Shown: piece after piece, positions 1-33,034 of the stretch
Position numbering within the stretch: position 1 is the first letter of the stretch
Layout of the letters: each line of letters starts with the position of its first letter
DNA from: a virus
Reading direction: 5' to 3' (one strand)
Length of the DNA: 33,034 nt
Virus record (IMG/VR): IMGVR_UViG_3300045988_115170
Coordinates: 1-33,034 of that record
Notes under the pieces: generated by a model
The model's database searches: none
Told to the model about the DNA's origin: nothing
Seen by the model: the letters and a program-made list of their open reading frames with translations, nothing else
Translations under genes and position numbers: made by a program

Positions 1-119
1 CATCGCTGGGCAAAAGTCAGTGTTGTCGCTGATATGGCAGTATTGGTGCGCTGAGATGCACGGCGACACCAACCCCTGCACACTGTTAAAGTTGCCCCAG
101 GGACTACCCCAAAAAAAAC
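1..119. repeat. Terminal direct repeat copy A, identical to 32916..33034 (circular-closure overlap)
   Basis: Read base by base, 1..119 equals 32916..33034. The repeat lies inside one continuous integrase reading frame. Confidence 0.95.
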
Positions 120-763
120 GGCGCGCTCCCACAGATCAAGAGGTGGCCGACGTCAAAGCGCACCCGGATGGGTTCGGCCTCTGCCCGGCAATAATGATGT
201 ATGCGGGCTTGCGCCTGGGTGAGGTCATGGCGCTCCAGAAAAAGGACCTTGCCGACGGCGAGATCAAAGTCTGTAAACAGGTGGTTTGGCACAACAACCA
301 CCCGGAAATTGAGGATTTAAAAACAGACAACGCCTATCGCACAGTGCCGATCCTCAAGCCCTTGCAGGACGCGCTCGGCACCCGCCTGGACGATCTGGCC
401 GACGACGCTTTTCTGTTCGGCGGCGCGCGTCCTATGACAAAAAGCCGTTATCAAAACGCTTGGCTGCAATACTGCACGGCCATCGGGCGCGTCCATAACA
501 GCGGCAAGCGCTACAAAACCGGCAAGACCTCAAAGACCGGCGAGGTCTTGTATAAGACGGTCATGGAGCCGGATTTCACCGCCCATCAGTTGCGGCACGA
601 GTTCGCCAGCACATTGGTCCAGTGCGGCATCAGTCCCCAGGTCGCCAAGGAATTGATGGGCCACGCCGACATCCTCACAACGCAGCGCTGGTATGCCGAG
701 GCAAAGACCAGCGCCGTCGATGAGGCTGCCGACATACTCAACAACTATTTCACCAATCAATAA
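2..763 (+). CDS. int: Tyrosine integrase, C-terminal catalytic part (continues 32566..33034 across the circular junction; whole protein about 370 aa)
   Basis: The frame is continuous with 32566..33034 through the 119-bp overlap. It carries HQLRHEFAS (HxxR) and GHADILTTQRWY (catalytic Tyr region), typical of phage tyrosine recombinases. Confidence 0.9.
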   Translation: MAGQKSVLSLIWQYWCAEMHGDTNPCTLLKLPQGLPQKKRRAPTDQEVADVKAHPDGFGLCPAIMMYAGLRLGEVMALQKKDLADGEIKVCKQVVWHNNHPEIEDLKTDNAYRTVPILKPLQDALGTRLDDLADDAFLFGGARPMTKSRYQNAWLQYCTAIGRVHNSGKRYKTGKTSKTGEVLYKTVMEPDFTAHQLRHEFASTLVQCGISPQVAKELMGHADILTTQRWYAEAKTSAVDEAADILNNYFTNQ

Positions 764-835
764 TTGTAGTTAATAATTATAGCACAGAACTGGAAGAATG
801 CAGAAAGCATCTGTAAAAGGAAGCGCTCAATAATA

Positions 836-844
836 GTCGTAATA
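836..844 (+). repeat. Candidate integrase arm-type site (GTCGTAATA), left of the att core
   Basis: Same GYCGTAWAA word and same orientation as the four copies at 1012..1060. Confidence 0.35.
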
Positions 845-887
845 TGTTCGCATGGGCTGGTTGTTTGGCGCTTTGGCGTTGTTTTTT

Positions 888-915
888 AAGAGTTCAAATC
901 TCTCTTACTCCGCCA
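888..915 (+). other. Candidate attP core: tRNA 3'-end-like segment (T-arm, acceptor 3' strand, discriminator G, CCA); not a complete tRNA
   Basis: AAGAG-TTCAAAT-CTCTC-TTACTCC-G-CCA fits T-stem, T-loop, T-stem, acceptor, discriminator and CCA. It resembles the 3' ends of Firmicutes tRNA-Ser genes (...TTCGAATCCCTCTTCCTCCGCCA). No matching 5' acceptor strand, D arm or anticodon arm lies upstream. It sits about 125 bp downstream of int. Confidence 0.6.
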
Positions 916-923
916 ACGTAAAA

Positions 924-965
924 ACCGCGATACAGCCTGCAAAGGTTGATGTATCGCGGTTTTTC
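924..965 (+). terminator. Rho-independent terminator immediately after the tRNA-like att core
   Basis: ACCGCGATAC (924..933) pairs with GTATCGCGGT (951..960) around a 17-nt loop, followed by TTTTT. Confidence 0.7.
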
Positions 966-1011
966 GTTTGTGTGATAGTGCAAAATAGTGTAAGATACTG
1001 CAAGAAAATGA

Positions 1012-1060
1012 GTCGTAAAATGGCCGTAAAACGGTCTAAGGTCGTAAAAAGGTCGTATAA
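1012..1060 (+). repeat. Four direct copies of GYCGTAWAA (1012, 1023, 1041, 1052): candidate integrase arm-type sites
   Basis: GTCGTAAAA, GCCGTAAAA, GTCGTAAAAA and GTCGTATAA lie in one orientation in noncoding DNA beside the att core. The integrase N-terminus looks like an arm-binding domain. Confidence 0.45.
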
Positions 1061-1065
1061 AATCC

Positions 1066-1082
1066 GTGTCCAGAATGGACAC
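1066..1082. repeat. Palindrome family copy 1: GTGTCCA-GAA-TGGACAC (perfect)
   Basis: Read directly. Intergenic, just beyond the lysis-operon terminator. Confidence 0.9.
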
Positions 1083-1085
1083 AAA

Positions 1086-1120
1086 AGCGGCGGGCCGCCC
1101 TCGATGGGATGCCCGCCGCT
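1086..1120 (-). terminator. Bidirectional rho-independent terminator closing the lysis operon
   Basis: AGCGGCGGGC (1086..1095) pairs with GCCCGCCGCT (1111..1120). T-runs follow on both strands. The holin stop codon is at 1124. Confidence 0.75.
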
Positions 1121-1123
1121 TTA

Positions 1124-1318
1124 TTATTTACCGCCGCCCTTGCCCTCGCTCTGGGTGCCGAAGTAGAATGCGATAACCATTGTCACAATGGTCATCACGG
1201 TGTCGGGTTGCAAGCCACCGCGCAGGGCCAGCACAGCAAAGACGGTCACGACGATCAGCGTCACGATGGTCTTTACTTTGATGAGCGCGGCCAGGTTCTT
1301 CCAAAAGTCCTGCATCAA
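1124..1318 (-). CDS. Holin (64 aa, two predicted TM helices, charged C-terminus)
   Basis: Small protein with two hydrophobic helices (IVTLIVVTVFAVLAL and VMTIVTMVIAFYF). Last gene of the lysis cassette, with overlapping start/stop with the upstream gene. Confidence 0.7.
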   Translation of the reverse strand: MMQDFWKNLAALIKVKTIVTLIVVTVFAVLALRGGLQPDTVMTIVTMVIAFYFGTQSEGKGGGK

Positions 1319-1593
1319 ATCTTCCTCTCCTTCTCCTCGTGCCGTTCCAGATCGTCAATGCGATGGTTCGCGACAGCAATTTTTTCTTCCATCACCGGTA
1401 TGCGCTGCGCAAAGTTGTTGTGCGTCCGCACCTCGCGTGTCAGCTCCTCGATCTTGGTGTCCGTTACGGCCTGCGCAACCTCCAGCTGGTGGGTGACCTT
1501 GTCGCTCAGGCTTTTGTTGTTGAAGTAGTTCGTGATCATCACGCCCACCAGGCCCAGCCCTGCCGTGATGAGCGCGATTATAATCTGCTCCAT
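1315..1593 (-). CDS. Holin-like lysis accessory membrane protein (N-terminal TM plus coiled coil; BhlA/XhlA-like architecture)
   Basis: Start MEQIIIALITAGLGLVGV is preceded by GAGGTGG. It has one N-terminal TM helix and a coiled-coil tail, and sits between the endolysin and the holin. Confidence 0.55.
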   Translation of the reverse strand: MEQIIIALITAGLGLVGVMITNYFNNKSLSDKVTHQLEVAQAVTDTKIEELTREVRTHNNFAQRIPVMEEKIAVANHRIDDLERHEEKERKI

Positions 1594-1603
1594 TGGCACC
1601 ACC

Positions 1604-2269
1604 TCAGACCCATTCGCTTTTATACAGCCCGGCATCGGTCAGGCCGCGGCTCTGGCACACGGCAAAGACGGCGTCTGCATCGCCCTGCGAGACCGGCCCT
1701 ACCGTGATGACCTGCAGCTTGCCGGTGCCGTTCTGGGCCGTCTGCGCGCCGCTGGCGGCCTGCTCGGGCTGCTGTACAGCGTGCTCGCCGGGGCGGTATG
1801 TAAACACCTGCCCGCTCGCCGTGGTGAAGTCGTTGTCCAGCCACACCAGCGGGTTGGTGCGCTTGCCGTTCAGGATTACTTCAAAGTGCAAATGCGCCCC
1901 GAACACATTGCCGGTCACGCCGCTGTAGCCGATGATCTCGCCCTCTTTGACCCTCTGGCCGTACTTGACGCAATAGCTGGACAGGTGAGCGTACCGTGTC
2001 TGCAAGGTCTTGCTTTTGTAGTCGGCGTGTCTGATACGCACCATGTTGCCATAGCTCTGCATACCCGTCCGCGTGCGTCCGTCCCAGTCCTGGGTCTGAT
2101 CCACGGTGCCGTCCTCGGCGGCATAGACCGGGCGGATATACATGTTGTCAATCTGGGTGCGCAGGTCAACGGCCTGGTGCAAACTGCCGTCATTGTAATA
2201 CCACCCTTGCGTCAGCACATGAATGTCCAGCGGCCAGTGCAGCAGGACTTCTCCATTAGATAGTCTCAT
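1604..2269 (-). CDS. Endolysin, M23 (LytM-type) metallopeptidase with a C-terminal extra domain
   Basis: HQAVD (HxxxD) and HLHFEV (HxH) motifs of peptidase M23. Located in the lysis cassette. Confidence 0.8.
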   Translation of the reverse strand: MRLSNGEVLLHWPLDIHVLTQGWYYNDGSLHQAVDLRTQIDNMYIRPVYAAEDGTVDQTQDWDGRTRTGMQSYGNMVRIRHADYKSKTLQTRYAHLSSYCVKYGQRVKEGEIIGYSGVTGNVFGAHLHFEVILNGKRTNPLVWLDNDFTTASGQVFTYRPGEHAVQQPEQAASGAQTAQNGTGKLQVITVGPVSQGDADAVFAVCQSRGLTDAGLYKSEWV

Positions 2270-2400
2270 TGTATTACCTCATCTGTATCCATCACCAGCG
2301 CCTCATACTCATCCAGCAGGTCTCCCGCGCCCGGTATGGCCTCGCGGTAGTCCCACAGTACAAGCATCACCCGCGCCAGTAAATCCGCTTCCTCGCTCAT
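2266..2400 (-). CDS. Small hypothetical protein (44 aa), translationally coupled on both sides
   Basis: ATGA start/stop overlaps with both the upstream gene (2397..2822) and the endolysin. Found by manual translation; it is below the ORF-track size cutoff. Confidence 0.4.
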   Translation of the reverse strand: MSEEADLLARVMLVLWDYREAIPGAGDLLDEYEALVMDTDEVIQ

Positions 2401-2822
2401 TCTTCCACCGGCGGCGTGGGCCACTGCACCGCGTAGGGGAAGCCAGCCTGCTCGGGCACGTCCCGCAGCGCCTGGCGGTAGGCCTTCCAGTCGGCCTTCA
2501 CCGTCTTGGCATCGCCCAGCACAGTCCAGTCCGTGGCGGCGATCAGCTTGTCACGCTCAGCGCGCACGGCAGCCGCAGCGGCGTCATGGTCGGCCTGTTT
2601 AACCAGGGCGGCCCAGGCATCAACGTCAACCTGCCCATCGGGCACCTGTGTGACCGTCTCGTATGTCGTGTAGCTGTACCCGTGCCAGGGCGTGTCCATG
2701 TTGGACACAGCCTCGCGGGTGACCTCCTGCTCATCCTCGTAGACGCGCACCAGCGTCAGGCCGTTGGGCAGCGGCTCGCACTTCAGCCGGGCGTGCTGCT
2801 CGTTGCACTCACATTTAACCAT
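2397..2822 (-). CDS. Tail-fibre assembly chaperone-like protein
   Basis: The C-terminal ...RDKLIAATDWTVLGDA...WKAYRQALRDVPEQAGFPYAVQWPTPP resembles the conserved C-terminal motif of phage tail-fibre assembly proteins. Its start overlaps the RT stop by 8 nt. Confidence 0.55.
   Translation of the reverse strand: MVKCECNEQHARLKCEPLPNGLTLVRVYEDEQEVTREAVSNMDTPWHGYSYTTYETVTQVPDGQVDVDAWAALVKQADHDAAAAAVRAERDKLIAATDWTVLGDAKTVKADWKAYRQALRDVPEQAGFPYAVQWPTPPVEE
2692..2708. repeat. Palindrome family copy 2: GTGTCCA-TGT-TGGACAC (perfect), inside a CDS
   Basis: Read directly. It encodes VSNMDT in the chaperone-like gene. Confidence 0.9.
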
Positions 2823-3882
2823 TTTGTACCACCTTTCTGATTTTTCGGTAGCTCACAACACCGTCCACGTACTTCACGCGGAATCGGTGCTCGTTTGCGT
2901 GTTTCAGCTGGCCGATCCGGCACGCGGCCTGCCGGGCCTGGCGCTGCGTCGGCACGCCATGTGGCCGGGCCCTGATGTCCAGACACAGCCGGATCAGCCG
3001 CCGCGTCGTGCGCTTCCTGTAACTCACATGGTCGCAGTAGATCACAAACCCCAGCCCATCCAGTGCGCGCCCGCGGTGCCTGCCGTCCCGGTCCACGTAG
3101 TCGGTGCGGTAGACCTGCCAACACTGGTTGCAGGTGTAGTCGGCAGCCGCCAGCCACTCCATTGCCGCCTGCAGGGCGCGGTGCAGCTTGCGCTTATTCG
3201 GCCCATACAGGTGGATATTGTCCACATAGCGGTAATAGTGCGCCACGCCGTCCAGCCCGCGCACATAGCGGTCAAACGCCGTCATAGCAAGATTCTGAAA
3301 CCAGTGCGACGTCACATACCCAATCGGCAGCCCGTCGCTGAAGCTGTCCACAACAGCGTCAGCCAGCCGCAGCCAGTATTTATCCTTTATCAGCTGCCGG
3401 TAGCCGTACTCTATAAAATCATGGTCGCTCTCCGGGAAGCAATGGTGTATGTCCAGCTCTGCGCCGTACTTCATCCCGGAGCGGTCTGTTTTCATCCACC
3501 GCGCAACCTGCTTCGCGGCCTTGTGTGGCCCGCGTCCCTTGATGCCCGCTATGCAGTAGGGGTCAAGTTTGGGCACAACTGCGTCATAGATTGCCTCGAT
3601 CAATACCCAGTGCATGACCCCGTCCGGCCAGTACGGCACATAGTCGATGTCCCGCAGCTTGCCGTTGCTCGGCTCATAGTGCCGGGTGTGTATCGGCTCG
3701 CTGGGCTTCCAGCCGCCGTACCGTACCCAGTGCTGCACCTTGTCAATGCACGCCTCAATGTGCGTCAGGGCGGGCAGCGTGGTAGGGTCTTGCATCCTCT
3801 TTTTCGCATGGTCTACCATACACCTCCGTATAAATTCCCGGTCTGTCATGACCGGCAGTAAATTTCCAATGCGTTTAGGCAT
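2815..3882 (-). CDS. DGR-type reverse transcriptase (355 aa)
   Basis: Collinear with the Bordetella phage Brt architecture: KRIGNL N-terminus, YEPSNGKLRDI, AELDIHHCFPESD (motif A), LPIGYVTSHWFQN (DGR IGxxxSQ-type motif, here SH), YYRYVDNIHLYG (motif C, here YVDN) and LGFVIY. The TR lies directly upstream. The ORF-track extension to 4056 is read-through of the TR and spacer. Confidence 0.85.
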   Translation of the reverse strand: MPKRIGNLLPVMTDREFIRRCMVDHAKKRMQDPTTLPALTHIEACIDKVQHWVRYGGWKPSEPIHTRHYEPSNGKLRDIDYVPYWPDGVMHWVLIEAIYDAVVPKLDPYCIAGIKGRGPHKAAKQVARWMKTDRSGMKYGAELDIHHCFPESDHDFIEYGYRQLIKDKYWLRLADAVVDSFSDGLPIGYVTSHWFQNLAMTAFDRYVRGLDGVAHYYRYVDNIHLYGPNKRKLHRALQAAMEWLAAADYTCNQCWQVYRTDYVDRDGRHRGRALDGLGFVIYCDHVSYRKRTTRRLIRLCLDIRARPHGVPTQRQARQAACRIGQLKHANEHRFRVKYVDGVVSYRKIRKVVQNG

Positions 3883-4024
3883 TTTATAATCTTTCTTTGG
3901 CCTACACACGTTTCGTCCGCTGTCGCGTCTACTCGGCGTGCCGGATGGGCCAATTTTCAGCCAGGGCTGAGGCATCTCGATCTCTGTGTACAGGTCGCCT
4001 ACGGCCCAAAGGGCCGCAGCCAAA
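3883..4024 (-). ncRNA. TR-to-RT spacer (about 142 nt), probable part of the DGR template RNA
   Basis: Noncoding stretch between the TR end and the RT start. It contains the GC hairpin CGGCCC-AAA-GGGCCG at 4002..4016. The role is inferred from the Bordetella DGR, where the TR-brt spacer is needed for priming. Confidence 0.5.
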
Positions 4025-4141
4025 GAAAGGTCCGCCGAACTGTTCCACCAGAGCAACGACGCGTCGTTCCTGAGATTGACGTTGAACGCGCCCGCGTTGT
4101 CACCGTTGTTGGAGTTCGCACCGCGCAGAACGATACGGGAA
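4025..4141 (-). repeat. DGR template repeat (TR), 117 bp
   Basis: Ungapped alignment to 4232..4348 (offset 207) gives 13 mismatches. Ten of them are at coding-strand adenines of this copy. It contains 7 AAC codons in the VR frame. Confidence 0.9.
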
Positions 4142-4188
4142 TGATGAGATCGTTAGCCTGTCCCGGATAATGTCAATGTCGTACAGTT

Positions 4189-4210
4189 GCGGGGGCCTTG
4201 CTGCCCCCGC
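4189..4210 (-). promoter_or_regulatory. GC-rich hairpin just 3' of the VR (DGR target-recognition hairpin and probable terminator)
   Basis: GCGGGGGC-CTTGCT-GCCCCCGC, an 8-bp stem starting 9 nt past the target-gene stop codon. This matches the position of the hairpin/cruciform required downstream of the VR in the Bordetella phage DGR. Confidence 0.7.
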
Positions 4211-4218
4211 GCCCCCGC

Positions 4219-5790
4219 TTAACCGGGGATGGAAAGGTCCGCCGAACTGTACCACCAGAGCAACGACGCGTCGCTCCCGAGATTGACGTAGAACGCGCCC
4301 GCATCGCCACCGCTGCCGGAGTACGCACCGCGCCGAACGATCCGGGAACCGCTCTTGTTAATCCAGAAATAGTCTGCAAGATAGGTTCCGCTGCTTCCGC
4401 CGACTTCCTTTGTGATCTGCAGCCACGGGAACCGCTCATCGGCCTGCAGGTTCTTGGCCCAGCCCTCGTTAGGCAGCGTGAGGGAATCCAGCTTCGTGTA
4501 GTTCTCAACGCTCGACCAGTTGTAGTTGGTGTCGTTGCAGATGTAGGGCACGCCGTCAACGATTTTCCAGTCGCACTCAAAGCGCCACTGGTTGCCATAG
4601 AGCGGGTTCTCGCAGCCGTAGAACACAAAGCTGTGCTTGCCGTCCGTATTGCTCACAGGGCTGCCGCAGGTGGAGATGACGCTGTTGGCCGTGCCAGTGC
4701 TCTGCATGATGCGCCAGACCTTGTGGTCGGTGGTCGTGGTCACCGCGTCGCCGGAGAAGCTGGCCTTGACGTTGGCAGTGTCGCCCTCGATGGCTTCGAT
4801 GGCCGTCACAATGCGCTGGCTCGCAACGCTCGCATTCTCGTCGCCGGTACCGATGGAGATGACGTTGCCGACCTCCAGCACGCCCTTGGCAACGGTGACA
4901 GCCGCCTCATCGGCACGCGCGCCGGTCACGGCCTGGTTGGTGGCGTACAGGTCGGTGACGCCGCGCATCTTGGCCTGGACGTTCCGCGTGCCGTACACCA
5001 CGATCATCAGGTAGGCCAGCACCTCAAAGTCGGCACTTGTATTGATGCAGTAGGTCTCGCCCCACAGCCGCGCCGCGGCCAGAAACTGCGAGATCGTCTT
5101 GCTGCCGGTGCTGACAACGCCCGCAATACTGTGCAGCTTGCCGTCGCTGCCGATGGAGCCAGGGAACGCGGGCAGGTAGCACTTCTGTTTGAGGGAGCCG
5201 TCCGCATTGCGGAACTTCCGCGGTGCGCGGAATCCGGGCATCGGCACCGCCGACACGCGCGGATTGACATCCAGCATGCCGGAGACATAGAAGAGCGGCA
5301 CCTCAACCAGCACCTCGCCGTTCGTGCCATCCTCAATGTAGCCGGGCTGGCCCTTGTAGGCGTTGACCGTGACCGTGCCGTCCGCGTTCAGCGTGCAGCA
5401 GCAGCGCCGCATACCCGCCCAAGGATAGACGCCGTCAAAGTCGTTTTGTCCTGCGCTGGTATCGGTGCCGGGGGTAAACACAAACTCCGCAGCTGCCCCC
5501 GTCCGCGTGCCCGCGCTGGTACTGCCGGAGAAGTCTACACCGTAGAATGTAGCACCGACAGCCGAGGCCGCAGCCTTGGCAGATGCGGCGGCAGCAGTAG
5601 CGCTCTGGCCCGCCTGCGTAGCACTGGCCTGGGCGGCAGCCTTGGCCGCGTTCGCCTCGGCCAGGTTGTTGCCCGCGTTCGCCAGCAGCGTGGCGAACTC
5701 CTCACGGGTGCCGGTGTAGCCGCGCGCCTTGGCATCGGCGTAGGCGGTTACTGCGCCCAGATCGGTGGTAAAAACAGAACTATCAGCCAT
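4219..5790 (-). CDS. DGR target: tail fibre / receptor-binding protein with a C-terminal variable (C-type-lectin-like) region
   Basis: Start MADSSVF is preceded by GGAGGT. It follows the tail-fibre gene and holds the VR at its extreme C-terminus. The pattern G..NAG.F..NL resembles Mtd-type VR regions. Confidence 0.8.
   Translation of the reverse strand: MADSSVFTTDLGAVTAYADAKARGYTGTREEFATLLANAGNNLAEANAAKAAAQASATQAGQSATAAAASAKAAASAVGATFYGVDFSGSTSAGTRTGAAAEFVFTPGTDTSAGQNDFDGVYPWAGMRRCCCTLNADGTVTVNAYKGQPGYIEDGTNGEVLVEVPLFYVSGMLDVNPRVSAVPMPGFRAPRKFRNADGSLKQKCYLPAFPGSIGSDGKLHSIAGVVSTGSKTISQFLAAARLWGETYCINTSADFEVLAYLMIVVYGTRNVQAKMRGVTDLYATNQAVTGARADEAAVTVAKGVLEVGNVISIGTGDENASVASQRIVTAIEAIEGDTANVKASFSGDAVTTTTDHKVWRIMQSTGTANSVISTCGSPVSNTDGKHSFVFYGCENPLYGNQWRFECDWKIVDGVPYICNDTNYNWSSVENYTKLDSLTLPNEGWAKNLQADERFPWLQITKEVGGSSGTYLADYFWINKSGSRIVRRGAYSGSGGDAGAFYVNLGSDASLLWWYSSADLSIPG
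4232..4348 (-). repeat. DGR variable repeat (VR), 117 bp, encoding the C-terminal residues of the target protein
   Basis: See the TR entry. The VR reads ...RGAYSGSGGDAGAFYVNLGSDASLLWWYSSADLS and the TR reads ...RGANSNNGDNAGAFNVNLRNDASLLWWNSSADLS. Confidence 0.9.
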
Positions 5791-7027
5791 GGATCTGTAC
5801 CTCCAAATTCGTGTCATTGACAATAGCAAAATCAATCTTATCTTTCAGATTGGTCGTGCGCGTGTACATCAGATGCCCCGTGTCTTGGTCAACGCCCATC
5901 TGCATATAGCCGTTGCTCAGCGCGGCCTGCCGCGCCAGCTCCACGTTGGCGGTGACATCGACCTGCTTCTCGGTCACATCCTGCTGGCGGGCCTTGACAT
6001 CCTCCTGGATGCCCTGCATCTCGGTCAGCTTCTCGGCCACGCCCTCGTTGATGACCTTTGTCGCCGCATCGCCGGCGGTTTTGGCGGCATCCGCAGCGCT
6101 TTTTGCACTCGCAGATGCGCTCGCGCTGGCGCTCTCGGCAGCGGCCCGCGCGCTTTCCGCTGCGCTTGCCTTTTCTGTGGCCGTACCGGCAGACTGCCCC
6201 GCATTCGTTGCGGATGCAGCAGCCGCAGCAGCGCTTTCCTTTGCCGCCGTGGCAGACCCGGCAGCGGCACCGGCCTCCTGTGTGGCCTTGGCGGCGGCTT
6301 CGCCAATGCTGTTGGCATCCTTGGCGGCAGCCTCAGCAGAGGTCGCTGCTCTCATCTCAGACTGCGATGCCGCGTTCTGCGACTTCCCGGCAGCGGTTGC
6401 CGCAGCCGCAGCGCTGGTAGCGGCATTGCCCGCCGCATGCGCAGCCTCCACAGCAGCGTTCTTGGCCGCGTTGGCGGTATCTGCGCTGGCCGCAGCCGCC
6501 GCAGCGCTGGCAGCTGCACCGCCCGCTTCCTCGCCCGCCTTGATGGCGGCATCCTCAGCGGCCCGGTGCGCGTTTTCCGCGGCATCCTTGGCGGCCTGCG
6601 CCACCCGTATCGCGTTGTTGGAGTTCTCCAAGATCTGCTGCACCACATCCGGCGTAGGTGTGCCCGGATTATCGCCGTCGATGTCCGCGTGATCCCGGAT
6701 GGAGTAGGGGAGATCGACTGAGATACGCTGCACGCCGTCCGCAAGGCCTAAAAACACGATCTTGCCGCGGCCAGCCTTGTCTGCCGTCGCCTCCGCAGGG
6801 ACCTCCAGCACGCCGTCCGCGCCAACCGTCTTCTTGGTCGCAGACCCACCGGGCGCGTGGAACACAGCCAAAGTCTCCAGACCGCTCCATCCATCGCCCT
6901 GGACGATGCGGATATTCTCGATGCCGTAGCTGTCCTTGGTTCCCAGCTCAATGCTGGGCGTGACCGAGTAACGGTTGTCAACGACAACGTCATAATTCAT
7001 CAACACAATGGTTTTTATAGTGGCCAC
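5783..7027 (-). CDS. Tail fibre / baseplate upper protein-like (BppU_N-like N-terminus followed by a long Ala-rich coiled coil)
   Basis: Position in the tail-tip module. It has an N-terminal beta-rich domain and then about 200 aa of Ala/Ser/Glu-rich helical repeat. Confidence 0.55.
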   Translation of the reverse strand: MATIKTIVLMNYDVVVDNRYSVTPSIELGTKDSYGIENIRIVQGDGWSGLETLAVFHAPGGSATKKTVGADGVLEVPAEATADKAGRGKIVFLGLADGVQRISVDLPYSIRDHADIDGDNPGTPTPDVVQQILENSNNAIRVAQAAKDAAENAHRAAEDAAIKAGEEAGGAAASAAAAAASADTANAAKNAAVEAAHAAGNAATSAAAAATAAGKSQNAASQSEMRAATSAEAAAKDANSIGEAAAKATQEAGAAAGSATAAKESAAAAAASATNAGQSAGTATEKASAAESARAAAESASASASASAKSAADAAKTAGDAATKVINEGVAEKLTEMQGIQEDVKARQQDVTEKQVDVTANVELARQAALSNGYMQMGVDQDTGHLMYTRTTNLKDKIDFAIVNDTNLEVQIHG

Positions 7028-7033
7028 CTCCTA

Positions 7034-7276
7034 TTAGCTGCCGTTCCCGCCGATGGGATATTCCACAATGATCGTGCCGGATTCTCTGGCTATGTGAACC
7101 CGCTGACCGGCTGAAAATGTGATAGCGGCATTGTATGGGTAATGCTTTTCTGCCGCCGTGGTATCGCCCGGCAGGATCAGCGCGATCCCGTCGCTGTAAA
7201 TGGCACTCACGGTTGCAATATTTCCGCTCTTGGCGGTCGTCTCAAGCGCTTTCCGCTGTTGGTAATTCTCAATCAA
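7034..7276 (-). CDS. Hypothetical small tail-module protein (80 aa)
   Basis: Overlapping gene junction within the tail-tip module. No recognisable motif. Confidence 0.4.
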   Translation of the reverse strand: MIENYQQRKALETTAKSGNIATVSAIYSDGIALILPGDTTAAEKHYPYNAAITFSAGQRVHIARESGTIIVEYPIGGNGS

Positions 7277-8306
7277 TGCTGTAAAACACCTTCTTTGCCG
7301 TGTGCGTCATCTGGCCGCCGGGGGCACAGTCAAGCGTCCACTCCTGTTCCTCCAGCAGGCCGATGCCGTCGCGCATCATTAGTATGCTGTCATTTAACCT
7401 GTGAGGCTGCTCTGTGTCCCCGCAGGATGTAAACGTATAATTTGCGGCCCCCATCATGCTCAGCAGCATCCTGTTCTTCACATGCGTTTCAAGCGCAGCC
7501 TGCGACGCGATTCCCTCTACCGTCTCCACGCTCACGATGCGACGCCCTCGCCGCATGATGCTCAGCGGGCTTGTGGGGTTGACGTTCTCAGCCACGGCGC
7601 GCAGCTCTTGACCCAGATCCGCACTGCTCACGATGTCCACGAAAACATTGGCCGCATTGAATGTGTCTGCCTCAACACTCATGGGGATGCGCAGCAGGGT
7701 CGCCTCATCGGCTCCGTAGCGGTGCGTGCGGTTATTGATGGACGCTGGCTCCCAGGGCTCTGCCACGGCAACGCCGCTGCCGTCAAAATAAATGTCCCGG
7801 TAATTGATCTCGGCAAGCAAAGCGGACACGACTGCGTACCGCGTTGTGCCGATCTCCCATTCATGGTCTGTCATCAGCACATCGTCTGTGTCGATGATGC
7901 TGACCACGTTGACGCCAGCCGCCAGCAGCTGCTCGCGGATCGCCGTGGTGTATCGCGTCCCGGCGCGGATCATTAGGGTGCGCTCCAGCACACTCAGATT
8001 GCGCAGGGCATAGCCCTGGTCGTACCCGGTCAGTTCCTGCGTTTTGTGGCCGTATTCGTCCACGCTGGCAGGGCACGTCGTAACACAAAACAACCCCAGT
8101 GGCGTTCGGTCAGCGTTATCCACGCGCACAACACTCAGCATGTCCGTCAGCCAGTTGACGTCCTCGTCCGGCTCCACGGTCAGTGTGACGGTGCTTTTGA
8201 CCTCGGCGCTGCCCGTAAAGCGGATTTGCGGGGTGCAGTCAGCAGGCACCTGCAGCACGCGGTAGGGTGCACCGCTGCGCATGGCGACAAACTCATATCG
8301 GATCAT
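7269..8306 (-). CDS. Tail-tip / baseplate hub-like protein (possible Tal N-terminal-type)
   Basis: Assigned by size and position only: second gene after the tape measure. Confidence 0.35.
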   Translation of the reverse strand: MIRYEFVAMRSGAPYRVLQVPADCTPQIRFTGSAEVKSTVTLTVEPDEDVNWLTDMLSVVRVDNADRTPLGLFCVTTCPASVDEYGHKTQELTGYDQGYALRNLSVLERTLMIRAGTRYTTAIREQLLAAGVNVVSIIDTDDVLMTDHEWEIGTTRYAVVSALLAEINYRDIYFDGSGVAVAEPWEPASINNRTHRYGADEATLLRIPMSVEADTFNAANVFVDIVSSADLGQELRAVAENVNPTSPLSIMRRGRRIVSVETVEGIASQAALETHVKNRMLLSMMGAANYTFTSCGDTEQPHRLNDSILMMRDGIGLLEEQEWTLDCAPGGQMTHTAKKVFYSID

Positions 8307-10815
8307 ACTTGACCGCCTCCCGCTGTATCTCGGTTATGCTCAAGCTCAACGGCGTGCAGCCGTGGTCGCGGCTTTCCTGCAAATCCTTAAAAACGCCAAT
8401 CGCCAGATGCCCGGCTCTGTCCTTATATACGACCTGCTGTCCGGCTAAGCTGCGCAGCTTAGCCAGCTCATCCGCGCTCTTGCATGCGTGCGCAATAGTA
8501 TGTGTCACTACTCGGTTGCCTGCATCATGCCAGACGGGGAGCTCTTGACCCCAGTACTGCCGGTAACTGCCGTTAAGGCTTGTGCTTTTGGTGTAGTTCT
8601 GGTAGCTGGTCGCATATTTCAGCGCCATCCACCAGCTGCCGTTGAGCGGTCCGATTGCGGCATAGGGCACACTGGGCGCAACCGTGACCGGCGCGCTGTC
8701 CGTATAGTAGCCATCCGCATCAAAAATGCGGATCACGTACCGGTGATCCAGCACGCCGGTGCGGTCTGTGTACAGTCCTCTGTCCGCCTTGGCGATCAGT
8801 TCACCGTCCCGCAGGATGTACGCGTTATCTCCGCCCCAATGCAGCCGTACCTCTCCCCAGCAGCTCTCTGCGTTGCAGATCACCGGGTCGCCAGGCTGAT
8901 TCTTGACTTTGATCTCGCAACTGGCCCACGGGGACGCGTCCCCGTAAGTGTTGTAGATGCGGACAGACAGAGTATGCTTTCCGTCCGCCAGCACAGCGTC
9001 AGACTGCCACTCTTTGCCCGTGCCGTAGTGCACGCCCAGGCTCACTCCATCCACTGCGATCTCATAGCCGTCCTGCTCCTGCGCCTGCCAGCGCATTTTT
9101 GCAAGCGGTTTGTTATCATAGTAGGAGATGACCGGAGCTTTCGGCGCGCGGCGGATTGCAAAAATCGCCGCGCCGGAATAGTTGCCAAACACGCCGTCTG
9201 TGTTTTTGGTGCGCACGCGCCAGTAAATAACGCCGCTGGAAAATGTGCCGGCAGCTGCCTGGTAGCTCTTATCTGCATTGTCCGCGTTGGCCAGCACAAG
9301 ATAGGACGCGCCGCTGTCGGTAGAGTAGCTCAGCTCCCACCCGGTTTGAGCCGTACCTGTCACGTTCGCGTGCTGCCACACAAACGTAATGCCCTGGACA
9401 GTGTCATCCATGTACTCGCCCGCGGGGCTCACTGCTACAGGTGTGCTCAGCGCGTCCAATGTGGACACGCTGATCGTATCGCTGATAACCTTTGAGCCGG
9501 TGTTGGCAACCGCCTCAACATACCAATCCAGTGTTGTGCATCCCTCGGCAAATGTGTTTGCCGGTACGTCTGCATACTGCTGCGATCCGCTCACGGCGGC
9601 GGTGTGCCACGCGCTCTCGTTGTTGGCCTTGTAGTAAAGTGTCGCACTCTGCTGCGTGACGTCGCCGGGCCGGTCATCACTGTCAACGCTAAAAACCCAG
9701 CTGAATCGGTTGTCAACTGCCCGTGGCGCAGATGCTCCCGCTGCAGGGGTCGTGCCCTTGACGGACACTGGCACCTCAACGTTGGTCACCTGCACCCAGC
9801 CGGATGTGTGCGTGGTTCCCACGGTACTCCGCGCTATAACGCGCCACTGGTAGCTGCCAATGGGCAGTACGCCGCAGTTGACGGTCACGTGGGTCGTGTC
9901 GTTGCCGACGCTGGCAAACTGCGCAGGGTCGGCCATATTATCCGTGCGGTACTGAAGCACAGCAGATGCCTGCTGCAGCGCACCGCTGATAGAGCCACTG
10001 GCGATACTGCCGACAAAAGCCCAGCTAAACGTGGCGTCAAAGCCGTAATACGTCTTGCTGGTAGGGCGCAGGTCGTCCACCTTGGCGCTGGGGTCGGCAA
10101 GTGACAGGGAGTAGGTAGGGCTCTCCGTCACCGTACCGGATCCATAAGCCCCTACTCGCACCCGCCAGCGGATGCCGCTGCCGCTTGACCATGCGGTAGT
10201 ATCCAGATCGTAGGACGTTGCGCCATTGCTCAGGCTGATTGTCTGGCCGTTTCCGCCGTCCTGGTCCGTAATAACGATCTGGCAGGTGGAGTTGCTGCGC
10301 TCAAAGTCATCTTCTGCGTTAGTCGTCCACTGCAAACGGTACTTTGTGTATCGCGCCACCGTTCCGCTGGTCCAGGCTGTGCCCGTCGGCGTGATGACAC
10401 CTTGGTAGCTTACGCAGTTGATCACCGTATCGCTGCGGCTATTACCAACGTTGTTGTATCCGCTCTCGGCATTCACATATATGCCGTAAGCTAAAATTTC
10501 TTTTTTGTTTTTCTGAGTGAACGCGTCAAATGAAAACGTGCAATTCCCGTAAGAAAAATTGCTCTGCTCGCAAACGCTGTTCTCGCTGCTGTGATAGCTC
10601 GAACCTGCGCTGTTAGCAAGTGCATATCCAACCAGCCTGACTCTTCGGCTGCCATTTCCGTATGCAGGGACACGGACGCTCAAGCTCCCAATATACCGGC
10701 TTGTGTTCCCCATCCCAGTGCTGAATAGCCACGAGCATCTGTATGCTTGGTAGTTGGCATTGGGGACCCTGTTGTTTGCCGCAAAGTTTCTCGTGCTCCA
10801 GCTGTGCGATTTCAC
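8293..10815 (-). CDS. Large tail structural protein with tandem Ig/FN3-like modules (possible evolved distal tail protein)
   Basis: First gene after the tape measure. A module signature recurs (IRWRVRVGAYGSG, YQWRVIARSTVG, LDWYVEAVANTG, IYWRVRTKNTDG). Confidence 0.5.
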   Translation of the reverse strand: MKSHSWSTRNFAANNRVPNANYQAYRCSWLFSTGMGNTSRYIGSLSVRVPAYGNGSRRVRLVGYALANSAGSSYHSSENSVCEQSNFSYGNCTFSFDAFTQKNKKEILAYGIYVNAESGYNNVGNSRSDTVINCVSYQGVITPTGTAWTSGTVARYTKYRLQWTTNAEDDFERSNSTCQIVITDQDGGNGQTISLSNGATSYDLDTTAWSSGSGIRWRVRVGAYGSGTVTESPTYSLSLADPSAKVDDLRPTSKTYYGFDATFSWAFVGSIASGSISGALQQASAVLQYRTDNMADPAQFASVGNDTTHVTVNCGVLPIGSYQWRVIARSTVGTTHTSGWVQVTNVEVPVSVKGTTPAAGASAPRAVDNRFSWVFSVDSDDRPGDVTQQSATLYYKANNESAWHTAAVSGSQQYADVPANTFAEGCTTLDWYVEAVANTGSKVISDTISVSTLDALSTPVAVSPAGEYMDDTVQGITFVWQHANVTGTAQTGWELSYSTDSGASYLVLANADNADKSYQAAAGTFSSGVIYWRVRTKNTDGVFGNYSGAAIFAIRRAPKAPVISYYDNKPLAKMRWQAQEQDGYEIAVDGVSLGVHYGTGKEWQSDAVLADGKHTLSVRIYNTYGDASPWASCEIKVKNQPGDPVICNAESCWGEVRLHWGGDNAYILRDGELIAKADRGLYTDRTGVLDHRYVIRIFDADGYYTDSAPVTVAPSVPYAAIGPLNGSWWMALKYATSYQNYTKSTSLNGSYRQYWGQELPVWHDAGNRVVTHTIAHACKSADELAKLRSLAGQQVVYKDRAGHLAIGVFKDLQESRDHGCTPLSLSITEIQREAVKYDPI
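9452..9468. repeat. Palindrome family copy 3 (one mismatch): GCGTCCA-ATG-TGGACAC, inside a CDS
   Basis: Read directly. It shares the flank GGACACGCTGATC with copy 10 (32474..32490, read on the opposite strand). Confidence 0.6.
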
Positions 10816-12473
10816 GTCAACGCCCCCTGTCTCATGCTCATGGCTTCATTTTTTGCAATGGCCACAATATCGTTAAATTCCTTGACATTCTTGGCGTCAA
10901 TGGTTATCTGCCCGATACTGATATTGCTGCCGCCCAGAAGTCCGCGCGTCTGGCTGTTGTTGTAGATGCGCTCGCCTCCTCGCAGATTGACCAGTTCCGG
11001 CCCGTTTTCGCCCACAAGCGCCAGACCGCCGTGCGCGCTGCGCGTGCCGGTGGCATAATGCGGCACCTTGCTGTTGGCTGCGCGCATTGTCCCCATTGTA
11101 GCCGAGGATATACCGCTCATGGCGCTGTTGATTTCGTTTCCTTTGCCGATCAGAACAGCGACCACAGCTACCAGCGCAGTAATGCCGGCAACGATCAGCA
11201 TGATTTTTATATACAGCGGATCCATAAAGCTCATAACGCCGCCGATCATGCTTTTCACGGTTCCAACCGGCCCCTGCAATTCTTTAATGGCCTTCACCAC
11301 GAGCAGCACTACTGTGGCGATGCTGGTAATAGAGATAACTGCCGTCAACACTGGCGTTGGGATAGCGTTCAGGGCCTCGGCAAACGCTGTAATGATGGGC
11401 AGCAGCGCCTCGGCAAAGCTGCGCTTCACGGCGTCGCCCTGCTTGTCCAGCTTTTGCAACGCATCGTTAAGTCTGCCGAGACTCTGCCACGTCTCGTTAT
11501 CGGTCACATAACCGACCTCGTGCGCCTGCTCGGCCAGTTCTTTCAGTCTGCCGCTGCCCGCCTCGATCAGCGGGTTTAGATCGGTAGCAGACCTGCCAAA
11601 GATGTCCATAGCCAGCGCATCGCGCTCGGTCTCGTTTTTCATCTTGCCCAGGGCGTCAATGGTTTTCAAAAACACCTCATAGTTGTCCTTGAGCTTTCCG
11701 CTGCTGTCCGACACTTTTACATGCAGTTTTTTAAATGCCTCTGCTGCGGAGCCTGTCCCAGTAGCCGCCGTCTGCATATTGTTGGTCAGCTTTACCAGAC
11801 TGCCGCGCAGCGTGTCCGTGCTTACATCCACAAGCTCACTGGCGTACTCAAACTCCTGCAGCTGTTCTGTGGTCAGGCCGGTCTGGGTGGACAGGGTCAG
11901 CAGGTCATCTGCTGTCTTGCTCATATCTATTGTGGATTTTGCAAGTGCTCCCACCAGGCCGCCGACAACGGTCACCGCGGCTGCACCGCTGGCCGAGAAG
12001 CCGTCCAGCTTGTCAACCGCAGTCTGCAAGCCGGGCGGCAGACTGATTCCCAGCGCATTGGCCAGGCCGTTGACCACATCCGCCAGGCTGGCGGTGGTCT
12101 TGTTGGTTCGCTCCTGCTGGTCGCTCAGTTCCTTCAGGAGGTTTTCCTGCTTGGCAACCTCTGTCTGGGCGCTGATCAGGCTTGCTCGCCACTGCATGGT
12201 CGTTTTACTGGACTCACCCTCACGCCGAGCGCTGTTTTCGTAGGCCTGCTGCAGCACCTGCACTTTATCCCGGTAGCTCTGCAAAGTCTGCTGTGCGGCC
12301 TCGTACCGCTGCTGCAGGGCGGCCTGCCGGTCGTCCATTTCGCGGGTCTGTTCGGTCACAAGCTGCATCTGCTGCTTATTTACCTTCAAGCCCGCGTTTA
12401 CTTCGCTCAGTGCCGCCTTGAATTGCTGGTCATTTTCCACGACAAGGCTGACACCTGCTTTAGGCATCGACAT
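10812..12473 (-). CDS. Tape measure protein
   Basis: Long helical protein with a central hydrophobic segment, directly after the G/GT chaperone genes. Start MSMPKAG is preceded by AAGGGGG. Confidence 0.85.
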   Translation of the reverse strand: MSMPKAGVSLVVENDQQFKAALSEVNAGLKVNKQQMQLVTEQTREMDDRQAALQQRYEAAQQTLQSYRDKVQVLQQAYENSARREGESSKTTMQWRASLISAQTEVAKQENLLKELSDQQERTNKTTASLADVVNGLANALGISLPPGLQTAVDKLDGFSASGAAAVTVVGGLVGALAKSTIDMSKTADDLLTLSTQTGLTTEQLQEFEYASELVDVSTDTLRGSLVKLTNNMQTAATGTGSAAEAFKKLHVKVSDSSGKLKDNYEVFLKTIDALGKMKNETERDALAMDIFGRSATDLNPLIEAGSGRLKELAEQAHEVGYVTDNETWQSLGRLNDALQKLDKQGDAVKRSFAEALLPIITAFAEALNAIPTPVLTAVISITSIATVVLLVVKAIKELQGPVGTVKSMIGGVMSFMDPLYIKIMLIVAGITALVAVVAVLIGKGNEINSAMSGISSATMGTMRAANSKVPHYATGTRSAHGGLALVGENGPELVNLRGGERIYNNSQTRGLLGGSNISIGQITIDAKNVKEFNDIVAIAKNEAMSMRQGALT

Positions 12474-13028
12474 CTGCAAGCCCCCTTTCCTGTGGCAGTT
12501 CAATACCATTCATGGCGCAGTATTCTGTAAACTGTGCAAGCAGTTCATCCAGGCTCAAAAACCGCGTTTCCCGCCGGGTATAGCCCAGCAGCCCCACCGC
12601 GATGTATTGCAGCCTGGGGAAATTTATGATTCGGTCGCCGTCAAAGTGCCGCTCGGGGACATCGTCAACCCAGATTCGCTCAGCATCGTCTTCATCGCCT
12701 GCAGCGCCTGACGGCCTGACCCGTTTTTTCCGTAAAACTCCATAAAGGCCTCTTCAACGCTTGCGGTCAAACCGCCTTGCAGATCGGAGAACGAAATGAG
12801 TTTTTTAACAACCCCAAGGCTCGGAGCCTCGTTATCTCGGTGATGTTCTTCGTTGTCAAGCTCAACGCCCTCGCGGATCAGCAGCCAAATGATATACGCT
12901 GCCTCCTCCGGGTCGTTCAGCTTTGCCACGATGGTGCTCAAGTCAGAGTAGTGCTCCTGAAGCTCCTTAACGTTCTGCAGGTCGAACAGTGCCGGGTACT
13001 TGCGGCCTCGCAACGTAATTTCCGCCAT
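12460..13028 (-). CDS. Tail assembly chaperone frameshift product (gpGT analogue, -1 frameshift at 12723..12729)
   Basis: After A_AAA_AAC the -1 frame stays open for about 88 codons (RVRPSGAAGDEDDAERIWVDDVPERHFDG...ELPQERGLADVDA*). It ends at 12460..12462, just inside the tape-measure gene. Confidence 0.7.
12624..13028 (-). CDS. Tail assembly chaperone (gpG analogue)
   Basis: Lies between the major tail protein and the tape measure. A slippery heptamer sits near its 3' end. Confidence 0.75.
   Translation of the reverse strand: MAEITLRGRKYPALFDLQNVKELQEHYSDLSTIVAKLNDPEEAAYIIWLLIREGVELDNEEHHRDNEAPSLGVVKKLISFSDLQGGLTASVEEAFMEFYGKNGSGRQALQAMKTMLSESGLTMSPSGTLTATES
12723..12729 (-). promoter_or_regulatory. 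Programmed -1 frameshift slippery heptamer A_AAA_AAC
   Basis: The zero-frame codons gga aaa aac give an X_XXY_YYZ heptamer in the correct phase. Confidence 0.65.
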
Positions 13029-13032
13029 AACC

Positions 13033-13608
13033 TCACCCCTTGATGTTCAAGAATGTTTTCAGTGCAGCCAGGGCCTCTTCGTATCCATCAAACTCCTGCT
13101 TTTTCACAAAATTCCCTTCACTGTTGCACTCCGCAGATCCTACCAGCTTGGTCGTGCTGTAACTTGTGCTCTTGGAGGCAGTGCTGAGGTTATCGTCCAC
13201 AGGGTCAAAGCTCGCGCGGTAATAGCCCACCAGGCGATACGCAAGCTTGCGGTCAGGCTTTTTCAGCTTGCCAAGCGCGGCAACGCGCACAAGGGCAGGC
13301 GTATCGCCCTCTTTGCGCTCAAGCGTCTTTGTGCTCTCATCATAGTGGTGACCGCACAGTTCCGCCTCATCTGCCAGACTCAGATAGCTGCGATCAATGC
13401 TCAGCTTCGCGCTGGGCGCGCCTGCATCGCGCTGCTCGCGGCGGTCGCCGGCCCACAGCTCGCTGCTGTCGCTGTCGTTTTCGCCGGCGTAGCTCACAAC
13501 AGCGCGCGTGATCTTGCCATCGCCGAGGGTTTCCGTCTCAGACCCATCCGCGCTGGTCACCACAGTAATAGGGCAATAGCCATAGTAGGGAAGTCCGATA
13601 TAAGCCAT
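13033..13608 (-). CDS. Major tail protein (siphovirus type)
   Basis: Position upstream of the G/GT genes, size (191 aa) and composition. No sheath gene is present in the genome. Confidence 0.75.
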   Translation of the reverse strand: MAYIGLPYYGYCPITVVTSADGSETETLGDGKITRAVVSYAGENDSDSSELWAGDRREQRDAGAPSAKLSIDRSYLSLADEAELCGHHYDESTKTLERKEGDTPALVRVAALGKLKKPDRKLAYRLVGYYRASFDPVDDNLSTASKSTSYSTTKLVGSAECNSEGNFVKKQEFDGYEEALAALKTFLNIKG

Positions 13609-13967
13609 TATTGTGCCTCTCTTTCATTCCAGTCGCATCCATCATCGGCTTCTGCCTCAACGTATGCAACAAAGTGTTTTGTGTCGTTATCGTAGCCGTA
13701 CTCGGTCGAGCCGATGATAAACCCGGCATCCCTGAAAGCACAGCGCATTTTTCTGGCGCAGGGCTGCGGCAGATCTCTCGTATACCAAGCCGCGCGCACC
13801 TGCAAGTGTTGCTGCTCATCCAGATCTCCGGCGTATATTTCCGGCGCATCGTCCAAGACGCTCAGCACCACATAGCTGTCCGGCAGCGGATCCTCCTCAT
13901 TTTTAACAAATGAGACATTGCTGCACACAGTTTCCAGTGCGGCCAAGGCCGCATCAATCATGGTCAT
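13608..13967 (-). CDS. Tail terminator / tail completion protein
   Basis: Synteny between the gp10-like neck protein and the major tail protein. Confidence 0.5.
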   Translation of the reverse strand: MTMIDAALAALETVCSNVSFVKNEEDPLPDSYVVLSVLDDAPEIYAGDLDEQQHLQVRAAWYTRDLPQPCARKMRCAFRDAGFIIGSTEYGYDNDTKHFVAYVEAEADDGCDWNEREAQ

Positions 13968-14395
13968 AGCTTACCTCTTTGCCGCAAAACATCCTGCATC
14001 ACAGTGCTAACAGCGTCCTCGCAGCTGTTTGCGGCGCTGTTTAAAAACGGCTGCGCGGGCTCTTTGGCGGTGCCGTACTCTAAGGCCACAGCTTTCTGCA
14101 TCTGTGCAACCTTGTTTGGGTAGTTGGGGCTGGATCCGTGCCCACTATCGTAGCCGCTAAAGCTCACATCCAACCCGTAGCCGCCTCTTTTACGCTTTTT
14201 AGGTTTCCCGGCGCGGACACTGTCAGACAGATGCTTGTTAGCGCGGCTGCTTTTGTGTTTTCCAACCTGCTGTTTCAGCGCATCCACCGCAATGGGGGCT
14301 GCGCTTTTCAACATTTCAGGCGCAATGGAGTCTAAATCGGCGAGCTTTGTCAGCTGCTCCGTGACTTCATCGCTCCACACAAGGTCCATCCTCAC
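13964..14395 (-). CDS. HK97 gp10-like head-tail joining (neck) protein
   Basis: Synteny and size. The ...EYGT..EPAQPFL... region is typical of the HK97 gp10 family. Confidence 0.55.
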   Translation of the reverse strand: MRMDLVWSDEVTEQLTKLADLDSIAPEMLKSAAPIAVDALKQQVGKHKSSRANKHLSDSVRAGKPKKRKRGGYGLDVSFSGYDSGHGSSPNYPNKVAQMQKAVALEYGTAKEPAQPFLNSAANSCEDAVSTVMQDVLRQRGKL

Positions 14396-14706
14396 AGCGC
14401 CTCTCCTTTTGGTTGGGCCAGATCACTGACGGTCAGCTCGACCGTGCTGCCGGTTTCATAAGCCCGTTGGACGCTGTAGCGGTTCCCGTTCCACTCGATC
14501 ACGCGCTCCCCGCTGTATTCATCGGCATGCAGCACAAATACTGCGGTCAGGGTCGTGCCGGCAGCTTCAGCGGCGAAAAACTCGGCCCACTTCACGCTGC
14601 GGCGCTCGCCGTATACGGTGCGCACTTGGGTGTAGTGGTGCTCCAGTACACCCTGCACCTTTTTCGGGGTGTCCCGCAAAAGGGTGATCTGTTCCGTCCA
14701 GTACAT
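14392..14706 (-). CDS. Head-tail adaptor (head closure) protein
   Basis: Synteny. Start MYWTEQ lies 6 nt after AAGGAG. Confidence 0.55.
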   Translation of the reverse strand: MYWTEQITLLRDTPKKVQGVLEHHYTQVRTVYGERRSVKWAEFFAAEAAGTTLTAVFVLHADEYSGERVIEWNGNRYSVQRAYETGSTVELTVSDLAQPKGEAL

Positions 14707-14773
14707 GGGCATCTCCTTACTAAAAAAGCACCGCCGGGCATAGGCACTCCGGCGGTGCATCACAGCACAGCGC

Positions 14774-15067
14774 TCATGCGTCGGGCCAGTCTGTGTAGTT
14801 GGTCGTCATTCGCAGCTGCGCCTTCTGCTCATCGTAGGAGGCTTTCAGCTTATCGTAGTCGCCGGTCGGCCAGAAGTTGGCGCGGCAGTAGGTGATGACG
14901 GCACGGCGGATCAGCGGGTCCTGCGTGTCCAGGTTGGACACACCGGCCTGTTTCAGGTCAGCCAGGGCCGCATCCACCAGGTCGCTCACTTCCTGCGTCA
15001 GCTCCTCCGGCATATCAGACCGGCGCAGCGCTACCGTCACTTTGGACAGCAGGTCGTTGTCAGCCAT
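14774..15067 (-). CDS. gp6-like head-tail connector protein
   Basis: Immediately after the capsid gene. It is about 97 aa, acidic and helical, as in the phage gp6-like connector family. Confidence 0.6.
   Translation of the reverse strand: MADNDLLSKVTVALRRSDMPEELTQEVSDLVDAALADLKQAGVSNLDTQDPLIRRAVITYCRANFWPTGDYDKLKASYDEQKAQLRMTTNYTDWPDA
14925..14941. repeat. Palindrome family copy 4: GTGTCCA-GGT-TGGACAC (perfect), inside a CDS
   Basis: Read directly. It encodes VSNLDT. Confidence 0.9.
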
Positions 15068-15081
15068 GGGTCACGCTCCCA

Positions 15082-16266
15082 TCAGCCCTGGGCAGGGATG
15101 GTCAGCGCCACAAAACCGCCCTGGGCAACAACATCAGCACCCAGCTCCACATCGCCGCGGATGGTGTCCATCAGCTTGTCAAAGGCAAAGTCAGCGGACA
15201 CGGCGATCTCGTAGTCGCTGAACAGGTCAAGCTCCATTGCGGCAGGCACGCCGTAGAACATGGTGCGCTGCGCATCGGAGGTCTGGGCCGTGCCAGCGCA
15301 GGCGGTCAGGTTGCTGTTCAGGCAGTAGCGGACACTCAAACCGCCATCCTTGATGATGCCGGTGTTGGGGTTGTCGGTGTCGGGCTCGATCTCATAGACG
15401 GCCTTTTTCTCATTGGTGCCGCGCACGTCACCAAAAGCCACCAGGTCAGCCTTGTTCAGGAACAGCACTGCGCCGCCCTCGACGCCCTCATCGCCGCCAA
15501 AGGCCAACACCAGATTGCGCAGGGTCTTGTCATTGATGACGCCCTTTTTGCCGCTGTCCACGGTAGCGTCTTTGGTGACAACCAGGGTGCTCTCTTTCAG
15601 CTTACCGACAATGAGCGCAGATGCCTTTTTGCGCAGGGCCAGCAGGGCCTGCTCACGGACCTTGGCCTCATACAGCAGCGGGCTCTGCTTCTGCACCTGG
15701 CGGCTGATGTAAGCCAACACAGCCACGGAAGAGGGGCTGATGGTCACGGTGCCGAAGGTGGGCTCTTTGACAGTGGCCGCTGCGCCCTCGGTCTGTTCGG
15801 CAGCAGCATCGACGTCGGTCTTGATGTAGGCAACCTTGTTGCTGCCCATGCCGTCACAGTTGACGACCTTGACCAAATCGACGATGCTGGAAACATGCGG
15901 ACCGACGACATCATTGATGCCAGACACCTCGGTCGGGGTGGCAAGCTTGCCGCCGCTGATCAGAACGCTGCGGGTCTCGGCCACCGAGATGCGGCCCTGG
16001 CGCGTTTCTTTGAACTGCTGGGCGCGGGTCTGGGCATCGGTGATGGCGGTGGGGTTGTCCTGGGGCGCACCGGCACCGTCCGCAACCTTGGCGGCAATGC
16101 CGAGGCGGCGCTGCTCGGTCTCGTACTGCGCGATGCGCTGGCTGATCTCATCGGCCTCGGCCTCCAGGGCGTCCAGGTCGGCACCCTCGGCGTTGACCTC
16201 GGTGCGGATTTCGGCAGCGCGGGCGCGCAGCTCCGCAATGGTCATTTCACTGGTTTTCTTTTTCAT
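15082..16266 (-). CDS. Major capsid protein, HK97 fold family
   Basis: 394 aa with an N-terminal delta-domain-like coiled coil. It follows the prohead protease. Confidence 0.85.
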   Translation of the reverse strand: MKKKTSEMTIAELRARAAEIRTEVNAEGADLDALEAEADEISQRIAQYETEQRRLGIAAKVADGAGAPQDNPTAITDAQTRAQQFKETRQGRISVAETRSVLISGGKLATPTEVSGINDVVGPHVSSIVDLVKVVNCDGMGSNKVAYIKTDVDAAAEQTEGAAATVKEPTFGTVTISPSSVAVLAYISRQVQKQSPLLYEAKVREQALLALRKKASALIVGKLKESTLVVTKDATVDSGKKGVINDKTLRNLVLAFGGDEGVEGGAVLFLNKADLVAFGDVRGTNEKKAVYEIEPDTDNPNTGIIKDGGLSVRYCLNSNLTACAGTAQTSDAQRTMFYGVPAAMELDLFSDYEIAVSADFAFDKLMDTIRGDVELGADVVAQGGFVALTIPAQG

Positions 16267-16269
16267 GGT

Positions 16270-16932
16270 TCACACTCCCAAAAGTTTCAGTTTGATTTTT
16301 GTTGCGGTATCCGCCCTTTGCAGTCTCTCCGCTTTAATTCTCTCGATCTCTCCGTCAAGGAATTTTCGGGCGCTGATCGATGTAGCATCGTTGGCCGGTA
16401 GGCTCACGGCGCTCACATCGTACAGTTTCTTGATCTTGGTGATCGTGCGGTTCACGGTCACGATGTTGTTTTCCAAATCGCGGGTGGTCTCACGCTTATC
16501 CTCGGCCACGGTAAAGCCAAACGACATCTTATCGGTGTAGCCGCCCTTGATTTCGGCAAACAGCTGCCGCCCGATCTCGGTGCCGCCCAGATCGGCAGTC
16601 ACTTTCAGCCCGGCGCTGTCAGCGGCCAAGGCCAACGTGCCGTTTTTGGTGCGGGCAAAGACGCGGCCCTCATGGTCGTACTGCATGATGACATCATCCA
16701 TGTCGCAGTCATCAAAAGCGTGCGGGTCGATCTGCTCCATGATGCGGTAGGAGGTGCCGCTGTCGCCCCTGTACTCATACAGCAAATAGGGCTGGTTGAA
16801 CGTACAGGCGTAGCCCTCCACTTCCTGCTTGGAGTCCGGCGCGGCGGGGTCAGCGGTTCGGACCTCCAGCCGCATGGCGCGGTATTCCCGGCCATTGTTC
16901 AACTTTTTCAACAATTTCTCATTACTTTCCAC
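16270..16932 (-). CDS. Prohead (capsid maturation) protease, HK97/S78 family
   Basis: Lies between the portal and the capsid gene. It has ...VEGYA..FN....... and ...MSFGF.. blocks typical of HK97-type proteases. Confidence 0.8.
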   Translation of the reverse strand: MESNEKLLKKLNNGREYRAMRLEVRTADPAAPDSKQEVEGYACTFNQPYLLYEYRGDSGTSYRIMEQIDPHAFDDCDMDDVIMQYDHEGRVFARTKNGTLALAADSAGLKVTADLGGTEIGRQLFAEIKGGYTDKMSFGFTVAEDKRETTRDLENNIVTVNRTITKIKKLYDVSAVSLPANDATSISARKFLDGEIERIKAERLQRADTATKIKLKLLGV

Positions 16933-18109
16933 TGGTTAGGTCGTCTCCTTTCTTTGTCACGCTGCCATCGCTGCCCAACAGGTAATACTCGCCGCGTATC
17001 GTGTACGCTTGTCCCTGGCCGTCCGGCAGGGGCGGCAAGTTCCAAATTTCGCGGATTTCATCGCGGTTCATAATGCCGCGATCCGCCATCTGGGCCGATA
17101 CGTTCAGTTTTTCGGTGTTGCTCATGTATTGCAGCCGGTTGGCTGTCGCTATCAGCAGCGTGCCGCCCGCGCGTTCGCGCTCGGTAAACAACATTTTTGT
17201 GGCGACATCGCTGAGCTGGATGGAAAACGGCTCGATTTTACCCTCATAGAACGCGCTCCAGGCGTCGCCGTAGGCGCGGTTTTGCAGCACATCCTCGTTG
17301 GTGCCGAAGTAGTTGAACACATTGGTGTTGATGCGCTCCATCTCATCGGCGGCCACAACATAGGGCTTGGCCTCCAGCTGCTTGATGTCCGTGTAGGTGT
17401 TGGGGAACAGCAGAATGCCGCCGCCCTCGCCTTGCAGGTTTTCCCGGCTGAATCGCTTACGCTCTTTTTTCAAATCCTCATCGCTGGAGAAGTTGTTCAT
17501 CTTGGCGGCAAAGCGGAAGGTCGCGCCGTTTTTAACGGCCTCGGCAATGCCCTGGTTTTGCAGATTCACCAGGTCCATCGTGGGCGTCAGCGCGTGGTTG
17601 TTCTCGCCAAAAATATCGCTCTTGTACTGGAATTTTGTCATAATGCCGCACCGCGCCATTTCAATGGCGGCGGTCTGGCCGCTGCGGAATGTATAGCGCA
17701 GCCAGGGCGCGGCCCCATACTGCACGATTTCACAGCTGGACGGCAGCACGGGGAACATGCCGACTGTCTCACCAAACTCATTGATGACCGGCACAATAAA
17801 GGCGGTGTTTTGCACCTCCAAAATTGTGCAAAGCCTGTACAGGAATTGTCCCCAGGTCTGCCACTCATTCGGCCCCTGCCGGAGCCGGGTTTGCAGTTTC
17901 GGGTTTGCGGGTCCCTGCACGGTGACGCTCAGCTTGCTGGCGTGGGTGGCCGTGGCGTGGATCGCGGCGCGCACGATCTCGCTCTCATACAGCTCGCCGC
18001 CCCAGGTCAAAAAGCTGGGCGTGTAGCCGTCCAGTGTCGTCCAGAATCCAGACGCGAGGCTCTTGGCGGCTATCTTCCCGAAAATTGATTGAAACAGTCC
18101 CATGCTCAT
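16922..18109 (-). CDS. Portal protein (HK97 family)
   Basis: Follows TerL and is about 395 aa. The start is uncertain: 18109 (MSMGLF) or 18103 (MGLF). Confidence 0.8.
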   Translation of the reverse strand: MSMGLFQSIFGKIAAKSLASGFWTTLDGYTPSFLTWGGELYESEIVRAAIHATATHASKLSVTVQGPANPKLQTRLRQGPNEWQTWGQFLYRLCTILEVQNTAFIVPVINEFGETVGMFPVLPSSCEIVQYGAAPWLRYTFRSGQTAAIEMARCGIMTKFQYKSDIFGENNHALTPTMDLVNLQNQGIAEAVKNGATFRFAAKMNNFSSDEDLKKERKRFSRENLQGEGGGILLFPNTYTDIKQLEAKPYVVAADEMERINTNVFNYFGTNEDVLQNRAYGDAWSAFYEGKIEPFSIQLSDVATKMLFTERERAGGTLLIATANRLQYMSNTEKLNVSAQMADRGIMNRDEIREIWNLPPLPDGQGQAYTIRGEYYLLGSDGSVTKKGDDLTSGK

Positions 18110-19791
18110 CACCCCGCGTTCTTTAACTGGCCGCCGATTTCGGCGCACCATTTCTGCCGCACCGTCATCCCATCCATGAGCGCGGCGCAGCCATCAATGT
18201 GGTCGGCGGCGCTCATCTTCACAAGTTTACATCTGCCGCTGTCGTTTTCGACTTTCAGCGCCGTGTTCAGCAGATGCACTTTTAACAGGTCGTTGTCCCC
18301 GATGTTGATGGTGCCGTCTTTCAGCAGTCCCTCAACCTCTCGGATCACCGGCGTCAGGTTGAACCCCTGGAATACATCGTCCATGTGGAATCCGTATTGC
18401 TTCATATCCTGTACAAGATACTGGGCCGTGTATCGGTCATAGCCGACCTGCAAAGGATAGATTTTATACTGCTCTATCAGCACCCTAAACCAGTTGTAGC
18501 AATCGTGATAGTCAACAAAGTTATCACCGCTCAGCGTGAGGATGCCGCGCTGCACATACGCCGCATAAGGCAGTCCGTCCCGCTCGGTAGCCTCTTGCAG
18601 CTTCTCAGCGGGGAGGAAGAAGTGCGCCAGCACGTTCAGCCGGGCGTCTTTCTCAATAATCGCCACGCAGGCGGTCAAGTCGGTTGTGCGGCTCAAGTCG
18701 ATACCGCCCACGCAATAGCAATTTTTGAAGTTGGCCGGGTCGATGTGCGCACCGCAGGCGCGCTCCACAACATCGGAGGCCAGCCAGGCAAGGCTGGAGT
18801 TTTGCTTGATGTTGCAGTATTTTGTTAAAAACTCGGCCCGCTTGGACAAACTGCCCTCAGCAATGGCGATCTCCTCCAGCAGGTAGCTGACGCTGATACT
18901 CACGCCCAGATTGGGGTTGGCTTTCGCAAGCTCGTTGATATCGTTCCACTTGGCCGGGTCATCGATCATGTAGAGAAACGGCGCAAGGCGCGTCTCTTTG
19001 GAATCGCCCAGCAAAAAGCGGGTGGCGCGCTTTATCAGTTCATCATAAATGCCCTCATTCACATAGCCTGCCGTGCTGATTGCCAGCAGCATGGGCTGTG
19101 TGCGCGCGCCAAAGCTCGACTTGATAACCTCGTAGAATTTCAGCCCAGCATCACCGGGCCAGCTGGCGACCTCATCGGCCACGCACAGGCTGACGTTGAG
19201 ACCGTCCGACTTTTTTGCGGAAAACGCCAGCGGCTTTGCGCTCGTGTTGCTGTTCGCAATGTAGATGTCTGTGCGCCGTTTCTTGCTCAGCTGGCTCAGC
19301 TCTGGGTCCTTGCTGAGCATCTGATAATAGGCGTCGTAGCACAGCCCCGCTTGCTCCAGCTTAGGCGCGGCAAAATAGATGCGCCCGCCATACTCGCCGT
19401 CCAAAAAACTGCAATAGGCAGCAATGGCGGCGGCCAGCAGCGTCTTGCCGTTTTTTCGGGCGATGATGACAACGACCTCACGAAATTGACGGTGATCGGT
19501 GTCATCCATTACGCCGAACAGTACCGACAAAAGCGCCTTTTGCCAAAGCTCCAGCACAATCAGCTGGGGAGCCAGCGCGCCCTCATGGTGTCGGCAGAAA
19601 TTTTCCACAAAACGGATCGCTTTCTGCGCTTTTTTGGGGTCAAAGTGAAACAGCCCTTTTTCCAGACCGTCCACAACATACTTGTACCAGACCTTGATCC
19701 AGCGGCCCACGATGATGGTGCCGTCCGTGATTTTCTGGTAATACTCGTAGATGTAATTATTCACGGGCCAGCTGCTCCAGTCTGCTCTCAC
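18109..19791 (-). CDS. terL: Terminase large subunit (Terminase_1-type)
   Basis: ARKNGKT Walker A-like motif, a C-terminal nuclease region, and synteny. The start is a GTG at 19791 or 19764 (uncertain). Confidence 0.9.
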   Translation of the reverse strand: MRADWSSWPVNNYIYEYYQKITDGTIIVGRWIKVWYKYVVDGLEKGLFHFDPKKAQKAIRFVENFCRHHEGALAPQLIVLELWQKALLSVLFGVMDDTDHRQFREVVVIIARKNGKTLLAAAIAAYCSFLDGEYGGRIYFAAPKLEQAGLCYDAYYQMLSKDPELSQLSKKRRTDIYIANSNTSAKPLAFSAKKSDGLNVSLCVADEVASWPGDAGLKFYEVIKSSFGARTQPMLLAISTAGYVNEGIYDELIKRATRFLLGDSKETRLAPFLYMIDDPAKWNDINELAKANPNLGVSISVSYLLEEIAIAEGSLSKRAEFLTKYCNIKQNSSLAWLASDVVERACGAHIDPANFKNCYCVGGIDLSRTTDLTACVAIIEKDARLNVLAHFFLPAEKLQEATERDGLPYAAYVQRGILTLSGDNFVDYHDCYNWFRVLIEQYKIYPLQVGYDRYTAQYLVQDMKQYGFHMDDVFQGFNLTPVIREVEGLLKDGTINIGDNDLLKVHLLNTALKVENDSGRCKLVKMSAADHIDGCAALMDGMTVRQKWCAEIGGQLKNAG

Positions 19792-20098
19792 GCTTTTCCG
19801 GGGGCAGCAGCTTGCCCAGGCGCTCGGTCACGGTGTTGTAGTTCTTGATGAGGCTGTTGTAGGCTTGCAGATCGGCGCTGGCTTTTTTGCCGTACTGGTT
19901 CGCGCCGTTCATGTACTCCTCGCTGCACCCGTCCGCATTGATGGATTTTTGCAGATCGTCGAGTGTGATTTTCATGAATGCCGCGTTCTGGATCAGCGGC
20001 TCCACAATCGCCATCTGATTTTTAGGCAGGTCGGCGTAGTGCGCCATGATCCTGTTGTACTCCTCTTGAATTAGAGTAGTTTTTGCTTTTCTCCCCAC
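19757..20098 (-). CDS. terS: Terminase small subunit, P27 family
   Basis: 113 aa. The pattern ...NAAFM...L..L...I...G....Y.NG.NQ.G...S......YN.. matches P27-family TerS. GTG start is preceded by GGGGGTG. Confidence 0.8.
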   Translation of the reverse strand: MGRKAKTTLIQEEYNRIMAHYADLPKNQMAIVEPLIQNAAFMKITLDDLQKSINADGCSEEYMNGANQYGKKASADLQAYNSLIKNYNTVTERLGKLLPPEKRESRLEQLARE

Positions 20099-20190
20099 AA
20101 CAACACCCCCTTTACGCTCTTTTCAGTGCTTTTCCGAACTTTGGGGCCCGGTCTACCGCACCCCCGCTCGTTTTTTCGACCGGGGGGAGG

Positions 20191-20484
20191 TCACCACCTC
20201 GATGTCACTCGCCCCGCCGGGTCCACACGGTATCTACGCCGCGCGCCGTGGCGCTTTGCGTGACAGTCACGGCACAGCAGTTTCAGGTTGGACCATGACA
20301 GCGAGACCGCCGGATCGTTGATGTTGTCCGGCGTCAACTCTGTCATGTGGTGGACTATCTCACCGGGGCGATACAGTCCCTTAGCCAGACAATCCTCACA
20401 CAATCCGCCCACGCTGGCGGCGTACCCATCGCGGCAGCGCTGCCACGCTTTGCTCTTGTAAAACGCTTTGGCAAACTCCCGCAT
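20191..20484 (-). CDS. HNH endonuclease (terminase-associated)
   Basis: Contains C..C...GEIVHH...N....NL..LC..CH..H. It is the first gene of the late operon next to terS, as in HK97-like cos phages. Confidence 0.85.
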   Translation of the reverse strand: MREFAKAFYKSKAWQRCRDGYAASVGGLCEDCLAKGLYRPGEIVHHMTELTPDNINDPAVSLSWSNLKLLCRDCHAKRHGARRRYRVDPAGRVTSRW

Positions 20485-20493
20485 ACTGTTTGC

Positions 20494-20510
20494 GTGTCCA
20501 CACTGGACAC
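20494..20510. repeat. Palindrome family copy 5: GTGTCCA-CAC-TGGACAC (perfect; extends to the 21-bp palindrome GCGTGTCCACACTGGACACGC)
   Basis: Read directly. It ends 9 nt upstream of the HNH start codon, where no Shine-Dalgarno is visible. Confidence 0.9.
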
Positions 20511-20856
20511 GCGCTGCACCTCCACCCGCCGGGGCGTAAAATTATCATAGATGCCCAGCGGCGCGAGACGGAGTTTCTTTTGTCTCGGTGTAGGTGAGGC
20601 TCTCCCGCCCGCCAGGCATGACGGTCTATTGCCGTCCGTCATCCGCTGAGTTTAACCACATCAACGGCACTGCGTACCCGCACACAGGTCTTGCACCTGT
20701 CAAGGTCCATCCCGCCGGGGAACTGGGCGGGCGACTGTGCGGTATGTTGCCGGTCTTTCCCGGCTGTCAGCTATTTCAAGGAGATTAACTATGGCCAGGC
20801 TGGCGGAATCGAACCGCCGGGCGTACCCGTAACCCTGCAACCTTGCAACCCAGTTA
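20511..20856 (-). other. About 345-nt noncoding, highly structured leader of the late (packaging) operon
   Basis: No credible ORF on either strand. Several GC-rich hairpins are present (ATGACGG..CCGTCAT at 20617..20643, ACAGGT..ACCTGT at 20684..20700, CGAGAC..GTCTCG at 20565..20588). It lies between a strong terminator and the first late gene. Confidence 0.5.
20792..20818 (-). other. tRNA T-arm/acceptor-like fragment (GGCGG-TTCGATT-CCGCC-AGCCTGG-CCA), not a complete tRNA
   Basis: Canonical T-loop TTCGATT flanked by a perfect 5-bp stem. No D arm, anticodon arm or matching 5' acceptor strand lies upstream. Confidence 0.4.
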
Positions 20857-20889
20857 TAAAAAAATAGCCGCCCCGATGTGGGGCGACTA
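20857..20889 (-). terminator. Rho-independent terminator ending the early/middle operon
   Basis: The minus-strand RNA forms UAGUCGCCCC-ACAUC-GGGGCGGCUA followed by U7. Confidence 0.8.
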
Positions 20890-20960
20890 TCCGCTTAGGA
20901 GGATTATGCAAACGAGCAAACCGTCGAGCATCAAGCCCCTACCTGCCCGACACCTTCAGC

Positions 20961-21383
20961 TTAGCACACTGGGGCGGAACTGGGCGGAACTAATTTTATA
21001 ATTTTGAAAATTGCCCGCCGGTGGAGCTTGCGCACATAGCGCTCAGTGATCCTCATGTGCGCCGCGATCTGGCGGTTGGTGCACCCGTCGATGTAGCGCA
21101 TCTGCAAGACCTCACGCTCCAGGGCATCCTCCAGCTGAGCAATGACGCTCTCAATCTCCACCCTGGCGGCCTCGCCGTCCATCAGCTGGGCGGCCAGCTT
21201 CTCACACCGGGTATTGATGCTCAGCAGCGCACTGTCAATCTCACCGGCCCCGCCGGGTGGGCACAGAGCACGGGCGTAGTCGGCGCGGCGGTTTTCTTCC
21301 CGGAGCCGTTCCCGCAATCGCGGCTCCACCCGCCGGGCATCGCGGTAGCGGTTCAGCCACACGATGCACTCATCATAGGTCAT
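20961..21383 (-). CDS. ArpU/RinA-like late transcriptional regulator (sigma-70 region-4-like HTH)
   Basis: LEREVLQMRYIDGCTNRQIAAHMRITERYVRKLHRRAI resembles a sigma region 4 / ArpU HTH. It is the last gene before the packaging module, the typical place for late activators. Confidence 0.65.
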   Translation of the reverse strand: MTYDECIVWLNRYRDARRVEPRLRERLREENRRADYARALCPPGGAGEIDSALLSINTRCEKLAAQLMDGEAARVEIESVIAQLEDALEREVLQMRYIDGCTNRQIAAHMRITERYVRKLHRRAIFKIIKLVPPSSAPVC

Positions 21384-21574
21384 TGGGCATCACCTCCCGG
21401 AGATGGTTCAAAGTCATCACATTCCAGCACAATGCCCGCGCCGTCCGTCTTTTCGACGCCGTAGCAGTACAACTCACAATCCAGGTTAAACAGTCCCTTA
21501 TTGTGGGTGCACCCCTCGCACCTGTCAAGGTGCGGCTGGCTCATGCCGGGAATCCCGCAAAATCCGCTGTTCAT
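21380..21574 (-). CDS. Small Cys-rich hypothetical protein (64 aa)
   Basis: ATGA-coupled at both ends. Six Cys residues (CGIPG...CEGC...C...C). Confidence 0.45.
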   Translation of the reverse strand: MNSGFCGIPGMSQPHLDRCEGCTHNKGLFNLDCELYCYGVEKTDGAGIVLECDDFEPSPGGDAQ

Positions 21575-22983
21575 TTCTTTTTCGCCTCCCGCGCGGCCCG
21601 CTGGATGTCCTCGGCAATGTAGCCCTCAATACCCGCGCCGGTGCTGTACCAGCGCTTGTACCACTCAAGCGCATTGATGTCTCCGTCCCGGCCTGCGCGC
21701 TCACCGTCCGGGCCGAGTCGGACAGAAAAGCACTCACGATACGGGAACCCATCCACCGGGCCGTCATATCGCCCCATATCATCCACCGCGATGATGAGCC
21801 GCCCGCCGTCGAACATTTTGCGCTCACGGATCGTAAGCCCTAAATCCTTGTGACGGGCCGTCAGCTTCCAGTTGTCGAAGTCGGCCAATTCTTGCCGAGC
21901 CAGTACGAGCCATTTTTCAGCGGCGTCATGCCGTGCCTTTTCGGCGTTTCTTTTCGCTTTCTCCTCGGCCTTATATTTTTCAAGCGCTTTTTTGTCAATA
22001 TAGCGGCTGCGCGCGGTGCGGTACAGTCGGGATGAATAGATGCAGCTCTTGGCGATGACCTCGTTCTGATCCGCCGGGTCCAGCTGTTCAACAGTGAACG
22101 ATGTCCGCCCTGCCGGGGCGATGCGCAGGATAGCGTTGGCGATATTATCGGTCATGTCCAACGTCACGGTCTGCATTTTCTGTGCATCAAACTTGCCCCC
22201 GTCCGCATAATTCCACTCACAGCACTGGACGTAATCCAATCCCCTCAGCTGATCGGCCATGCCCTCATCAACAATGTACAGGATTGCGGCTTTCTGTACC
22301 TCATCGCTCGCCTCCGGCAGGGGAGCGTAGCTGTTTTTTGCGTATGTCGCCTGCTGTACCTTGTACAGCTTGCTGCACTCATAGGCCCGCGTCATGGTGA
22401 TCTCGCCGCGCTCCACCATCGCCAAAACCTCCGGCACGCAGTTGTTGGCAATGGCATTCAGCCTCCCCAGTGTGCCGGTGCCTTCGCCGGTGATGCGGCT
22501 CATCTCATCGCGGACGCGCCCGCCCAGGCTGCCCGCCGCCTTTTTGCGTTCAAGGGCCTGTTTGAGGGCGATGTACTGCCGGAGTCGTTCGCCGTCCGTC
22601 AGCTCGCGCGCCGTGGCGTTGGAGGTGATCAGCGCGATCAGGTCATCATCCGCGCCCTGGCTTTGGTGGATAACACAGGGCAGGACCTCAAACCCGGTCA
22701 CACCCTCAGCCGTCAGCGCACAGCACGCGGTCCAACGGCGGTGTCCGGCCAGCAGCATATATTTGCCGTTCTGGGCGGGCAGGACCTCCAGCGGGCTGCG
22801 CAATCCTCGCTCGGCAATGTCGGCTTTCAGCATGGAGACATCGCCGATCTCGTAGATGCTGTTTTCCGGGTTCGGTTCAATATCGGCTGCCGGCAGCATG
22901 ACGACCTGCATTTTCTGACCCGCCGGGGCGGCTGTTTTCGCACTGCTGCCGAGAATGTCGTTGATAGAAAATCCCTTGCTCAT
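21571..22983 (-). CDS. parB: ParB-like protein (ParB/Srx N-domain plus HTH, long unknown C-terminal half)
   Basis: VVMLPAADIEPNPEN...LLAGHRRWTA carries the GxxRxxA ParB box, followed by an HTH-like GRVRDEMSRITGEGTGTLGRLNAIA. Strong SD AGAGGAGGA. Confidence 0.75.
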   Translation of the reverse strand: MSKGFSINDILGSSAKTAAPAGQKMQVVMLPAADIEPNPENSIYEIGDVSMLKADIAERGLRSPLEVLPAQNGKYMLLAGHRRWTACCALTAEGVTGFEVLPCVIHQSQGADDDLIALITSNATARELTDGERLRQYIALKQALERKKAAGSLGGRVRDEMSRITGEGTGTLGRLNAIANNCVPEVLAMVERGEITMTRAYECSKLYKVQQATYAKNSYAPLPEASDEVQKAAILYIVDEGMADQLRGLDYVQCCEWNYADGGKFDAQKMQTVTLDMTDNIANAILRIAPAGRTSFTVEQLDPADQNEVIAKSCIYSSRLYRTARSRYIDKKALEKYKAEEKAKRNAEKARHDAAEKWLVLARQELADFDNWKLTARHKDLGLTIRERKMFDGGRLIIAVDDMGRYDGPVDGFPYRECFSVRLGPDGERAGRDGDINALEWYKRWYSTGAGIEGYIAEDIQRAAREAKKK

Positions 22984-22986
22984 GGT

Positions 22987-23769
22987 TCAATCCTCCTCTG
23001 TGTCCACGTTGGACACGATGCTCTCAACCTTTTCGGCCAGCGCCTTATAATCCAGCGCTGCCGTGCAATCAGGGCTGAACGTGCGTAGCGGCTTGTGTGC
23101 GCTCTTGGCCTCGCTGACCCTCACGGTGTAGCGGATGACCGTGGGCAGCAGGGCCAGGCCGGGCAGCTTCTCAGCAATGGTGTGGATGACGTCTGCCGCG
23201 TACCGAGTGCGGCGGTATTTCGTCAGCAGCACGCCCATGATTTTGAGGCGCGGGTTGTAGTCTATCTGCACCTGCTCGATCTGGTCGATGATTTCCCGCA
23301 TCCCGTCACAAGCCCACTCATCACAGTCCACCGGGATGATGACCCAGTCAGCCGCGCACAGGGCGTTGATGCTGCCCATGTCAAGGTCTGGCGGGCAGTC
23401 CATGATGCAGTAGCCATAGTTGGCGCTTACGTCCTTGAGGGCATCGCGCAGATGGTATTGGCGCGGGCCGTTGTCCATCAAGATCATGCGGTTTGCTTTC
23501 AGCATCCGCATGTCGCAGGGAATCAGATTGACGGCGGCCAGGTTGGTGTCTACCACGGCACCCGGCGCGCGGCACACGCCCAGCATGATCTCTGCGATGC
23601 TGGGGCTGTCGTAGTCCAGAACACCGAAAAACTTGCTTGTGTTACCTTGTTTGTCCAGATCAACCACCAACACGCTCTTGCTCTTGGCGGCCAATTCGGC
23701 GGCCAGGTTGCAGGCGGTGACGCTTTTCCCGACGCCGCCTTTCAAGTTGATAATTGCAATGCTGATCAT
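22987..23769 (-). CDS. parA: ParA/Soj-family ATPase
   Basis: Deviant Walker A NLKGGVGKS near the N-terminus and typical ParA length (260 aa). Confidence 0.9.
   Translation of the reverse strand: MISIAIINLKGGVGKSVTACNLAAELAAKSKSVLVVDLDKQGNTSKFFGVLDYDSPSIAEIMLGVCRAPGAVVDTNLAAVNLIPCDMRMLKANRMILMDNGPRQYHLRDALKDVSANYGYCIMDCPPDLDMGSINALCAADWVIIPVDCDEWACDGMREIIDQIEQVQIDYNPRLKIMGVLLTKYRRTRYAADVIHTIAEKLPGLALLPTVIRYTVRVSEAKSAHKPLRTFSPDCTAALDYKALAEKVESIVSNVDTEED
23000..23016. repeat. Palindrome family copy 6: GTGTCCA-CGT-TGGACAC (perfect), in the last codons of parA and abutting the parB-like SD
   Basis: Read directly. It encodes VSNVDT. On the minus strand it is followed immediately by AGAGGAGGA and the ATG at 22983. 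Confidence 0.9.
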
Positions 23770-23802
23770 AGTAATCCTCCTGTCCCGCCGGGGCGGCGGG
23801 TG

Positions 23803-25131
23803 TTATTGCGGCCAGCTCATCTGGTCGATTTCTTCATAGTCCTCTTTCGGGGTCGGCTGCCATTGATGGTATTGGGGCTGCCATCGCATGGACACAACGC
23901 CCGTCGGCCCCTCGCGGTTCTTGGCGTACATGACGGCGGTATCCTGATAGGCGTCCTCGCCGCGCAGCTCCTTGCTGTCCTCGGTGCGCCTGTTCTCCAC
24001 AAAGATCGCGCTGTTGGCGTCCTGTTCAATCGTGCCGGAGCCGCGCAGGTCCTCCAGATTGCAGAAGCGGCCCTCGTTGCCCTTCACGCCGGCGCGGTTG
24101 ATCTGGCACAGCTCCACAACCACGATGCCCATCTTCATGGCGGCCACCTTCAGCCGCCGGGTGATCTCGCTGATGCGCTGGTACTCGGTCTGGCGCGGGT
24201 CGGTGGGACTTAACAGGCCGATGTGGTCAATAAAGGCGATGTCCGGCTTGTACTGCATGAGCTTGGCCTCCAACCCGTCAATCGTCAGGTTGCTGTCGGC
24301 ATCCAGCATCATGTTGTGATGCTGGCGCAGCCGGGCGGCGGCATTGTTGATGATCTCCCGCTCACGCGGGGCCAGGCTCTTGTTGGTGAGCTTGCCGGAG
24401 TCGATGCGCGCAACCTTGGACAGGATCCTGTCCATCAGTGCCTCCGCCGTCTCCTCCAGCGTGAGGTAGTAGACCTTGTACCGCTTCGAGAGCCGGGCCG
24501 CCAGATTCAGCGAGAAATCCGTCTTGCCGCACCCGGGCCGCCCGGCCACAACGCAGACGCGCTGCCGACCAAAGACGCCGTACCGGTCCAGCTCCGGCCA
24601 GCCCAGTTTCAGGCTGTCGTCCGGCTCATCCAGCCGGGCCAGCGCGGAATCCAGCACCGCGTCAAAGTCCCGGGCCGTGCTGTCGGTCTGGGTGCTGCGG
24701 ATGGCATCCTGCACCGCCAGCGTGCGGCGCAGCTGGCGGCAGACGCCGTCGCTGTCCATGGCATCCTTGGCCATGCACTTCAGCAGGTCGCCCTGCAAAA
24801 GCGAGTAGCGGTAGTCCTCCAGTATTTGCGCCGCATAGCTGCCGACGTTGGAGACGCTGGGGCAGGTCTCGGCCATTGCCACAACGCCGGGCCTGATCTC
24901 ATCCGCCGGGCGGCCCGCCGATGCCCGGTTGATGACCGTGATGACGTCCACCGGCTCCCCGGCCATGGTGAGCTGCTGCACCGCGCTGAACACCGCGCGG
25001 CTCACGCCCTCGTCGAACATCCCGGGCACCAGCTTGATGATGTACTCCCGTGCGCGGGCCGGGTCCATGAGCGCCGCGCCCAGAAACGCCCGCTGCGTCT
25101 GCTGCTGCCGGCTTATAGTTGCACGTTCCAT
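23803..25131 (-). CDS. dnaB: Replicative DNA helicase (DnaB family)
   Basis: DnaB N-domain-like start, Walker A GRPGCGKT, and a ...IDHIGLL... / ...LCQINR... RecA-like core. Confidence 0.9.
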   Translation of the reverse strand: MERATISRQQQTQRAFLGAALMDPARAREYIIKLVPGMFDEGVSRAVFSAVQQLTMAGEPVDVITVINRASAGRPADEIRPGVVAMAETCPSVSNVGSYAAQILEDYRYSLLQGDLLKCMAKDAMDSDGVCRQLRRTLAVQDAIRSTQTDSTARDFDAVLDSALARLDEPDDSLKLGWPELDRYGVFGRQRVCVVAGRPGCGKTDFSLNLAARLSKRYKVYYLTLEETAEALMDRILSKVARIDSGKLTNKSLAPREREIINNAAARLRQHHNMMLDADSNLTIDGLEAKLMQYKPDIAFIDHIGLLSPTDPRQTEYQRISEITRRLKVAAMKMGIVVVELCQINRAGVKGNEGRFCNLEDLRGSGTIEQDANSAIFVENRRTEDSKELRGEDAYQDTAVMYAKNREGPTGVVSMRWQPQYHQWQPTPKEDYEEIDQMSWPQ

Positions 25132-25140
25132 TCAAAAGCC

Positions 25141-25950
25141 TCACAAAAAATCAAGTATGTCGGTGTCCGGCCCGATCTCCCGCGGGCGATCCTCCGTGCT
25201 GGCGGGGCGCTGGGTGGGGACGGCATCCACAAAATCGTCCTTCAGGGCGAACAGCCCCTCCCATCCGCGCAGGATGCTCTGCTCGAGCACTGCGACCATG
25301 TAGCCGTAGCGGTCACGCACGCCCGCCTCGTCGGCCAGCTGGTTGAGCTTGTTGCAGGCCAGCGACGCGGCGTTGACGGTCAGCGGATGCTTGCCCGCGG
25401 CCCGGGACTCCTCAAATGCGAGCAGGGCCTCCGTCAGCCGTTCATTCCACGGGAAGGATTCCCGGAGAACATCCCGGACGCTCTCTCGCGCGCCCGCACG
25501 CGTATTGTTCTCTCTTGTATTGTTATTCTTGTATTGTTCTAGGCGACATTTTTGTCGGTGGGTAGGCGACATTTTTGTCGGGGTGGGTGCGACATTTTTG
25601 TCGCCCGCCGACACTGGGTGTCGCTCACCGACATTTTTGTCGGCCTCTGTTTCCGGGGCTTCCTTATGCGCTGCATCTGACAGCGGGGAGATGCGCCGCT
25701 GCATTGCGGCACCGTCCCGGACATTGGTCACGGCCACATAGCCCAGCTCCTGCAGGTGCTTCACCCAGCGCTGCACGGTGCGGTCACTCGTGTCGTACAG
25801 CTCGCTGAAATAGCCGTTGCCGGCGTAGCAGTACCCGCACTGGTCGGACAGGGCGGTGATTTCTGCAAAGAAAACCTTCTCGGACGCACTGAGTCGCCTG
25901 TCGTACCGTACCGGGGAGGGAAGAATAGCGTAAAATCCGGGTTTTTCCAT
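25141..25950 (-). CDS. Replication initiator / replisome organiser (N-terminal wHTH, C-terminal DnaD-like) containing the origin
   Basis: N-terminal YAILPSPVRYD..LSASEKVFFAEI is wHTH-like. The iteron array lies in the linker-coding part. It is directly upstream of dnaB. Confidence 0.7.
   Translation of the reverse strand: MEKPGFYAILPSPVRYDRRLSASEKVFFAEITALSDQCGYCYAGNGYFSELYDTSDRTVQRWVKHLQELGYVAVTNVRDGAAMQRRISPLSDAAHKEAPETEADKNVGERHPVSAGDKNVAPTPTKMSPTHRQKCRLEQYKNNNTRENNTRAGARESVRDVLRESFPWNERLTEALLAFEESRAAGKHPLTVNAASLACNKLNQLADEAGVRDRYGYMVAVLEQSILRGWEGLFALKDDFVDAVPTQRPASTEDRPREIGPDTDILDFL
25502..25642. repeat. Origin of replication: AT-rich GTATTGTT x3 (25502..25540) plus iterons CGACATTTTTGTCG x4 (25544, 25567, 25590, 25629) and the variant CGACACTGGGTGTCG (25609)
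   Basis: Read directly. Iteron spacing is 23, 23, 19 and 20 bp. Each iteron is itself an inverted repeat, CGACA-TTTT-TGTCG. Confidence 0.75.
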
Positions 25951-26038
25951 AGCTTGGCCTTTCTAAAAATGGCTGACCTTAATACAGGGGTGCGCCGCGC
26001 TCTTTTCGGCGCATCCCTGCAAGGTCATTTTTCAACGT

Positions 26039-26485
26039 TTAAAAGGGGAGGTCGCCCTCATCCTCGATCATGGCGAAGTCGTCGCCCGGCCCGCGGCTGT
26101 ACTCCGGTGCGGGCGTGCCCACTCTGGGCCCCTCAGTAGGAGCTGAAAGAGTCCCTGCGTTGTCCGCCTTGCTGCCGCAGAAATTGATGTTGTTGGCCAC
26201 AACCTCCAGCACGGTGCGGTTGGTGCCGTCCCTGGCCGTGTAGGTGCGGCTCTGCAGCCGTCCGTCCACCGCCACCATCTGGCCCTTAGTGAGCCATTTA
26301 TAGGCGAACTCGGCAGCGCGCTCCCATGCAATGACGGGAATCCAGTCCGCCACGCTCTTGCCGTTGGCGTCCCTGCGCCCGCGGTCAACGGCCAGGGTAA
26401 ACGTCGCCACCTGCTTGCCCGTGTTGGTCTGCCGCAGCTCCGGGTCCCGGGCTAGGCGGCCCTGCAGCGCTATCACATTAAGCAT
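26039..26485 (-). CDS. ssb: Single-stranded DNA-binding protein
   Basis: OB-fold N-terminus (NVIALQGRLARDPELR...) and an acidic C-terminal tip DEGDLPF. Confidence 0.95.
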   Translation of the reverse strand: MLNVIALQGRLARDPELRQTNTGKQVATFTLAVDRGRRDANGKSVADWIPVIAWERAAEFAYKWLTKGQMVAVDGRLQSRTYTARDGTNRTVLEVVANNINFCGSKADNAGTLSAPTEGPRVGTPAPEYSRGPGDDFAMIEDEGDLPF

Positions 26486-26494
26486 AAGGTCACC

Positions 26495-26560
26495 TCACTT
26501 TGTCAGCCATGCGTAAATCAGAAGGCTGATAACAATAATTGCCACTGCGACCCAAGTCAT
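26495..26560 (-). CDS. Possible 21-aa hydrophobic micro-protein (MTWVAVAIIVISLLIYAWLTK)
   Basis: TGATG overlap with the upstream stop codon and a single TM-like helix. Very short, so uncertain. Confidence 0.25.
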   Translation of the reverse strand: MTWVAVAIIVISLLIYAWLTK

Positions 26561-27303
26561 CAGATCATCACCACCACATTGCCGCTCTCGATCAGGTCGG
26601 CCAGCTTCTCGCCCAGATAGGCGGCAATGTTGCGCTTGGCCTCCAGCCTCCACGCGCCGCCGTCAGCCTCGTGCAGCGCCGGGTAGCCCGACTTGCTCAA
26701 GCGCAGCAGGAAGTCGCTGGCGGGTTGCTCGACCTCAAGGAACGTGCGGTAGGGCTGCAGGTGGACGATAGGCTTCACCGTCTGCTGCTCTTTCAGCACC
26801 GCGCCGGTACGGACGCTGACCTCCTGACTAACGCCATTGTCCACAGTGGACACGCCCTGATTGACGTCAATGCGGCTCAGCAGCGCCAGCAAGTAGTCGC
26901 GGTCCGGGGTAACGGCGTACAGGCTCTGCAATTCCACGATGGCCTGCTCCTGGCTCATCTCCTGGTTGACGGTAATGCCCGGCGCGTCACTCACGGCCTC
27001 ATACAGCGGCAGGCGGCTGTAGATCGCGTAGTCGCGGCCCGTGTAGGTGCTGTCCACTACGACCAGCCGGGCGCCGTCCACTCGCACATACAGCAGCGGT
27101 GCCTGGGCGACGCCCTCGGTGCGGATCAGCTTGACCAGCGCCTCCAGAGTATCCACCGAGTACCGTGCCGGGAGTTCAACCTCCGGCTTGACCTCGCGCA
27201 GATCGGCGGAGCAGAACTGATGCCCGTTGCGCGTTTCCAGGGTGAAGGGGGTCGCCAGCTCCACAATGCGGTTAATAGCGTCTTTTAAAAAGCTGTTTTC
27301 CAT
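26560..27303 (-). CDS. Hypothetical early protein (247 aa; possibly DUF2303-like)
   Basis: Clear ORF with the SD-like GAAAGGA. The family assignment rests on weak recollection only. Confidence 0.5.
   Translation of the reverse strand: MENSFLKDAINRIVELATPFTLETRNGHQFCSADLREVKPEVELPARYSVDTLEALVKLIRTEGVAQAPLLYVRVDGARLVVVDSTYTGRDYAIYSRLPLYEAVSDAPGITVNQEMSQEQAIVELQSLYAVTPDRDYLLALLSRIDVNQGVSTVDNGVSQEVSVRTGAVLKEQQTVKPIVHLQPYRTFLEVEQPASDFLLRLSKSGYPALHEADGGAWRLEAKRNIAAYLGEKLADLIESGNVVVMI
26837..26853. repeat. Palindrome family copy 7 (outer base mismatch): TTGTCCA-CAG-TGGACAC, inside a CDS
   Basis: Inner 6+6 arms are perfect. It encodes VSTVDN. Confidence 0.65.
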
Positions 27304-27324
27304 TGTCTTTGTCCTTTCTGTATG

Positions 27325-27699
27325 TTAATACCCGGCACGGCCCACGCGGGCCATTGCGGGCATCGGTGTCTCATCGCCGTCCATGTCCACCTGTCCGGGG
27401 ACCTGCGGCGTCATCTCGGCCAGCAGCAGGCTGCCGTCCCGCGCCTTTGTGATGCACAGGGATGTGCGCACCGGCTGGATCGGCGCGAGGGTGGTCTTTG
27501 CCTGCGCGTCCATGCCGATCTGCTGGCGGTAGTCGTCCGGTGCGAAGGTCAGCGTGATGGTGATCTTGCGCTTGGCGGTTGCCGCGGTGTTGGGGTCCAT
27601 GATGTTCGCCACGACCCGCTCAACCTCGTAATCGGTGATTTCAGCAATCGCGCCCATCGCCATCTCCAGCACGCTCTTTTTGTTTACGATCTGGGGCAT
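27325..27699 (-). CDS. Conserved phage early protein (124 aa), function unknown
   Basis: SD GGAGGTG. The DPNT..AKRKITITLTF..D block resembles a family seen in Firmicutes phages; this rests on memory and is unverified. Confidence 0.5.
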   Translation of the reverse strand: MPQIVNKKSVLEMAMGAIAEITDYEVERVVANIMDPNTAATAKRKITITLTFAPDDYRQQIGMDAQAKTTLAPIQPVRTSLCITKARDGSLLLAEMTPQVPGQVDMDGDETPMPAMARVGRAGY

Positions 27700-28022
27700 T
27701 ACTCATCACCTCCAACTTTTACGCCCTCGCCCTGATAATGCCGCTTCATCAAGATATAAGCGGCTTTCTCGGCCACAAGGTCGTCAGGGTGTTCTCTGCG
27801 CATCCTATCAATCAGTTCATCGCGCCAGAAATGCAGAGCCGCGCACAAAAAAGGGGCATCCAGGTCAGACAGTCCCGCCTCGCCGTTCAGCGCCGTGAGA
27901 ACAACCTCCAGCGCCTCTTCATGGACGGCATCCATCTGTTTCTTGCTTACTTCTCCGCCCAGAATTTGCGTCTGCATAATGTTATCGACACTGTGCAGCC
28001 TGGGCTTATGCCGTGCATCCAT
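27699..28022 (-). CDS. Hypothetical helical protein (about 107 aa)
   Basis: The ORF-track start at 28031 has zero spacing to AGGAGG. The ATG at 28022 has 9-nt spacing and is preferred. Confidence 0.45.
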   Translation of the reverse strand: MDARHKPRLHSVDNIMQTQILGGEVSKKQMDAVHEEALEVVLTALNGEAGLSDLDAPFLCAALHFWRDELIDRMRREHPDDLVAEKAAYILMKRHYQGEGVKVGGDE

Positions 28023-28042
28023 TGTTTGCATCCTCCTAAAAA

Positions 28043-28339
28043 CTAAATTTCTTCTCCGAACACCTTGGCAAAACTGCCGGGGCCGTGGAGATCATCAAAA
28101 GCAAATTGTGCCGCCTGTTCCAACTCCAGCCGGGCGGCGGGGTCAAAATGGACGCCCAGGGGCGGCTCATTGTGATGGTTGTGGCACAGCCAGACCTTGA
28201 GGCCGTACCGCTCAGACAACTCGCGCCGTCCGCGCCCGAATAGGATGTGATGCTCTTCCAGGCCGCGCGTGGTGCGCAGGTTGTAGAACCGTCGGCAGAG
28301 GTAGCACTCTTTATCGCTTTGCAGTATGCTTTTTGCCAT
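28043..28339 (-). CDS. Small HNH/Zn-finger nuclease-like protein (98 aa)
   Basis: CYLC...EEHHILFG...WLCHNHHN motif. Start MAKSIL is preceded by GGAGGAG. Confidence 0.5.
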   Translation of the reverse strand: MAKSILQSDKECYLCRRFYNLRTTRGLEEHHILFGRGRRELSERYGLKVWLCHNHHNEPPLGVHFDPAARLELEQAAQFAFDDLHGPGSFAKVFGEEI

Positions 28340-28520
28340 GGCGCTCCTCCAGTCCGTTGACGGCATCCACCGCCTGACGCACATCACCAACAGGCAGCTC
28401 CACCGTCGTCCAGCGGCAGCCGCACATCATGCAGACGCGGCGGCGGTATATCCGCCGGGTCCCCTTGGCGCGGGTGTCGATGACGCGCACCTGGCTGCTG
28501 TTGCACTTAACGCAATTCAT
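28311..28520 (-). CDS. NrdR-like zinc-ribbon small protein (69 aa)
   Basis: MNCVKCNSSQVRVIDTR...IYRRRVCMMCGCRWTTVE matches the CxxC...CxxC ribbon pattern of NrdR N-termini. GGAGG lies 7 nt upstream. The upstream part of ORF 28311..28787 is a shadow of the NinB-like gene. Confidence 0.55.
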   Translation of the reverse strand: MNCVKCNSSQVRVIDTRAKGTRRIYRRRVCMMCGCRWTTVELPVGDVRQAVDAVNGLEERHGKKHTAKR

Positions 28521-29085
28521 CGGCACGCCTCCAGTCCCGGTACTGCTCAGTTGTCTCGGCATCGTCCACGCCGGCCTCGGCCAGCCGGTCAAAGATTCGT
28601 TCGATGAAGTCGTGCATCTGCTGCCGGTCAAAGCTGCTGCTGCCCAGGCCCAGGCGGGCCATACAATAGCCATCGTCCAGCAGCTCCACCATCTGCACAA
28701 CGCGGTATGTGTTGCGCAGGGCGGGCAGGGCCTTGACCGGCACGCGCCAGGTCTCGACCTCTGCGCCGAACTCTGCCAGCAGGTCAAGATAGCACTGTTC
28801 GGCAGTCACCCCGCCGGGCGTGTCGCCGCTCAACGCCAGCGCCAGCCTGTTCAGCAGCGCCCACATAAGGCGGTTCTGATCCAGTGTGCGCTTGTTCTTC
28901 ACCGGGCGGATGTCGATCTCCACGCATAGGGGCTGCCCCCGCGCGCGGCGCTCCAGTTCGGCGTGCATCCGCTGGGCCTCCAGGCGATACGCACCGTCAA
29001 TCGTCAGCCCGTCCATGTCGTTGACCAAGGGCTGGCCCGTTGGGATGTACCAGGCGGCCACATGGGCGATCAGCTGGCTTGCCAT
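28507..29085 (-). CDS. NinB/Orf-family recombination mediator-like protein
   Basis: KRTLDQNRLMWALL closely parallels the lambda NinB RSLDQNRKLWACL block. Confidence 0.6.
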   Translation of the reverse strand: MASQLIAHVAAWYIPTGQPLVNDMDGLTIDGAYRLEAQRMHAELERRARGQPLCVEIDIRPVKNKRTLDQNRLMWALLNRLALALSGDTPGGVTAEQCYLDLLAEFGAEVETWRVPVKALPALRNTYRVVQMVELLDDGYCMARLGLGSSSFDRQQMHDFIERIFDRLAEAGVDDAETTEQYRDWRRADELR

Positions 29086-29621
29086 GTGATCACGCTCCCA
29101 TCACGCTTGCGCACCCTCAGCGATGCCACGCTGCCGTCACCGTTGTATGTGATGTCGTCCAGGGTGAGGGCATCGTCCAGAACGTAGCGCTCAATGATGT
29201 TGGTGCCGGGCTTGCCCTGGGGGACGATGTGGACCTTGCTGGCCGGGATGCGCAGCGGCGGCAGATTCAGCACCCCCGCGCCGATGCTCCATGCGGCAGC
29301 AGCGGCCAAAAAGCTGCCGTCTGCCTCGTTGGTGGGCGCGTCGCTGCTCACGCGGTAGGTGGTGGGGCAGGGGGCATCCTTTGTGATGTCGGCCAGGGCC
29401 ACGGCGCAGTACAGATACCTCCCGCAAACGTAGTGCCGCACACTGTAGCCCGCCAGCCCGCCGGGCATACGCTCACAGCACTCCTCCAGATGGGCGCGCA
29501 CGGCGTTGACATCCGGCCACAGCTTGATGCGCACGCCCTCGGCGTCCACCTCCAGGATGCTGAGCGCGACCTCGTTAGCTGTCAGCAGGGCGAGGTTTTT
29601 GGGGGTCTCATTCTTCTCCAT
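29070..29621 (-). CDS. Hypothetical protein (183 aa)
   Basis: Start MEKNETP lies 5 nt after GGAGGA. Confidence 0.5.
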   Translation of the reverse strand: MEKNETPKNLALLTANEVALSILEVDAEGVRIKLWPDVNAVRAHLEECCERMPGGLAGYSVRHYVCGRYLYCAVALADITKDAPCPTTYRVSSDAPTNEADGSFLAAAAAWSIGAGVLNLPPLRIPASKVHIVPQGKPGTNIIERYVLDDALTLDDITYNGDGSVASLRVRKRDGSVITWQAS

Positions 29622-30312
29622 GTTTATCCTCCATTTCCGGGCCGATGTAGGCACCGGCCTCATTGTAGTTCTTGGGGTCCGCCATCGGGCTGTCCCATCC
29701 GCACATAGCCCCGCCGTACATGGCAGCAGCCTGGGCGCGGGTGACGCCCGCCGCTTCGTTCAGTGTGTCCACAGTCTCTTGCTCCACCACACCGAACAGG
29801 GTGCGCTCCCCGCGCACGATGCGGACGATGTTGTTGGTGTAGCGGCTGCGGGCGTAGGCGTAGGCGGGCAGCCCCGCCTCATCATAGGTCATTTTCATGG
29901 GCTTGGTCTCCTTTTTCGGTTTTGGCCGCTTGTGCGGCATACCGGCGGCAAGCGCCGGGTGTTTCTTTTTCCAGCTGCACACCCTATGCCGGATTGCCTC
30001 GTGCGTCACCGGCTGGGTGTAGCCCATCATGCTGCGCACGGTACTGATCGGCGCGCCGCCGTAGTAGTACAGGATGCTTTCCAGCATCACCTCCGGCGGC
30101 ACAGGGTTGCAGATGCGCTCAACAGGCGGGCCGACGGGTTGCTTGTTTTGAGGGTGCGCCGCGCGGAATGTGTCAAGGCTTGTATAGCCCAGGCGCTCCA
30201 GCAGCGTGTCCTCGGCCACGCTCAGGCACTCGGCGCAGATTCTCAGCTGGCGGCGGGCGTTGGTGCAGTTCCTAAGCCTGGATTGCACCCAGGCCAGATC
30301 ATCCGTTGTCAT
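29608..30312 (-). CDS. Hypothetical protein (234 aa)
   Basis: TGATG coupling to the upstream gene. Lys-rich linker KRPKPKKETKP between two halves. Confidence 0.5.
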   Translation of the reverse strand: MTTDDLAWVQSRLRNCTNARRQLRICAECLSVAEDTLLERLGYTSLDTFRAAHPQNKQPVGPPVERICNPVPPEVMLESILYYYGGAPISTVRSMMGYTQPVTHEAIRHRVCSWKKKHPALAAGMPHKRPKPKKETKPMKMTYDEAGLPAYAYARSRYTNNIVRIVRGERTLFGVVEQETVDTLNEAAGVTRAQAAAMYGGAMCGWDSPMADPKNYNEAGAYIGPEMEDKHGEE

Positions 30313-30524
30313 CAGCAGATCTGTCTTGCCAGCGCGGTGGCCGGGATGCGCTTGTCACGGCCCTGGCCGGTCCAGCCGTGCATATTGCGGCAGACCTTGC
30401 GGGCCGCCTGGGGGTCGGTGCCGTAGACGATGTGCGCGGCCTCGGCCACTGTCACCATCTCGCCAGCGGCCTCGTGCCGGATGCGCTCCAGCGCGTCCCG
30501 ATAGCCCTCTTTTTCTCGTGCCAT
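30312..30524 (-). CDS. Small HTH DNA-binding protein, excisionase-family-like (70 aa)
   Basis: MVTVAEAAHIV......RIPATALARQ resembles excisionase/MerR-type wHTH proteins. Start is preceded by AAGGAGGA. Confidence 0.4.
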   Translation of the reverse strand: MAREKEGYRDALERIRHEAAGEMVTVAEAAHIVYGTDPQAARKVCRNMHGWTGQGRDKRIPATALARQIC

Positions 30525-30537
30525 AGTAGTCCTCCTT

Positions 30538-30554
30538 GTGTCCAATGTGGACAC
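30538..30554. repeat. Palindrome family copy 8: GTGTCCA-ATG-TGGACAC (perfect)
   Basis: Intergenic. On the minus strand it abuts the SD AAGGAGGA of gene 30312..30524. On the plus strand it ends 4 nt before the -35 of the promoter at 30559. Confidence 0.9.
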
Positions 30555-30558
30555 GCTG

Positions 30559-30587
30559 TTGCTTGTATCTGCTCGGTGTGGTACAAT
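30559..30587 (+). promoter_or_regulatory. Sigma-70/SigA-type promoter with extended -10 (TTGCTT, 17-nt spacer, TGgTACAAT)
   Basis: Read directly. It drives the only plus-strand gene embedded in the minus-strand early region. Confidence 0.65.
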
Positions 30588-30602
30588 CGGGGCAGAAAGG
30601 GC

Positions 30603-30920
30603 GTGTGTAAATTGACTGATAATCAGTACAAAATCTTTAAGGCCGTGCGGAAATACCGCACCCTGCCCGAAATACTGACCGCCACGGGAATCTCGGATTA
30701 TCTCACCTTGCAGGAAGATGCCGGAGTTGGGATGCTGGACTTCTCTGATTGTGAAATGGATGAGAAAACCATCGTCACCTTAACCAACCCCGCCGCAGAG
30801 GCGTTTGAATCGCGCCGCCGCAATGATTGGGATTTTTTCCTCACACATGTCGTCGCGGTCTACGCCGCAATAATGGCAACGATTGCCATTATTGTCGAGA
30901 TTATTCTACATTTTCTGTAA
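30603..30920 (+). CDS. Membrane-anchored hypothetical protein (about 102-105 aa; soluble N-domain plus C-terminal TM helix), antisense to the early operon
   Basis: GTG at 30603 or TTG at 30612 after GAAAGGG. C-terminal FFLTHVVAVYAAIMATIAIIVEIILHFL. It has its own promoter. Confidence 0.55.
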   Translation: MCKLTDNQYKIFKAVRKYRTLPEILTATGISDYLTLQEDAGVGMLDFSDCEMDEKTIVTLTNPAAEAFESRRRNDWDFFLTHVVAVYAAIMATIAIIVEIILHFL

Positions 30921-31028
30921 TGCGTGCATAACCGCCAGCAGCACCGCCAGCGTAGACACAACTGCGCTGTACAGATTCAGCCAGCGCAAGCTGCGGCGTC
31001 TGCGCTTTTCTTTGTCGTCGTTGTGCAT
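30906..31028 (-). CDS. Possible 40-aa membrane micro-protein (MHNDDKEKRRRRSLRWLNLYSAVVSTLAVLLAVMHALQKM)
   Basis: AGGAG lies 8 nt upstream of the ATG. It has a basic N-terminus and one TM helix. Its 3' end overlaps the convergent plus-strand gene by 15 nt. Confidence 0.35.
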   Translation of the reverse strand: MHNDDKEKRRRRSLRWLNLYSAVVSTLAVLLAVMHALQKM

Positions 31029-31045
31029 TGGTGTTCATCTCCTGC

Positions 31046-31062
31046 GTGTCCAAGGTGGACAC
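31046..31062. repeat. Palindrome family copy 9: GTGTCCA-AGG-TGGACAC (perfect; extends to the 21-bp palindrome GCGTGTCCAAGGTGGACACGC)
   Basis: Intergenic, downstream of cro and abutting the AGGAG of the micro-ORF. It shares the right flank GGACACGCTGTT with copy 8. Confidence 0.9.
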
Positions 31063-31069
31063 GCTGTTT

Positions 31070-31084
31070 GTCACTTATCGTGAC
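31070..31084. promoter_or_regulatory. Distal operator-like site O4: GTCAC-TTATC-GTGAC
   Basis: Same GTCAC-N5-GTGAC inverted repeat as O1. It lies 5 nt past the cro stop codon. Confidence 0.45.
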
Positions 31085-31088
31085 ATTT

Positions 31089-31286
31089 TTAGGCGTAAAA
31101 AATCTCTTCCACGGTTTTCTCGTAATACTGCGCGATTTTACGCTTTGTTTCATCGCGGGGGATTCTAGCGCCAGTCTCGTACATTGCCAGTGCAGAAACG
31201 CTTACCCCCAGCGCTGTTGCAACCTCGGCGCGCGGTCGAGCGCCCCGCAGTTCAACCAATGTTTGCGCAATCTTCTCTGAATCCAT
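31089..31286 (-). CDS. cro: Cro-like XRE-family HTH regulator (65 aa)
   Basis: HTH RAEVATALGVSVSALAMYETGARIP. It is divergent from the repressor gene. The preferred start is the ATG 6 nt after GAGGTG; the ORF-track GTG at 31313 lies inside the operator. Confidence 0.8.
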   Translation of the reverse strand: MDSEKIAQTLVELRGARPRAEVATALGVSVSALAMYETGARIPRDETKRKIAQYYEKTVEEIFYA

Positions 31287-31308
31287 CAGAATCACCTCGC
31301 TTTCATTT

Positions 31309-31323
31309 GTCACGAACCGTGAC
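31309..31323. promoter_or_regulatory. Operator O1: GTCAC-GAACC-GTGAC
   Basis: Perfect 5+5 inverted repeat just downstream of the -10 of the cro promoter. Confidence 0.55.
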
Positions 31324-31332
31324 TATATATAC

Positions 31333-31360
31333 AGTATATCACGCTCTTGGTATTTGTCAA
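31333..31360 (-). promoter_or_regulatory. Early lytic promoter (TTGACA, 16-nt spacer, TATACT) for cro
   Basis: Consensus -35 and a 5/6 match at -10, read on the minus strand. Confidence 0.65.
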
Positions 31361-31373
31361 CACATTCCGTGAC
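31359..31373. promoter_or_regulatory. Imperfect operator O2: AACAC-ATTCC-GTGAC overlapping the -35 of the cro promoter
   Basis: One perfect half-site plus a 3/5 half-site. The CGTGACATTTT word is shared with O4. Confidence 0.35.
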
Positions 31374-31382
31374 ATTTTGCGG

Positions 31383-31410
31383 TTGACTTTCTCACGATTC
31401 GTGATATTAT
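31383..31410 (+). promoter_or_regulatory. Repressor (maintenance) promoter TTGACT, 16-nt spacer, TATTAT, with operator O3 (TCAC-GATTC-GTGA, 31392..31404) in the spacer
   Basis: Read directly. The RBS AGAGAGGA and the ATG at 31442 follow. Confidence 0.55.
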
Positions 31411-31441
31411 AAGATTAGTACACAGAGAGGATTGACTTCGC

Positions 31442-32080
31442 ATGGCTAAATTTTCGGCAATTATAAAATCCCTTCGCATCGAGAGAGGCATAACGCAAGA
31501 GCAACTCGCTGCCTTGCTAAAAGTATCCCGCAGTACGATAGGCATGTATGAAACTGGTAGCCGCGAACCAGATTTTGAAACGCTTGAAGCTATCGCAGAC
31601 ATTTTCAATGTCGACATGGATTATCTCATGGGGCGATCAACCGTAGAACGGAAAGATCCTGTTGCCGCTACCCCAATCCCCGCCGGGTTCCAGCCGCTGC
31701 CGAAGCGGGACCTCATCCCGCGTGTGGGGCAGATCGCCTGCGGCACACCCATCCTCGCGGAGGAGAATGTCGAGGCCTACGATGAAGTCCCCAGCGAGTG
31801 GCATGCCGACTTTACGCTGCTATGCCAGGGCGACAGCATGGAGCCAAAAATCAAAGACAGCGATGTCGTAGCCATCCACAGCCAGCCAATGGTCGAGAAC
31901 GGCGAGGTCGCTGCCGTCCTGATCGATGGCGAAGCCACCCTCAAGCGCGTGTTTCTGTTCGATGACCACATCGAGCTCCGCGCCGAAAACCCAGCCTTTC
32001 CCACGATCATCCGCATCGGCGAGGATATGAACACCATCACCATCGAAGGCAAGGCCGTTGGCCTATGCCGCAAATTGTAA
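31442..32080 (+). CDS. CI/LexA-like repressor (XRE HTH plus S24 autopeptidase)
   Basis: N-terminal HTH ITQEQLAALLKVSRSTIGMYETGSREP. C-terminal GDSMEP (catalytic Ser) and ATLKRV (catalytic Lys). Confidence 0.9.
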   Translation: MAKFSAIIKSLRIERGITQEQLAALLKVSRSTIGMYETGSREPDFETLEAIADIFNVDMDYLMGRSTVERKDPVAATPIPAGFQPLPKRDLIPRVGQIACGTPILAEENVEAYDEVPSEWHADFTLLCQGDSMEPKIKDSDVVAIHSQPMVENGEVAAVLIDGEATLKRVFLFDDHIELRAENPAFPTIIRIGEDMNTITIEGKAVGLCRKL

Positions 32081-32091
32081 GGAGGCTCTGT

Positions 32092-32430
32092 ATGATTGTG
32101 TTGCATGGGCTACAGCATAAAGCCATAGGCGTGGGTGACGGAGTTGTTGTCATCAAAAGGGAAAAGACCCTATTTGTTGCCGAACGCCGCAAAGTCATCC
32201 CTATTTCGCAAATCACGGCTGTCAAAATAAAATCACCTGGCGCAATCACGAACGGCTACATCCAAATACAGCTTGCCGGTCAAACCACAGCCGACGCAAG
32301 CAACACTGTCACGGGCGGTACAATGGACGCCGCCAACGATGAAAATGCCGTGATTTTTACTGCTGAGTATCTGCCAAAAGCAGAGCGCGTACAGGCGGAG
32401 ATAAACCGTCAGTTGGCTGAGCAAAAATAA
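32092..32430 (+). CDS. Small lysogeny-module protein (112 aa), bacterial PH-like/DUF4429-like (tentative)
   Basis: AAGGAGG lies 6 nt before the ATG at 32092. The pattern ...IPISQITAVKIKSPGAITNGYIQIQLAG... resembles bacterial PH-domain repeats. It is co-oriented with the repressor and int. Confidence 0.45.
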   Translation: MIVLHGLQHKAIGVGDGVVVIKREKTLFVAERRKVIPISQITAVKIKSPGAITNGYIQIQLAGQTTADASNTVTGGTMDAANDENAVIFTAEYLPKAERVQAEINRQLAEQK

Positions 32431-32473
32431 AAATGCCCGCAGTGTTGGCGCACCGCAGGCATTCAAGATCAGC

Positions 32474-32490
32474 GTGTCCGGAGTGGACAC
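32474..32490. repeat. Palindrome family copy 10 (6-bp arms): GTGTCC-GGAGT-GGACAC
   Basis: Intergenic, 76 nt upstream of the int start. Confidence 0.7.
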
Positions 32491-32565
32491 AATACCGACC
32501 AGCATCTGTATTGTATCACCTCCGGCCACGCTTGTCAAAGTGTATCTATATGGAGGTTGTACAGT

Positions 32566-33034
32566 ATGCCAAAAGTAGCAAAGCGCGCCGACGGCCTGGT
32601 TGAGCGCTGCCGGATCATCAACGGGAAAAAGCGTCATTTCTATGGCCGCACTCTCAAAGAGGTACAGGCAAAGATTGACGCCTCTGTTGTGGAGGCGTCC
32701 GTCCGCAAGGAAAAAGGAGATCCGTTTGGCGATGTGGCCGAGGCTTTCTGGCGGGTCAAAGAGCTGTCAATCAGATATGGCTCCCGCCGGGGCTACCGCC
32801 ACAAAGTAGAGGTTGCTAAAGATTGGTTCGGCCAGCAGGGGATGCGTGAGATCAGCAGCACCGACATCAACCGCCAGCTGACACACATGGCCGCCCAGGG
32901 CTATGCTTATAAGAGCATCGCTGGGCAAAAGTCAGTGTTGTCGCTGATATGGCAGTATTGGTGCGCTGAGATGCACGGCGACACCAACCCCTGCACACTG
33001 TTAAAGTTGCCCCAGGGACTACCCCAAAAAAAAC
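32566..33034 (+). CDS. int: Tyrosine integrase, N-terminal part (arm-binding and core-binding domains); continues at position 2 after the circular junction
   Basis: The ATG at 32566 is preceded by GGAGG. No stop codon occurs before the window end. The last 119 nt are identical to 1..119 and in frame with ORF 20..763. Confidence 0.9.
   Translation, partial: MPKVAKRADGLVERCRIINGKKRHFYGRTLKEVQAKIDASVVEASVRKEKGDPFGDVAEAFWRVKELSIRYGSRRGYRHKVEVAKDWFGQQGMREISSTDINRQLTHMAAQGYAYKSIAGQKSVLSLIWQYWCAEMHGDTNPCTLLKLPQGLPQKK
32916..33034. repeat. Terminal direct repeat copy B (identical to 1..119)
   Basis: See copy A. Confidence 0.95.

Follow-up and report, generated by a model that had tools for sequence, protein, structure and literature searches.

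Results

Organization of the phage genome

The window, i.e. the whole stretch of 33,034 nucleotides analysed here, starts and ends with the same 119 nt and is therefore a circular assembly of ~32,915 bp (~32.9 kb), with no palindrome site in the duplicated end. It represents a temperate gut siphophage of Gemmiger/Subdoligranulum, with genes for CI/Cro and an integrase and with a tRNA-like attP site, and the phage occurs integrated in the host chromosome. The following features frame the analysis:

~880-917, tRNA-3'-end-like segment of the attP region, which has GGTCGTAAAA repeats
1124..1318, minus strand, holin gene, the last late gene, with a hairpin and T/A-run structure after it
20191..20484, minus strand, HNH gene, the first of the packaging/late block
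20862-20892, early-operon terminator
20961..21383, sigma/ArpU-like gene, just upstream of the late block
21571..22983, minus strand, parB, 470-aa ParB-family protein, the proposed binder
22987..23769, minus strand, parA, 260-aa ParA/Soj-type Walker ATPase (KGGVGKS), immediately upstream of parB
32538-32510, minus strand, strong promoter

The parAB genes are located within the early lytic operon, and a promoter scan of the window detected no promoter of their own. What we read as a strong plus-strand promoter lies upstream of the gene 30603..30920.

By sequence and fold identity, the encoded pair is ParA and ParB. ParA matches Pfam AAA_31 (1.8e-46) and CbiA as well as PHROG 164, and is without an N-terminal HTH; ParB matches Pfam ParB_N and PHROG 4715. 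Residues ~25-216 of ParB comprise a ParB/Srx N-terminal domain, including a GHRR arginine patch, and a helix-turn-helix domain. Spo0J (1vz0) aligns over residues 26-200, profile comparison to Noc/ParB yields E-values down to 2e-17, and the AlphaFold model (pLDDT 80-90 across residues 30-215) has Noc, ParB, KorB and Spo0J as top Foldseek matches at E~1e-8, among them the KorB structures 8qa8/8qa9. The N-terminal half, with its DNA-binding domain, is thus modelled as a Noc/ParB/KorB fold. The C-terminal 270 aa are unlike the canonical ParB dimerisation domain, and sequence and fold searches found no resemblance for this ~270-aa part. In addition, all members of this ParB family have Ser/Ala in place of the conserved Glu in ENLQR, the motif for nucleotide hydrolysis, and the GERR motif reads GHRR in the phage protein; hence its CTPase behaviour may differ from the canonical one.

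Ten dispersed palindromic sites

An exact search for GTGTCCA-N3-TGGACAC returns seven perfect copies (at 1066, 2692, 14925, 20494, 23000, 30538 and 31046), as compared to none in 100 dinucleotide-preserving shuffles. One-mismatch matches at 9452, 26837 and 32474 raise the total to ten against 0.08 expected, in agreement with a preliminary description that had placed seven perfect and three near-copies beyond chance. With the relaxed core GTGTCC-N5-GGACAC the site at 32474 is perfect too, giving eight perfect sites; an additional one-mismatch match at 9752 is probably due to chance. The sites are spaced by 0.5-6.8 kb:

Site 1, 1066..1082, perfect (GTGTCCAGAATGGACAC), intergenic, between the attP region and the hairpin and T/A-run structure after the holin gene
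Site 2, 2692..2708, perfect, within the minus-strand gene 2397..2822, frame GTG-TCC; also found in relatives L307 and L312
Site 3, 9452..9468, one arm mismatch (GCGTCCAATGTGGACAC), within the minus-strand tail gene 8293..10815 (840 aa), frame GTG-TCC; perfect in some relatives
Site 4, 14925..14941, perfect, within the 97-aa minus-strand gene 14774..15067, frame GTG-TCC
Site 5, 20492..20512, perfect 21-bp palindrome, downstream of the early-operon terminator and ending 9 nt before the HNH start codon (ATG)
Site 6, 23000..23016, perfect, at the parA/parB junction in the last parA codons (VSNVDT), immediately preceding the Shine-Dalgarno sequence of parB
Site 7, 26837..26853, outermost base mismatch, within the minus-strand gene 26560..27303 (PHROG 1029, function unknown)
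Site 8, 30538..30554, perfect; it immediately precedes the Shine-Dalgarno sequence of a minus-strand early gene of 70 aa (30312..30524), and the -35 of the putative plus-strand promoter for gene 30603..30920 follows it after 4 nt
Site 9, 31044..31064, perfect 21-bp palindrome at the entry to the early operon, beginning 25 nt past the stop of the cro-like gene and immediately preceding the Shine-Dalgarno sequence of a minus-strand ORF of 40 aa (30906..31028)
Site 10, 32474..32490, GTGTCCGGAGTGGACAC, perfect for GTGTCC-N5-GGACAC, between the DUF4429 and integrase genes, at about +13 to +29 downstream of the strong minus-strand promoter

The five in-gene copies (2692, 9452, 14925, 26837 and 23000) share the frame GTG-TCC on the minus, coding strand, as stated earlier, and the other five are non-coding. 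We likewise reproduce the two perfect 21-bp palindromes and, from the printed flanks, the outward GC extension on 11 of 20 half-sites. The ten sites account for 17 of the 20 half-site occurrences, leaving three isolated half-sites versus 4.2 expected; half-sites are thus not enriched alone, and the unit is the whole palindrome. Taken together with the uncompensated arm mismatches described below, this fits a dimeric DNA-binding protein. The notions that the motif is not a mobile element and that it is distinct from the CI/Cro operators (GTCAC-N5-GTGAC) are also supported.

Conservation among closer relatives

Positional conservation was counted without ascertainment bias. In all 57 relatives whose ParB shows 64% identity or more, the junction site (site 6) is perfect; the HNH-upstream site (site 5) is kept in 32 of 34, and site 4 in 27 of the 31 covering the position. 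Site 7 recurs in the same imperfect form in 54 of 54 relatives and hence may be a weak site or merely inherited coding sequence; the latter may apply to both 9452 and 26837, which would then not be functional sites. Across relatives the three central bases and the flanks of the palindrome vary, and one-arm mismatches (GTGCCCA, GTGTCAA, ATGTCCA, GTATCCA) are uncompensated in the other arm. The diverged relatives L059-L064 (ParB 34-57% identical) have no site at parB, and their sites are confined to the vicinity of the early region and to positions upstream of the HNH/tRNA region.

Presence of the motif follows ParB. Terminase relatives (61-99% identity) that encode ParB carry 75 copies in 459 kb (23 loci), as opposed to none in 192 kb for those that do not (12 loci). 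Host DNA next to ten integrated prophages (~9.3 kb each, about three distinct regions) likewise contains no copies.

The motif in distant phages and plasmids

Of 119 stretches of IMG/VR viral contigs retrieved by the motif alone, 26 code for this ParB family and 25 for ParA, whereas a composition-matched control palindrome yielded ParB loci in 0 of 120 stretches. Among 12 loci whose ParB is less than 40% identical, 8 have the centre of the motif between -25 and +137 bp relative to the parB start, and the distant phage ParBs whose genes carry the palindrome at the 5' end or within it are 24-38% identical, in genomes of 28-66% GC. The motif also occurs in cultured or curated replicons: the Flavonifractor phage Cormatin has three perfect copies and GTGTCCGAATCGGACAC within the parB 5' end, and phage Saumur has GTGTCCGATTCGGTCAC just 5' of parB. 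At distant parB starts the motif encodes V-S-x-L-D-T in the ParB N-terminus, as compared to the ParA C-terminus in the window, and a 28%-GC contig has it immediately before parB. GC-rich codons are retained in a 28%-GC genome. The same DNA at differing protein positions, together with the 28%-GC contig, indicates that selection acts on the DNA, supporting the earlier suggestion of selection above the coding sequence.

In pCP13-family plasmids of Clostridium perfringens (64 records), ParB is 34% identical to the phage protein and GTGTCCCCCGGGGACAC is present in the parA-parB spacer; in a 25%-GC plasmid of this type, the 36 kb examined contain five intergenic copies at dispersed positions. Some copies in such plasmids and in some phages are flanked by A-/T-runs, like bidirectional terminators, and hence the palindromes may have an additional RNA-level role. 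Across phages and plasmids, the motif co-occurs strictly with this ParB family. The comparative evidence ties it to ParB and nothing else, so that the ParB-like protein was rightly named as first candidate.

Discussion

The palindrome is a conserved element at the DNA level, and its co-occurrence with ParB identifies the copies as most likely putative ParB sites. Our best reading of the sequence data is that of dispersed parS/operator sites for a ParB-family protein of the Noc/KorB/Spo0J fold, and we consider it probable that the palindromes are cognate parS-type centromere or loading sites of the phage's own ParB, working with the adjacent ParA. The preliminary description held that no standard feature type explains the motif; it missed the parA-parB cassette, and parS centromeres, N15 IR1-4, RK2 KorB operators and Noc sites form an established class.

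We propose the following mechanism. A ParB dimer would read the two GTGTCC(A) arms via its helix-turn-helix domain, leaving the central bases unread. In analogy to ParB, Noc and KorB, the site-bound protein would use its N-terminal domain to close into a nucleotide-dependent clamp, and then slide or spread, with the ~ten sites at 0.5-6.8 kb placing the whole ~33-kb genome within reach. After infection or excision, ParA could position or segregate the extrachromosomal copies coated by ParB. Several sites lie at boundaries between transcription units, following cro, preceding the 70-aa gene, parB and the HNH/terminase block, and beside two strong promoters; here ParB probably also modulates transcription, in the early operon containing parAB, as KorB of RK2 and SopB of N15 do. 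We thus infer binding, nucleotide dependence, spreading, partition and regulation by ParB. A classical role of parAB in stable plasmid-prophage maintenance is doubtful, since the genes lie in an early lytic operon without their own promoter and the phage integrates.

Alternatively, the long minus-strand transcripts may use the element as a hairpin at the RNA level, in processing or stabilisation, as attenuator or terminator, or in translation, the link to ParB being indirect. Each copy folds in RNA into a GC-rich stem of 7-9 bp capped by a 3-nt loop, four abut Shine-Dalgarno sequences, and the only GGAGG of the HNH gene lies upstream of the hairpin, so that folding would bring it nearer the ATG; 31044-31064 and 30537-30555 were flagged in a scan as weak plus-strand terminator-like sites, in line with the terminator-like flanks noted elsewhere. 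However, an invariant stem with a free loop is the opposite of a structure-only RNA element, arm mismatches are uncompensated, the five in-gene copies are without a T-run, site 1066 lies beyond the structure after the last late gene, no Rfam family matches, and the strict ParB co-occurrence in replicons of 25-66% GC would be left unexplained. We regard this explanation as unlikely.

Similarly improbable, and slightly more so, is that the palindromes are operators of another phage regulator (30312..30524, 20961..21383, Cro/CI or 30603..30920) exerting ParB-independent early/late control. It would account for four sites immediately 5' of ribosome-binding sites at transcription-unit starts, for two sites that adjoin strong promoter-like elements and for the placement of the sigma/ArpU-like gene. 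However, distant motif-bearing phages consistently share only ParA and ParB with the window: the 70-aa HTH and plus-strand genes, both earlier listed as possible binders, have no homologue in any distant motif-bearing stretch, the ArpU-like regulator, likewise listed, is matched weakly in only a few, and the annotation of the examined C. perfringens plasmid regions includes none of these genes. Moreover, sigma region-4 proteins read -35 elements rather than 17-bp palindromes, Cro/CI have operators of their own, and terminase relatives lacking ParB have no copies.

That the motif is a host-wide repeat or host-protein site shared with Gemmiger/Subdoligranulum is very improbable: it has no direct support, with a small amount of host DNA examined, every match lies inside prophage DNA, the phages and plasmids concerned have very different hosts (C. 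perfringens, Flavonifractor; GC 25-66%), relatives without ParB are devoid of it, and the chromosomal parS of Firmicutes bears no relation to it. That the motif serves no function as DNA and only reflects a conserved peptide (V-S-x-x-D-T) or common ancestry of the genes, as the single frame of the in-gene copies and the imperfect 26837 and 9452 in conserved genes might suggest, is barely conceivable and effectively refuted by the five non-coding copies, further opposed by the unrelated proteins that harbour the others, the ParA-to-ParB switch in encoded terminus, the GC-rich codons kept at 28% GC and a chance expectation of zero.

Putative ParB sites of this kind have close counterparts. The sites of N15 are reportedly dispersed in its genome, some in regulatory regions. 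As in the present phage, a temperate phage with a ParA/ParB pair (SopA/SopB) uses several single palindromes instead of one array. The N15 centromere consists of separate inverted repeats IR1-4, GTGCGACC-NN-GGTCGCAC (PMC7205306). Both site types share the outline GTG...CAC. However, the N15 prophage is a linear plasmid that does not integrate and has four sites, whereas the phage here has an integrase, is found integrated and has about ten, half embedded in-frame in genes; SopB is of type Ia, different from the Noc/Spo0J-like lineage and site sequence of the phage ParB. RK2/IncP similarly combines the ParB-family KorB with the ParA IncC and 12 dispersed OB operators (TTTAGCSGCTAAA). KorB sites are odd-length palindromes scattered round a small replicon, some just upstream of a -35, that serve partition and global transcriptional repression. 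In contrast to RK2, a conjugative plasmid, no KorA-like partner is identified in the phage, and only two of its ten sites adjoin promoter-like elements.

The closest sequence and fold matches are Firmicutes Noc, Spo0J and ParB. Chromosomal ParB(Spo0J)/parS and Noc/NBS systems have multiple dispersed palindromic sites, some inside genes, and one B. subtilis parS lies within spo0J, resembling the phage-type site at or inside parB. The N-terminal MSKGF... of the phage ParB appears similar to the ParA-stimulating MAKGL... peptide of Spo0J. However, the 17-bp phage site (7-N3-7) is unrelated to the Noc site or to Firmicutes parS TGTTNCACGTGAAACA, for which the window contains no match, and the phage ParB lacks the Glu of ENLQR and has an unrelated C-terminal half.

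The pCP13-family plasmids share the core GTGTCC-N5-GGACAC with the phage and likewise have ParA adjacent to ParB. Here, a 117-bp 'putative parS' was proposed, untested there (Miyamoto et al. 2015, PMC4459074). We interpret this as the spacer that follows parB, because of the gene order in the tables of that study and a matching 115-bp gap in L318; in the pCP13-type plasmid this spacer has no palindrome. Hence, the pCP13 palindrome appears to be previously unnoted, and we found no published description of the palindrome sequence. In conclusion, the kind of system is already known, and what appears new is the site sequence, in the unusual setting of an integrating phage.

The palindromes and the genome that carries them

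The palindrome family GTGTCCA-N3-TGGACAC is real and strongly non-random. An exact search returns the seven perfect copies reported in the preliminary description (1066, 2692, 14925, 20494, 23000, 30538 and 31046), and allowing mismatches recovers its near-copies at 9452, 26837 and 32474, giving a total of 10 matches against 0.08 expected. The motif had been held to recur beyond chance, and 100 dinucleotide-preserving shuffles indeed contain 0 copies. With the relaxed core GTGTCC-N5-GGACAC, the site at 32474 (site 10) matches perfectly. Flank inspection likewise reproduces the GC extension on 11 of the 20 half-sites and the two perfect 21-bp palindromes, and all five in-gene copies read GTG-TCC in frame, as described, the coding strand being the minus strand. 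Isolated half-sites are not enriched in the window (3 against 4.2 expected), hence the palindrome as a whole is the unit. The Firmicutes chromosomal parS consensus has zero matches in the window, and the sole match in an Rfam scan of it, RT-18 RNA, is unrelated to the palindrome.

The first 119 nt of the window (1-119) are identical to the last 119 nt (32916-33034), and this terminal duplication therefore indicates a circular assembly of ~32.9 kb. The GC content is 59%, and the minus strand carries nearly all of the genes. The principal features are as follows, with the late genes assigned through synteny with annotated relatives.

31442..32080, plus strand, CI-like HTH/S24 repressor of the lysogeny module
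31089..31286, minus strand, Cro-like HTH protein of the lysogeny module
Between and after the CI-like and Cro-like genes, GTCAC-N5-GTGAC operators
Across the window ends (the circle junction), tyrosine integrase ORF
Leftward early operon: small genes, NinB-like, SSB, replication initiator, DnaB helicase, ParA, ParB, a 64-aa ORF and a sigma/ArpU-like regulator
20862-20892, strong terminator of the early operon
Late genes: HNH, terminase, portal, protease, capsid, tail and lysis

The attP region (780-1123) contains a core at ~880-917 that resembles a tRNA 3' end, and GGTCGTAAAA-type arm repeats at ~1020-1060. In Gemmiger/Subdoligranulum contigs as long as 329 kb, relatives are found integrated next to the his operon. 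When the window was compared with GenBank phages by megablast, a single 4.7-kb fragment matched and nothing else.

ARAGORN calls zero tRNAs in the window, including at a tRNA-like remnant (GGTTCGATTCC T-arm plus acceptor-like end; 20790-20835, minus strand) that follows the early-operon terminator. At the equivalent place in the diverged relatives L059 and L064, the putative start of a tRNA gene follows the palindrome. The window also harbors a diversity-generating retroelement (2815-5835).

~2815..3849, minus strand, reverse transcriptase (RVT_1 in the relative L307)
3891-3969, minus strand, Rfam RT-18 RNA, just upstream of the reverse transcriptase gene
4025-4141 and 4232-4348, template/variable repeats of 117 nt, 89% identical
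4219..5835, 538-aa tail-region gene, with one of the repeat copies at its 3' end

Conservation in close relatives

We compared relatives that encode ParB at 34-99% identity, comprising 63 IMG/VR viral loci and 2 genome loci. Sites were counted at homologous positions whether or not the motif was present, making the counts unbiased; this positional count replaced a third-codon entropy comparison, discarded as biased because its sites had been chosen by the motif. Conservation of the motif positions, which the preliminary description had left as a check, is evident: all 57 loci whose ParB reaches 64% identity or more have a perfect copy of the site at 23000, located at the parA/parB junction. 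Relatives keep the site upstream of HNH in 32 of 34 cases, that in gene 14774..15067 in 27 of 31, and that ahead of the 70-aa gene (30312..30524, minus strand) in 18 of 32, while the imperfect copy within 26560..27303 has the same sequence in all 54. Across relatives the arm sequence is invariant and the central 3 bases and flanks vary, and one-arm mismatches are uncompensated. Invariant arms together with uncompensated mismatches are what recognition by a dimeric DNA-binding protein would produce, and not what an RNA structure would.

The ParA and ParB proteins

The preliminary description had designated the gene 21571..22983 (minus strand, 470 aa) as ParB-like. Its ParB family membership is upheld, whereas the adjacent upstream ParA ATPase had been overlooked. 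The latter, parA (22987..23769), encodes a 260-aa ParA/Soj-type ATPase (AAA_31, 1.8e-46; PHROG 164) with the deviant Walker A motif KGGVGKS, and its stop codon is 1 nt ahead of the parB start codon. Site 23000 is located exactly at this junction, coding for the last ParA residues and abutting the parB Shine-Dalgarno sequence.

The N-terminal domain of ParB matches Pfam ParB_N, and the family profile matches Noc/ParB N-terminal domains with E-values down to 2e-17. The arginine patch (GxxR) reads GHRR in the window and GERR or GHRR in relatives, with G80, R82 and R83 invariant. Among the other residues relevant to CTP binding and hydrolysis, N122 (Asn) and R126 (Arg) of box III are conserved, and the Glu of ENLQR is Ser/Ala across the whole family. 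The alignment to T. thermophilus Spo0J extends to residue 200, through the HTH domain. In the AlphaFold model pLDDT is 80-90 over residues 30-215, with a confident HTH part (130-216), and the top Foldseek matches are Noc, ParB, KorB and Spo0J at E~1e-8. The structural alignments cover 190-235 columns of Noc/ParB/KorB chains whose constructs keep the DNA-binding domain. Thus, the N-terminal ~216 residues are a genuine ParB/Noc/KorB module including the HTH domain. For the C-terminal 270 aa, the top 50 structural hits hold no PDB match outside the N-terminal half, and pLDDT is low over 237-330.

A distant Cormatin-like ParB branch (for example in the related stretches L121, L090, L069 and L185; alignment A1) features a Cys-rich CCxxC...CxxxC segment after the HTH, the sequence of which suggests a zinc-binding module. 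The segment is absent from the window's ParB in the family alignment.

The motif in distant phages, plasmids and host DNA

A scan of IMG/VR with the bare motif retrieved 119 stretches, 26 of which encode the ParB family and 25 ParA, against ParA/ParB in 0 of the 120 stretches retrieved with a composition-matched control palindrome. Many of the ParBs found in this way are only 24-38% identical, and their genomes span 28-66% GC. Of the 12 loci whose ParB is less than 40% identical, 8 have the motif center between -25 and +137 bp relative to the start of parB, mostly inside the first codons, where it codes for V-S-x-L-D-T. Since the same DNA encodes the ParA C-terminus in the window, is non-coding elsewhere and retains its GC-rich codons in a genome of 28% GC, it is the DNA that is constrained. 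The Flavonifractor phage Cormatin has 3 perfect copies and a symmetric variant, GTGTCCGAATCGGACAC, within the parB 5' end, and phage Saumur has GTGTCCGATTCGGTCAC just 5' of parB.

Homologous parAB cassettes are located on bona fide C. perfringens plasmids, with 64 plasmid records containing a ParB homologue (34% identity). In both records examined, one a conjugative plasmid of the pCP13 family and the other smaller, non-mobilizable and of the same replicon type, GTGTCCCCCGGGGACAC is present in the parA-parB spacer, and one 25%-GC C. perfringens plasmid carries 5 dispersed intergenic copies in the 36 kb examined. The GTGTCCCCCGGGGACAC palindromes are located at:

L318 (NZ_CP148590.1), 2090, 9405, 9459, 13893 and 19951
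L317, 8388 and 14148

These plasmid palindromes are GC-rich islands in 25%-GC DNA, and several have a common AT-rich unit of ~45 bp (TTTYAATTACTTTRTAATTT...) after them.

Among terminase relatives (61-99% identity; loci extending 4 kb or more upstream), the 23 loci with ParB contain 75 copies in 459 kb, whereas the 12 loci without ParB (192 kb) contain 0. Enrichment in the host chromosome, considered in the preliminary description, is not observed: across ten integrated prophages, each with ~9.3 kb of flanking host DNA, the flanks contain 0 copies and every motif match is inside prophage DNA, in a small host sample of ~28 kb distinct flank from ~3 distinct regions, for which ~8 copies would be expected at phage density. 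At the same his-operon site, the metagenome contigs L311 and L316 (2269-10470) harbor a much shorter prophage-like element, in which an integrase, HicAB and CI/Cro-like genes are followed directly by tail-tip and lysis genes. It has 3 or 4 palindromes, no ParAB was seen in the stretch examined, and the element may have arisen by decay or be satellite-like.

Site placement and neighboring elements

Several sites occupy conspicuous positions. Site 31046 is located just after cro, and 20494 before the HNH/terminase block. Site 30538 precedes the 70-aa gene and ends 4 nt ahead of the -35 of a strong divergent promoter predicted by eye (30559-30587), and 32474 is near int, at ~+13 to +29 of a strong promoter (32538-32510). 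Sites 1066 and 32474 are the outermost and bracket the prophage. No promoter-like element was found at sites other than 30538 and 32474, five of which are in genes.

The promoter at site 10 (TTGACA-17-TGxTACAAT, 11/12) belongs to a minus-strand unit (32425-32538) directed away from the integrase gene. The predicted ~75-nt transcript combines the site-10 hairpin with a 14-bp terminator hairpin and U-run (fold z = -6.1), and the arrangement is conserved in the relatives L004, L034 and L057. This unit resembles a small RNA, which may be antisense to transcripts that read through into int. At 20484-20530 (minus strand), HNH (20191..20484) lacks a Shine-Dalgarno sequence between palindrome and ATG. 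The only GGAGG is just upstream of the 21-bp palindrome, so an mRNA hairpin would place it close enough to the ATG to work; the arrangement is conserved in 32 relatives. Finally, 30559-30920 (plus strand) holds a gene of 105 aa with a C-terminal transmembrane helix, no family match and apparently its own strong promoter. Convergent inside the leftward early operon, it overlaps the 3' end of a 40-aa ORF (30906..31028). It is likely a lysogen-expressed moron, through which early transcription must read antisense.

Discussion

The palindromes are best explained as a known class, namely a ParB-family protein with dispersed palindromic sites, and we consider it probable that the ParB encoded here binds them as candidate parS-type cognate sites. 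The ParB-like protein was already the leading candidate of the preliminary description, and the tracking of the motif with ParB, 75 copies against 0, strengthens that choice. A site in cis also co-occurs with the ParB lineage: at the junction in the window, at the parB 5' end for ParBs of 24-38% identity, and in the parA-parB spacer of the plasmids. What is new is the site sequence, of which no description was found, and the unusual replicon, an integrating phage. The literature consulted contained no description of the palindrome in connection with ParB, parS or a centromere, nor, for temperate-phage ParABS, of this ParB family, and the ParB proteins of phages Cormatin and Saumur receive no discussion in the paper that names these phages.

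An RNA hairpin role may come as an add-on to ParB binding, as copies abut Shine-Dalgarno sequences, GGAGG is upstream of the hairpin at HNH, and some copies in other replicons have A-run/T-run flanks. However, such a role leaves unexplained the invariant arms, the uncompensated mismatches, the in-gene copies and the ParB link. RNA folding of four site contexts yields a trivial hairpin only; one context is very stable through an adjacent operator hairpin, which is uninformative for the palindrome. Binding by another phage regulator is unlikely, as ParA and ParB are the only proteins that the motif-bearing replicons consistently have in common. The sites do not behave as intrinsic terminators or structured RNA elements, as no T-run follows the sites on the transcribed strand in the window and there are no compensating changes and no Rfam match. 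A host repeat or coding by-product is contradicted by the empty shuffles, the copies outside genes, the occurrence in distant replicons, the phage-internal location of all matches in the prophage-flank comparison and the motif-free loci without ParB.

Among known systems, KorB/IncC of plasmid RK2 employs 12 dispersed operators that serve in partition as well as in repression, and KorB structures are among the fold matches of the window's ParB. No gene for a KorA-like co-repressor, the partner that locks the KorB clamp, was recognised in the early region by Pfam and PHROG scans, which left several small ORFs there without a match. In sequence and fold, Spo0J/parS and Noc/NBS of Firmicutes are closest to this ParB. 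Phage N15, in which SopB binds four separate centromere palindromes (PMC7205306), is a non-integrating linear plasmid prophage with a ParB of a different lineage. An N15-type plasmid prophage is ruled out here by the tyrosine integrase, the tRNA-3'-end-like attP segment and the relatives integrated beside the his operon. For pCP13-type plasmids, a 117-bp 'putative parS' has been proposed (PMC4459074), which we take to be the spacer downstream of parB. The palindrome is absent from that spacer, and the GTGTCCCCCGGGGACAC palindromes of the pCP13 family thus differ in place from the proposed element.

By analogy with the family, ParB dimers would bind both palindrome arms, and bound ParB would probably close as a nucleotide-dependent clamp and spread, like ParB, Noc and KorB, with ParA acting on the ParB-site complexes. 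The placement of 31046, 30538, 23000, 20494 and 32474 suggests a second, regulatory role for the sites. Classical plasmid-prophage maintenance is not the obvious purpose, because the phage integrates and carries parAB within its early lytic operon. A tentative proposal, which we regard as possible rather than likely, is that ParB and the palindromes form a KorB/Noc-like genome-wide clamp-loading grid in the lytic programme, and not primarily a segregation device. Early-operon ParB would then load at ~ten sites that flank each transcription unit as well as the two ends of the prophage. Once loaded, it could time or silence transcription, with feedback on the early operon after cro and gating of the HNH/terminase block. 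Alternatively, ParB could organise replicating phage DNA for packaging.

These observations provide a concrete, testable candidate recognition sequence, with the core GTGTCC-N5-GGACAC, for a ParB family that is large and uncharacterised. Its members are widespread both in pCP13-family conjugative plasmids of C. perfringens and in the temperate phages that infect abundant Clostridia of the human gut (Gemmiger/Subdoligranulum, Flavonifractor and Enterocloster). The motif represents a simple annotation marker for these phages and plasmids, and phage Cormatin in F. plautii offers a cultured system for experiments. The question arises why a tyrosine-recombinase-integrating phage keeps ParA-ParB in its early lytic operon together with ~ten genome-wide predicted binding sites, half of them within coding sequence. 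If the clamp-loading proposal is true, a virus would be using ParB in the manner of KorB or Noc in its lytic programme, with a core site common, with local variants, to many gut Clostridia phages and pCP13 plasmids.

Follow-up and report, generated by a model that had tools for sequence, protein, structure and literature searches.

The window analysed here is the complete genome (33,034 nt) of a temperate human-gut phage, IMG/VR record IMGVR_UViG_3300045988_115170, with a G+C content of ~59%. Its sole species-genome match is a Coriobacteriaceae MAG, and a search of 50,697 GenBank phage records returned no DNA similarity beyond one 102-nt match. [quoted passage not shown] It is followed by a gene for a tail-fibre assembly chaperone (2397..2822, minus strand; PF16778, E = 2e-23, and several PHROG tail-fibre assembly families), in agreement with a preliminary description made from the sequence, and then by the lysis genes; the chaperone gene is context and not a component of the element. 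The same description had interpreted the region as a diversity-generating retroelement (DGR) that rewrites the C-terminus of a tail fibre or receptor-binding protein. Its factual statements were all reproduced, and the DGR interpretation is supported by the evidence below.

The target gene (4219..5790, minus strand; ATG at 5790, stop at 4219) encodes a 523-aa product identified as a tail protein by its match to phrog_5302 'tail protein' (E = 3e-48), with more than 737 homologues in public metagenomes. DGR variable proteins present their variable residues on a C-type lectin or Ig-like fold. No Pfam or PDB sequence match was found for this protein, even at E = 10, and its AlphaFold model has a mean pLDDT of 33. 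VR (4232..4348, minus strand) occupies codons 482-520 of this ORF, placing it at the C-terminus as proposed, and TR (4025..4141, minus strand) lies in the interval between the end of the target gene and the start codon of the RT; the gap from VR to TR is 90 nt, the repeats lie 207 nt apart, and no third copy occurs in the window. The two form an ungapped 117-nt alignment that contains 13 mismatches, of which ten are sites where, on the coding (minus) strand, TR has A and VR has G or T (plus-strand positions 4044, 4067, 4071, 4083, 4098, 4100, 4106, 4109, 4110 and 4116). With 22 adenines among the 117 nt of TR, an enrichment of at least 10 in 13 has a hypergeometric P of 1.5e-6 and a binomial P of 9e-6; the remaining three mismatches lie away from adenines, with T>G at both TR 4135 and TR 4127 and C>T at TR 4096. 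In the VR frame, TR reads ...RGANSNNGDNAGAFNVNLRNDASLLWWNSSADLS, with the seven AAC codons previously noted plus one AAT, and VR reads ...RGAYSGSGGDAGAFYVNLGSDASLLWWYSSADLS. Adenine mutagenesis of TR reaches 14 variable codons and ~8e12 protein variants with 0 accessible stop codons, the latter being excluded by the AAY-rich design of TR.

The same pattern is found across related human-gut phage contigs, from which 34 distinct TR/VR pairs were compared (the window genome and 33 others). Changed TR sites amount to 359/763 for A (47%), 51/715 for T, 23/1323 for C and 19/1109 for G, C and G thus being changed at 1.7% each, and this non-random divergence bears out the mismatch pattern described for the window. 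Where contigs share one TR sequence (three groups, each with 3-5 different VRs), the polymorphic VR columns fall at 53/70 A, 13/66 T and 3/209 C+G positions of TR (A versus the rest, P = 5e-33), as would be predicted from the adenine-directed variation proposed earlier. At the protein level, entropy among 72 homologues is highest at codons containing a TR adenine (AAC, AAT, AGG, GAC and AGT), and the hypervariable VR columns reach 2.3-3.5 bits with 9-14 residues per column.

Two direct repeats in such proximity could in principle have arisen if a gene fragment had simply undergone tandem-like duplication, unrelated to the adjacent RT, followed by random divergence or gene conversion, and some database contigs do contain VR-TR fusions of the kind that recombining repeats would give. 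Such an origin is contradicted by mismatches concentrated at the adenines of only one copy (P ~1e-6, and 47% versus 1.7% over the 34 pairs) and by one copy being invariant in the population while the other is hypervariable. Moreover, the substitutions are not dominated by transitions, the repeat always accompanies a Brt-like RT, and TR has been lost along with the RT in all but one related locus. Duplication alone was consequently rejected as exceedingly improbable, and the repeats are regarded as the TR and VR of a DGR.

The substitution spectrum of this lineage differs in two respects from that of Brt, the RT of the Bordetella phage BPP-1 DGR. A-to-G is the most frequent outcome here, whereas dA is the most common misinsertion by Brt in vitro (PMC7826257). 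Of the T sites with a purine next, 16-19% carry a T-to-G change, whereas Brt remains at baseline (0.5%) on uracil (PMC7826257); judged from the aligned repeats, T-to-G is an additional, context-dependent mutation signature of the lineage, which suggests that mutagenic specificity differs among DGR lineages.

Several conserved RNA or DNA structures surround the repeats. The 8-bp GC-rich hairpin noted earlier behind VR (GCGGGGGC-AGCAAG-GCCCCCGC, 4210..4189, minus strand) begins 21 nt downstream of VR and has a 6-nt loop. It is conserved: across 9 distinct variants, 95.8% of cells are paired and 2 pairs carry compensatory double changes. Since no T-run follows, it is not a terminator. BPP-1 uses a GC-rich stem-loop, likewise downstream of VR and with an 8-bp stem, for target recognition (PMC3240598), and by analogy the hairpin in the window is probably a target-recognition element. 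A small hairpin directly after TR (4001..4017, minus strand; GCGGCCC-TTT-GGGCCGT) differs in sequence among relatives but retains the same fold (e.g. GCAATCC/GGATTGT and GCAGCACAGC/GCTGTGCTGT).

The structured spacer from TR to the RT start codon (3883..4024, minus strand) is 142 nt long, as previously measured. The 3′ end of TR together with the start of the spacer (CUUUCUUUGGC, 4029-4019) is perfectly complementary to the spacer end (GCCAAAGAAAG, 3901-3891); the sequence of this predicted duplex is invariant in relatives, and it therefore gives no covariation signal. A cmscan search identified the RT-18 RNA (Rfam RF03021) within the spacer at 3891..3969 on the minus strand, with a score of 42.9 bits (E = 2e-5), above the gathering score of 41.3, and covering model positions 1-84 of 84. 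The motif occupies the equivalent place in related loci L001, L003, L020 and L024, relatives scoring 42.9-46.1 bits, has compensatory changes in its long stem, and is missing from relatives without an RT. As single sequences, TR and spacer together fold no more stably than shuffled sequence (z = -0.38), and a simple scan found no sigma-70-like promoter upstream of TR. RT-18 RNA was published by Weinberg et al. (2017) without an assigned function; only RT-10, the motif assigned to BPP-1, was tied to a DGR, and a DGR role for other RT motifs was speculated (PMC5737381). The window matches RF03021 in being full length and immediately upstream of an RT gene, and goes beyond the published motif in being flanked by a verified TR and the RT of a DGR, giving RT-18 a likely function.

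The RT gene (2815..3882, minus strand) encodes a 355-aa protein matching Pfam RVT_1 and phrog_1423 (E = 1e-58). When a profile of the family was searched against the PDB, the best match was Brt (8ub7, E = 1.7e-47, full length), followed at a distance by the best group II intron RT (3.5e-26). The AlphaFold model of the protein (pLDDT 89) likewise has Brt in its active state (8ub7) as its best Foldseek match, with TM scores of 0.85/0.92 and an rmsd of 2.4 A, all others being at or below 0.73. Profile and predicted structure thus support a Brt-like RT closest to the DGR class, as the preliminary description had suggested. An RT of another class that merely adjoins a repeat, such as a retron, a group II intron or a defence RT (Abi, UG, DRT), would account for the weak single-sequence NCBIfam matches to group II intron, retron St85, Drt3a and Drt2 families, all of which fall far under their cut-offs. 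The Brt profile match is, however, 21 orders of magnitude better than that to any group II, retron or DRT structure, and Brt is the sole structural match with a TM score above 0.8. In addition, no intron ribozyme, maturase or endonuclease domain, or effector gene is present, and the spacer RNA lies between TR and RT as in BPP-1, leaving such an assignment with only a minimal probability. The preliminary description had named an RT outside the DGR clade, VR variation uncorrelated with TR adenines, and random mismatches as findings that would speak against its interpretation; none of these three was found, and the region is very probably a DGR of a temperate siphovirus-like human-gut phage.

The active-site motifs of this RT are unusual. 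Motif A is ELD (Asp at 144), motif B PIGYVTSHW, and motif C YVDN (219-222) rather than YxDD, paired with Glu142, whereas the BPP-1 RT has YMDD, Lys at position -2 from the motif A Asp, and SQ in place of SH. DGR RTs carry the signature [I/V/L]GxxxSQ where others have QGxxxSP (PMC7826257); in the window this motif is IGYVTSH (IGxxxSH), in which I-G and S are kept and H takes the place of Q. A comparison of the window RT with its 150 nearest cluster representatives (151 sequences in all) found [IL]GxxxSQ in 111 and [IL]GxxxSH in 6. An xxDN motif C persists in RTs down to ~33% identity. It is found in 17 of the 151, and Glu at motif A position -2 accompanies it in 14 of these 17 RTs versus 0 of the 134 DD RTs. 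Wu et al. (2018; PMC5758913) do not mention the YxDN motif in their survey of DGRs.

The cassette also differs from the prototype in its accessory content, as no ORF is present in the 90-nt VR-TR gap and a Pfam scan of 39 window ORFs returned no PF05635-type match, indicating that an Avd gene is missing. Neither this absence nor the YVDN motif featured in the preliminary description. Avd is essential in BPP-1, but avd was found in only 74% of the 372 DGRs surveyed by Wu et al. (2018), and Avd-independent retrohoming has been proposed (PMC5758913). Avd is not a defining feature of DGRs, but its absence here truly distinguishes the element from the prototype.

From the sequence of a single copy, the YVDN and IGxxxSH motifs mean that the window RT may be an inactive enzyme. 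This would be expected of a fossil DGR, active in the ancestry of the phage, of which the window copy is now dead and its VR frozen; the non-canonical motif C, the missing Avd gene, and the three non-adenine mismatches, which could reflect drift after the last homing, would all be consistent with such a history. The TR-RT cassette is also deleted in ~46% of related loci, the chaperone gene then directly following the target gene, which shows that phages of this family often lose the cassette. Nonetheless, 41 full-length related RT genes without exception have YVDN, Glu142 and IGYVTSH, their dN/dS of 0.05-0.17 indicates purifying selection, and the retention of xxDN in distant homologues also runs counter to decay. 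Among contigs that have a YVDN RT and share the same TR, the VRs differ specifically at adenines, so the variant RT evidently works in the lineage, and the RT ORF, TR, spacer RNA and hairpins of the window are all intact. A dead window copy is therefore considered unlikely, and the DGR would still be active in this phage.

Apart from these variant features, the DGR closely resembles that of BPP-1 (mtd-VR, avd, TR, brt): the target is a tail protein with VR at its extreme C-terminus, both TRs are ~117-134 nt long and rich in AAC codons, substitutions affect roughly half of their adenines, and Brt is the closest relative of the RT. The 90-nt distance between VR and TR and the RT-18 match of the spacer RNA set it apart. 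In cassette content it resembles Avd-less DGRs such as those of Lineage 3 (PMC5758913), with one neighbouring target and none of the avd, HRDC and MSL genes; Lineage 3A has been reported only in Bacteroides and relatives (PMC5758913), whereas the window phage combines ~59% G+C with its Coriobacteriaceae match. Diversification of the C-terminus of a tail-fibre-like protein is shared with the DGRs of Hankyphage, Bacteroides uniformis siphophages and crAss-like LMMB phages, which are abundant in human gut viromes (PMC8143477, PMC7290462). Those DGRs have canonical accessory and RT features, unlike the one described here, which belongs to a different phage lineage and probably to another host phylum.

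By analogy with BPP-1, TR and the structured spacer, including the hairpin and RT-18 RNA, would be transcribed, and the Brt-like RT encoded immediately downstream would bind this RNA and copy TR into cDNA by template-primed synthesis. Misincorporation would take place opposite template adenines and, apparently at a lower rate, opposite uracils with a purine next, yielding T-to-G in VR. The cDNA would then replace VR at the 3′ end of the tail protein gene, homing being directed by invariant 3′ homology and the GC hairpin downstream of VR, such that 14 codons within the last ~40 residues could take up those ~8e12 combinations without stops. The target may serve in receptor binding, and diversification presumably changes the host receptor bound by the phage. 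More tentatively, and with somewhat less than an even chance in our estimation, the element could be an Avd-independent DGR with a rewired RT active site, in which Asn has taken the place of the second Asp of YxDD, coupled with Glu for Lys next to the motif A Asp, with a mutagenic spectrum wider than that of Brt (A-to-N, and U-to-G before a purine), and with RT-18 RNA acting as priming and scaffold RNA. If U-to-G before a purine is indeed part of the spectrum, diversification would reach Leu, Trp and Tyr codons.

DGRs are a well-known and well-catalogued class, making one more example unsurprising in itself, and the noteworthy part is the variant features of this lineage. With dozens of contigs from the human gut and 41 RT genes of identical motifs, the lineage offers a natural, abundant family of DGRs with YVDN and without Avd, which bears on the minimal needs of adenine mutagenesis and on compact DGR-based mutagenesis tools. 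The repeated deletion of the cassette further provides a natural comparison between diversifying and frozen receptor-binding proteins. Lastly, the RT (3882..2815) and chaperone (2822..2397) genes overlap by 8 nt, as first described, an arrangement that makes translational coupling of the two plausible.

The window carries an exact 119-nt terminal direct repeat (positions 1-119 and 32916-33034) and is therefore the complete genome, circularly permuted and ~32.9 kb long, of a temperate siphovirus-like phage. It encodes a tyrosine integrase (20-763, plus strand), a CI/LexA-like repressor (31442-32080, plus strand), a ParA-like protein (22987-23769) and a ParB_N protein (21571-22983), as well as DnaB, SSB and an HNH endonuclease adjoining the terminase, followed by TerL, portal, prohead protease, HK97-type capsid and tape measure proteins. 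The cassette of template region (TR), spacer and reverse transcriptase (RT) is located at the end of the tail module. Other tail proteins and then an Ala-rich tail protein of 414 aa (7027..5783) precede the target, a 523-aa protein (5790..4219) matching phrog_5302 'tail protein' (E 3e-48) and carrying the variable region (VR); the VR, a hairpin, the TR and the spacer follow in that order, succeeded by the RT (3882..2815) and a tail-fibre assembly chaperone (2822..2397; PF16778, E 2e-23), after which come an M23 peptidase and the lysis genes. This gene order is the same in related contigs. BLASTn of positions 2300-7100 against GenBank phages returned one 102-nt match only. A single 11-kb Coriobacteriaceae MAG contig matched in a scan of genome contigs, and the host assignment is for this reason only a hint. 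In L016, a 117-kb contig with an RT-less relative, two tRNA genes (6601-6821) located ~1.5 kb downstream of the lysis module may mark a prophage boundary or attachment site.

The TR (4025-4141) and VR (4232-4348), separated by a gap of 90 nt, can be aligned over 117 nt with 13 mismatches and no gaps; the homology stops abruptly at either end. On the minus strand, which codes for the entire module, ten of the 13 mismatches pair an A in the TR with a G or T in the VR; the TR contains 22 A in its 117 nt, giving a hypergeometric probability of 1.5e-6 for the adenine bias. The other three comprise one C>T and two T>G changes towards the 5' end, the latter at TR 4135 and 4127 and both of the T-purine type (two thirds of the non-adenine mismatches). 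The preliminary description of this locus was accurate in its particulars: the repeat pair is as it had been stated, all ten plus-strand coordinates of the adenine sites were reproduced, and the reading frames with seven AAC codons, the length of the target, the 142-nt spacer, the 8-nt overlap of the RT with the next gene and the 8-bp GC hairpin at 4210..4189 were verified.

Variation among relatives follows the same pattern. Most columns in an alignment of 72 full-length target homologues have an entropy of 0.0-0.6 bits; it climbs to 2.3-3.5 bits, with 9-14 residues per column, at codons whose TR form is AAC, AAT, AGG or AGT. At the DNA level, in a set of 34 distinct TR/VR pairs that includes the pair of the window, the VR is changed at 359 of 763 TR adenines (47%; 184 to G, 100 to C and 75 to T), 51 of 715 thymines (7.1%), 23 of 1323 cytosines (1.7%) and 19 of 1109 guanines (1.7%). 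Three groups of contigs have identical TRs and 3-5 different VRs each; within these, VR columns are polymorphic at 53 of 70 A, 13 of 66 T and 3 of 209 C or G positions (A against the rest, P = 5e-33). This comparison, of the kind called for in the preliminary description, supports the view that the VRs of this phage family are still being diversified from the template, specifically at adenines. The initial observation is confirmed, and its interpretation as a diversity-generating retroelement (DGR) is supported with high confidence. The core finding is an ordinary one, being of a well-known kind in a phage family of which public gut viromes already hold many members; moderate interest attaches to the missing Avd, the RT active site with Glu142 and YVDN, the T>G changes, the match to RT-18 and the recurrent loss of the cassette, features that also make the element experimentally tractable.

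T>G accounts for 46 of the 51 changes at TR thymines in the 34 pairs and depends strongly on the next base, being found at 31 of 188 thymines followed by G, 9 of 47 followed by A, 4 of 152 followed by T and 0 of 307 followed by C; in the VRs of the related phage and prophage loci L001-L103 and the window, it affects 16-19% of TR thymines before a purine. The change segregates among VRs with identical TRs (T against C and G, P = 1e-6), indicating that it is made during diversification and does not stem from drift or sequencing error. An Illumina or assembly artefact was likewise rejected on this segregation and on the absence of the change from the identical context in TR copies. Descent from ancestral TR adenines was also discarded, as the VR columns hold T and G only, with 0 A and 5 C among 715 sites. 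Adenine mutagenesis during second-strand synthesis is unlikely, since the A-site spectrum of this family would then give T>C above T>G. The simplest reading is that dC would be misinserted opposite U right after the copying of a purine. In its T>G changes the element differs from the prototype DGR of Bordetella phage BPP-1, whose reverse transcriptase, Brt, is at baseline (0.5%) on uracil in vitro (PMC7826257).

A single-sequence search with the RT gave weak matches only (RVT_1, 33 bits; Brt, E 2e-4). A profile of 23 members of the RT family matches Brt (PDB 8ub7) over its full length with an E value of 1.7e-47, group II intron RTs following at 3.5e-26 and retron RTs and DRTs also far behind Brt. 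The AlphaFold model (mean pLDDT 89) has as its best PDB match Brt in the active state (TM 0.85/0.92, rmsd 2.4 Å), with TM values of 0.73 or lower to all other classes, so that profile and model both uphold the original designation of the enzyme as Brt-like. With dN/dS values of 0.05-0.17 against 27 distinct relatives, the RT is under purifying selection.

Motif C of this enzyme reads YVDN (residues 219-222, window 3217-3228) and not YxDD, and the DGR signature [I/V/L]GxxxSQ reads IGYVTSH; neither motif varies in 41 full-length relatives, nor does Glu142 (window 3457-3459), which stands two residues ahead of the aspartate of motif A. Motifs were surveyed in the window RT and the 150 best-scoring 50%-identity cluster representatives from 28,156 hits, and 17 of these 151 nearest sequences have xxDN in motif C. 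At the position equivalent to Glu142, glutamate is present in 14 of the 17, versus 0 of 134 DD enzymes, 117 of which have lysine there. In a rough neighbour-joining tree the Glu/Asn sequences fall at three or more separate places, a hint that the two changes may be coupled, though the tree is too crude for proof that they arose independently. A literature search for YxDN-type variants of motif C found nothing relevant, and an exact-sequence look-up of the window RT returned no identical record.

Several nucleic acid elements surround the TR. The hairpin after the VR is conserved: among its nine distinct variants 95.8% of cells are paired, and compensatory double changes are seen at two pairs. 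The absence of a T-run after it means that this hairpin is not a terminator, and by analogy with BPP-1 (PMC3240598) it is likely a target-recognition element. The spacer between TR and RT matches, at 3969..3891, the whole Rfam model RF03021, the RT-18 RNA, with 42.9 bits against a gathering score of 41.3. Four relatives with the cassette have this match in the corresponding position and five RT-less relatives do not have it; its long stem shows compensatory changes. Weinberg et al. (PMC5737381) tied only RT-10, the BPP-1 spacer, to a DGR, with the speculation that DGRs use other RT motifs as well; the present locus supports such a role for RT-18. A small hairpin adjoins the 3' end of the TR and is preserved as a structure despite changes in its sequence. 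In addition, positions 4019-4029 (CUUUCUUUGGC), at the 3' end of the TR and the start of the spacer, are perfectly complementary over 11 nt to positions 3891-3901 (GCCAAAGAAAG) at the spacer end. This long-range pairing is invariant in all relatives, and its second segment sits just before the RT start codon and overlaps what is likely the RT ribosome-binding site. A single-sequence RNA fold of TR and spacer is no more stable than shuffles (z = -0.38), so the case for structure rests on Rfam and covariation. A scan for sigma-70 promoters upstream of the TR found none on the minus strand.

No Avd-type domain was detected in the 39 ORFs scanned, setting this DGR apart from the BPP-1 prototype, which has this accessory protein. 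DGRs without Avd are known but in the minority: the gene occurs in 74% of 372 DGRs and is absent from Lineage 3 (PMC5758913). Among 82 related loci with both the target 3' end and the chaperone gene (window included), 43 have the full cassette, 22 have only a C-terminal RT remnant (L008, L010, L016, L021 and L026 among them), 16 have no RT (among them L009, L012, L028, L050 and L058) and one has an interrupted RT. The TR-RT cassette has thus been lost in 38 of 82 loci (~46%), leaving a frozen VR and target directly upstream of the chaperone gene; in L013, the TR is kept and the RT is gone. L058 and L050 come from large contigs, of 298 kb and 146 kb, that bear the prophage. Remnants start at RT residue 251, 306/307, 309, 312, 316 or 320-322, and these several break points indicate repeated deletion. 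Fusions of VR and TR that read on into the spacer, with ~200 nt deleted, occur in L027, L070 and L079, and fused database proteins of 539-552 aa include P0047, P0049, P0052, P0057 and others. The fusions arose either when the two repeats were collapsed in assembly or by genuine recombination of VR and TR; several are mosaics that are diversified at the 5' side and resemble the TR at the 3' side.

The target family comprises more than 737 cluster representatives, and protein-seeded locus searches of human-gut metagenomes and IMG/VR recovered 99 related loci. An exact-pattern scan of IMG/VR with the 3' half of the TR/VR, adenines masked, had no matches, as lineage differences at non-adenine positions broke the pattern. 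AlphaFold prediction of the full target from a 68-sequence alignment was unusable (pLDDT 33), the alignment being too shallow with all homologues listed at least 73% identical. The target profile retrieved only low-complexity Ala-rich matches to ribosomal proteins from the PDB, and Pfam searches at E values up to 10 gave no match for the C-terminal 144 and 243 aa, nor for a version of the target with the TR translation in place of the VR. The target shares degenerate Ala-rich repeats in its N-terminal part with the 414-aa tail protein encoded upstream (5566-5655 and 6062-6562). These repeats are predicted to form a long helix (target residues 29-77, pLDDT 65-81) and probably make up a shaft of coiled-coil type or a region for attachment.

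Follow-up and report, generated by a model that had tools for sequence, protein, structure and literature searches.

The 33,034-nt stretch of viral DNA that we analysed (the window) carries a complete diversity-generating retroelement (DGR) in the tail module of a temperate phage of the human gut. We consider it likely that this DGR is intact, Avd-less and apparently active, and that its reverse transcriptase (RT), in which motif C reads YVDN, is a functional variant. Judged from sequence comparisons, the YVDN, Avd-less RT appears to be a widespread, selected and working variant rather than a broken copy, in a system that would rewrite the tip of a gut-phage tail protein. The principal parts of the cassette are the following.

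4219..5790, minus strand: target gene; the product is a 523-aa tail protein (PHROG phrog_5302 'tail protein', E 2.9e-48), and the VR falls within the final ~40 codons
4232..4348, minus strand: VR, a 117-nt repeat 89% identical to the TR
4025..4141, minus strand: TR, 117 nt with 22 adenines and AAC codons in frame
2815..3882, minus strand: DGR-type RT, 355 aa, starting MPKRIGNL (Pfam RVT_1 33.1 bits, above the cutoff; PHROG phrog_1423, E 1e-58)
2397..2822, minus strand: tail-fibre assembly/chaperone gene, directly 3' of the RT (Pfam Phage_tail_APC, E 2.3e-23; PHROG tail fibre assembly families)

On the minus strand, the tail-protein target with its C-terminal VR is followed by two hairpins, the TR, a 142-nt structured spacer, the RT and the tail-fibre assembly gene. 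All parts of the cassette are present and intact, and the sequence features that an earlier note on this DNA had listed were all found in place, including the short VR-TR interval (estimated there at about 90 bp and measured at 90 nt). The target gene lies between the tape-measure/distal tail genes and the tail-fibre assembly gene, and its product had no match in Pfam, NCBIfam or PDB sequences. The phage is of Clostridia type, has a GC content of 59% and probably infects a Clostridia/Oscillospiraceae bacterium; nucleotide comparison with GenBank phages gave no match to any, and the closest GenBank phage RTs found by tblastn (Butyrivibrio phages Arawn, Idris and Closwp03, and Lactobacillus phage LBR48) were only 28-30% identical to that of the window.

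By sequence and predicted fold, the RT is of the DGR type. The closest solved structure on both counts is bRT of the Bordetella phage BPP-1 DGR (mtd-VR, avd, TR, brt): bRT (8ub7) was the best PDB sequence match (E 2e-4), and an AF2 model of the window RT (pLDDT 90) had 8ub7_A as its top structural match (TM 0.79/0.86). The residues of interest are encoded on the minus strand as follows.

3459..3457: E142
3453..3451: D144
3306..3304: H193 in motif B, IGYVTSH (plus-strand gtg)
3222..3220: D221
3219..3217: N222 in motif C, Y-V-D-N (plus-strand att)

The second Asp of YxDD is classically counted as catalytic. Alignment places N222 at bRT D216 and H193 at bRT Q187. The window RT differs from bRT in motif C (YVDN versus YMDD), in motif B (SH versus SQ) and in motif A, where it has Glu in place of bRT Lys136. 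In the bRT structure, the metal is coordinated by the Asp of motif A and the leading Asp of motif C, with Mg 2.2 and 2.3 Å from D138 and D215, and D216 is listed among the catalytic aspartates (10.1101/2023.10.23.563531). At the motif B position, a bRT Q187P variant retains adenine mutagenesis (PMC7826257).

Toro and Nisa-Martinez 2014 viewed SQ variants as inactivation or errors, and both window motifs are rare against the textbook forms. Sequencing or assembly error is nevertheless a negligible prospect here: YVDN and IGYVTSH were kept in 37/37 close relatives with the motif region recovered (64-97% identity), which are independent assemblies from three collections (viral, genome and metagenome), and many 50%-identity clusters share these residues. 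Of 23 unique genes, 13 encode the Asn by AAT and 10 by AAC, and RT dN/dS values of 0.085-0.165 indicate purifying selection. The motif C Asp-Asn and motif B Ser-His changes are fixed and selected in this lineage.

Rather than being a singleton, the D-to-N change recurs: taking one representative per 50%-identity cluster, 34 of the 140 closest have xxDN, roughly one in four in the neighbouring RT radiation. A neighbour-joining tree gave at least 11 DN/DD switches and 16 pure-DN clades, the number of switches being approximate because the tree is a quick one built on a 240-column core. Asp-Asn is coupled with a Lys-to-Glu change two residues ahead of the motif A Asp (pairs at residues 142/222: K/D 78, E/N 48, Q/D 14, Q/N 6, E/D 1, K/N 0), and the two residues may be in physical contact. 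This DN/Glu active-site variant appears to be new, and we know of no assay of any DN-type DGR RT. The text of Wu et al. 2018 makes no mention of Asp-Asn in motif C (PMC5758913).

The window TR and VR lie at an offset of 207 and differ at 13 positions, 10 of which are coding-strand TR adenines (binomial p = 9e-6 for at least 10/13 at A, given 22 A per 117 nt). The three exceptions, confirmed from the earlier note, are listed here.

4096, minus strand: TR C, VR (4303) T; the third base of AAC>GAT, synonymous
4127, minus strand: TR T, VR (4334) G
4135, minus strand: TR T, VR (4342) G; CGT>CGG, synonymous

One of the two readings offered in the earlier note is that the window copy is a recently inactivated, frozen DGR. 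On such a reading, the Asp-to-Asn substitution would have abolished or impaired RT function, and the non-A mismatches would be drift building up in a VR no longer subject to overwriting. The classical role of the second YxDD Asp and of bRT D216, the failure to find Avd and the existence of decayed relatives (L006/L097, L094, L002/L089) point the same way, and the three non-A mismatches are compatible with some drift. We nevertheless judge inactivation improbable. The Asn is invariant in the 37 relatives, where either of its two codons may encode it, and dN/dS is near 0.1 (0.085-0.165). DN RTs of other clades adjoin clean pairs in which every TR/VR mismatch is at an adenine (L013 18/18, L016 20/20, L015 15/15, L040 15/15, L079 18/18), and DN elements have a fraction of 0.48-0.49 of their TR adenines altered, versus 0.56 in DD elements, with a similar spectrum. 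The nearest relative, L083 (RT 97% identical), shares with the window a TR at 99.1%, a spacer at 98.6% and a VR-TR gap at 98.9% identity, whereas its VR is only 82.1% identical, most of the differences falling in TR-adenine columns. The first adenine to be mutated has two of the three non-A sites (4127 and 4135) on its 5' side, and their T>G change is seen again in relatives that are diversifying. The window TR retains its 22 adenines, and its RT, RT-18 RNA and hairpins are intact.

The pattern of a conserved TR with diverse VRs extends through the clade: within subclades the TRs show little or no difference, whereas the VRs diverge at TR adenines, and L007, L096 and L098 have identical TRs and different VRs. 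Among 90 close target homologues, hypervariability was confined to codons that read AAC, AAT or AGG in the TR: entropy there reached 2.6-3.5 bits, whereas block means over the rest of the protein were 0.02-0.64 bits. From these comparisons we infer activity of the window's own copy. Decay in the relatives named above takes several forms: the TR of L006/L097 is poor in adenines, the L094 RT contains a stop, and the repeat has collapsed in L002/L089.

A further premise of the earlier note, that each round of homing by an active DGR erases differences at non-A positions, does not hold: the 5' boundary of homing is variable (Wu et al. 2018, PMC5758913), and T>G recurs across the clade in VRs that are otherwise diversifying. 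The same paper records non-A-to-N substitutions in 23% of DGRs. Position 4127 is a clade-wide TCTG>TCGG hotspot (9/26 unique VRs), and the corresponding residue is Arg in 24/90 target homologues. Both window T>G sites are a T followed by a purine, so that two of the three non-A mismatches fit what appears to be a new, clade-specific T-to-G signature at T before purine; for comparison, bRT misincorporation opposite U is at baseline, 0.5% (PMC7826257). These differences might instead reflect selection on tail-protein residues (Leu486Arg, Trp512Gly) or retained ancestral VR alleles, an account that we hold to be the less likely one but a serious contender. The two commonest T>G sites are non-synonymous and reach 27-33% of the population, against 5% at synonymous sites; column 15 (window 4127) is near the 5' edge, where homing often stops; and the counts are not independent because the sequences are related. 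RT misincorporation, on the other hand, better fits the spread of T>G over 10 TR columns while T>C and T>A are entirely absent, its sensitivity to the base that follows on the 3' side (G 23/143, A 6/37, C 0/217, T 3/68), its presence at synonymous third positions (3/57 versus 4/753 for other non-A third positions) and its near-background level in other clades (7/1058 and 5/1143). Each homing event would, moreover, overwrite internal sites, column 92 among them.

As the earlier note had reported, no Avd-like ORF lies near the cassette: among the 20 small ORFs of the window, Pfam matches at E <= 0.1 were to ordinary phage families only, none of them an Avd-type four-helix bundle, a search by profiles for proteins that are poorly conserved. 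The gene at 2397..2822 is not Avd; its matches are to Phage_tail_APC and tail fibre assembly families. Avd was also not among the 25 most-hit families listed for 149 co-oriented flanking small ORFs of 15 relatives. VR-TR gaps in relatives have medians of 74-240 nt (223 nt in P0032 relatives), too short for avd. In having only target, TR and RT, the cassette resembles the Avd-less DGRs of Wu et al. 2018, which make up 26% of DGRs (Architecture A and Lineage 3), although Lineage 3A is confined to Bacteroides (PMC5758913). The proposal of an Avd-independent lineage with an altered active site is thus supported but only partly new; DGRs that lack Avd, that carry non-A mismatches or whose 5' boundary varies had all been described before.

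It is also conceivable, though we think it unlikely, that the element is active with an Avd-like or equivalent helper supplied in trans by the host, another prophage or an unrecognised small phage protein. In Bordetella, Avd is indispensable and works ~40 Å from the active site, where it positions the template:primer duplex, a task that another protein could perform. Several small window ORFs have no family match, Avd proteins are very poorly conserved (PMC5758913), and the hairpin after the TR stands where BPP-1 has its Avd-binding stem-loop. However, throughout the RT-18-associated radiation, in phages with siphovirus-like and with myovirus-like tails, the cassette retains the order VR-TR-RT without Avd, and recurrence in such different backgrounds argues against reliance on one particular host or phage helper; Wu et al. 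2018 (PMC5758913) found no avd in trans where the cassette lacked it.

In and around the repeats and the spacer we recognised the following structural elements.

4212..4229, minus strand: first hairpin after the VR, whose loop, as folded, holds the target stop codon (4221..4219); shared by nearly all clade members
4189..4210, minus strand: GC-rich inverted repeat downstream of the VR, GCGGGGGC / GCCCCCGC with a 6-nt loop; stem kept with altered sequence in L006 and L100
4019..4029, minus strand: 3' end of the TR region, CUUUCUUUGGC, complementary to 3891-3901
4000..4018, minus strand: hairpin directly 3' of the TR in the DGR RNA, UGCGGCCC-UUU-GGGCCGUA, 8-bp stem
3891..3969, minus strand: RT-18 RNA motif (Rfam RF03021), lying in the spacer from TR to RT and scoring 42.9 bits (gathering score 41.3); its 3' tail GCCAAAGAAAG (3901..3891) pairs with the TR 3' end

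The window resembles BPP-1 in its adenine-specific TR/VR differences, its VR at the C-terminus of a phage tail protein, its GC-rich inverted repeat after the VR (4189..4210 occupies the place of the canonical repeat after the IMH), its structured TR-RT spacer RNA and its stem-loop directly after the TR. It differs in lacking avd, in the order target-VR-TR-RT with 90 nt between VR and TR, and in carrying RT-18 where BPP-1 has RT-10 (PMC5737381). The hairpin noted earlier at 4002..4016 is real, lying inside the 8-bp-stem hairpin, but the claim that in Bordetella only the VR has one is mistaken: the BPP-1 DGR RNA has an Avd-binding stem-loop right after the TR, at spacer nt 5-32 (bioRxiv 10.1101/2023.10.23.563531). 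The post-TR hairpin was at the same position in all relatives, with at least seven different, fully complementary stem sequences (covariation).

The 142-nt spacer consists of this conserved hairpin and the RT-18 RNA, which matches its model end to end immediately upstream of the RT gene and was found at the same place in 11/13 diverse relatives (41.8-77.6 bits). Counting the window, 12 DGR loci have RT-18 between their TR and RT, and on this basis we assign it to DGR RNAs; its first description (Weinberg et al. 2017, PMC5737381) gave no function and only speculated on a DGR role of RT motifs beyond RT-10. Pairing of the TR end with 3891-3901 is predicted at 11-12 bp in 10/10 aligned clade members, where the invariant sequence gives it no covariation support. 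The duplex energy has a clade median of z = -3.1 versus shuffles, and the pairing beats shuffles in only 15% of loci from other clades.

We propose that TR and spacer are transcribed as a single RNA, probably with the tail operon, and that the spacer folds so that the TR 3' end pairs with the RT-18 tail, which would offer the RT its template in the manner of the Bordetella self-priming model. The RT would copy the TR with misincorporation at adenines, and in this clade probably also insert dC opposite U where U follows a purine. Replacement of the VR by the cDNA would then run from the 3' segment common to both repeats to a 5' crossover of variable position, and no Avd protein would take part in any of these steps. 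Given this proposed mechanism, the fixation and selection of DN and the VR diversification in DN lineages, Asn222 is probably a functional alternative to the second Asp and no inactivating lesion. A right-hand fold with a natural Asn in place of the second acidic residue is also found in the active L polymerases of Ebola, RSV and VSV, non-segmented negative-strand RNA viruses whose motif C is GDNQ (PMC5648267); these are RNA-dependent RNA polymerases unrelated in sequence to the window RT, and the likeness is a chemical analogy, not family-level homology.

The region contains a single, co-oriented cassette of a diversity-generating retroelement (DGR) on the minus strand. One variable repeat (VR), the only one in the window, occupies the 3' end of the target open reading frame, and the template repeat (TR) adjoins the reverse transcriptase (RT) gene:

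5790..4219, minus strand: target ORF, 523 aa, whose last ~40 codons are covered by the VR
4348..4232, minus strand: VR, a 117-nt repeat at the 3' end of the target ORF
4141..4025, minus strand: TR, the second copy of the repeat, 90 nt beyond the VR
3969..3891, minus strand: RT-18 RNA motif (RF03021), full-length match, 42.9 bits against a gathering score of 41.3
3882..2815, minus strand: RT, 355 aa, with its start codon 142 nt after the end of the TR
3457-3459 and 3217-3219: RT codons for Glu142 and Asn222, respectively

The two repeats differ at 13 positions, 10 of which are coding-strand TR adenines (adenine bias p = 9e-6, with 22 A in the 117-nt TR). As expected of a DGR, we therefore have a near-repeat with differences concentrated at TR adenines; nine of the adenine mismatches lie in AAC/GAC codons and one in AGG in the target frame. 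The other three mismatches (TR>VR: C>T at 4096, T>G at 4127 and T>G at 4135) are not at adenines. Downstream of the last mismatch, TR and VR align without a difference over the final 19 nt of the repeat, and the sequences diverge beyond it. Two predicted hairpins follow the VR: the first carries the target stop codon in its loop, and the second has an 8-bp GC stem (4189-4210). A scan for promoters and terminators found none on the coding strand within the cassette. An exact 12-nt direct repeat, CGGGAACCGCTC, occurs at the 5' edge of the VR (4343-4354) and in the target gene 83 nt upstream (4426-4437), and may be due to chance.

The closest sequence match to the window RT in the PDB was the RT of Bordetella phage BPP-1 (bRT), and its AlphaFold2 model (pLDDT 90) was best matched by active-state bRT (8ub7_A; TM 0.79/0.86, rmsd 2.9 Å). 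Sequence and modeled structure thus both place this protein in the DGR clade of RTs. Assignment to group II intron, retron, Drt2 or Drt3a RTs was rejected on NCBIfam scores of 21-36 bits against cutoffs of 200-390, and the RT sits beside a TR/VR pair within a tail module, not in the setting of a group II, retron or defence RT (DRT, UG/Abi). Within this clade assignment, two signature motifs are altered: RT domain 4 reads IGYVTSH in place of [I/V/L]GxxxSQ, and RT domain 5 reads YVDN in place of Y(V/M/A)DD, so that H193 and N222 align with bRT Q187 and D216. An earlier note on this DNA had reported both motifs and the TR/VR differences, and we found each of them at the exact codons named.

Departures from SQ and Y(V/M)DD have been taken as inactivation or sequencing errors (PMC4244168). 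We could reject sequencing error here, as the same motifs are present in 37 relatives in which the motif region was recovered. In these relatives (64-97% identity), IGYVTSH and YVDN are kept in 37/37, dN/dS values of 0.085-0.165 show purifying selection on the RT gene, and Asn222 is encoded by both AAT (13) and AAC (10) among 23 distinct genes. The question of whether the substitutions recur as a clade or are singletons, which the earlier note had left to an alignment, is therefore answered in favor of a clade for YVDN/SH and of several clades for a motif C ending in Asp-Asn (DN) in general. More distant DN forms (YMDN, YIDN, YADN, HMDN and NMDN) fall into many separate groups that are interleaved with groups carrying the classical Asp-Asp (DD). 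A wider search of 1.84 billion cluster representatives returned 2643 relatives; among the best 140 of these that span both motifs, 34 were DN and 106 were DD, with at least 11 DN/DD changes on a quick neighbor-joining tree. The motif B endings of the 140 neighboring representatives included SQ (76), SP (23), SA (8), SH (7), NQ (6) and CQ (5), and as just 76/140 end in SQ, this signature is not universal in the radiation. A Q187P substitution in bRT is also known to keep adenine mutagenesis (PMC7826257).

The identity of residue 222 is tied almost exclusively to that of residue 142, which lies two positions before the motif A aspartate and corresponds to bRT Lys136. In an alignment of 158 RTs, the 142/222 combinations were K/D in 78, E/N in 48, Q/D in 14, Q/N in 6, E/D in 1 and K/N in 0. 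Position 224 also tracks motif C (Val/Ile/Leu with DD, Thr/His with DN), as does position 276. In right-hand polymerases, the strand of motif A and the hairpin of motif C lie side by side in the palm sheet. From this adjacency and the covariation, we infer a switch from a Lys-Asp to a Glu-Asn pair by way of Gln. The aspartates that bind metal in the bRT cryo-EM structure (D138 and D215, 2.2 and 2.3 Å from the ion; 10.1101/2023.10.23.563531) are conserved in the window RT as D144 and D221, and a natural xDN motif C is present in active polymerases, as in the GDNQ of the Ebola, RSV and VSV L proteins (PMC5648267).

Two readings of the altered motifs had been proposed, a frozen DGR and an Avd-independent lineage with an altered active site, and a conserved TR accompanied by diverse VRs among relatives had been named as the sign of activity. 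That pattern is what we observed. Within subclades of the window's clade, TRs are identical or nearly so and VRs differ at adenine columns (e.g. loci L007, L096 and L098). In the nearest relative (L083, RT 97% identical), identity to the window is 98.9% in the VR-TR gap, 99.1% in the TR and 98.6% in the spacer, and 82.1% in the VR. Across 90 close homologues of the target, 20-residue blocks outside the VR have a mean entropy of 0.02-0.64 bits; codons that are AAC, AAT or AGG in the TR reach 2.6-3.5 bits, with 10-14 amino acids each. In 80 viral loci, the TR precedes the RT by 106-173 nt (group medians), and the VR is found slightly upstream of the TR. Mismatches were exclusively at adenines in the DN loci L013 (18/18), L016 (20/20), L015 (15/15), L040 (15/15) and L079 (18/18), the share of TR adenines changed was 0.48-0.49 in DN and 0.56 in DD loci, and the A>G/T/C spectra of the two were alike. 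The reading as a frozen element is not supported, given motifs fixed in 37/37 relatives, low dN/dS, adenine-only DN pairs and diverse VRs. Together, these comparisons show, at the level of sequence, that the lineage has been diversifying its targets. We conclude that the window element is a bona fide DGR and, as its own parts are intact, that it is most likely a working one.

Individual related loci have altered repeats or RTs. At L002 (repeat 1949-2063) and L089 (1832-1946) there is one repeat copy only, and the target (..YFYINKSG) runs into this repeat, followed by the spacer and RT; this collapse is either a deletion of ~207 nt by VR/TR recombination, leaving a dead DGR, or an assembly collapse. 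At L006 and L097, the TR (L006 5008-5122) contains 12 adenines compared to 22-26 in relatives and has CTC/TCC/GGC/TAC in place of AAC codons, as if VR-like sequence had overwritten the template, and half of the TR/VR mismatches are non-A, making these loci candidates for a genuinely decayed element in the window's clade. L094 (RT 4001-5062) has an in-frame RT stop and a 1-nt TR insertion relative to its neighbors, pointing to a pseudogene or to poor assembly quality.

The other reading, an Avd-independent lineage with an altered active site, is supported. Neither of the accessory genes of DGRs (avd or HRDC) accompanies the window cassette, and no Avd-type family was among the Pfam matches of the window's 20 small ORFs. 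Group medians of the VR-TR gap are 74-240 nt in relatives and 223 nt in relatives of P0032 (another related RT, used as a query), so short that avd has no room there. For 15 diverse relatives, 149 small co-oriented ORFs were also scanned, and Avd was not among the 25 families listed (7 single-member families were unlisted). Previously, Wu et al. (2018) reported that 26% of DGRs are without avd and described an Architecture A (29%); their Lineage 3 has no avd, and they found none acting in trans (PMC5758913). Theirs was the only work on Avd-independent DGRs that our literature search found; Roux et al. (2021) did not discuss Avd or the motifs. The absence of Avd from the window is thus real and of a DGR kind that is already known, and a non-homologous or host-encoded helper may act instead.

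Between TR and RT, RT-18 was the sole match in an Rfam scan of 2500-6000; it ends 9 nt before the RT start codon, and its score and the adjoining RT gene identify it as a member of this family. RT-18 occupies the equivalent place in 11/13 diverse relatives, DD and DN alike. A related motif, RT-10, is the BPP-1 spacer, and a DGR role for the other RT motifs had only been speculated (Weinberg et al. 2017, PMC5737381); the position of RT-18 between TR and RT at these loci places it among DGR RNAs. The hairpin that the earlier note had seen after the TR is real (4000-4018) and recurs at the equivalent position in every clade member, with at least 7 different stem sequences that are all fully complementary, and is thus a selected structure. 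The accompanying statement that only the VR has a hairpin in Bordetella was mistaken, as BPP-1 has an Avd-binding stem-loop directly after its TR (spacer nt 5-32; 10.1101/2023.10.23.563531), the same position as in the window. An 11-nt inverted repeat joins the 3' end of the TR region, immediately before the hairpin (4029..4019, CUUUCUUUGGC), to the 3' tail of RT-18 (3901..3891), just ahead of the RT start codon; this pairing would enclose the whole spacer. This duplex is invariant in the clade (median z -3.1 against shuffles). Other clades have different complementary pairs in some cases, and we rejected a family-wide covarying helix as just 15% of non-clade loci were significant against shuffles. 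The topology resembles the TR:spacer template:primer duplex of BPP-1, and we regard the pairing as a lead only.

Non-A-to-N differences are present in 23% of DGRs, and the 5' homing boundary is not fixed (PMC5758913). In the window, 4127 and 4135 are 5' of the first mutated adenine (4116), and the changes at 4135 and 4096 are synonymous. When counted between the first and last adenine mismatch, changed sites in the clade were 17/299 for T (all to G), 4/600 for C and 4/489 for G. Compared to T>G counts of 7/1058 and 5/1143 in other clades this is an excess (Fisher p = 3e-7, from sequences that are related and hence not independent). No T>C or T>A was observed in the clade. The T>G changes are spread over 10 TR columns and depend on the 3' neighbor (G 23/143, A 6/37, C 0/217, T 3/68), and at synonymous third positions T>G was found in 3/57 compared to changes in 4/753 for other non-A third positions (p = 0.009). 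The commonest hotspot is 4127 (TCTG>TCGG, 9/26 unique VRs), which corresponds to Leu486 to Arg in 24/90 target homologues; a second is Trp512 to Gly in 30/90.

Adenine mutagenesis of an antisense TR was rejected as the source of these changes, since it predicts mostly T>C and none was seen. The simplest reading is that the RT would sometimes insert dC opposite U after copying a purine. Misincorporation opposite U by bRT-Avd is at baseline (0.5%; PMC7826257), and bRT Q187, which contacts the incoming nucleotide (10.1101/2023.10.23.563531), is His193 in the window RT. The signal is probably strengthened by selection at the two hotspot residues, which sequence data alone cannot separate from RT error. 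The effect of Ser-His alone was addressed by scanning viral contigs with P0032 (TSH/YMDD), but 79/80 loci returned were SQ-type (78 TSQ, 1 LSQ) and 1 was TSH, making the scan usable as background only. Trp stands in place of Phe at target residue 500, a TTC codon in the TR, in 7/90 homologues; this needs both T>G and C>G, each non-A, unless some TRs contain TGG.

Three features seem to be undescribed in the literature searched: how common Asp-Asn is in motif C of DGR RTs and how it has arisen there repeatedly, its tie to the motif A change from Lys to Glu, and the T-to-G footprint of the YVDN/Ser-His clade. As a tentative synthesis, possible rather than probable in our judgment, these RTs could form a large branch of phage DGR enzymes with an active site rebuilt by Asp-to-Asn and Lys-to-Glu changes that operates without Avd on RT-18, with a YVDN/Ser-His sub-lineage making U-to-G changes after a purine in addition to A-to-N. 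If true, this wider spectrum would diversify adenine-free codons, as in Leu486 to Arg and Trp512 to Gly, and T-to-G changes produced by the RT itself would break with the rule that variation is confined to adenine-encoded residues. DGR RTs are recognized and sorted by YxDD and [ILV]GxxxSQ as their defining motifs. In the large, mostly gut-phage radiation considered here, roughly one RT in four has Asp-Asn, accompanied by a compensatory motif A change and normal adenine footprints. Pipelines or activity calls that demand DD or SQ will miss or mislabel many working elements. For workers on DGRs and RT enzymology, the natural K/D and E/N pairs offer a way to ask what the second carboxylate of motif C contributes in an RT that functions through its infidelity, and Avd-less elements of the RT-18 type are candidate starting points for simpler mutagenesis tools of two parts, RT and RNA.

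The cassette lies in the tail module of a prophage-like element (59% GC), in which tape measure, distal tail proteins and an Ala-rich tail protein precede the target and DGR, followed by a tail-fiber assembly protein (Pfam Phage_tail_APC, E 2e-23), an M23 peptidase, holin-like ORFs and a tyrosine recombinase. The target matched a PHROG 'tail protein' (E 3e-48); for its fold (C-type lectin or Ig), the AlphaFold2 model was unusable (pLDDT 31.8) and the PDB sequence search empty. A megablast of window positions 1-20000 found no GenBank phage nucleotide match, and the best GenBank phage RT was <30% identical to that of the window. Close relatives came from human-gut metagenomes and two MAGs, and host assignment is weak as just these two loci, in Subdoligranulum and Coriobacteriaceae bins, bear on it. 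Flanks of relatives including L013, L016, L024, L054 and L059 contain contractile-tail genes (Pfam Sheath_initiator, GPW_gp25, Phage_P2_GpU) or siphovirus-like contexts. Immediately 3' of the RT, most relatives have an ORF for a protein of 125-160 aa; in L004, as in the window, its product is a tail-fiber assembly chaperone. The Ala-rich protein just upstream of the target (5783-7027, minus strand, 414 aa) is of low complexity, with a weak PHROG tail-protein match (E 1.5e-4) and long spurious ORFs overlapping it on the opposite strand.

Follow-up and report, generated by a model that had tools for sequence, protein, structure and literature searches.

What use an integrating phage might have for a ParABS-type system encoded in its early lytic operon is a question raised by a circular phage genome of 32,915 bp, analysed here as a window of 33,034 nucleotides in which bases 1-119 are identical to bases 32916-33034 (source contig ENA k119_76578). 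ParB-CTPase-fold proteins are abundant and diverse in phages and prophages, where their sites and roles are almost uncharacterised (PMC12704722). The present locus offers a concrete pairing, in that a large family of gut Clostridia phages combines a defined 17-bp candidate site, a conserved position of this site at the junction of parA and a parB-like gene, and further sites across the genome. We suggest that the palindrome GTGTCCA-N3-TGGACAC is probably the cognate parS-like site of the ParB-like protein and that, together with a Soj-type ParA, they form a phage-borne ParABS-type system. Palindrome and protein are paired by their association only; binding, nucleotide use, ParA stimulation, expression timing and biological role are inferred, whereas the genes, the fold, the non-random palindrome family with its linkage to parAB, the selection on its arms and the integrated state are shown.

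The phage and its integrated state

The tyrosine integrase gene crosses the window junction and is uninterrupted in the source contig. The attP contains a tRNA 3' end, and a tRNA gene search found no tRNA genes. Close relatives are integrated at the tRNA/sdaAB site, with the host sdaAB adjoining, on contigs of 52-705 kb. Some of these prophages encode the same 112-aa DUF4429 protein as the window, from a gene adjoining int; the index lists this gene product in 653 blocks of the collection. Initiator, origin and DnaB are all supplied by the phage itself, and circular contigs of ~33 kb are present in metagenomes.

Phages encoding this ParB-like family span Gemmiger, Flavonifractor and Enterocloster (gut Clostridia). 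Two of them, Cormatin and Saumur, have the same module as the window phage; both were recovered as induced prophages and are listed with host-genome coordinates in the OMM12 study (PMC10197239). The host of Cormatin is Flavonifractor plautii, an OMM12 consortium strain, and ChIP-seq and deletion tests should therefore be feasible.

ParA and its operon

That the phage encodes a ParA ATPase with the motif KGGVGKS, as read from the sequence alone, is borne out by matches to Pfam AAA_31 (1.8e-46) and CbiA (1.2e-26), PHROG 164 'ParA-like' (7.5e-57) and, in the PDB, ParA 8ray (1.6e-37) and Thermus Soj 1wcv (5.9e-32). The motif, at residues 10-16, is the deviant Walker A of type I ParA in ParABS systems.

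parA and the parB-like gene start 33 nt behind dnaB, within the cro-side early operon, and a sigma-70-type promoter scan showed no promoter-like site before parA. Based on this position and the lack of a promoter-like site of its own, parAB is probably repressed by CI in the lysogen. Together with the integration of close relatives, this arrangement lends no support to the earlier suggestion that ParB-like spreading or sliding silences genes during lysogeny. Saumur and the window share the gene order parA, parB-like, small ORF, late regulator, late operon. The small ORF (21380-21574) encodes a Cys-rich protein of 64 aa with no family match in Pfam or PHROG; it and the late regulator are syntenic with parAB in close relatives and are thus possible binders of the palindrome there.

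The ParB-like protein

The sequence-only reading had described a 470-aa ParB-like protein with a ParB/Srx N-domain, the motif GHRRWTA and an HTH, a description with which both alignment and fold agree. With phmmer, residues 26-200, covering the N domain and HTH, match T. thermophilus Spo0J (1vz0, 3e-8), and the AF2 model (pLDDT 87.8) has Spo0J, Noc, ParB-CDP/CTPgammaS and KorB as its top Foldseek matches in the PDB (E about 1e-7 over the N-terminal ~200 residues). The protein thus has the ParB/Srx fold with GxxR(R), followed by an HTH, of a type I ParABS. At the sequence level, similarity to KorB is negligible (phmmer E 0.85). GHRRWTA occupies residues 80-86, of which G80, R82, R83 and A86 are at least 90% conserved in the family.

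The protein falls below the thresholds of curated models, scoring 23.2 bits with Pfam ParB_N (PF02195; gathering score 26.3) and 25.2 bits with TIGR00180 (cut-off 58.45), and Pfam gave no family matches past residue ~120. The glutamates of canonical ParB CTP hydrolysis (GERR, ENLQR) are replaced by H and S. The ParA-activating peptide has been defined as [LFI]G[KR]G[LFI] (PMC12704722); the N-terminus of the phage protein, MSKGFSINDILG, only approximates this motif, with K-G-F present, S for G and M for L/F/I.

The long C-terminal half, noted previously as uncharacterised, is confidently modelled (residues 226-470, pLDDT 90.7). In the model, a pair of small beta-sheet modules is combined with one long helix (~residues 331-367) and a last helix that ends in KKK. 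It matches no solved structure, the best Foldseek hit in the PDB being not credible (E 0.11), and a canonical ParB C-terminal dimerisation domain is absent by both Pfam and PDB fold search. About a dozen matches among the best 150 50%-identity clusters listed reach far into this domain. The recognition helix differs between clades that have an identical palindrome (GTGTLGRLNAI vs SAPKLARLKVI), and its conservation was therefore rejected as an argument for shared specificity.

Copies of the palindrome in the genome

A search with the pattern GTGTCCANNNTGGACAC, allowing up to 2 mismatches, returned ten matches, all with at most 1 mismatch (Table 1). For GTGTCCAnnnTGGACAC this number compares with 0.08 copies expected in the 32.9-kb genome, and none of 100 shuffles reached ten. 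The 17-bp site consists of two 7-bp half-sites, and some copies extend to 21-bp palindromes, such as GCGTGTCCAAGGTGGACACGC at 31044-31064. Copies are spaced 0.5-6.8 kb apart. Five of the ten are intergenic in a genome with 6.2% non-coding DNA (P = 1.8e-4), one lies at the parA/parB-like junction and four are inside genes. The proposal that dispersed copies mark operon boundaries is thus borne out for only about half of them.

Table 1. Coordinates of the parAB locus, the domains of the ParB-like protein and the palindrome copies
Feature	Position	Strand	Description
parA	22987..23769	-	260 aa, starts MISIAIINLKGGVGKS; Soj-type (small, no N-terminal HTH) Walker ATPase
parB-like gene	21571..22983	-	470 aa; PHROG 4715 'ParB-like' 5.9e-44
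ParB-like N-terminal peptide	residues 1-24		disordered in AF2 model (MSKGF...)
ParB-like nucleotide-binding domain	residues ~26-125		ParB/Srx fold, contains GHRRWTA
ParB-like HTH domain	residues ~130-215		AF2 helices at 130-217
ParB-like C-terminal domain	residues 226-470, coding 21574..22308	-	lineage-specific
attP-side copy	1066..1082		just past late-operon terminator, about 140 nt from attP core, beside GTCGTAAAA repeats
in-gene copy	2692..2708		in 141-aa Phage_tail_APC gene 2397-2822
in-gene copy	9452..9468		1 mismatch; in 840-aa tail gene 8293-10815
in-gene copy	14925..14941		in head-tail connector gene 14774-15067, reads V-S-N-L-D-T
late-operon copy	20494..20510		10 nt before HNH start codon, start of packaging/late operon
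junction copy	23000..23016		GTGTCCACGTTGGACAC, directly 5' of parB-like Shine-Dalgarno sequence
in-gene copy	26837..26853		1 mismatch; in 247-aa early gene 26560-27303, reads V-S-T-V-D-N
early-gene copy	30538..30554		directly 5' of Shine-Dalgarno of 70-aa early gene 30312-30521
post-cro copy	31046..31062		between cro stop and next early ORF, directly 5' of its Shine-Dalgarno
int-side copy	32474..32490		1 mismatch; about 80 nt upstream of int

The junction copy had been placed in the last codons of parA, 17 nt upstream of the parB-like start codon, and the coordinates agree: the stop codon of parA occupies 22987-22989, the parB-like ATG begins at 22983, and the palindrome encodes VSNVDT in the ParA tail ...ESIVSNVDTEED*. 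The late-operon copy lies at the 3' end of a 380-nt non-coding leader after a terminator (20892-20862). It is the most widely kept copy, being found also in a clade that lacks the junction copy (L057, L059, L060, L062). The post-cro copy is kept in integrated relatives. The int-side copy lies between a strong minus-strand promoter (32538-32510), relative to which it covers about +13 to +29, and a terminator (32464-32431); in relatives with hicAB cargo inserted it is still about 90 nt from int. It is the only copy beside a good promoter in a sigma-70-like scan, to which late promoters would be invisible.

All in-gene copies are read in the same codon frame, and conservation at synonymous positions is higher within them than in the flanks. 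At 26837, conservation of third-codon positions over 26 distinct alleles is 100% in the arms and 86% in the flanks, and among the alleles of copy 14925, which have many synonymous changes, the arms are constant and the centre reads ACC, ACT, ACA or ATG. Over 231 distinct sites the arms are invariant and the centre varies, and the arms stay fixed while ParA C-terminal tails and flanking synonymous sites vary. The arms are under purifying selection.

Linkage of the palindrome to parAB

In every IMG/VR relative of at least 59% identity with upstream DNA in the locus, the junction copy is present at -25 to -31 from the parB-like ATG. The palindrome is also found at the parB-like locus in relatives of 24-35% identity, from genomes of 28-63% GC. 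In a clade of 24-29% identity its position is +47 to +56, where it codes for VSKLDT in the N-terminus of the ParB-like protein. Cormatin and Saumur, both found via the protein alone, carry three exact palindromes plus GTGTCCGAATCGGACAC at +56 and a degenerate palindrome at -26, respectively. Among six unbiased distant representatives, two (L341, L343) have the palindrome at the junction, one (L339) has it just after the gene and three have none; two of these three show a context with integrative or conjugative-element genes. The L057-like clade has the ParB-like gene and no junction copy. ParA and the ParB-like protein are the only window proteins common to all distant loci.

A scan with the palindrome alone yielded 119 loci, 26 of which have a ParB-like gene of the same family as the window protein. 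In 13-15 of these 26 the palindrome lies within 120 nt of the parB-like start, including the clade of 24-29% identity and a contig of 28% GC. Matches in the genome collection were mostly due to chance, in large high-GC actinobacterial genomes, the exceptions being a few prophages and a Lachnospiraceae conjugative-element contig (L273), in which the palindrome occurs in 40-bp arrays upstream of successive genes. The array unit gave one irrelevant match in a metagenome scan and nothing useful in PLSDB. About 44 kb of host flank beside integrated copies contained no site.

The trio of ParA, ParB-like protein and palindrome that had been proposed is thus real, and its linkage extends through a large and deeply diverged phage family, as expected of a cognate parS-like or operator site. 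The site at 23000-23016 provides a candidate for the palindromic cis element in or next to the par operon that is characteristic of ParABS, at a position conserved across the family.

Possible function of the system

If the palindrome is the parS-like site, a ParB-like dimer would recognise the two 7-bp half-sites via its HTH domains. The ParB/Srx N-domain, with its GHRR motif, may bind a nucleotide, most likely CTP, which would allow the protein to build up at the ten loading sites or to slide away from them; given their spacing, the mark would extend over most of the 33-kb genome. ParA might be engaged by the flexible N-terminal peptide (MSKGF...). Because the phage integrates and parAB is located behind the replication genes in the cro-side early operon, the system most probably acts on extrachromosomal phage DNA, during replication just after infection or after induction. 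Its role there might be the positioning or segregation of genome copies, and transcription may also be influenced.

Counting for this explanation are the excess of copies over expectation, the position of the palindrome at the parB-like gene in close and distant relatives, ParA and the ParB-like protein being all that the distant loci share with the window, the invariant arms, the separate sites of CI/Cro and the initiator, the fold of the ParB-like protein and the Soj-like ParA, and the lack of sites in the host flank. Counting against it are the failed curated ParB models, the replaced CTP-hydrolysis glutamates, the missing C-terminal dimerisation domain, the recognition-helix differences between clades, the L057-like clade without a junction copy, the N-terminal motif that only approximates the ParA-activating peptide, and the synteny of the late regulator and small ORF with parAB in close relatives, and also the fact that an integrating phage has no obvious use for a partition system. 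If confirmed, the system would supply an orthogonal ParB/parS pair for DNA labelling in anaerobes.

Alternative readings

It is possible, although rather unlikely, that the ParB-like protein is mainly a global regulator similar to KorB or BisD, i.e. a nucleotide-gated clamp on the dispersed palindromes that controls phage transcription at a distance, with partition secondary or absent. This overlaps with the parS-like explanation, since both posit one and the same binder and site and differ only in which output is the main one. The protein would repress or activate transcription units via its unique C-terminal domain, perhaps together with the sigma/ArpU-like late regulator encoded next to it. 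The ten sites in 33 kb, dispersed over one replicon as a set of ParB-family operators would be, resemble the 12 dispersed operators of KorB on RK2. The intergenic excess, the copies at the late-operon head, after cro, before an early gene and at about +13 to +29 of a strong promoter, the conserved gene order leading to the late operon, and the arrays upstream of successive genes in L273 all point the same way. There is also a precedent in ICEclc, where BisD, a ParB-like CTP clamp with an extra activator domain, switches on the late promoters of an integrated element (PMC12409273), and the phage protein likewise has an extra, confidently folded domain of 245 aa. On the other hand, only one copy is beside a recognisable sigma-70-type promoter, four conserved copies are buried within structural or early genes, a partner like KorA, TrbA or BisC was not identified, and a genuine Soj-type ParA is always co-encoded. 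We propose only tentatively, as an idea that is doubtful at present, that a phage-specific ParB-CTPase-fold clamp with a previously unseen 245-aa C-terminal domain loads at the roughly ten dispersed sites, coats the entire phage genome once the early operon fires, times or licenses late transcription and packaging, and perhaps joins the two sites flanking int-attP, which are the two prophage ends when integrated. If so, temperate phages of a family common in the human gut would use BisD/KorB-like long-range control, and ParA would position their replicating genomes.

The remaining readings are less probable. Recognition of the palindrome by another factor (the syntenic late regulator, a small phage protein or a host factor), with the junction copy serving operon regulation, is unlikely. 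It would suit the wide conservation of the late-operon copy even where the junction copy is missing, the unconserved recognition helix, and the constant co-occurrence of the late regulator's close relatives with the ParB-like gene. This last pattern could not be used to separate the two genes: all 31 relatives (31/31) are at least 90% identical, belong to the same phage family and are mostly on contigs already in the ParB-like set. Against another binder, the clades of 24-35% identity showed only ParA and the ParB-like protein, with no homologue of the late regulator or other early proteins detected; perfect two-fold symmetry fits an HTH dimer of ParB better than a monomer of the sigma region-4 type; and phages whose hosts range from 28-63% GC have the site, which the host flank lacks. 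Moreover, the hosts of Cormatin and Saumur have been searched for parS with the canonical consensus TGTTTCACGTGAAACA in a published study, and 12/12 OMM12 genomes had sites (PMC10197239). Maintenance of the phage by parAB and the palindromes as a low-copy plasmid in lysogens, which the sequence-only reading had raised as an alternative to integration, appears improbable. Plasmid prophages have precedents in P1 and N15, and both the circular contigs and the phage's own replication genes and origin would be consistent with one, but virion or replicative DNA would equally give circular contigs. Near-identical prophages occupy a single site next to sdaAB on contigs of up to 705 kb, Cormatin and Saumur were recovered as induced prophages that are listed with host-genome coordinates, and the phage differs from the P1/N15 type in having an integrase and attP and in placing parAB, with no promoter-like site before it, in a CI-controlled early operon. 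Finally, it is very improbable that the palindrome works at the RNA level, as a 7-bp stem with a 3-nt loop serving as 5' stabiliser, processing site or translational element adjacent to the Shine-Dalgarno sequence. Three copies (23000, 30538, 31046) are immediately 5' of a Shine-Dalgarno and ATG, a fourth is just before the HNH ATG, and a terminator-like scan picked up some copies. However, a purely structural hairpin would tolerate compensatory changes, and there is no covariation, with the same arm sequence in 231/231 distinct sites; the in-gene copies, the copy past the late terminator and those in the 40-bp arrays do not fit such a role, and no Rfam family covers the palindrome or the late leader.

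Comparison with known systems

The phage system is similar to chromosomal ParABS of Firmicutes and Thermus in its Soj-type ParA of about 260 aa, in the N-terminal nucleotide-binding fold and HTH of the ParB-like protein (best matches Spo0J 1vz0, Noc and ParB-CTP structures), and in a palindrome of ~16-17 bp present in about ten copies, of which several are intragenic and one belongs to or adjoins the par operon. It differs in its site, which has an odd 3-bp centre and is unrelated to chromosomal parS TGTTNCACGTGNAACA, in having GHRR rather than GERR in a protein that fails the TIGR00180 and Pfam cut-offs, in the 245-aa domain without a fold match that replaces the canonical dimerisation domain, and in being encoded by an integrating phage within an early lytic operon.

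N15 is a linear phage-plasmid whose SopAB system has four dispersed centromere sites, and Sop has been reported to affect the expression of late genes. Here, too, a phage genome has a ParA/ParB-type pair and palindromic centromere-like sites scattered through it. By contrast, the N15 prophage is a plasmid that does not integrate, and its partition system is of type Ia, with a large SopA containing an HTH and a promoter of its own, whereas the window phage integrates and has a Soj-type ParA without a promoter of its own.

KorB-IncC of RK2, which acts with KorA and TrbA, likewise combines a ParB-family protein and a ParA partner with about a dozen dispersed sites near and far from promoters, and its KorB-KorA mechanism has been described (PMC11790492). 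A dual logic of centromere and regulator would be common to both, and the fold matches include KorB structures. Nevertheless, sequence similarity is negligible, the sites differ in sequence, a clamp-locking partner like KorA was not found, a sigma-70-like promoter adjoins just one of the sites, and the element is a phage and not a plasmid. BisD of ICEclc is likewise a ParB-like protein of an integrated element, has parS-like sites and carries an additional domain specific to its lineage (PMC12409273). It acts on element activation and adjoins the activation of late or transfer genes, in which the phage protein would resemble it. Differences are that BisD needs BisC and has two bisS sites, whereas the phage has ten sites, a co-encoded ParA and a sigma/ArpU-like neighbour.

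Other repeat families

CI and Cro were rejected as binders of the palindrome, as the immunity region has a palindrome family of its own, GTCACGnnnCGTGAC. Clusters of GGGAAAnnnTTTCCC in L057, L058 and L062 were considered as an alternative parS and also rejected. They are located inside the replication-initiator gene, next to AT-rich repeats, and are therefore taken to be origin iterons. CI/Cro and the initiator thus already have sites of their own that differ in sequence from the palindrome; the counterpart of these iterons in the window is CGACATTTTTGTCG, present four times at 25544-25642.

Genome organization

Bases 1-119 of the window recur at 32916-33034, and the window (ENA contig k119_76578) is therefore a circular assembly of 32,915 bp, in which the tyrosine integrase gene (int) runs across the end junction. 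Almost all genes are carried on the minus strand, and they are listed below in that direction, from high to low coordinates.

Main genes and signals in minus-strand order, followed by the ten palindrome copies, each named by its start
Feature	Position	Strand	Remarks
cI	31442-32080	plus	immunity region; HTH + S24 peptidase
divergent cI/cro promoters	31360-31333; 31383-31410	minus; plus	
cro	31089-31286	minus	immunity region
HTH_36 initiator	25141-25950		early gene group, which also holds SSB
DnaB	23803-25131		early gene group
parA	22987-23769	minus	after DnaB
parB-like gene	21571-22983	minus	followed by 64-aa Cys-rich ORF
late regulator	20961-21383		sigma-70 region-4 / ArpU-like; after the Cys-rich ORF
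strong terminator	20892-20862		followed by 380-nt non-coding leader
late genes			after the leader: HNH, TerS, TerL, portal, head and tail genes, diversity-generating retroelement, lysis genes
copy 1066			intergenic; after late terminator, ~140 nt from attP core
copy 2692			in-gene
copy 9452			in-gene
copy 14925			in-gene
copy 20494			intergenic; 10 nt before HNH ATG, head of late operon
copy 23000	23000-23016		parA/parB-like junction; directly 5' of SD + ATG
copy 26837			in-gene
copy 30538			intergenic; directly 5' of SD + ATG
copy 31046			intergenic; directly 5' of SD + ATG
copy 32474			intergenic; ~80 nt upstream of int, 3' of strong minus-strand promoter, 5' of terminator

A dispersed palindrome linked to parA and the parB-like gene

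When the window was searched for the palindrome GTGTCCANNNTGGACAC with up to 2 mismatches allowed, 10 matches were found, each with at most 1 mismatch, against 0.08 expected; no shuffle reached 10. Half of the copies (5/10) are intergenic, compared with a non-coding share of 6.2% of the window DNA (P = 1.8e-4). The sequence-only reading had placed one copy at the parA/parB-like junction, and it is indeed located in the parA tail (VSNVDT), ending 17 nt before the parB-like ATG. The further claim that copies lie at operon boundaries is only half right, since besides the five intergenic copies there are the junction copy and four inside genes. All five copies within coding sequence share one frame, GTG TCC Axx xTG GAC ACx, which uses common codons, as expected for a DNA site kept under coding constraints.

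The palindrome is present in nearly all of 63 IMG/VR loci found via the ParB-like protein, and wherever an IMG/VR locus with an identity of 59% or more covers the region, a copy is centred 25-31 nt before the parB-like ATG. With the palindrome as the only query, an IMG/VR scan gave 119 loci, of which many are singletons due to chance; an HMM identifies a ParB-like gene in 26, and in 13-15 the palindrome is no more than 120 nt from the start of that gene. One clade recovered in this manner has ParB-like proteins only 24-29% identical to that of the window, and here the site, at +47 to +56, is translated as VSKLDT of the N-terminal peptide. A palindrome near the parB-like start is also found in a contig with a GC content of 28%, a base composition at which chance is very unlikely to produce it. 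Protein similarity alone led to two isolated prophages. In Flavonifractor phage Cormatin there are three exact copies, and GTGTCCGAATCGGACAC additionally occurs at +56 of the ParB-like gene; in Enterocloster phage Saumur the copy, at -26, is degenerate. Amongst six representatives picked blindly from a 50%-identity cluster search, the core TGTCC-N5-GGACA occurs at the junction in 2, just after the gene in 1, and is absent from 3, two of these being from integrative or conjugative-element gene contexts.

ParA and ParB-like are the only window proteins detectably common to all distant loci. Across 231 distinct sites the arms are invariant and the central triplet is variable; ParA C-terminal tails differ greatly between alleles, whereas the palindrome arms do not. 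Synonymous positions of in-gene copies are more conserved in the arms than in the flanks, and no palindrome site occurs in ~44 kb of host sequence next to integrated copies. Taken together, this comparative evidence identifies the palindrome as a DNA sequence that is under selection and linked to the parA/parB-like pair (parAB).

Since ParA is without a specific DNA-binding domain, and an HTH dimer of the Spo0J type would suit a two-fold site, the palindrome is probably the cognate site of the ParB-like protein. There are three distinct palindrome families in the genome: CI/Cro operators, origin iterons, and the palindrome linked to parAB. The operators and the iterons can be assigned to other HTH proteins. 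The GTCACGnnnCGTGAC family, which sits between cI and cro (31300-31420) around the divergent promoters, with one further copy just 3' of cro within 31069-31085, represents the CI/Cro operators. Four palindromic CGACATTTTTGTCG iterons and three short GTATTGTTCT repeats at 25502-25647, inside the HTH_36 initiator gene, mark the likely replication origin; at the same place, relatives L057, L058 and L062 have four copies of GGGAAAAAATTTCCC plus AGTAATAAATCT repeats. It is possible, if less likely, that something other than the ParB-like protein binds the palindrome. The caveats are that recognition-helix residues of the ParB-like protein differ between clades, that the junction copy is missing from a clade in which an additional ORF separates parA from parB-like, though the copy before the late operon is kept there, and that the late regulator is inseparable from ParB-like in close relatives. 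A purely RNA-level hairpin is unlikely, as the palindrome arms never covary.

ParA and ParB-like proteins

The assignment of ParA as an ATPase is upheld by the KGGVGKS motif and by matches to AAA_31 (1.8e-46), PHROG 164 and Soj structures (6e-32). The 470-aa ParB-like protein, which had also been recognized from sequence, matches PHROG 4715 'ParB-like partition protein' (5.9e-44), and residues 26-200 align with Thermus thermophilus Spo0J over the N domain and HTH (E 3e-8). Its AlphaFold2 model (pLDDT 87.8) matches structures of Spo0J, Noc, ParB-CDP/CTPgammaS and KorB with E about 1e-7. GHRRWTA corresponds to residues 80-86; across the family, conservation reaches 90% or more at G80, R82, R83, A86, N122 and R126. 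The protein is nevertheless divergent and by score outside the curated ParB family, at 23.2 bits for Pfam ParB_N (cut-off 26.3) and 25.2 for TIGR00180 (cut-off 58.45). The glutamates for CTP hydrolysis in canonical ParB are replaced by H and S, and thus the nucleotide cycle may differ; ATP- or GTP-binding ParB folds are known (PMC12704722). The C-terminal half was rightly called uncharacterized: residues 226-470 have a confident fold (pLDDT 90.7), with no match in the PDB (best E 0.11) and no Pfam family.

Lifestyle and predicted expression of parAB

The DUF4429 protein encoded beside int also occurs in contigs of 52-705 kb, in which the prophage boundary is ~0.5 kb past int and host sdaAB comes next. 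Homology between the window and integrated prophages stops at about 916, at a tRNA 3' end (GAGTTCAAATCTCTCTTACTCCGCCA); this region (~880-925) is the attP core, and integration takes place upstream of sdaAB in the host. Nearby, at about 1000-1060, are four repeats similar to GTCGTAAAA that resemble arm-type sites for the integrase. Near-identical ParB-like proteins assigned to 'uncultured Gemmiger sp.' are found on contigs of up to 294 kb, and a study of the 12-strain OMM12 consortium lists Cormatin and Saumur as induced prophages with host-genome coordinates (PMC10197239). The integrated contigs, attP core and induced-prophage relatives indicate a conventional temperate phage that integrates.

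The gap between dnaB and the start of parA is 33 nt; no promoter-like site was found before parA, which in a natural variant directly follows cro. Judging from this arrangement, parAB would be transcribed together with the early lytic genes and silent in a lysogen under CI repression, which points to a role on extrachromosomal, replicating phage DNA. Both the integrated relatives and this presumed silence argue against the plasmid-like maintenance proposed earlier, and early lytic expression would argue against silencing during lysogeny.

The variant (L347, ERZ28636198 scaffold_294, 2300-6300) is integrated and has the order cro, palindrome, parA, palindrome, parB-like, late regulator, late genes; it has none of the replication module, yet parAB and its sites are retained.

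Possible role of the system

The best-supported reading is a ParABS-type system for replicating or not-yet-integrated phage genomes. ParB-like dimers would load at the ten palindrome sites, the nucleotide-gated N domain would lead to accumulation or sliding, and contact with the Soj-type ParA would be made by the flexible N-terminal peptide, whose MSKGF sequence comes close to the LG[KR]GL motif defined in PMC12704722; genomes in either state would then be positioned or segregated. The main rival, which is compatible with the ParABS reading, is transcriptional control as in KorB-KorA (PMC11790492) or ICEclc BisD (PMC12409273). It is favoured by the extra C-terminal domain, the conserved neighbourhood of parAB with the late regulator, copies at heads of transcription units, and the two copies bracketing int-attP, which become the two prophage ends after integration. 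Tandem palindrome arrays upstream of successive genes in a Lachnospiraceae contig of conjugative-element appearance point the same way.

In what it works like, the phage system resembles chromosomal Soj/Spo0J-parS, RK2 KorB/IncC, ICEclc BisD and N15 SopAB, the last of which has dispersed centromeres. Unlike canonical ParB, the ParB-like protein is without the canonical C-terminal domain and has a different site. Among the papers listed by a full-text literature search on phage or prophage ParB-like proteins and parS, none dealt with this phage family, and a term search of the 2025 ParB-CTPase fold survey gave no passage on it (PMC12704722). That survey states of phage versions only that they are often fused to domains of unknown function, and that one ParB-fold fusion, DUF3850, is regularly beside parA. 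What is new here is the parS-like consensus, the ParB-like domain architecture, and a ParABS-type module with sites throughout the genome, placed within the early operon of a phage that integrates. Human-gut metagenomes commonly contain this phage family, and Cormatin could serve as an experimental system.

Other observations

The Lachnospiraceae contig (L273, OMZJ01000033.1, uncultured) has 17 palindrome copies at 1000-5400 in 40-bp tandem arrays with the consensus unit GTGTGTCCATTATGGACACGCTTTG..., upstream of successive genes and beside ArdC and SNF2 helicase; this stretch resembles a conjugative element's leading region, and the 8 kb covered contains no ParB-like gene. Otherwise unrelated viral contigs (L065, L071, L079, L106, L108, L129 and L167; 49-57% GC, 31-59 kb) have an exact palindrome and, ~740 nt away, a gene homologous (54-60% identity) to the window's XhlA/holin-like gene at 1315-1635, mirroring copy 1066 of the window.

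The 380-nt leader (20485-20862, minus) folds better than shuffles (z = -3.1), is ~96% conserved among relatives, and contains a tRNA/tmRNA-like T-arm + CCA fragment, ggcggttcgattccgccagcctggcca, at about 20790-20820; it matches no Rfam family. The diversity-generating retroelement spans 2815-5835. Its RT (2815-4056, minus, 413 aa) has a weak RVT_1 hit, and Rfam RT-18 matches at 3891-3969, minus (42.9 bits). The 117-nt repeats, TR 4025-4141 and VR 4232-4348, have 13 differences, and at 10 of these the RT-proximal copy has A; VR is located at the 3' end of a 523/538-aa gene (4219-5835).

At 32431-32538 a minus-strand promoter (TTGACA-17-TACAAT with extended TG), a palindrome copy and a strong terminator follow one another with no gene between; because hicAB toxin-antitoxin genes fill this slot in relatives L350-L352, it resembles an unoccupied moron cassette. 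A plus-strand ORF of ~103 aa (~30609-30920), richer in AT and antisense within the minus-strand early operon, is probably a moron. Its C-terminus includes a hydrophobic stretch, possibly a membrane helix, and the ORF is convergent with a 40-aa ORF (30906-31028) that also ends in a hydrophobic stretch.
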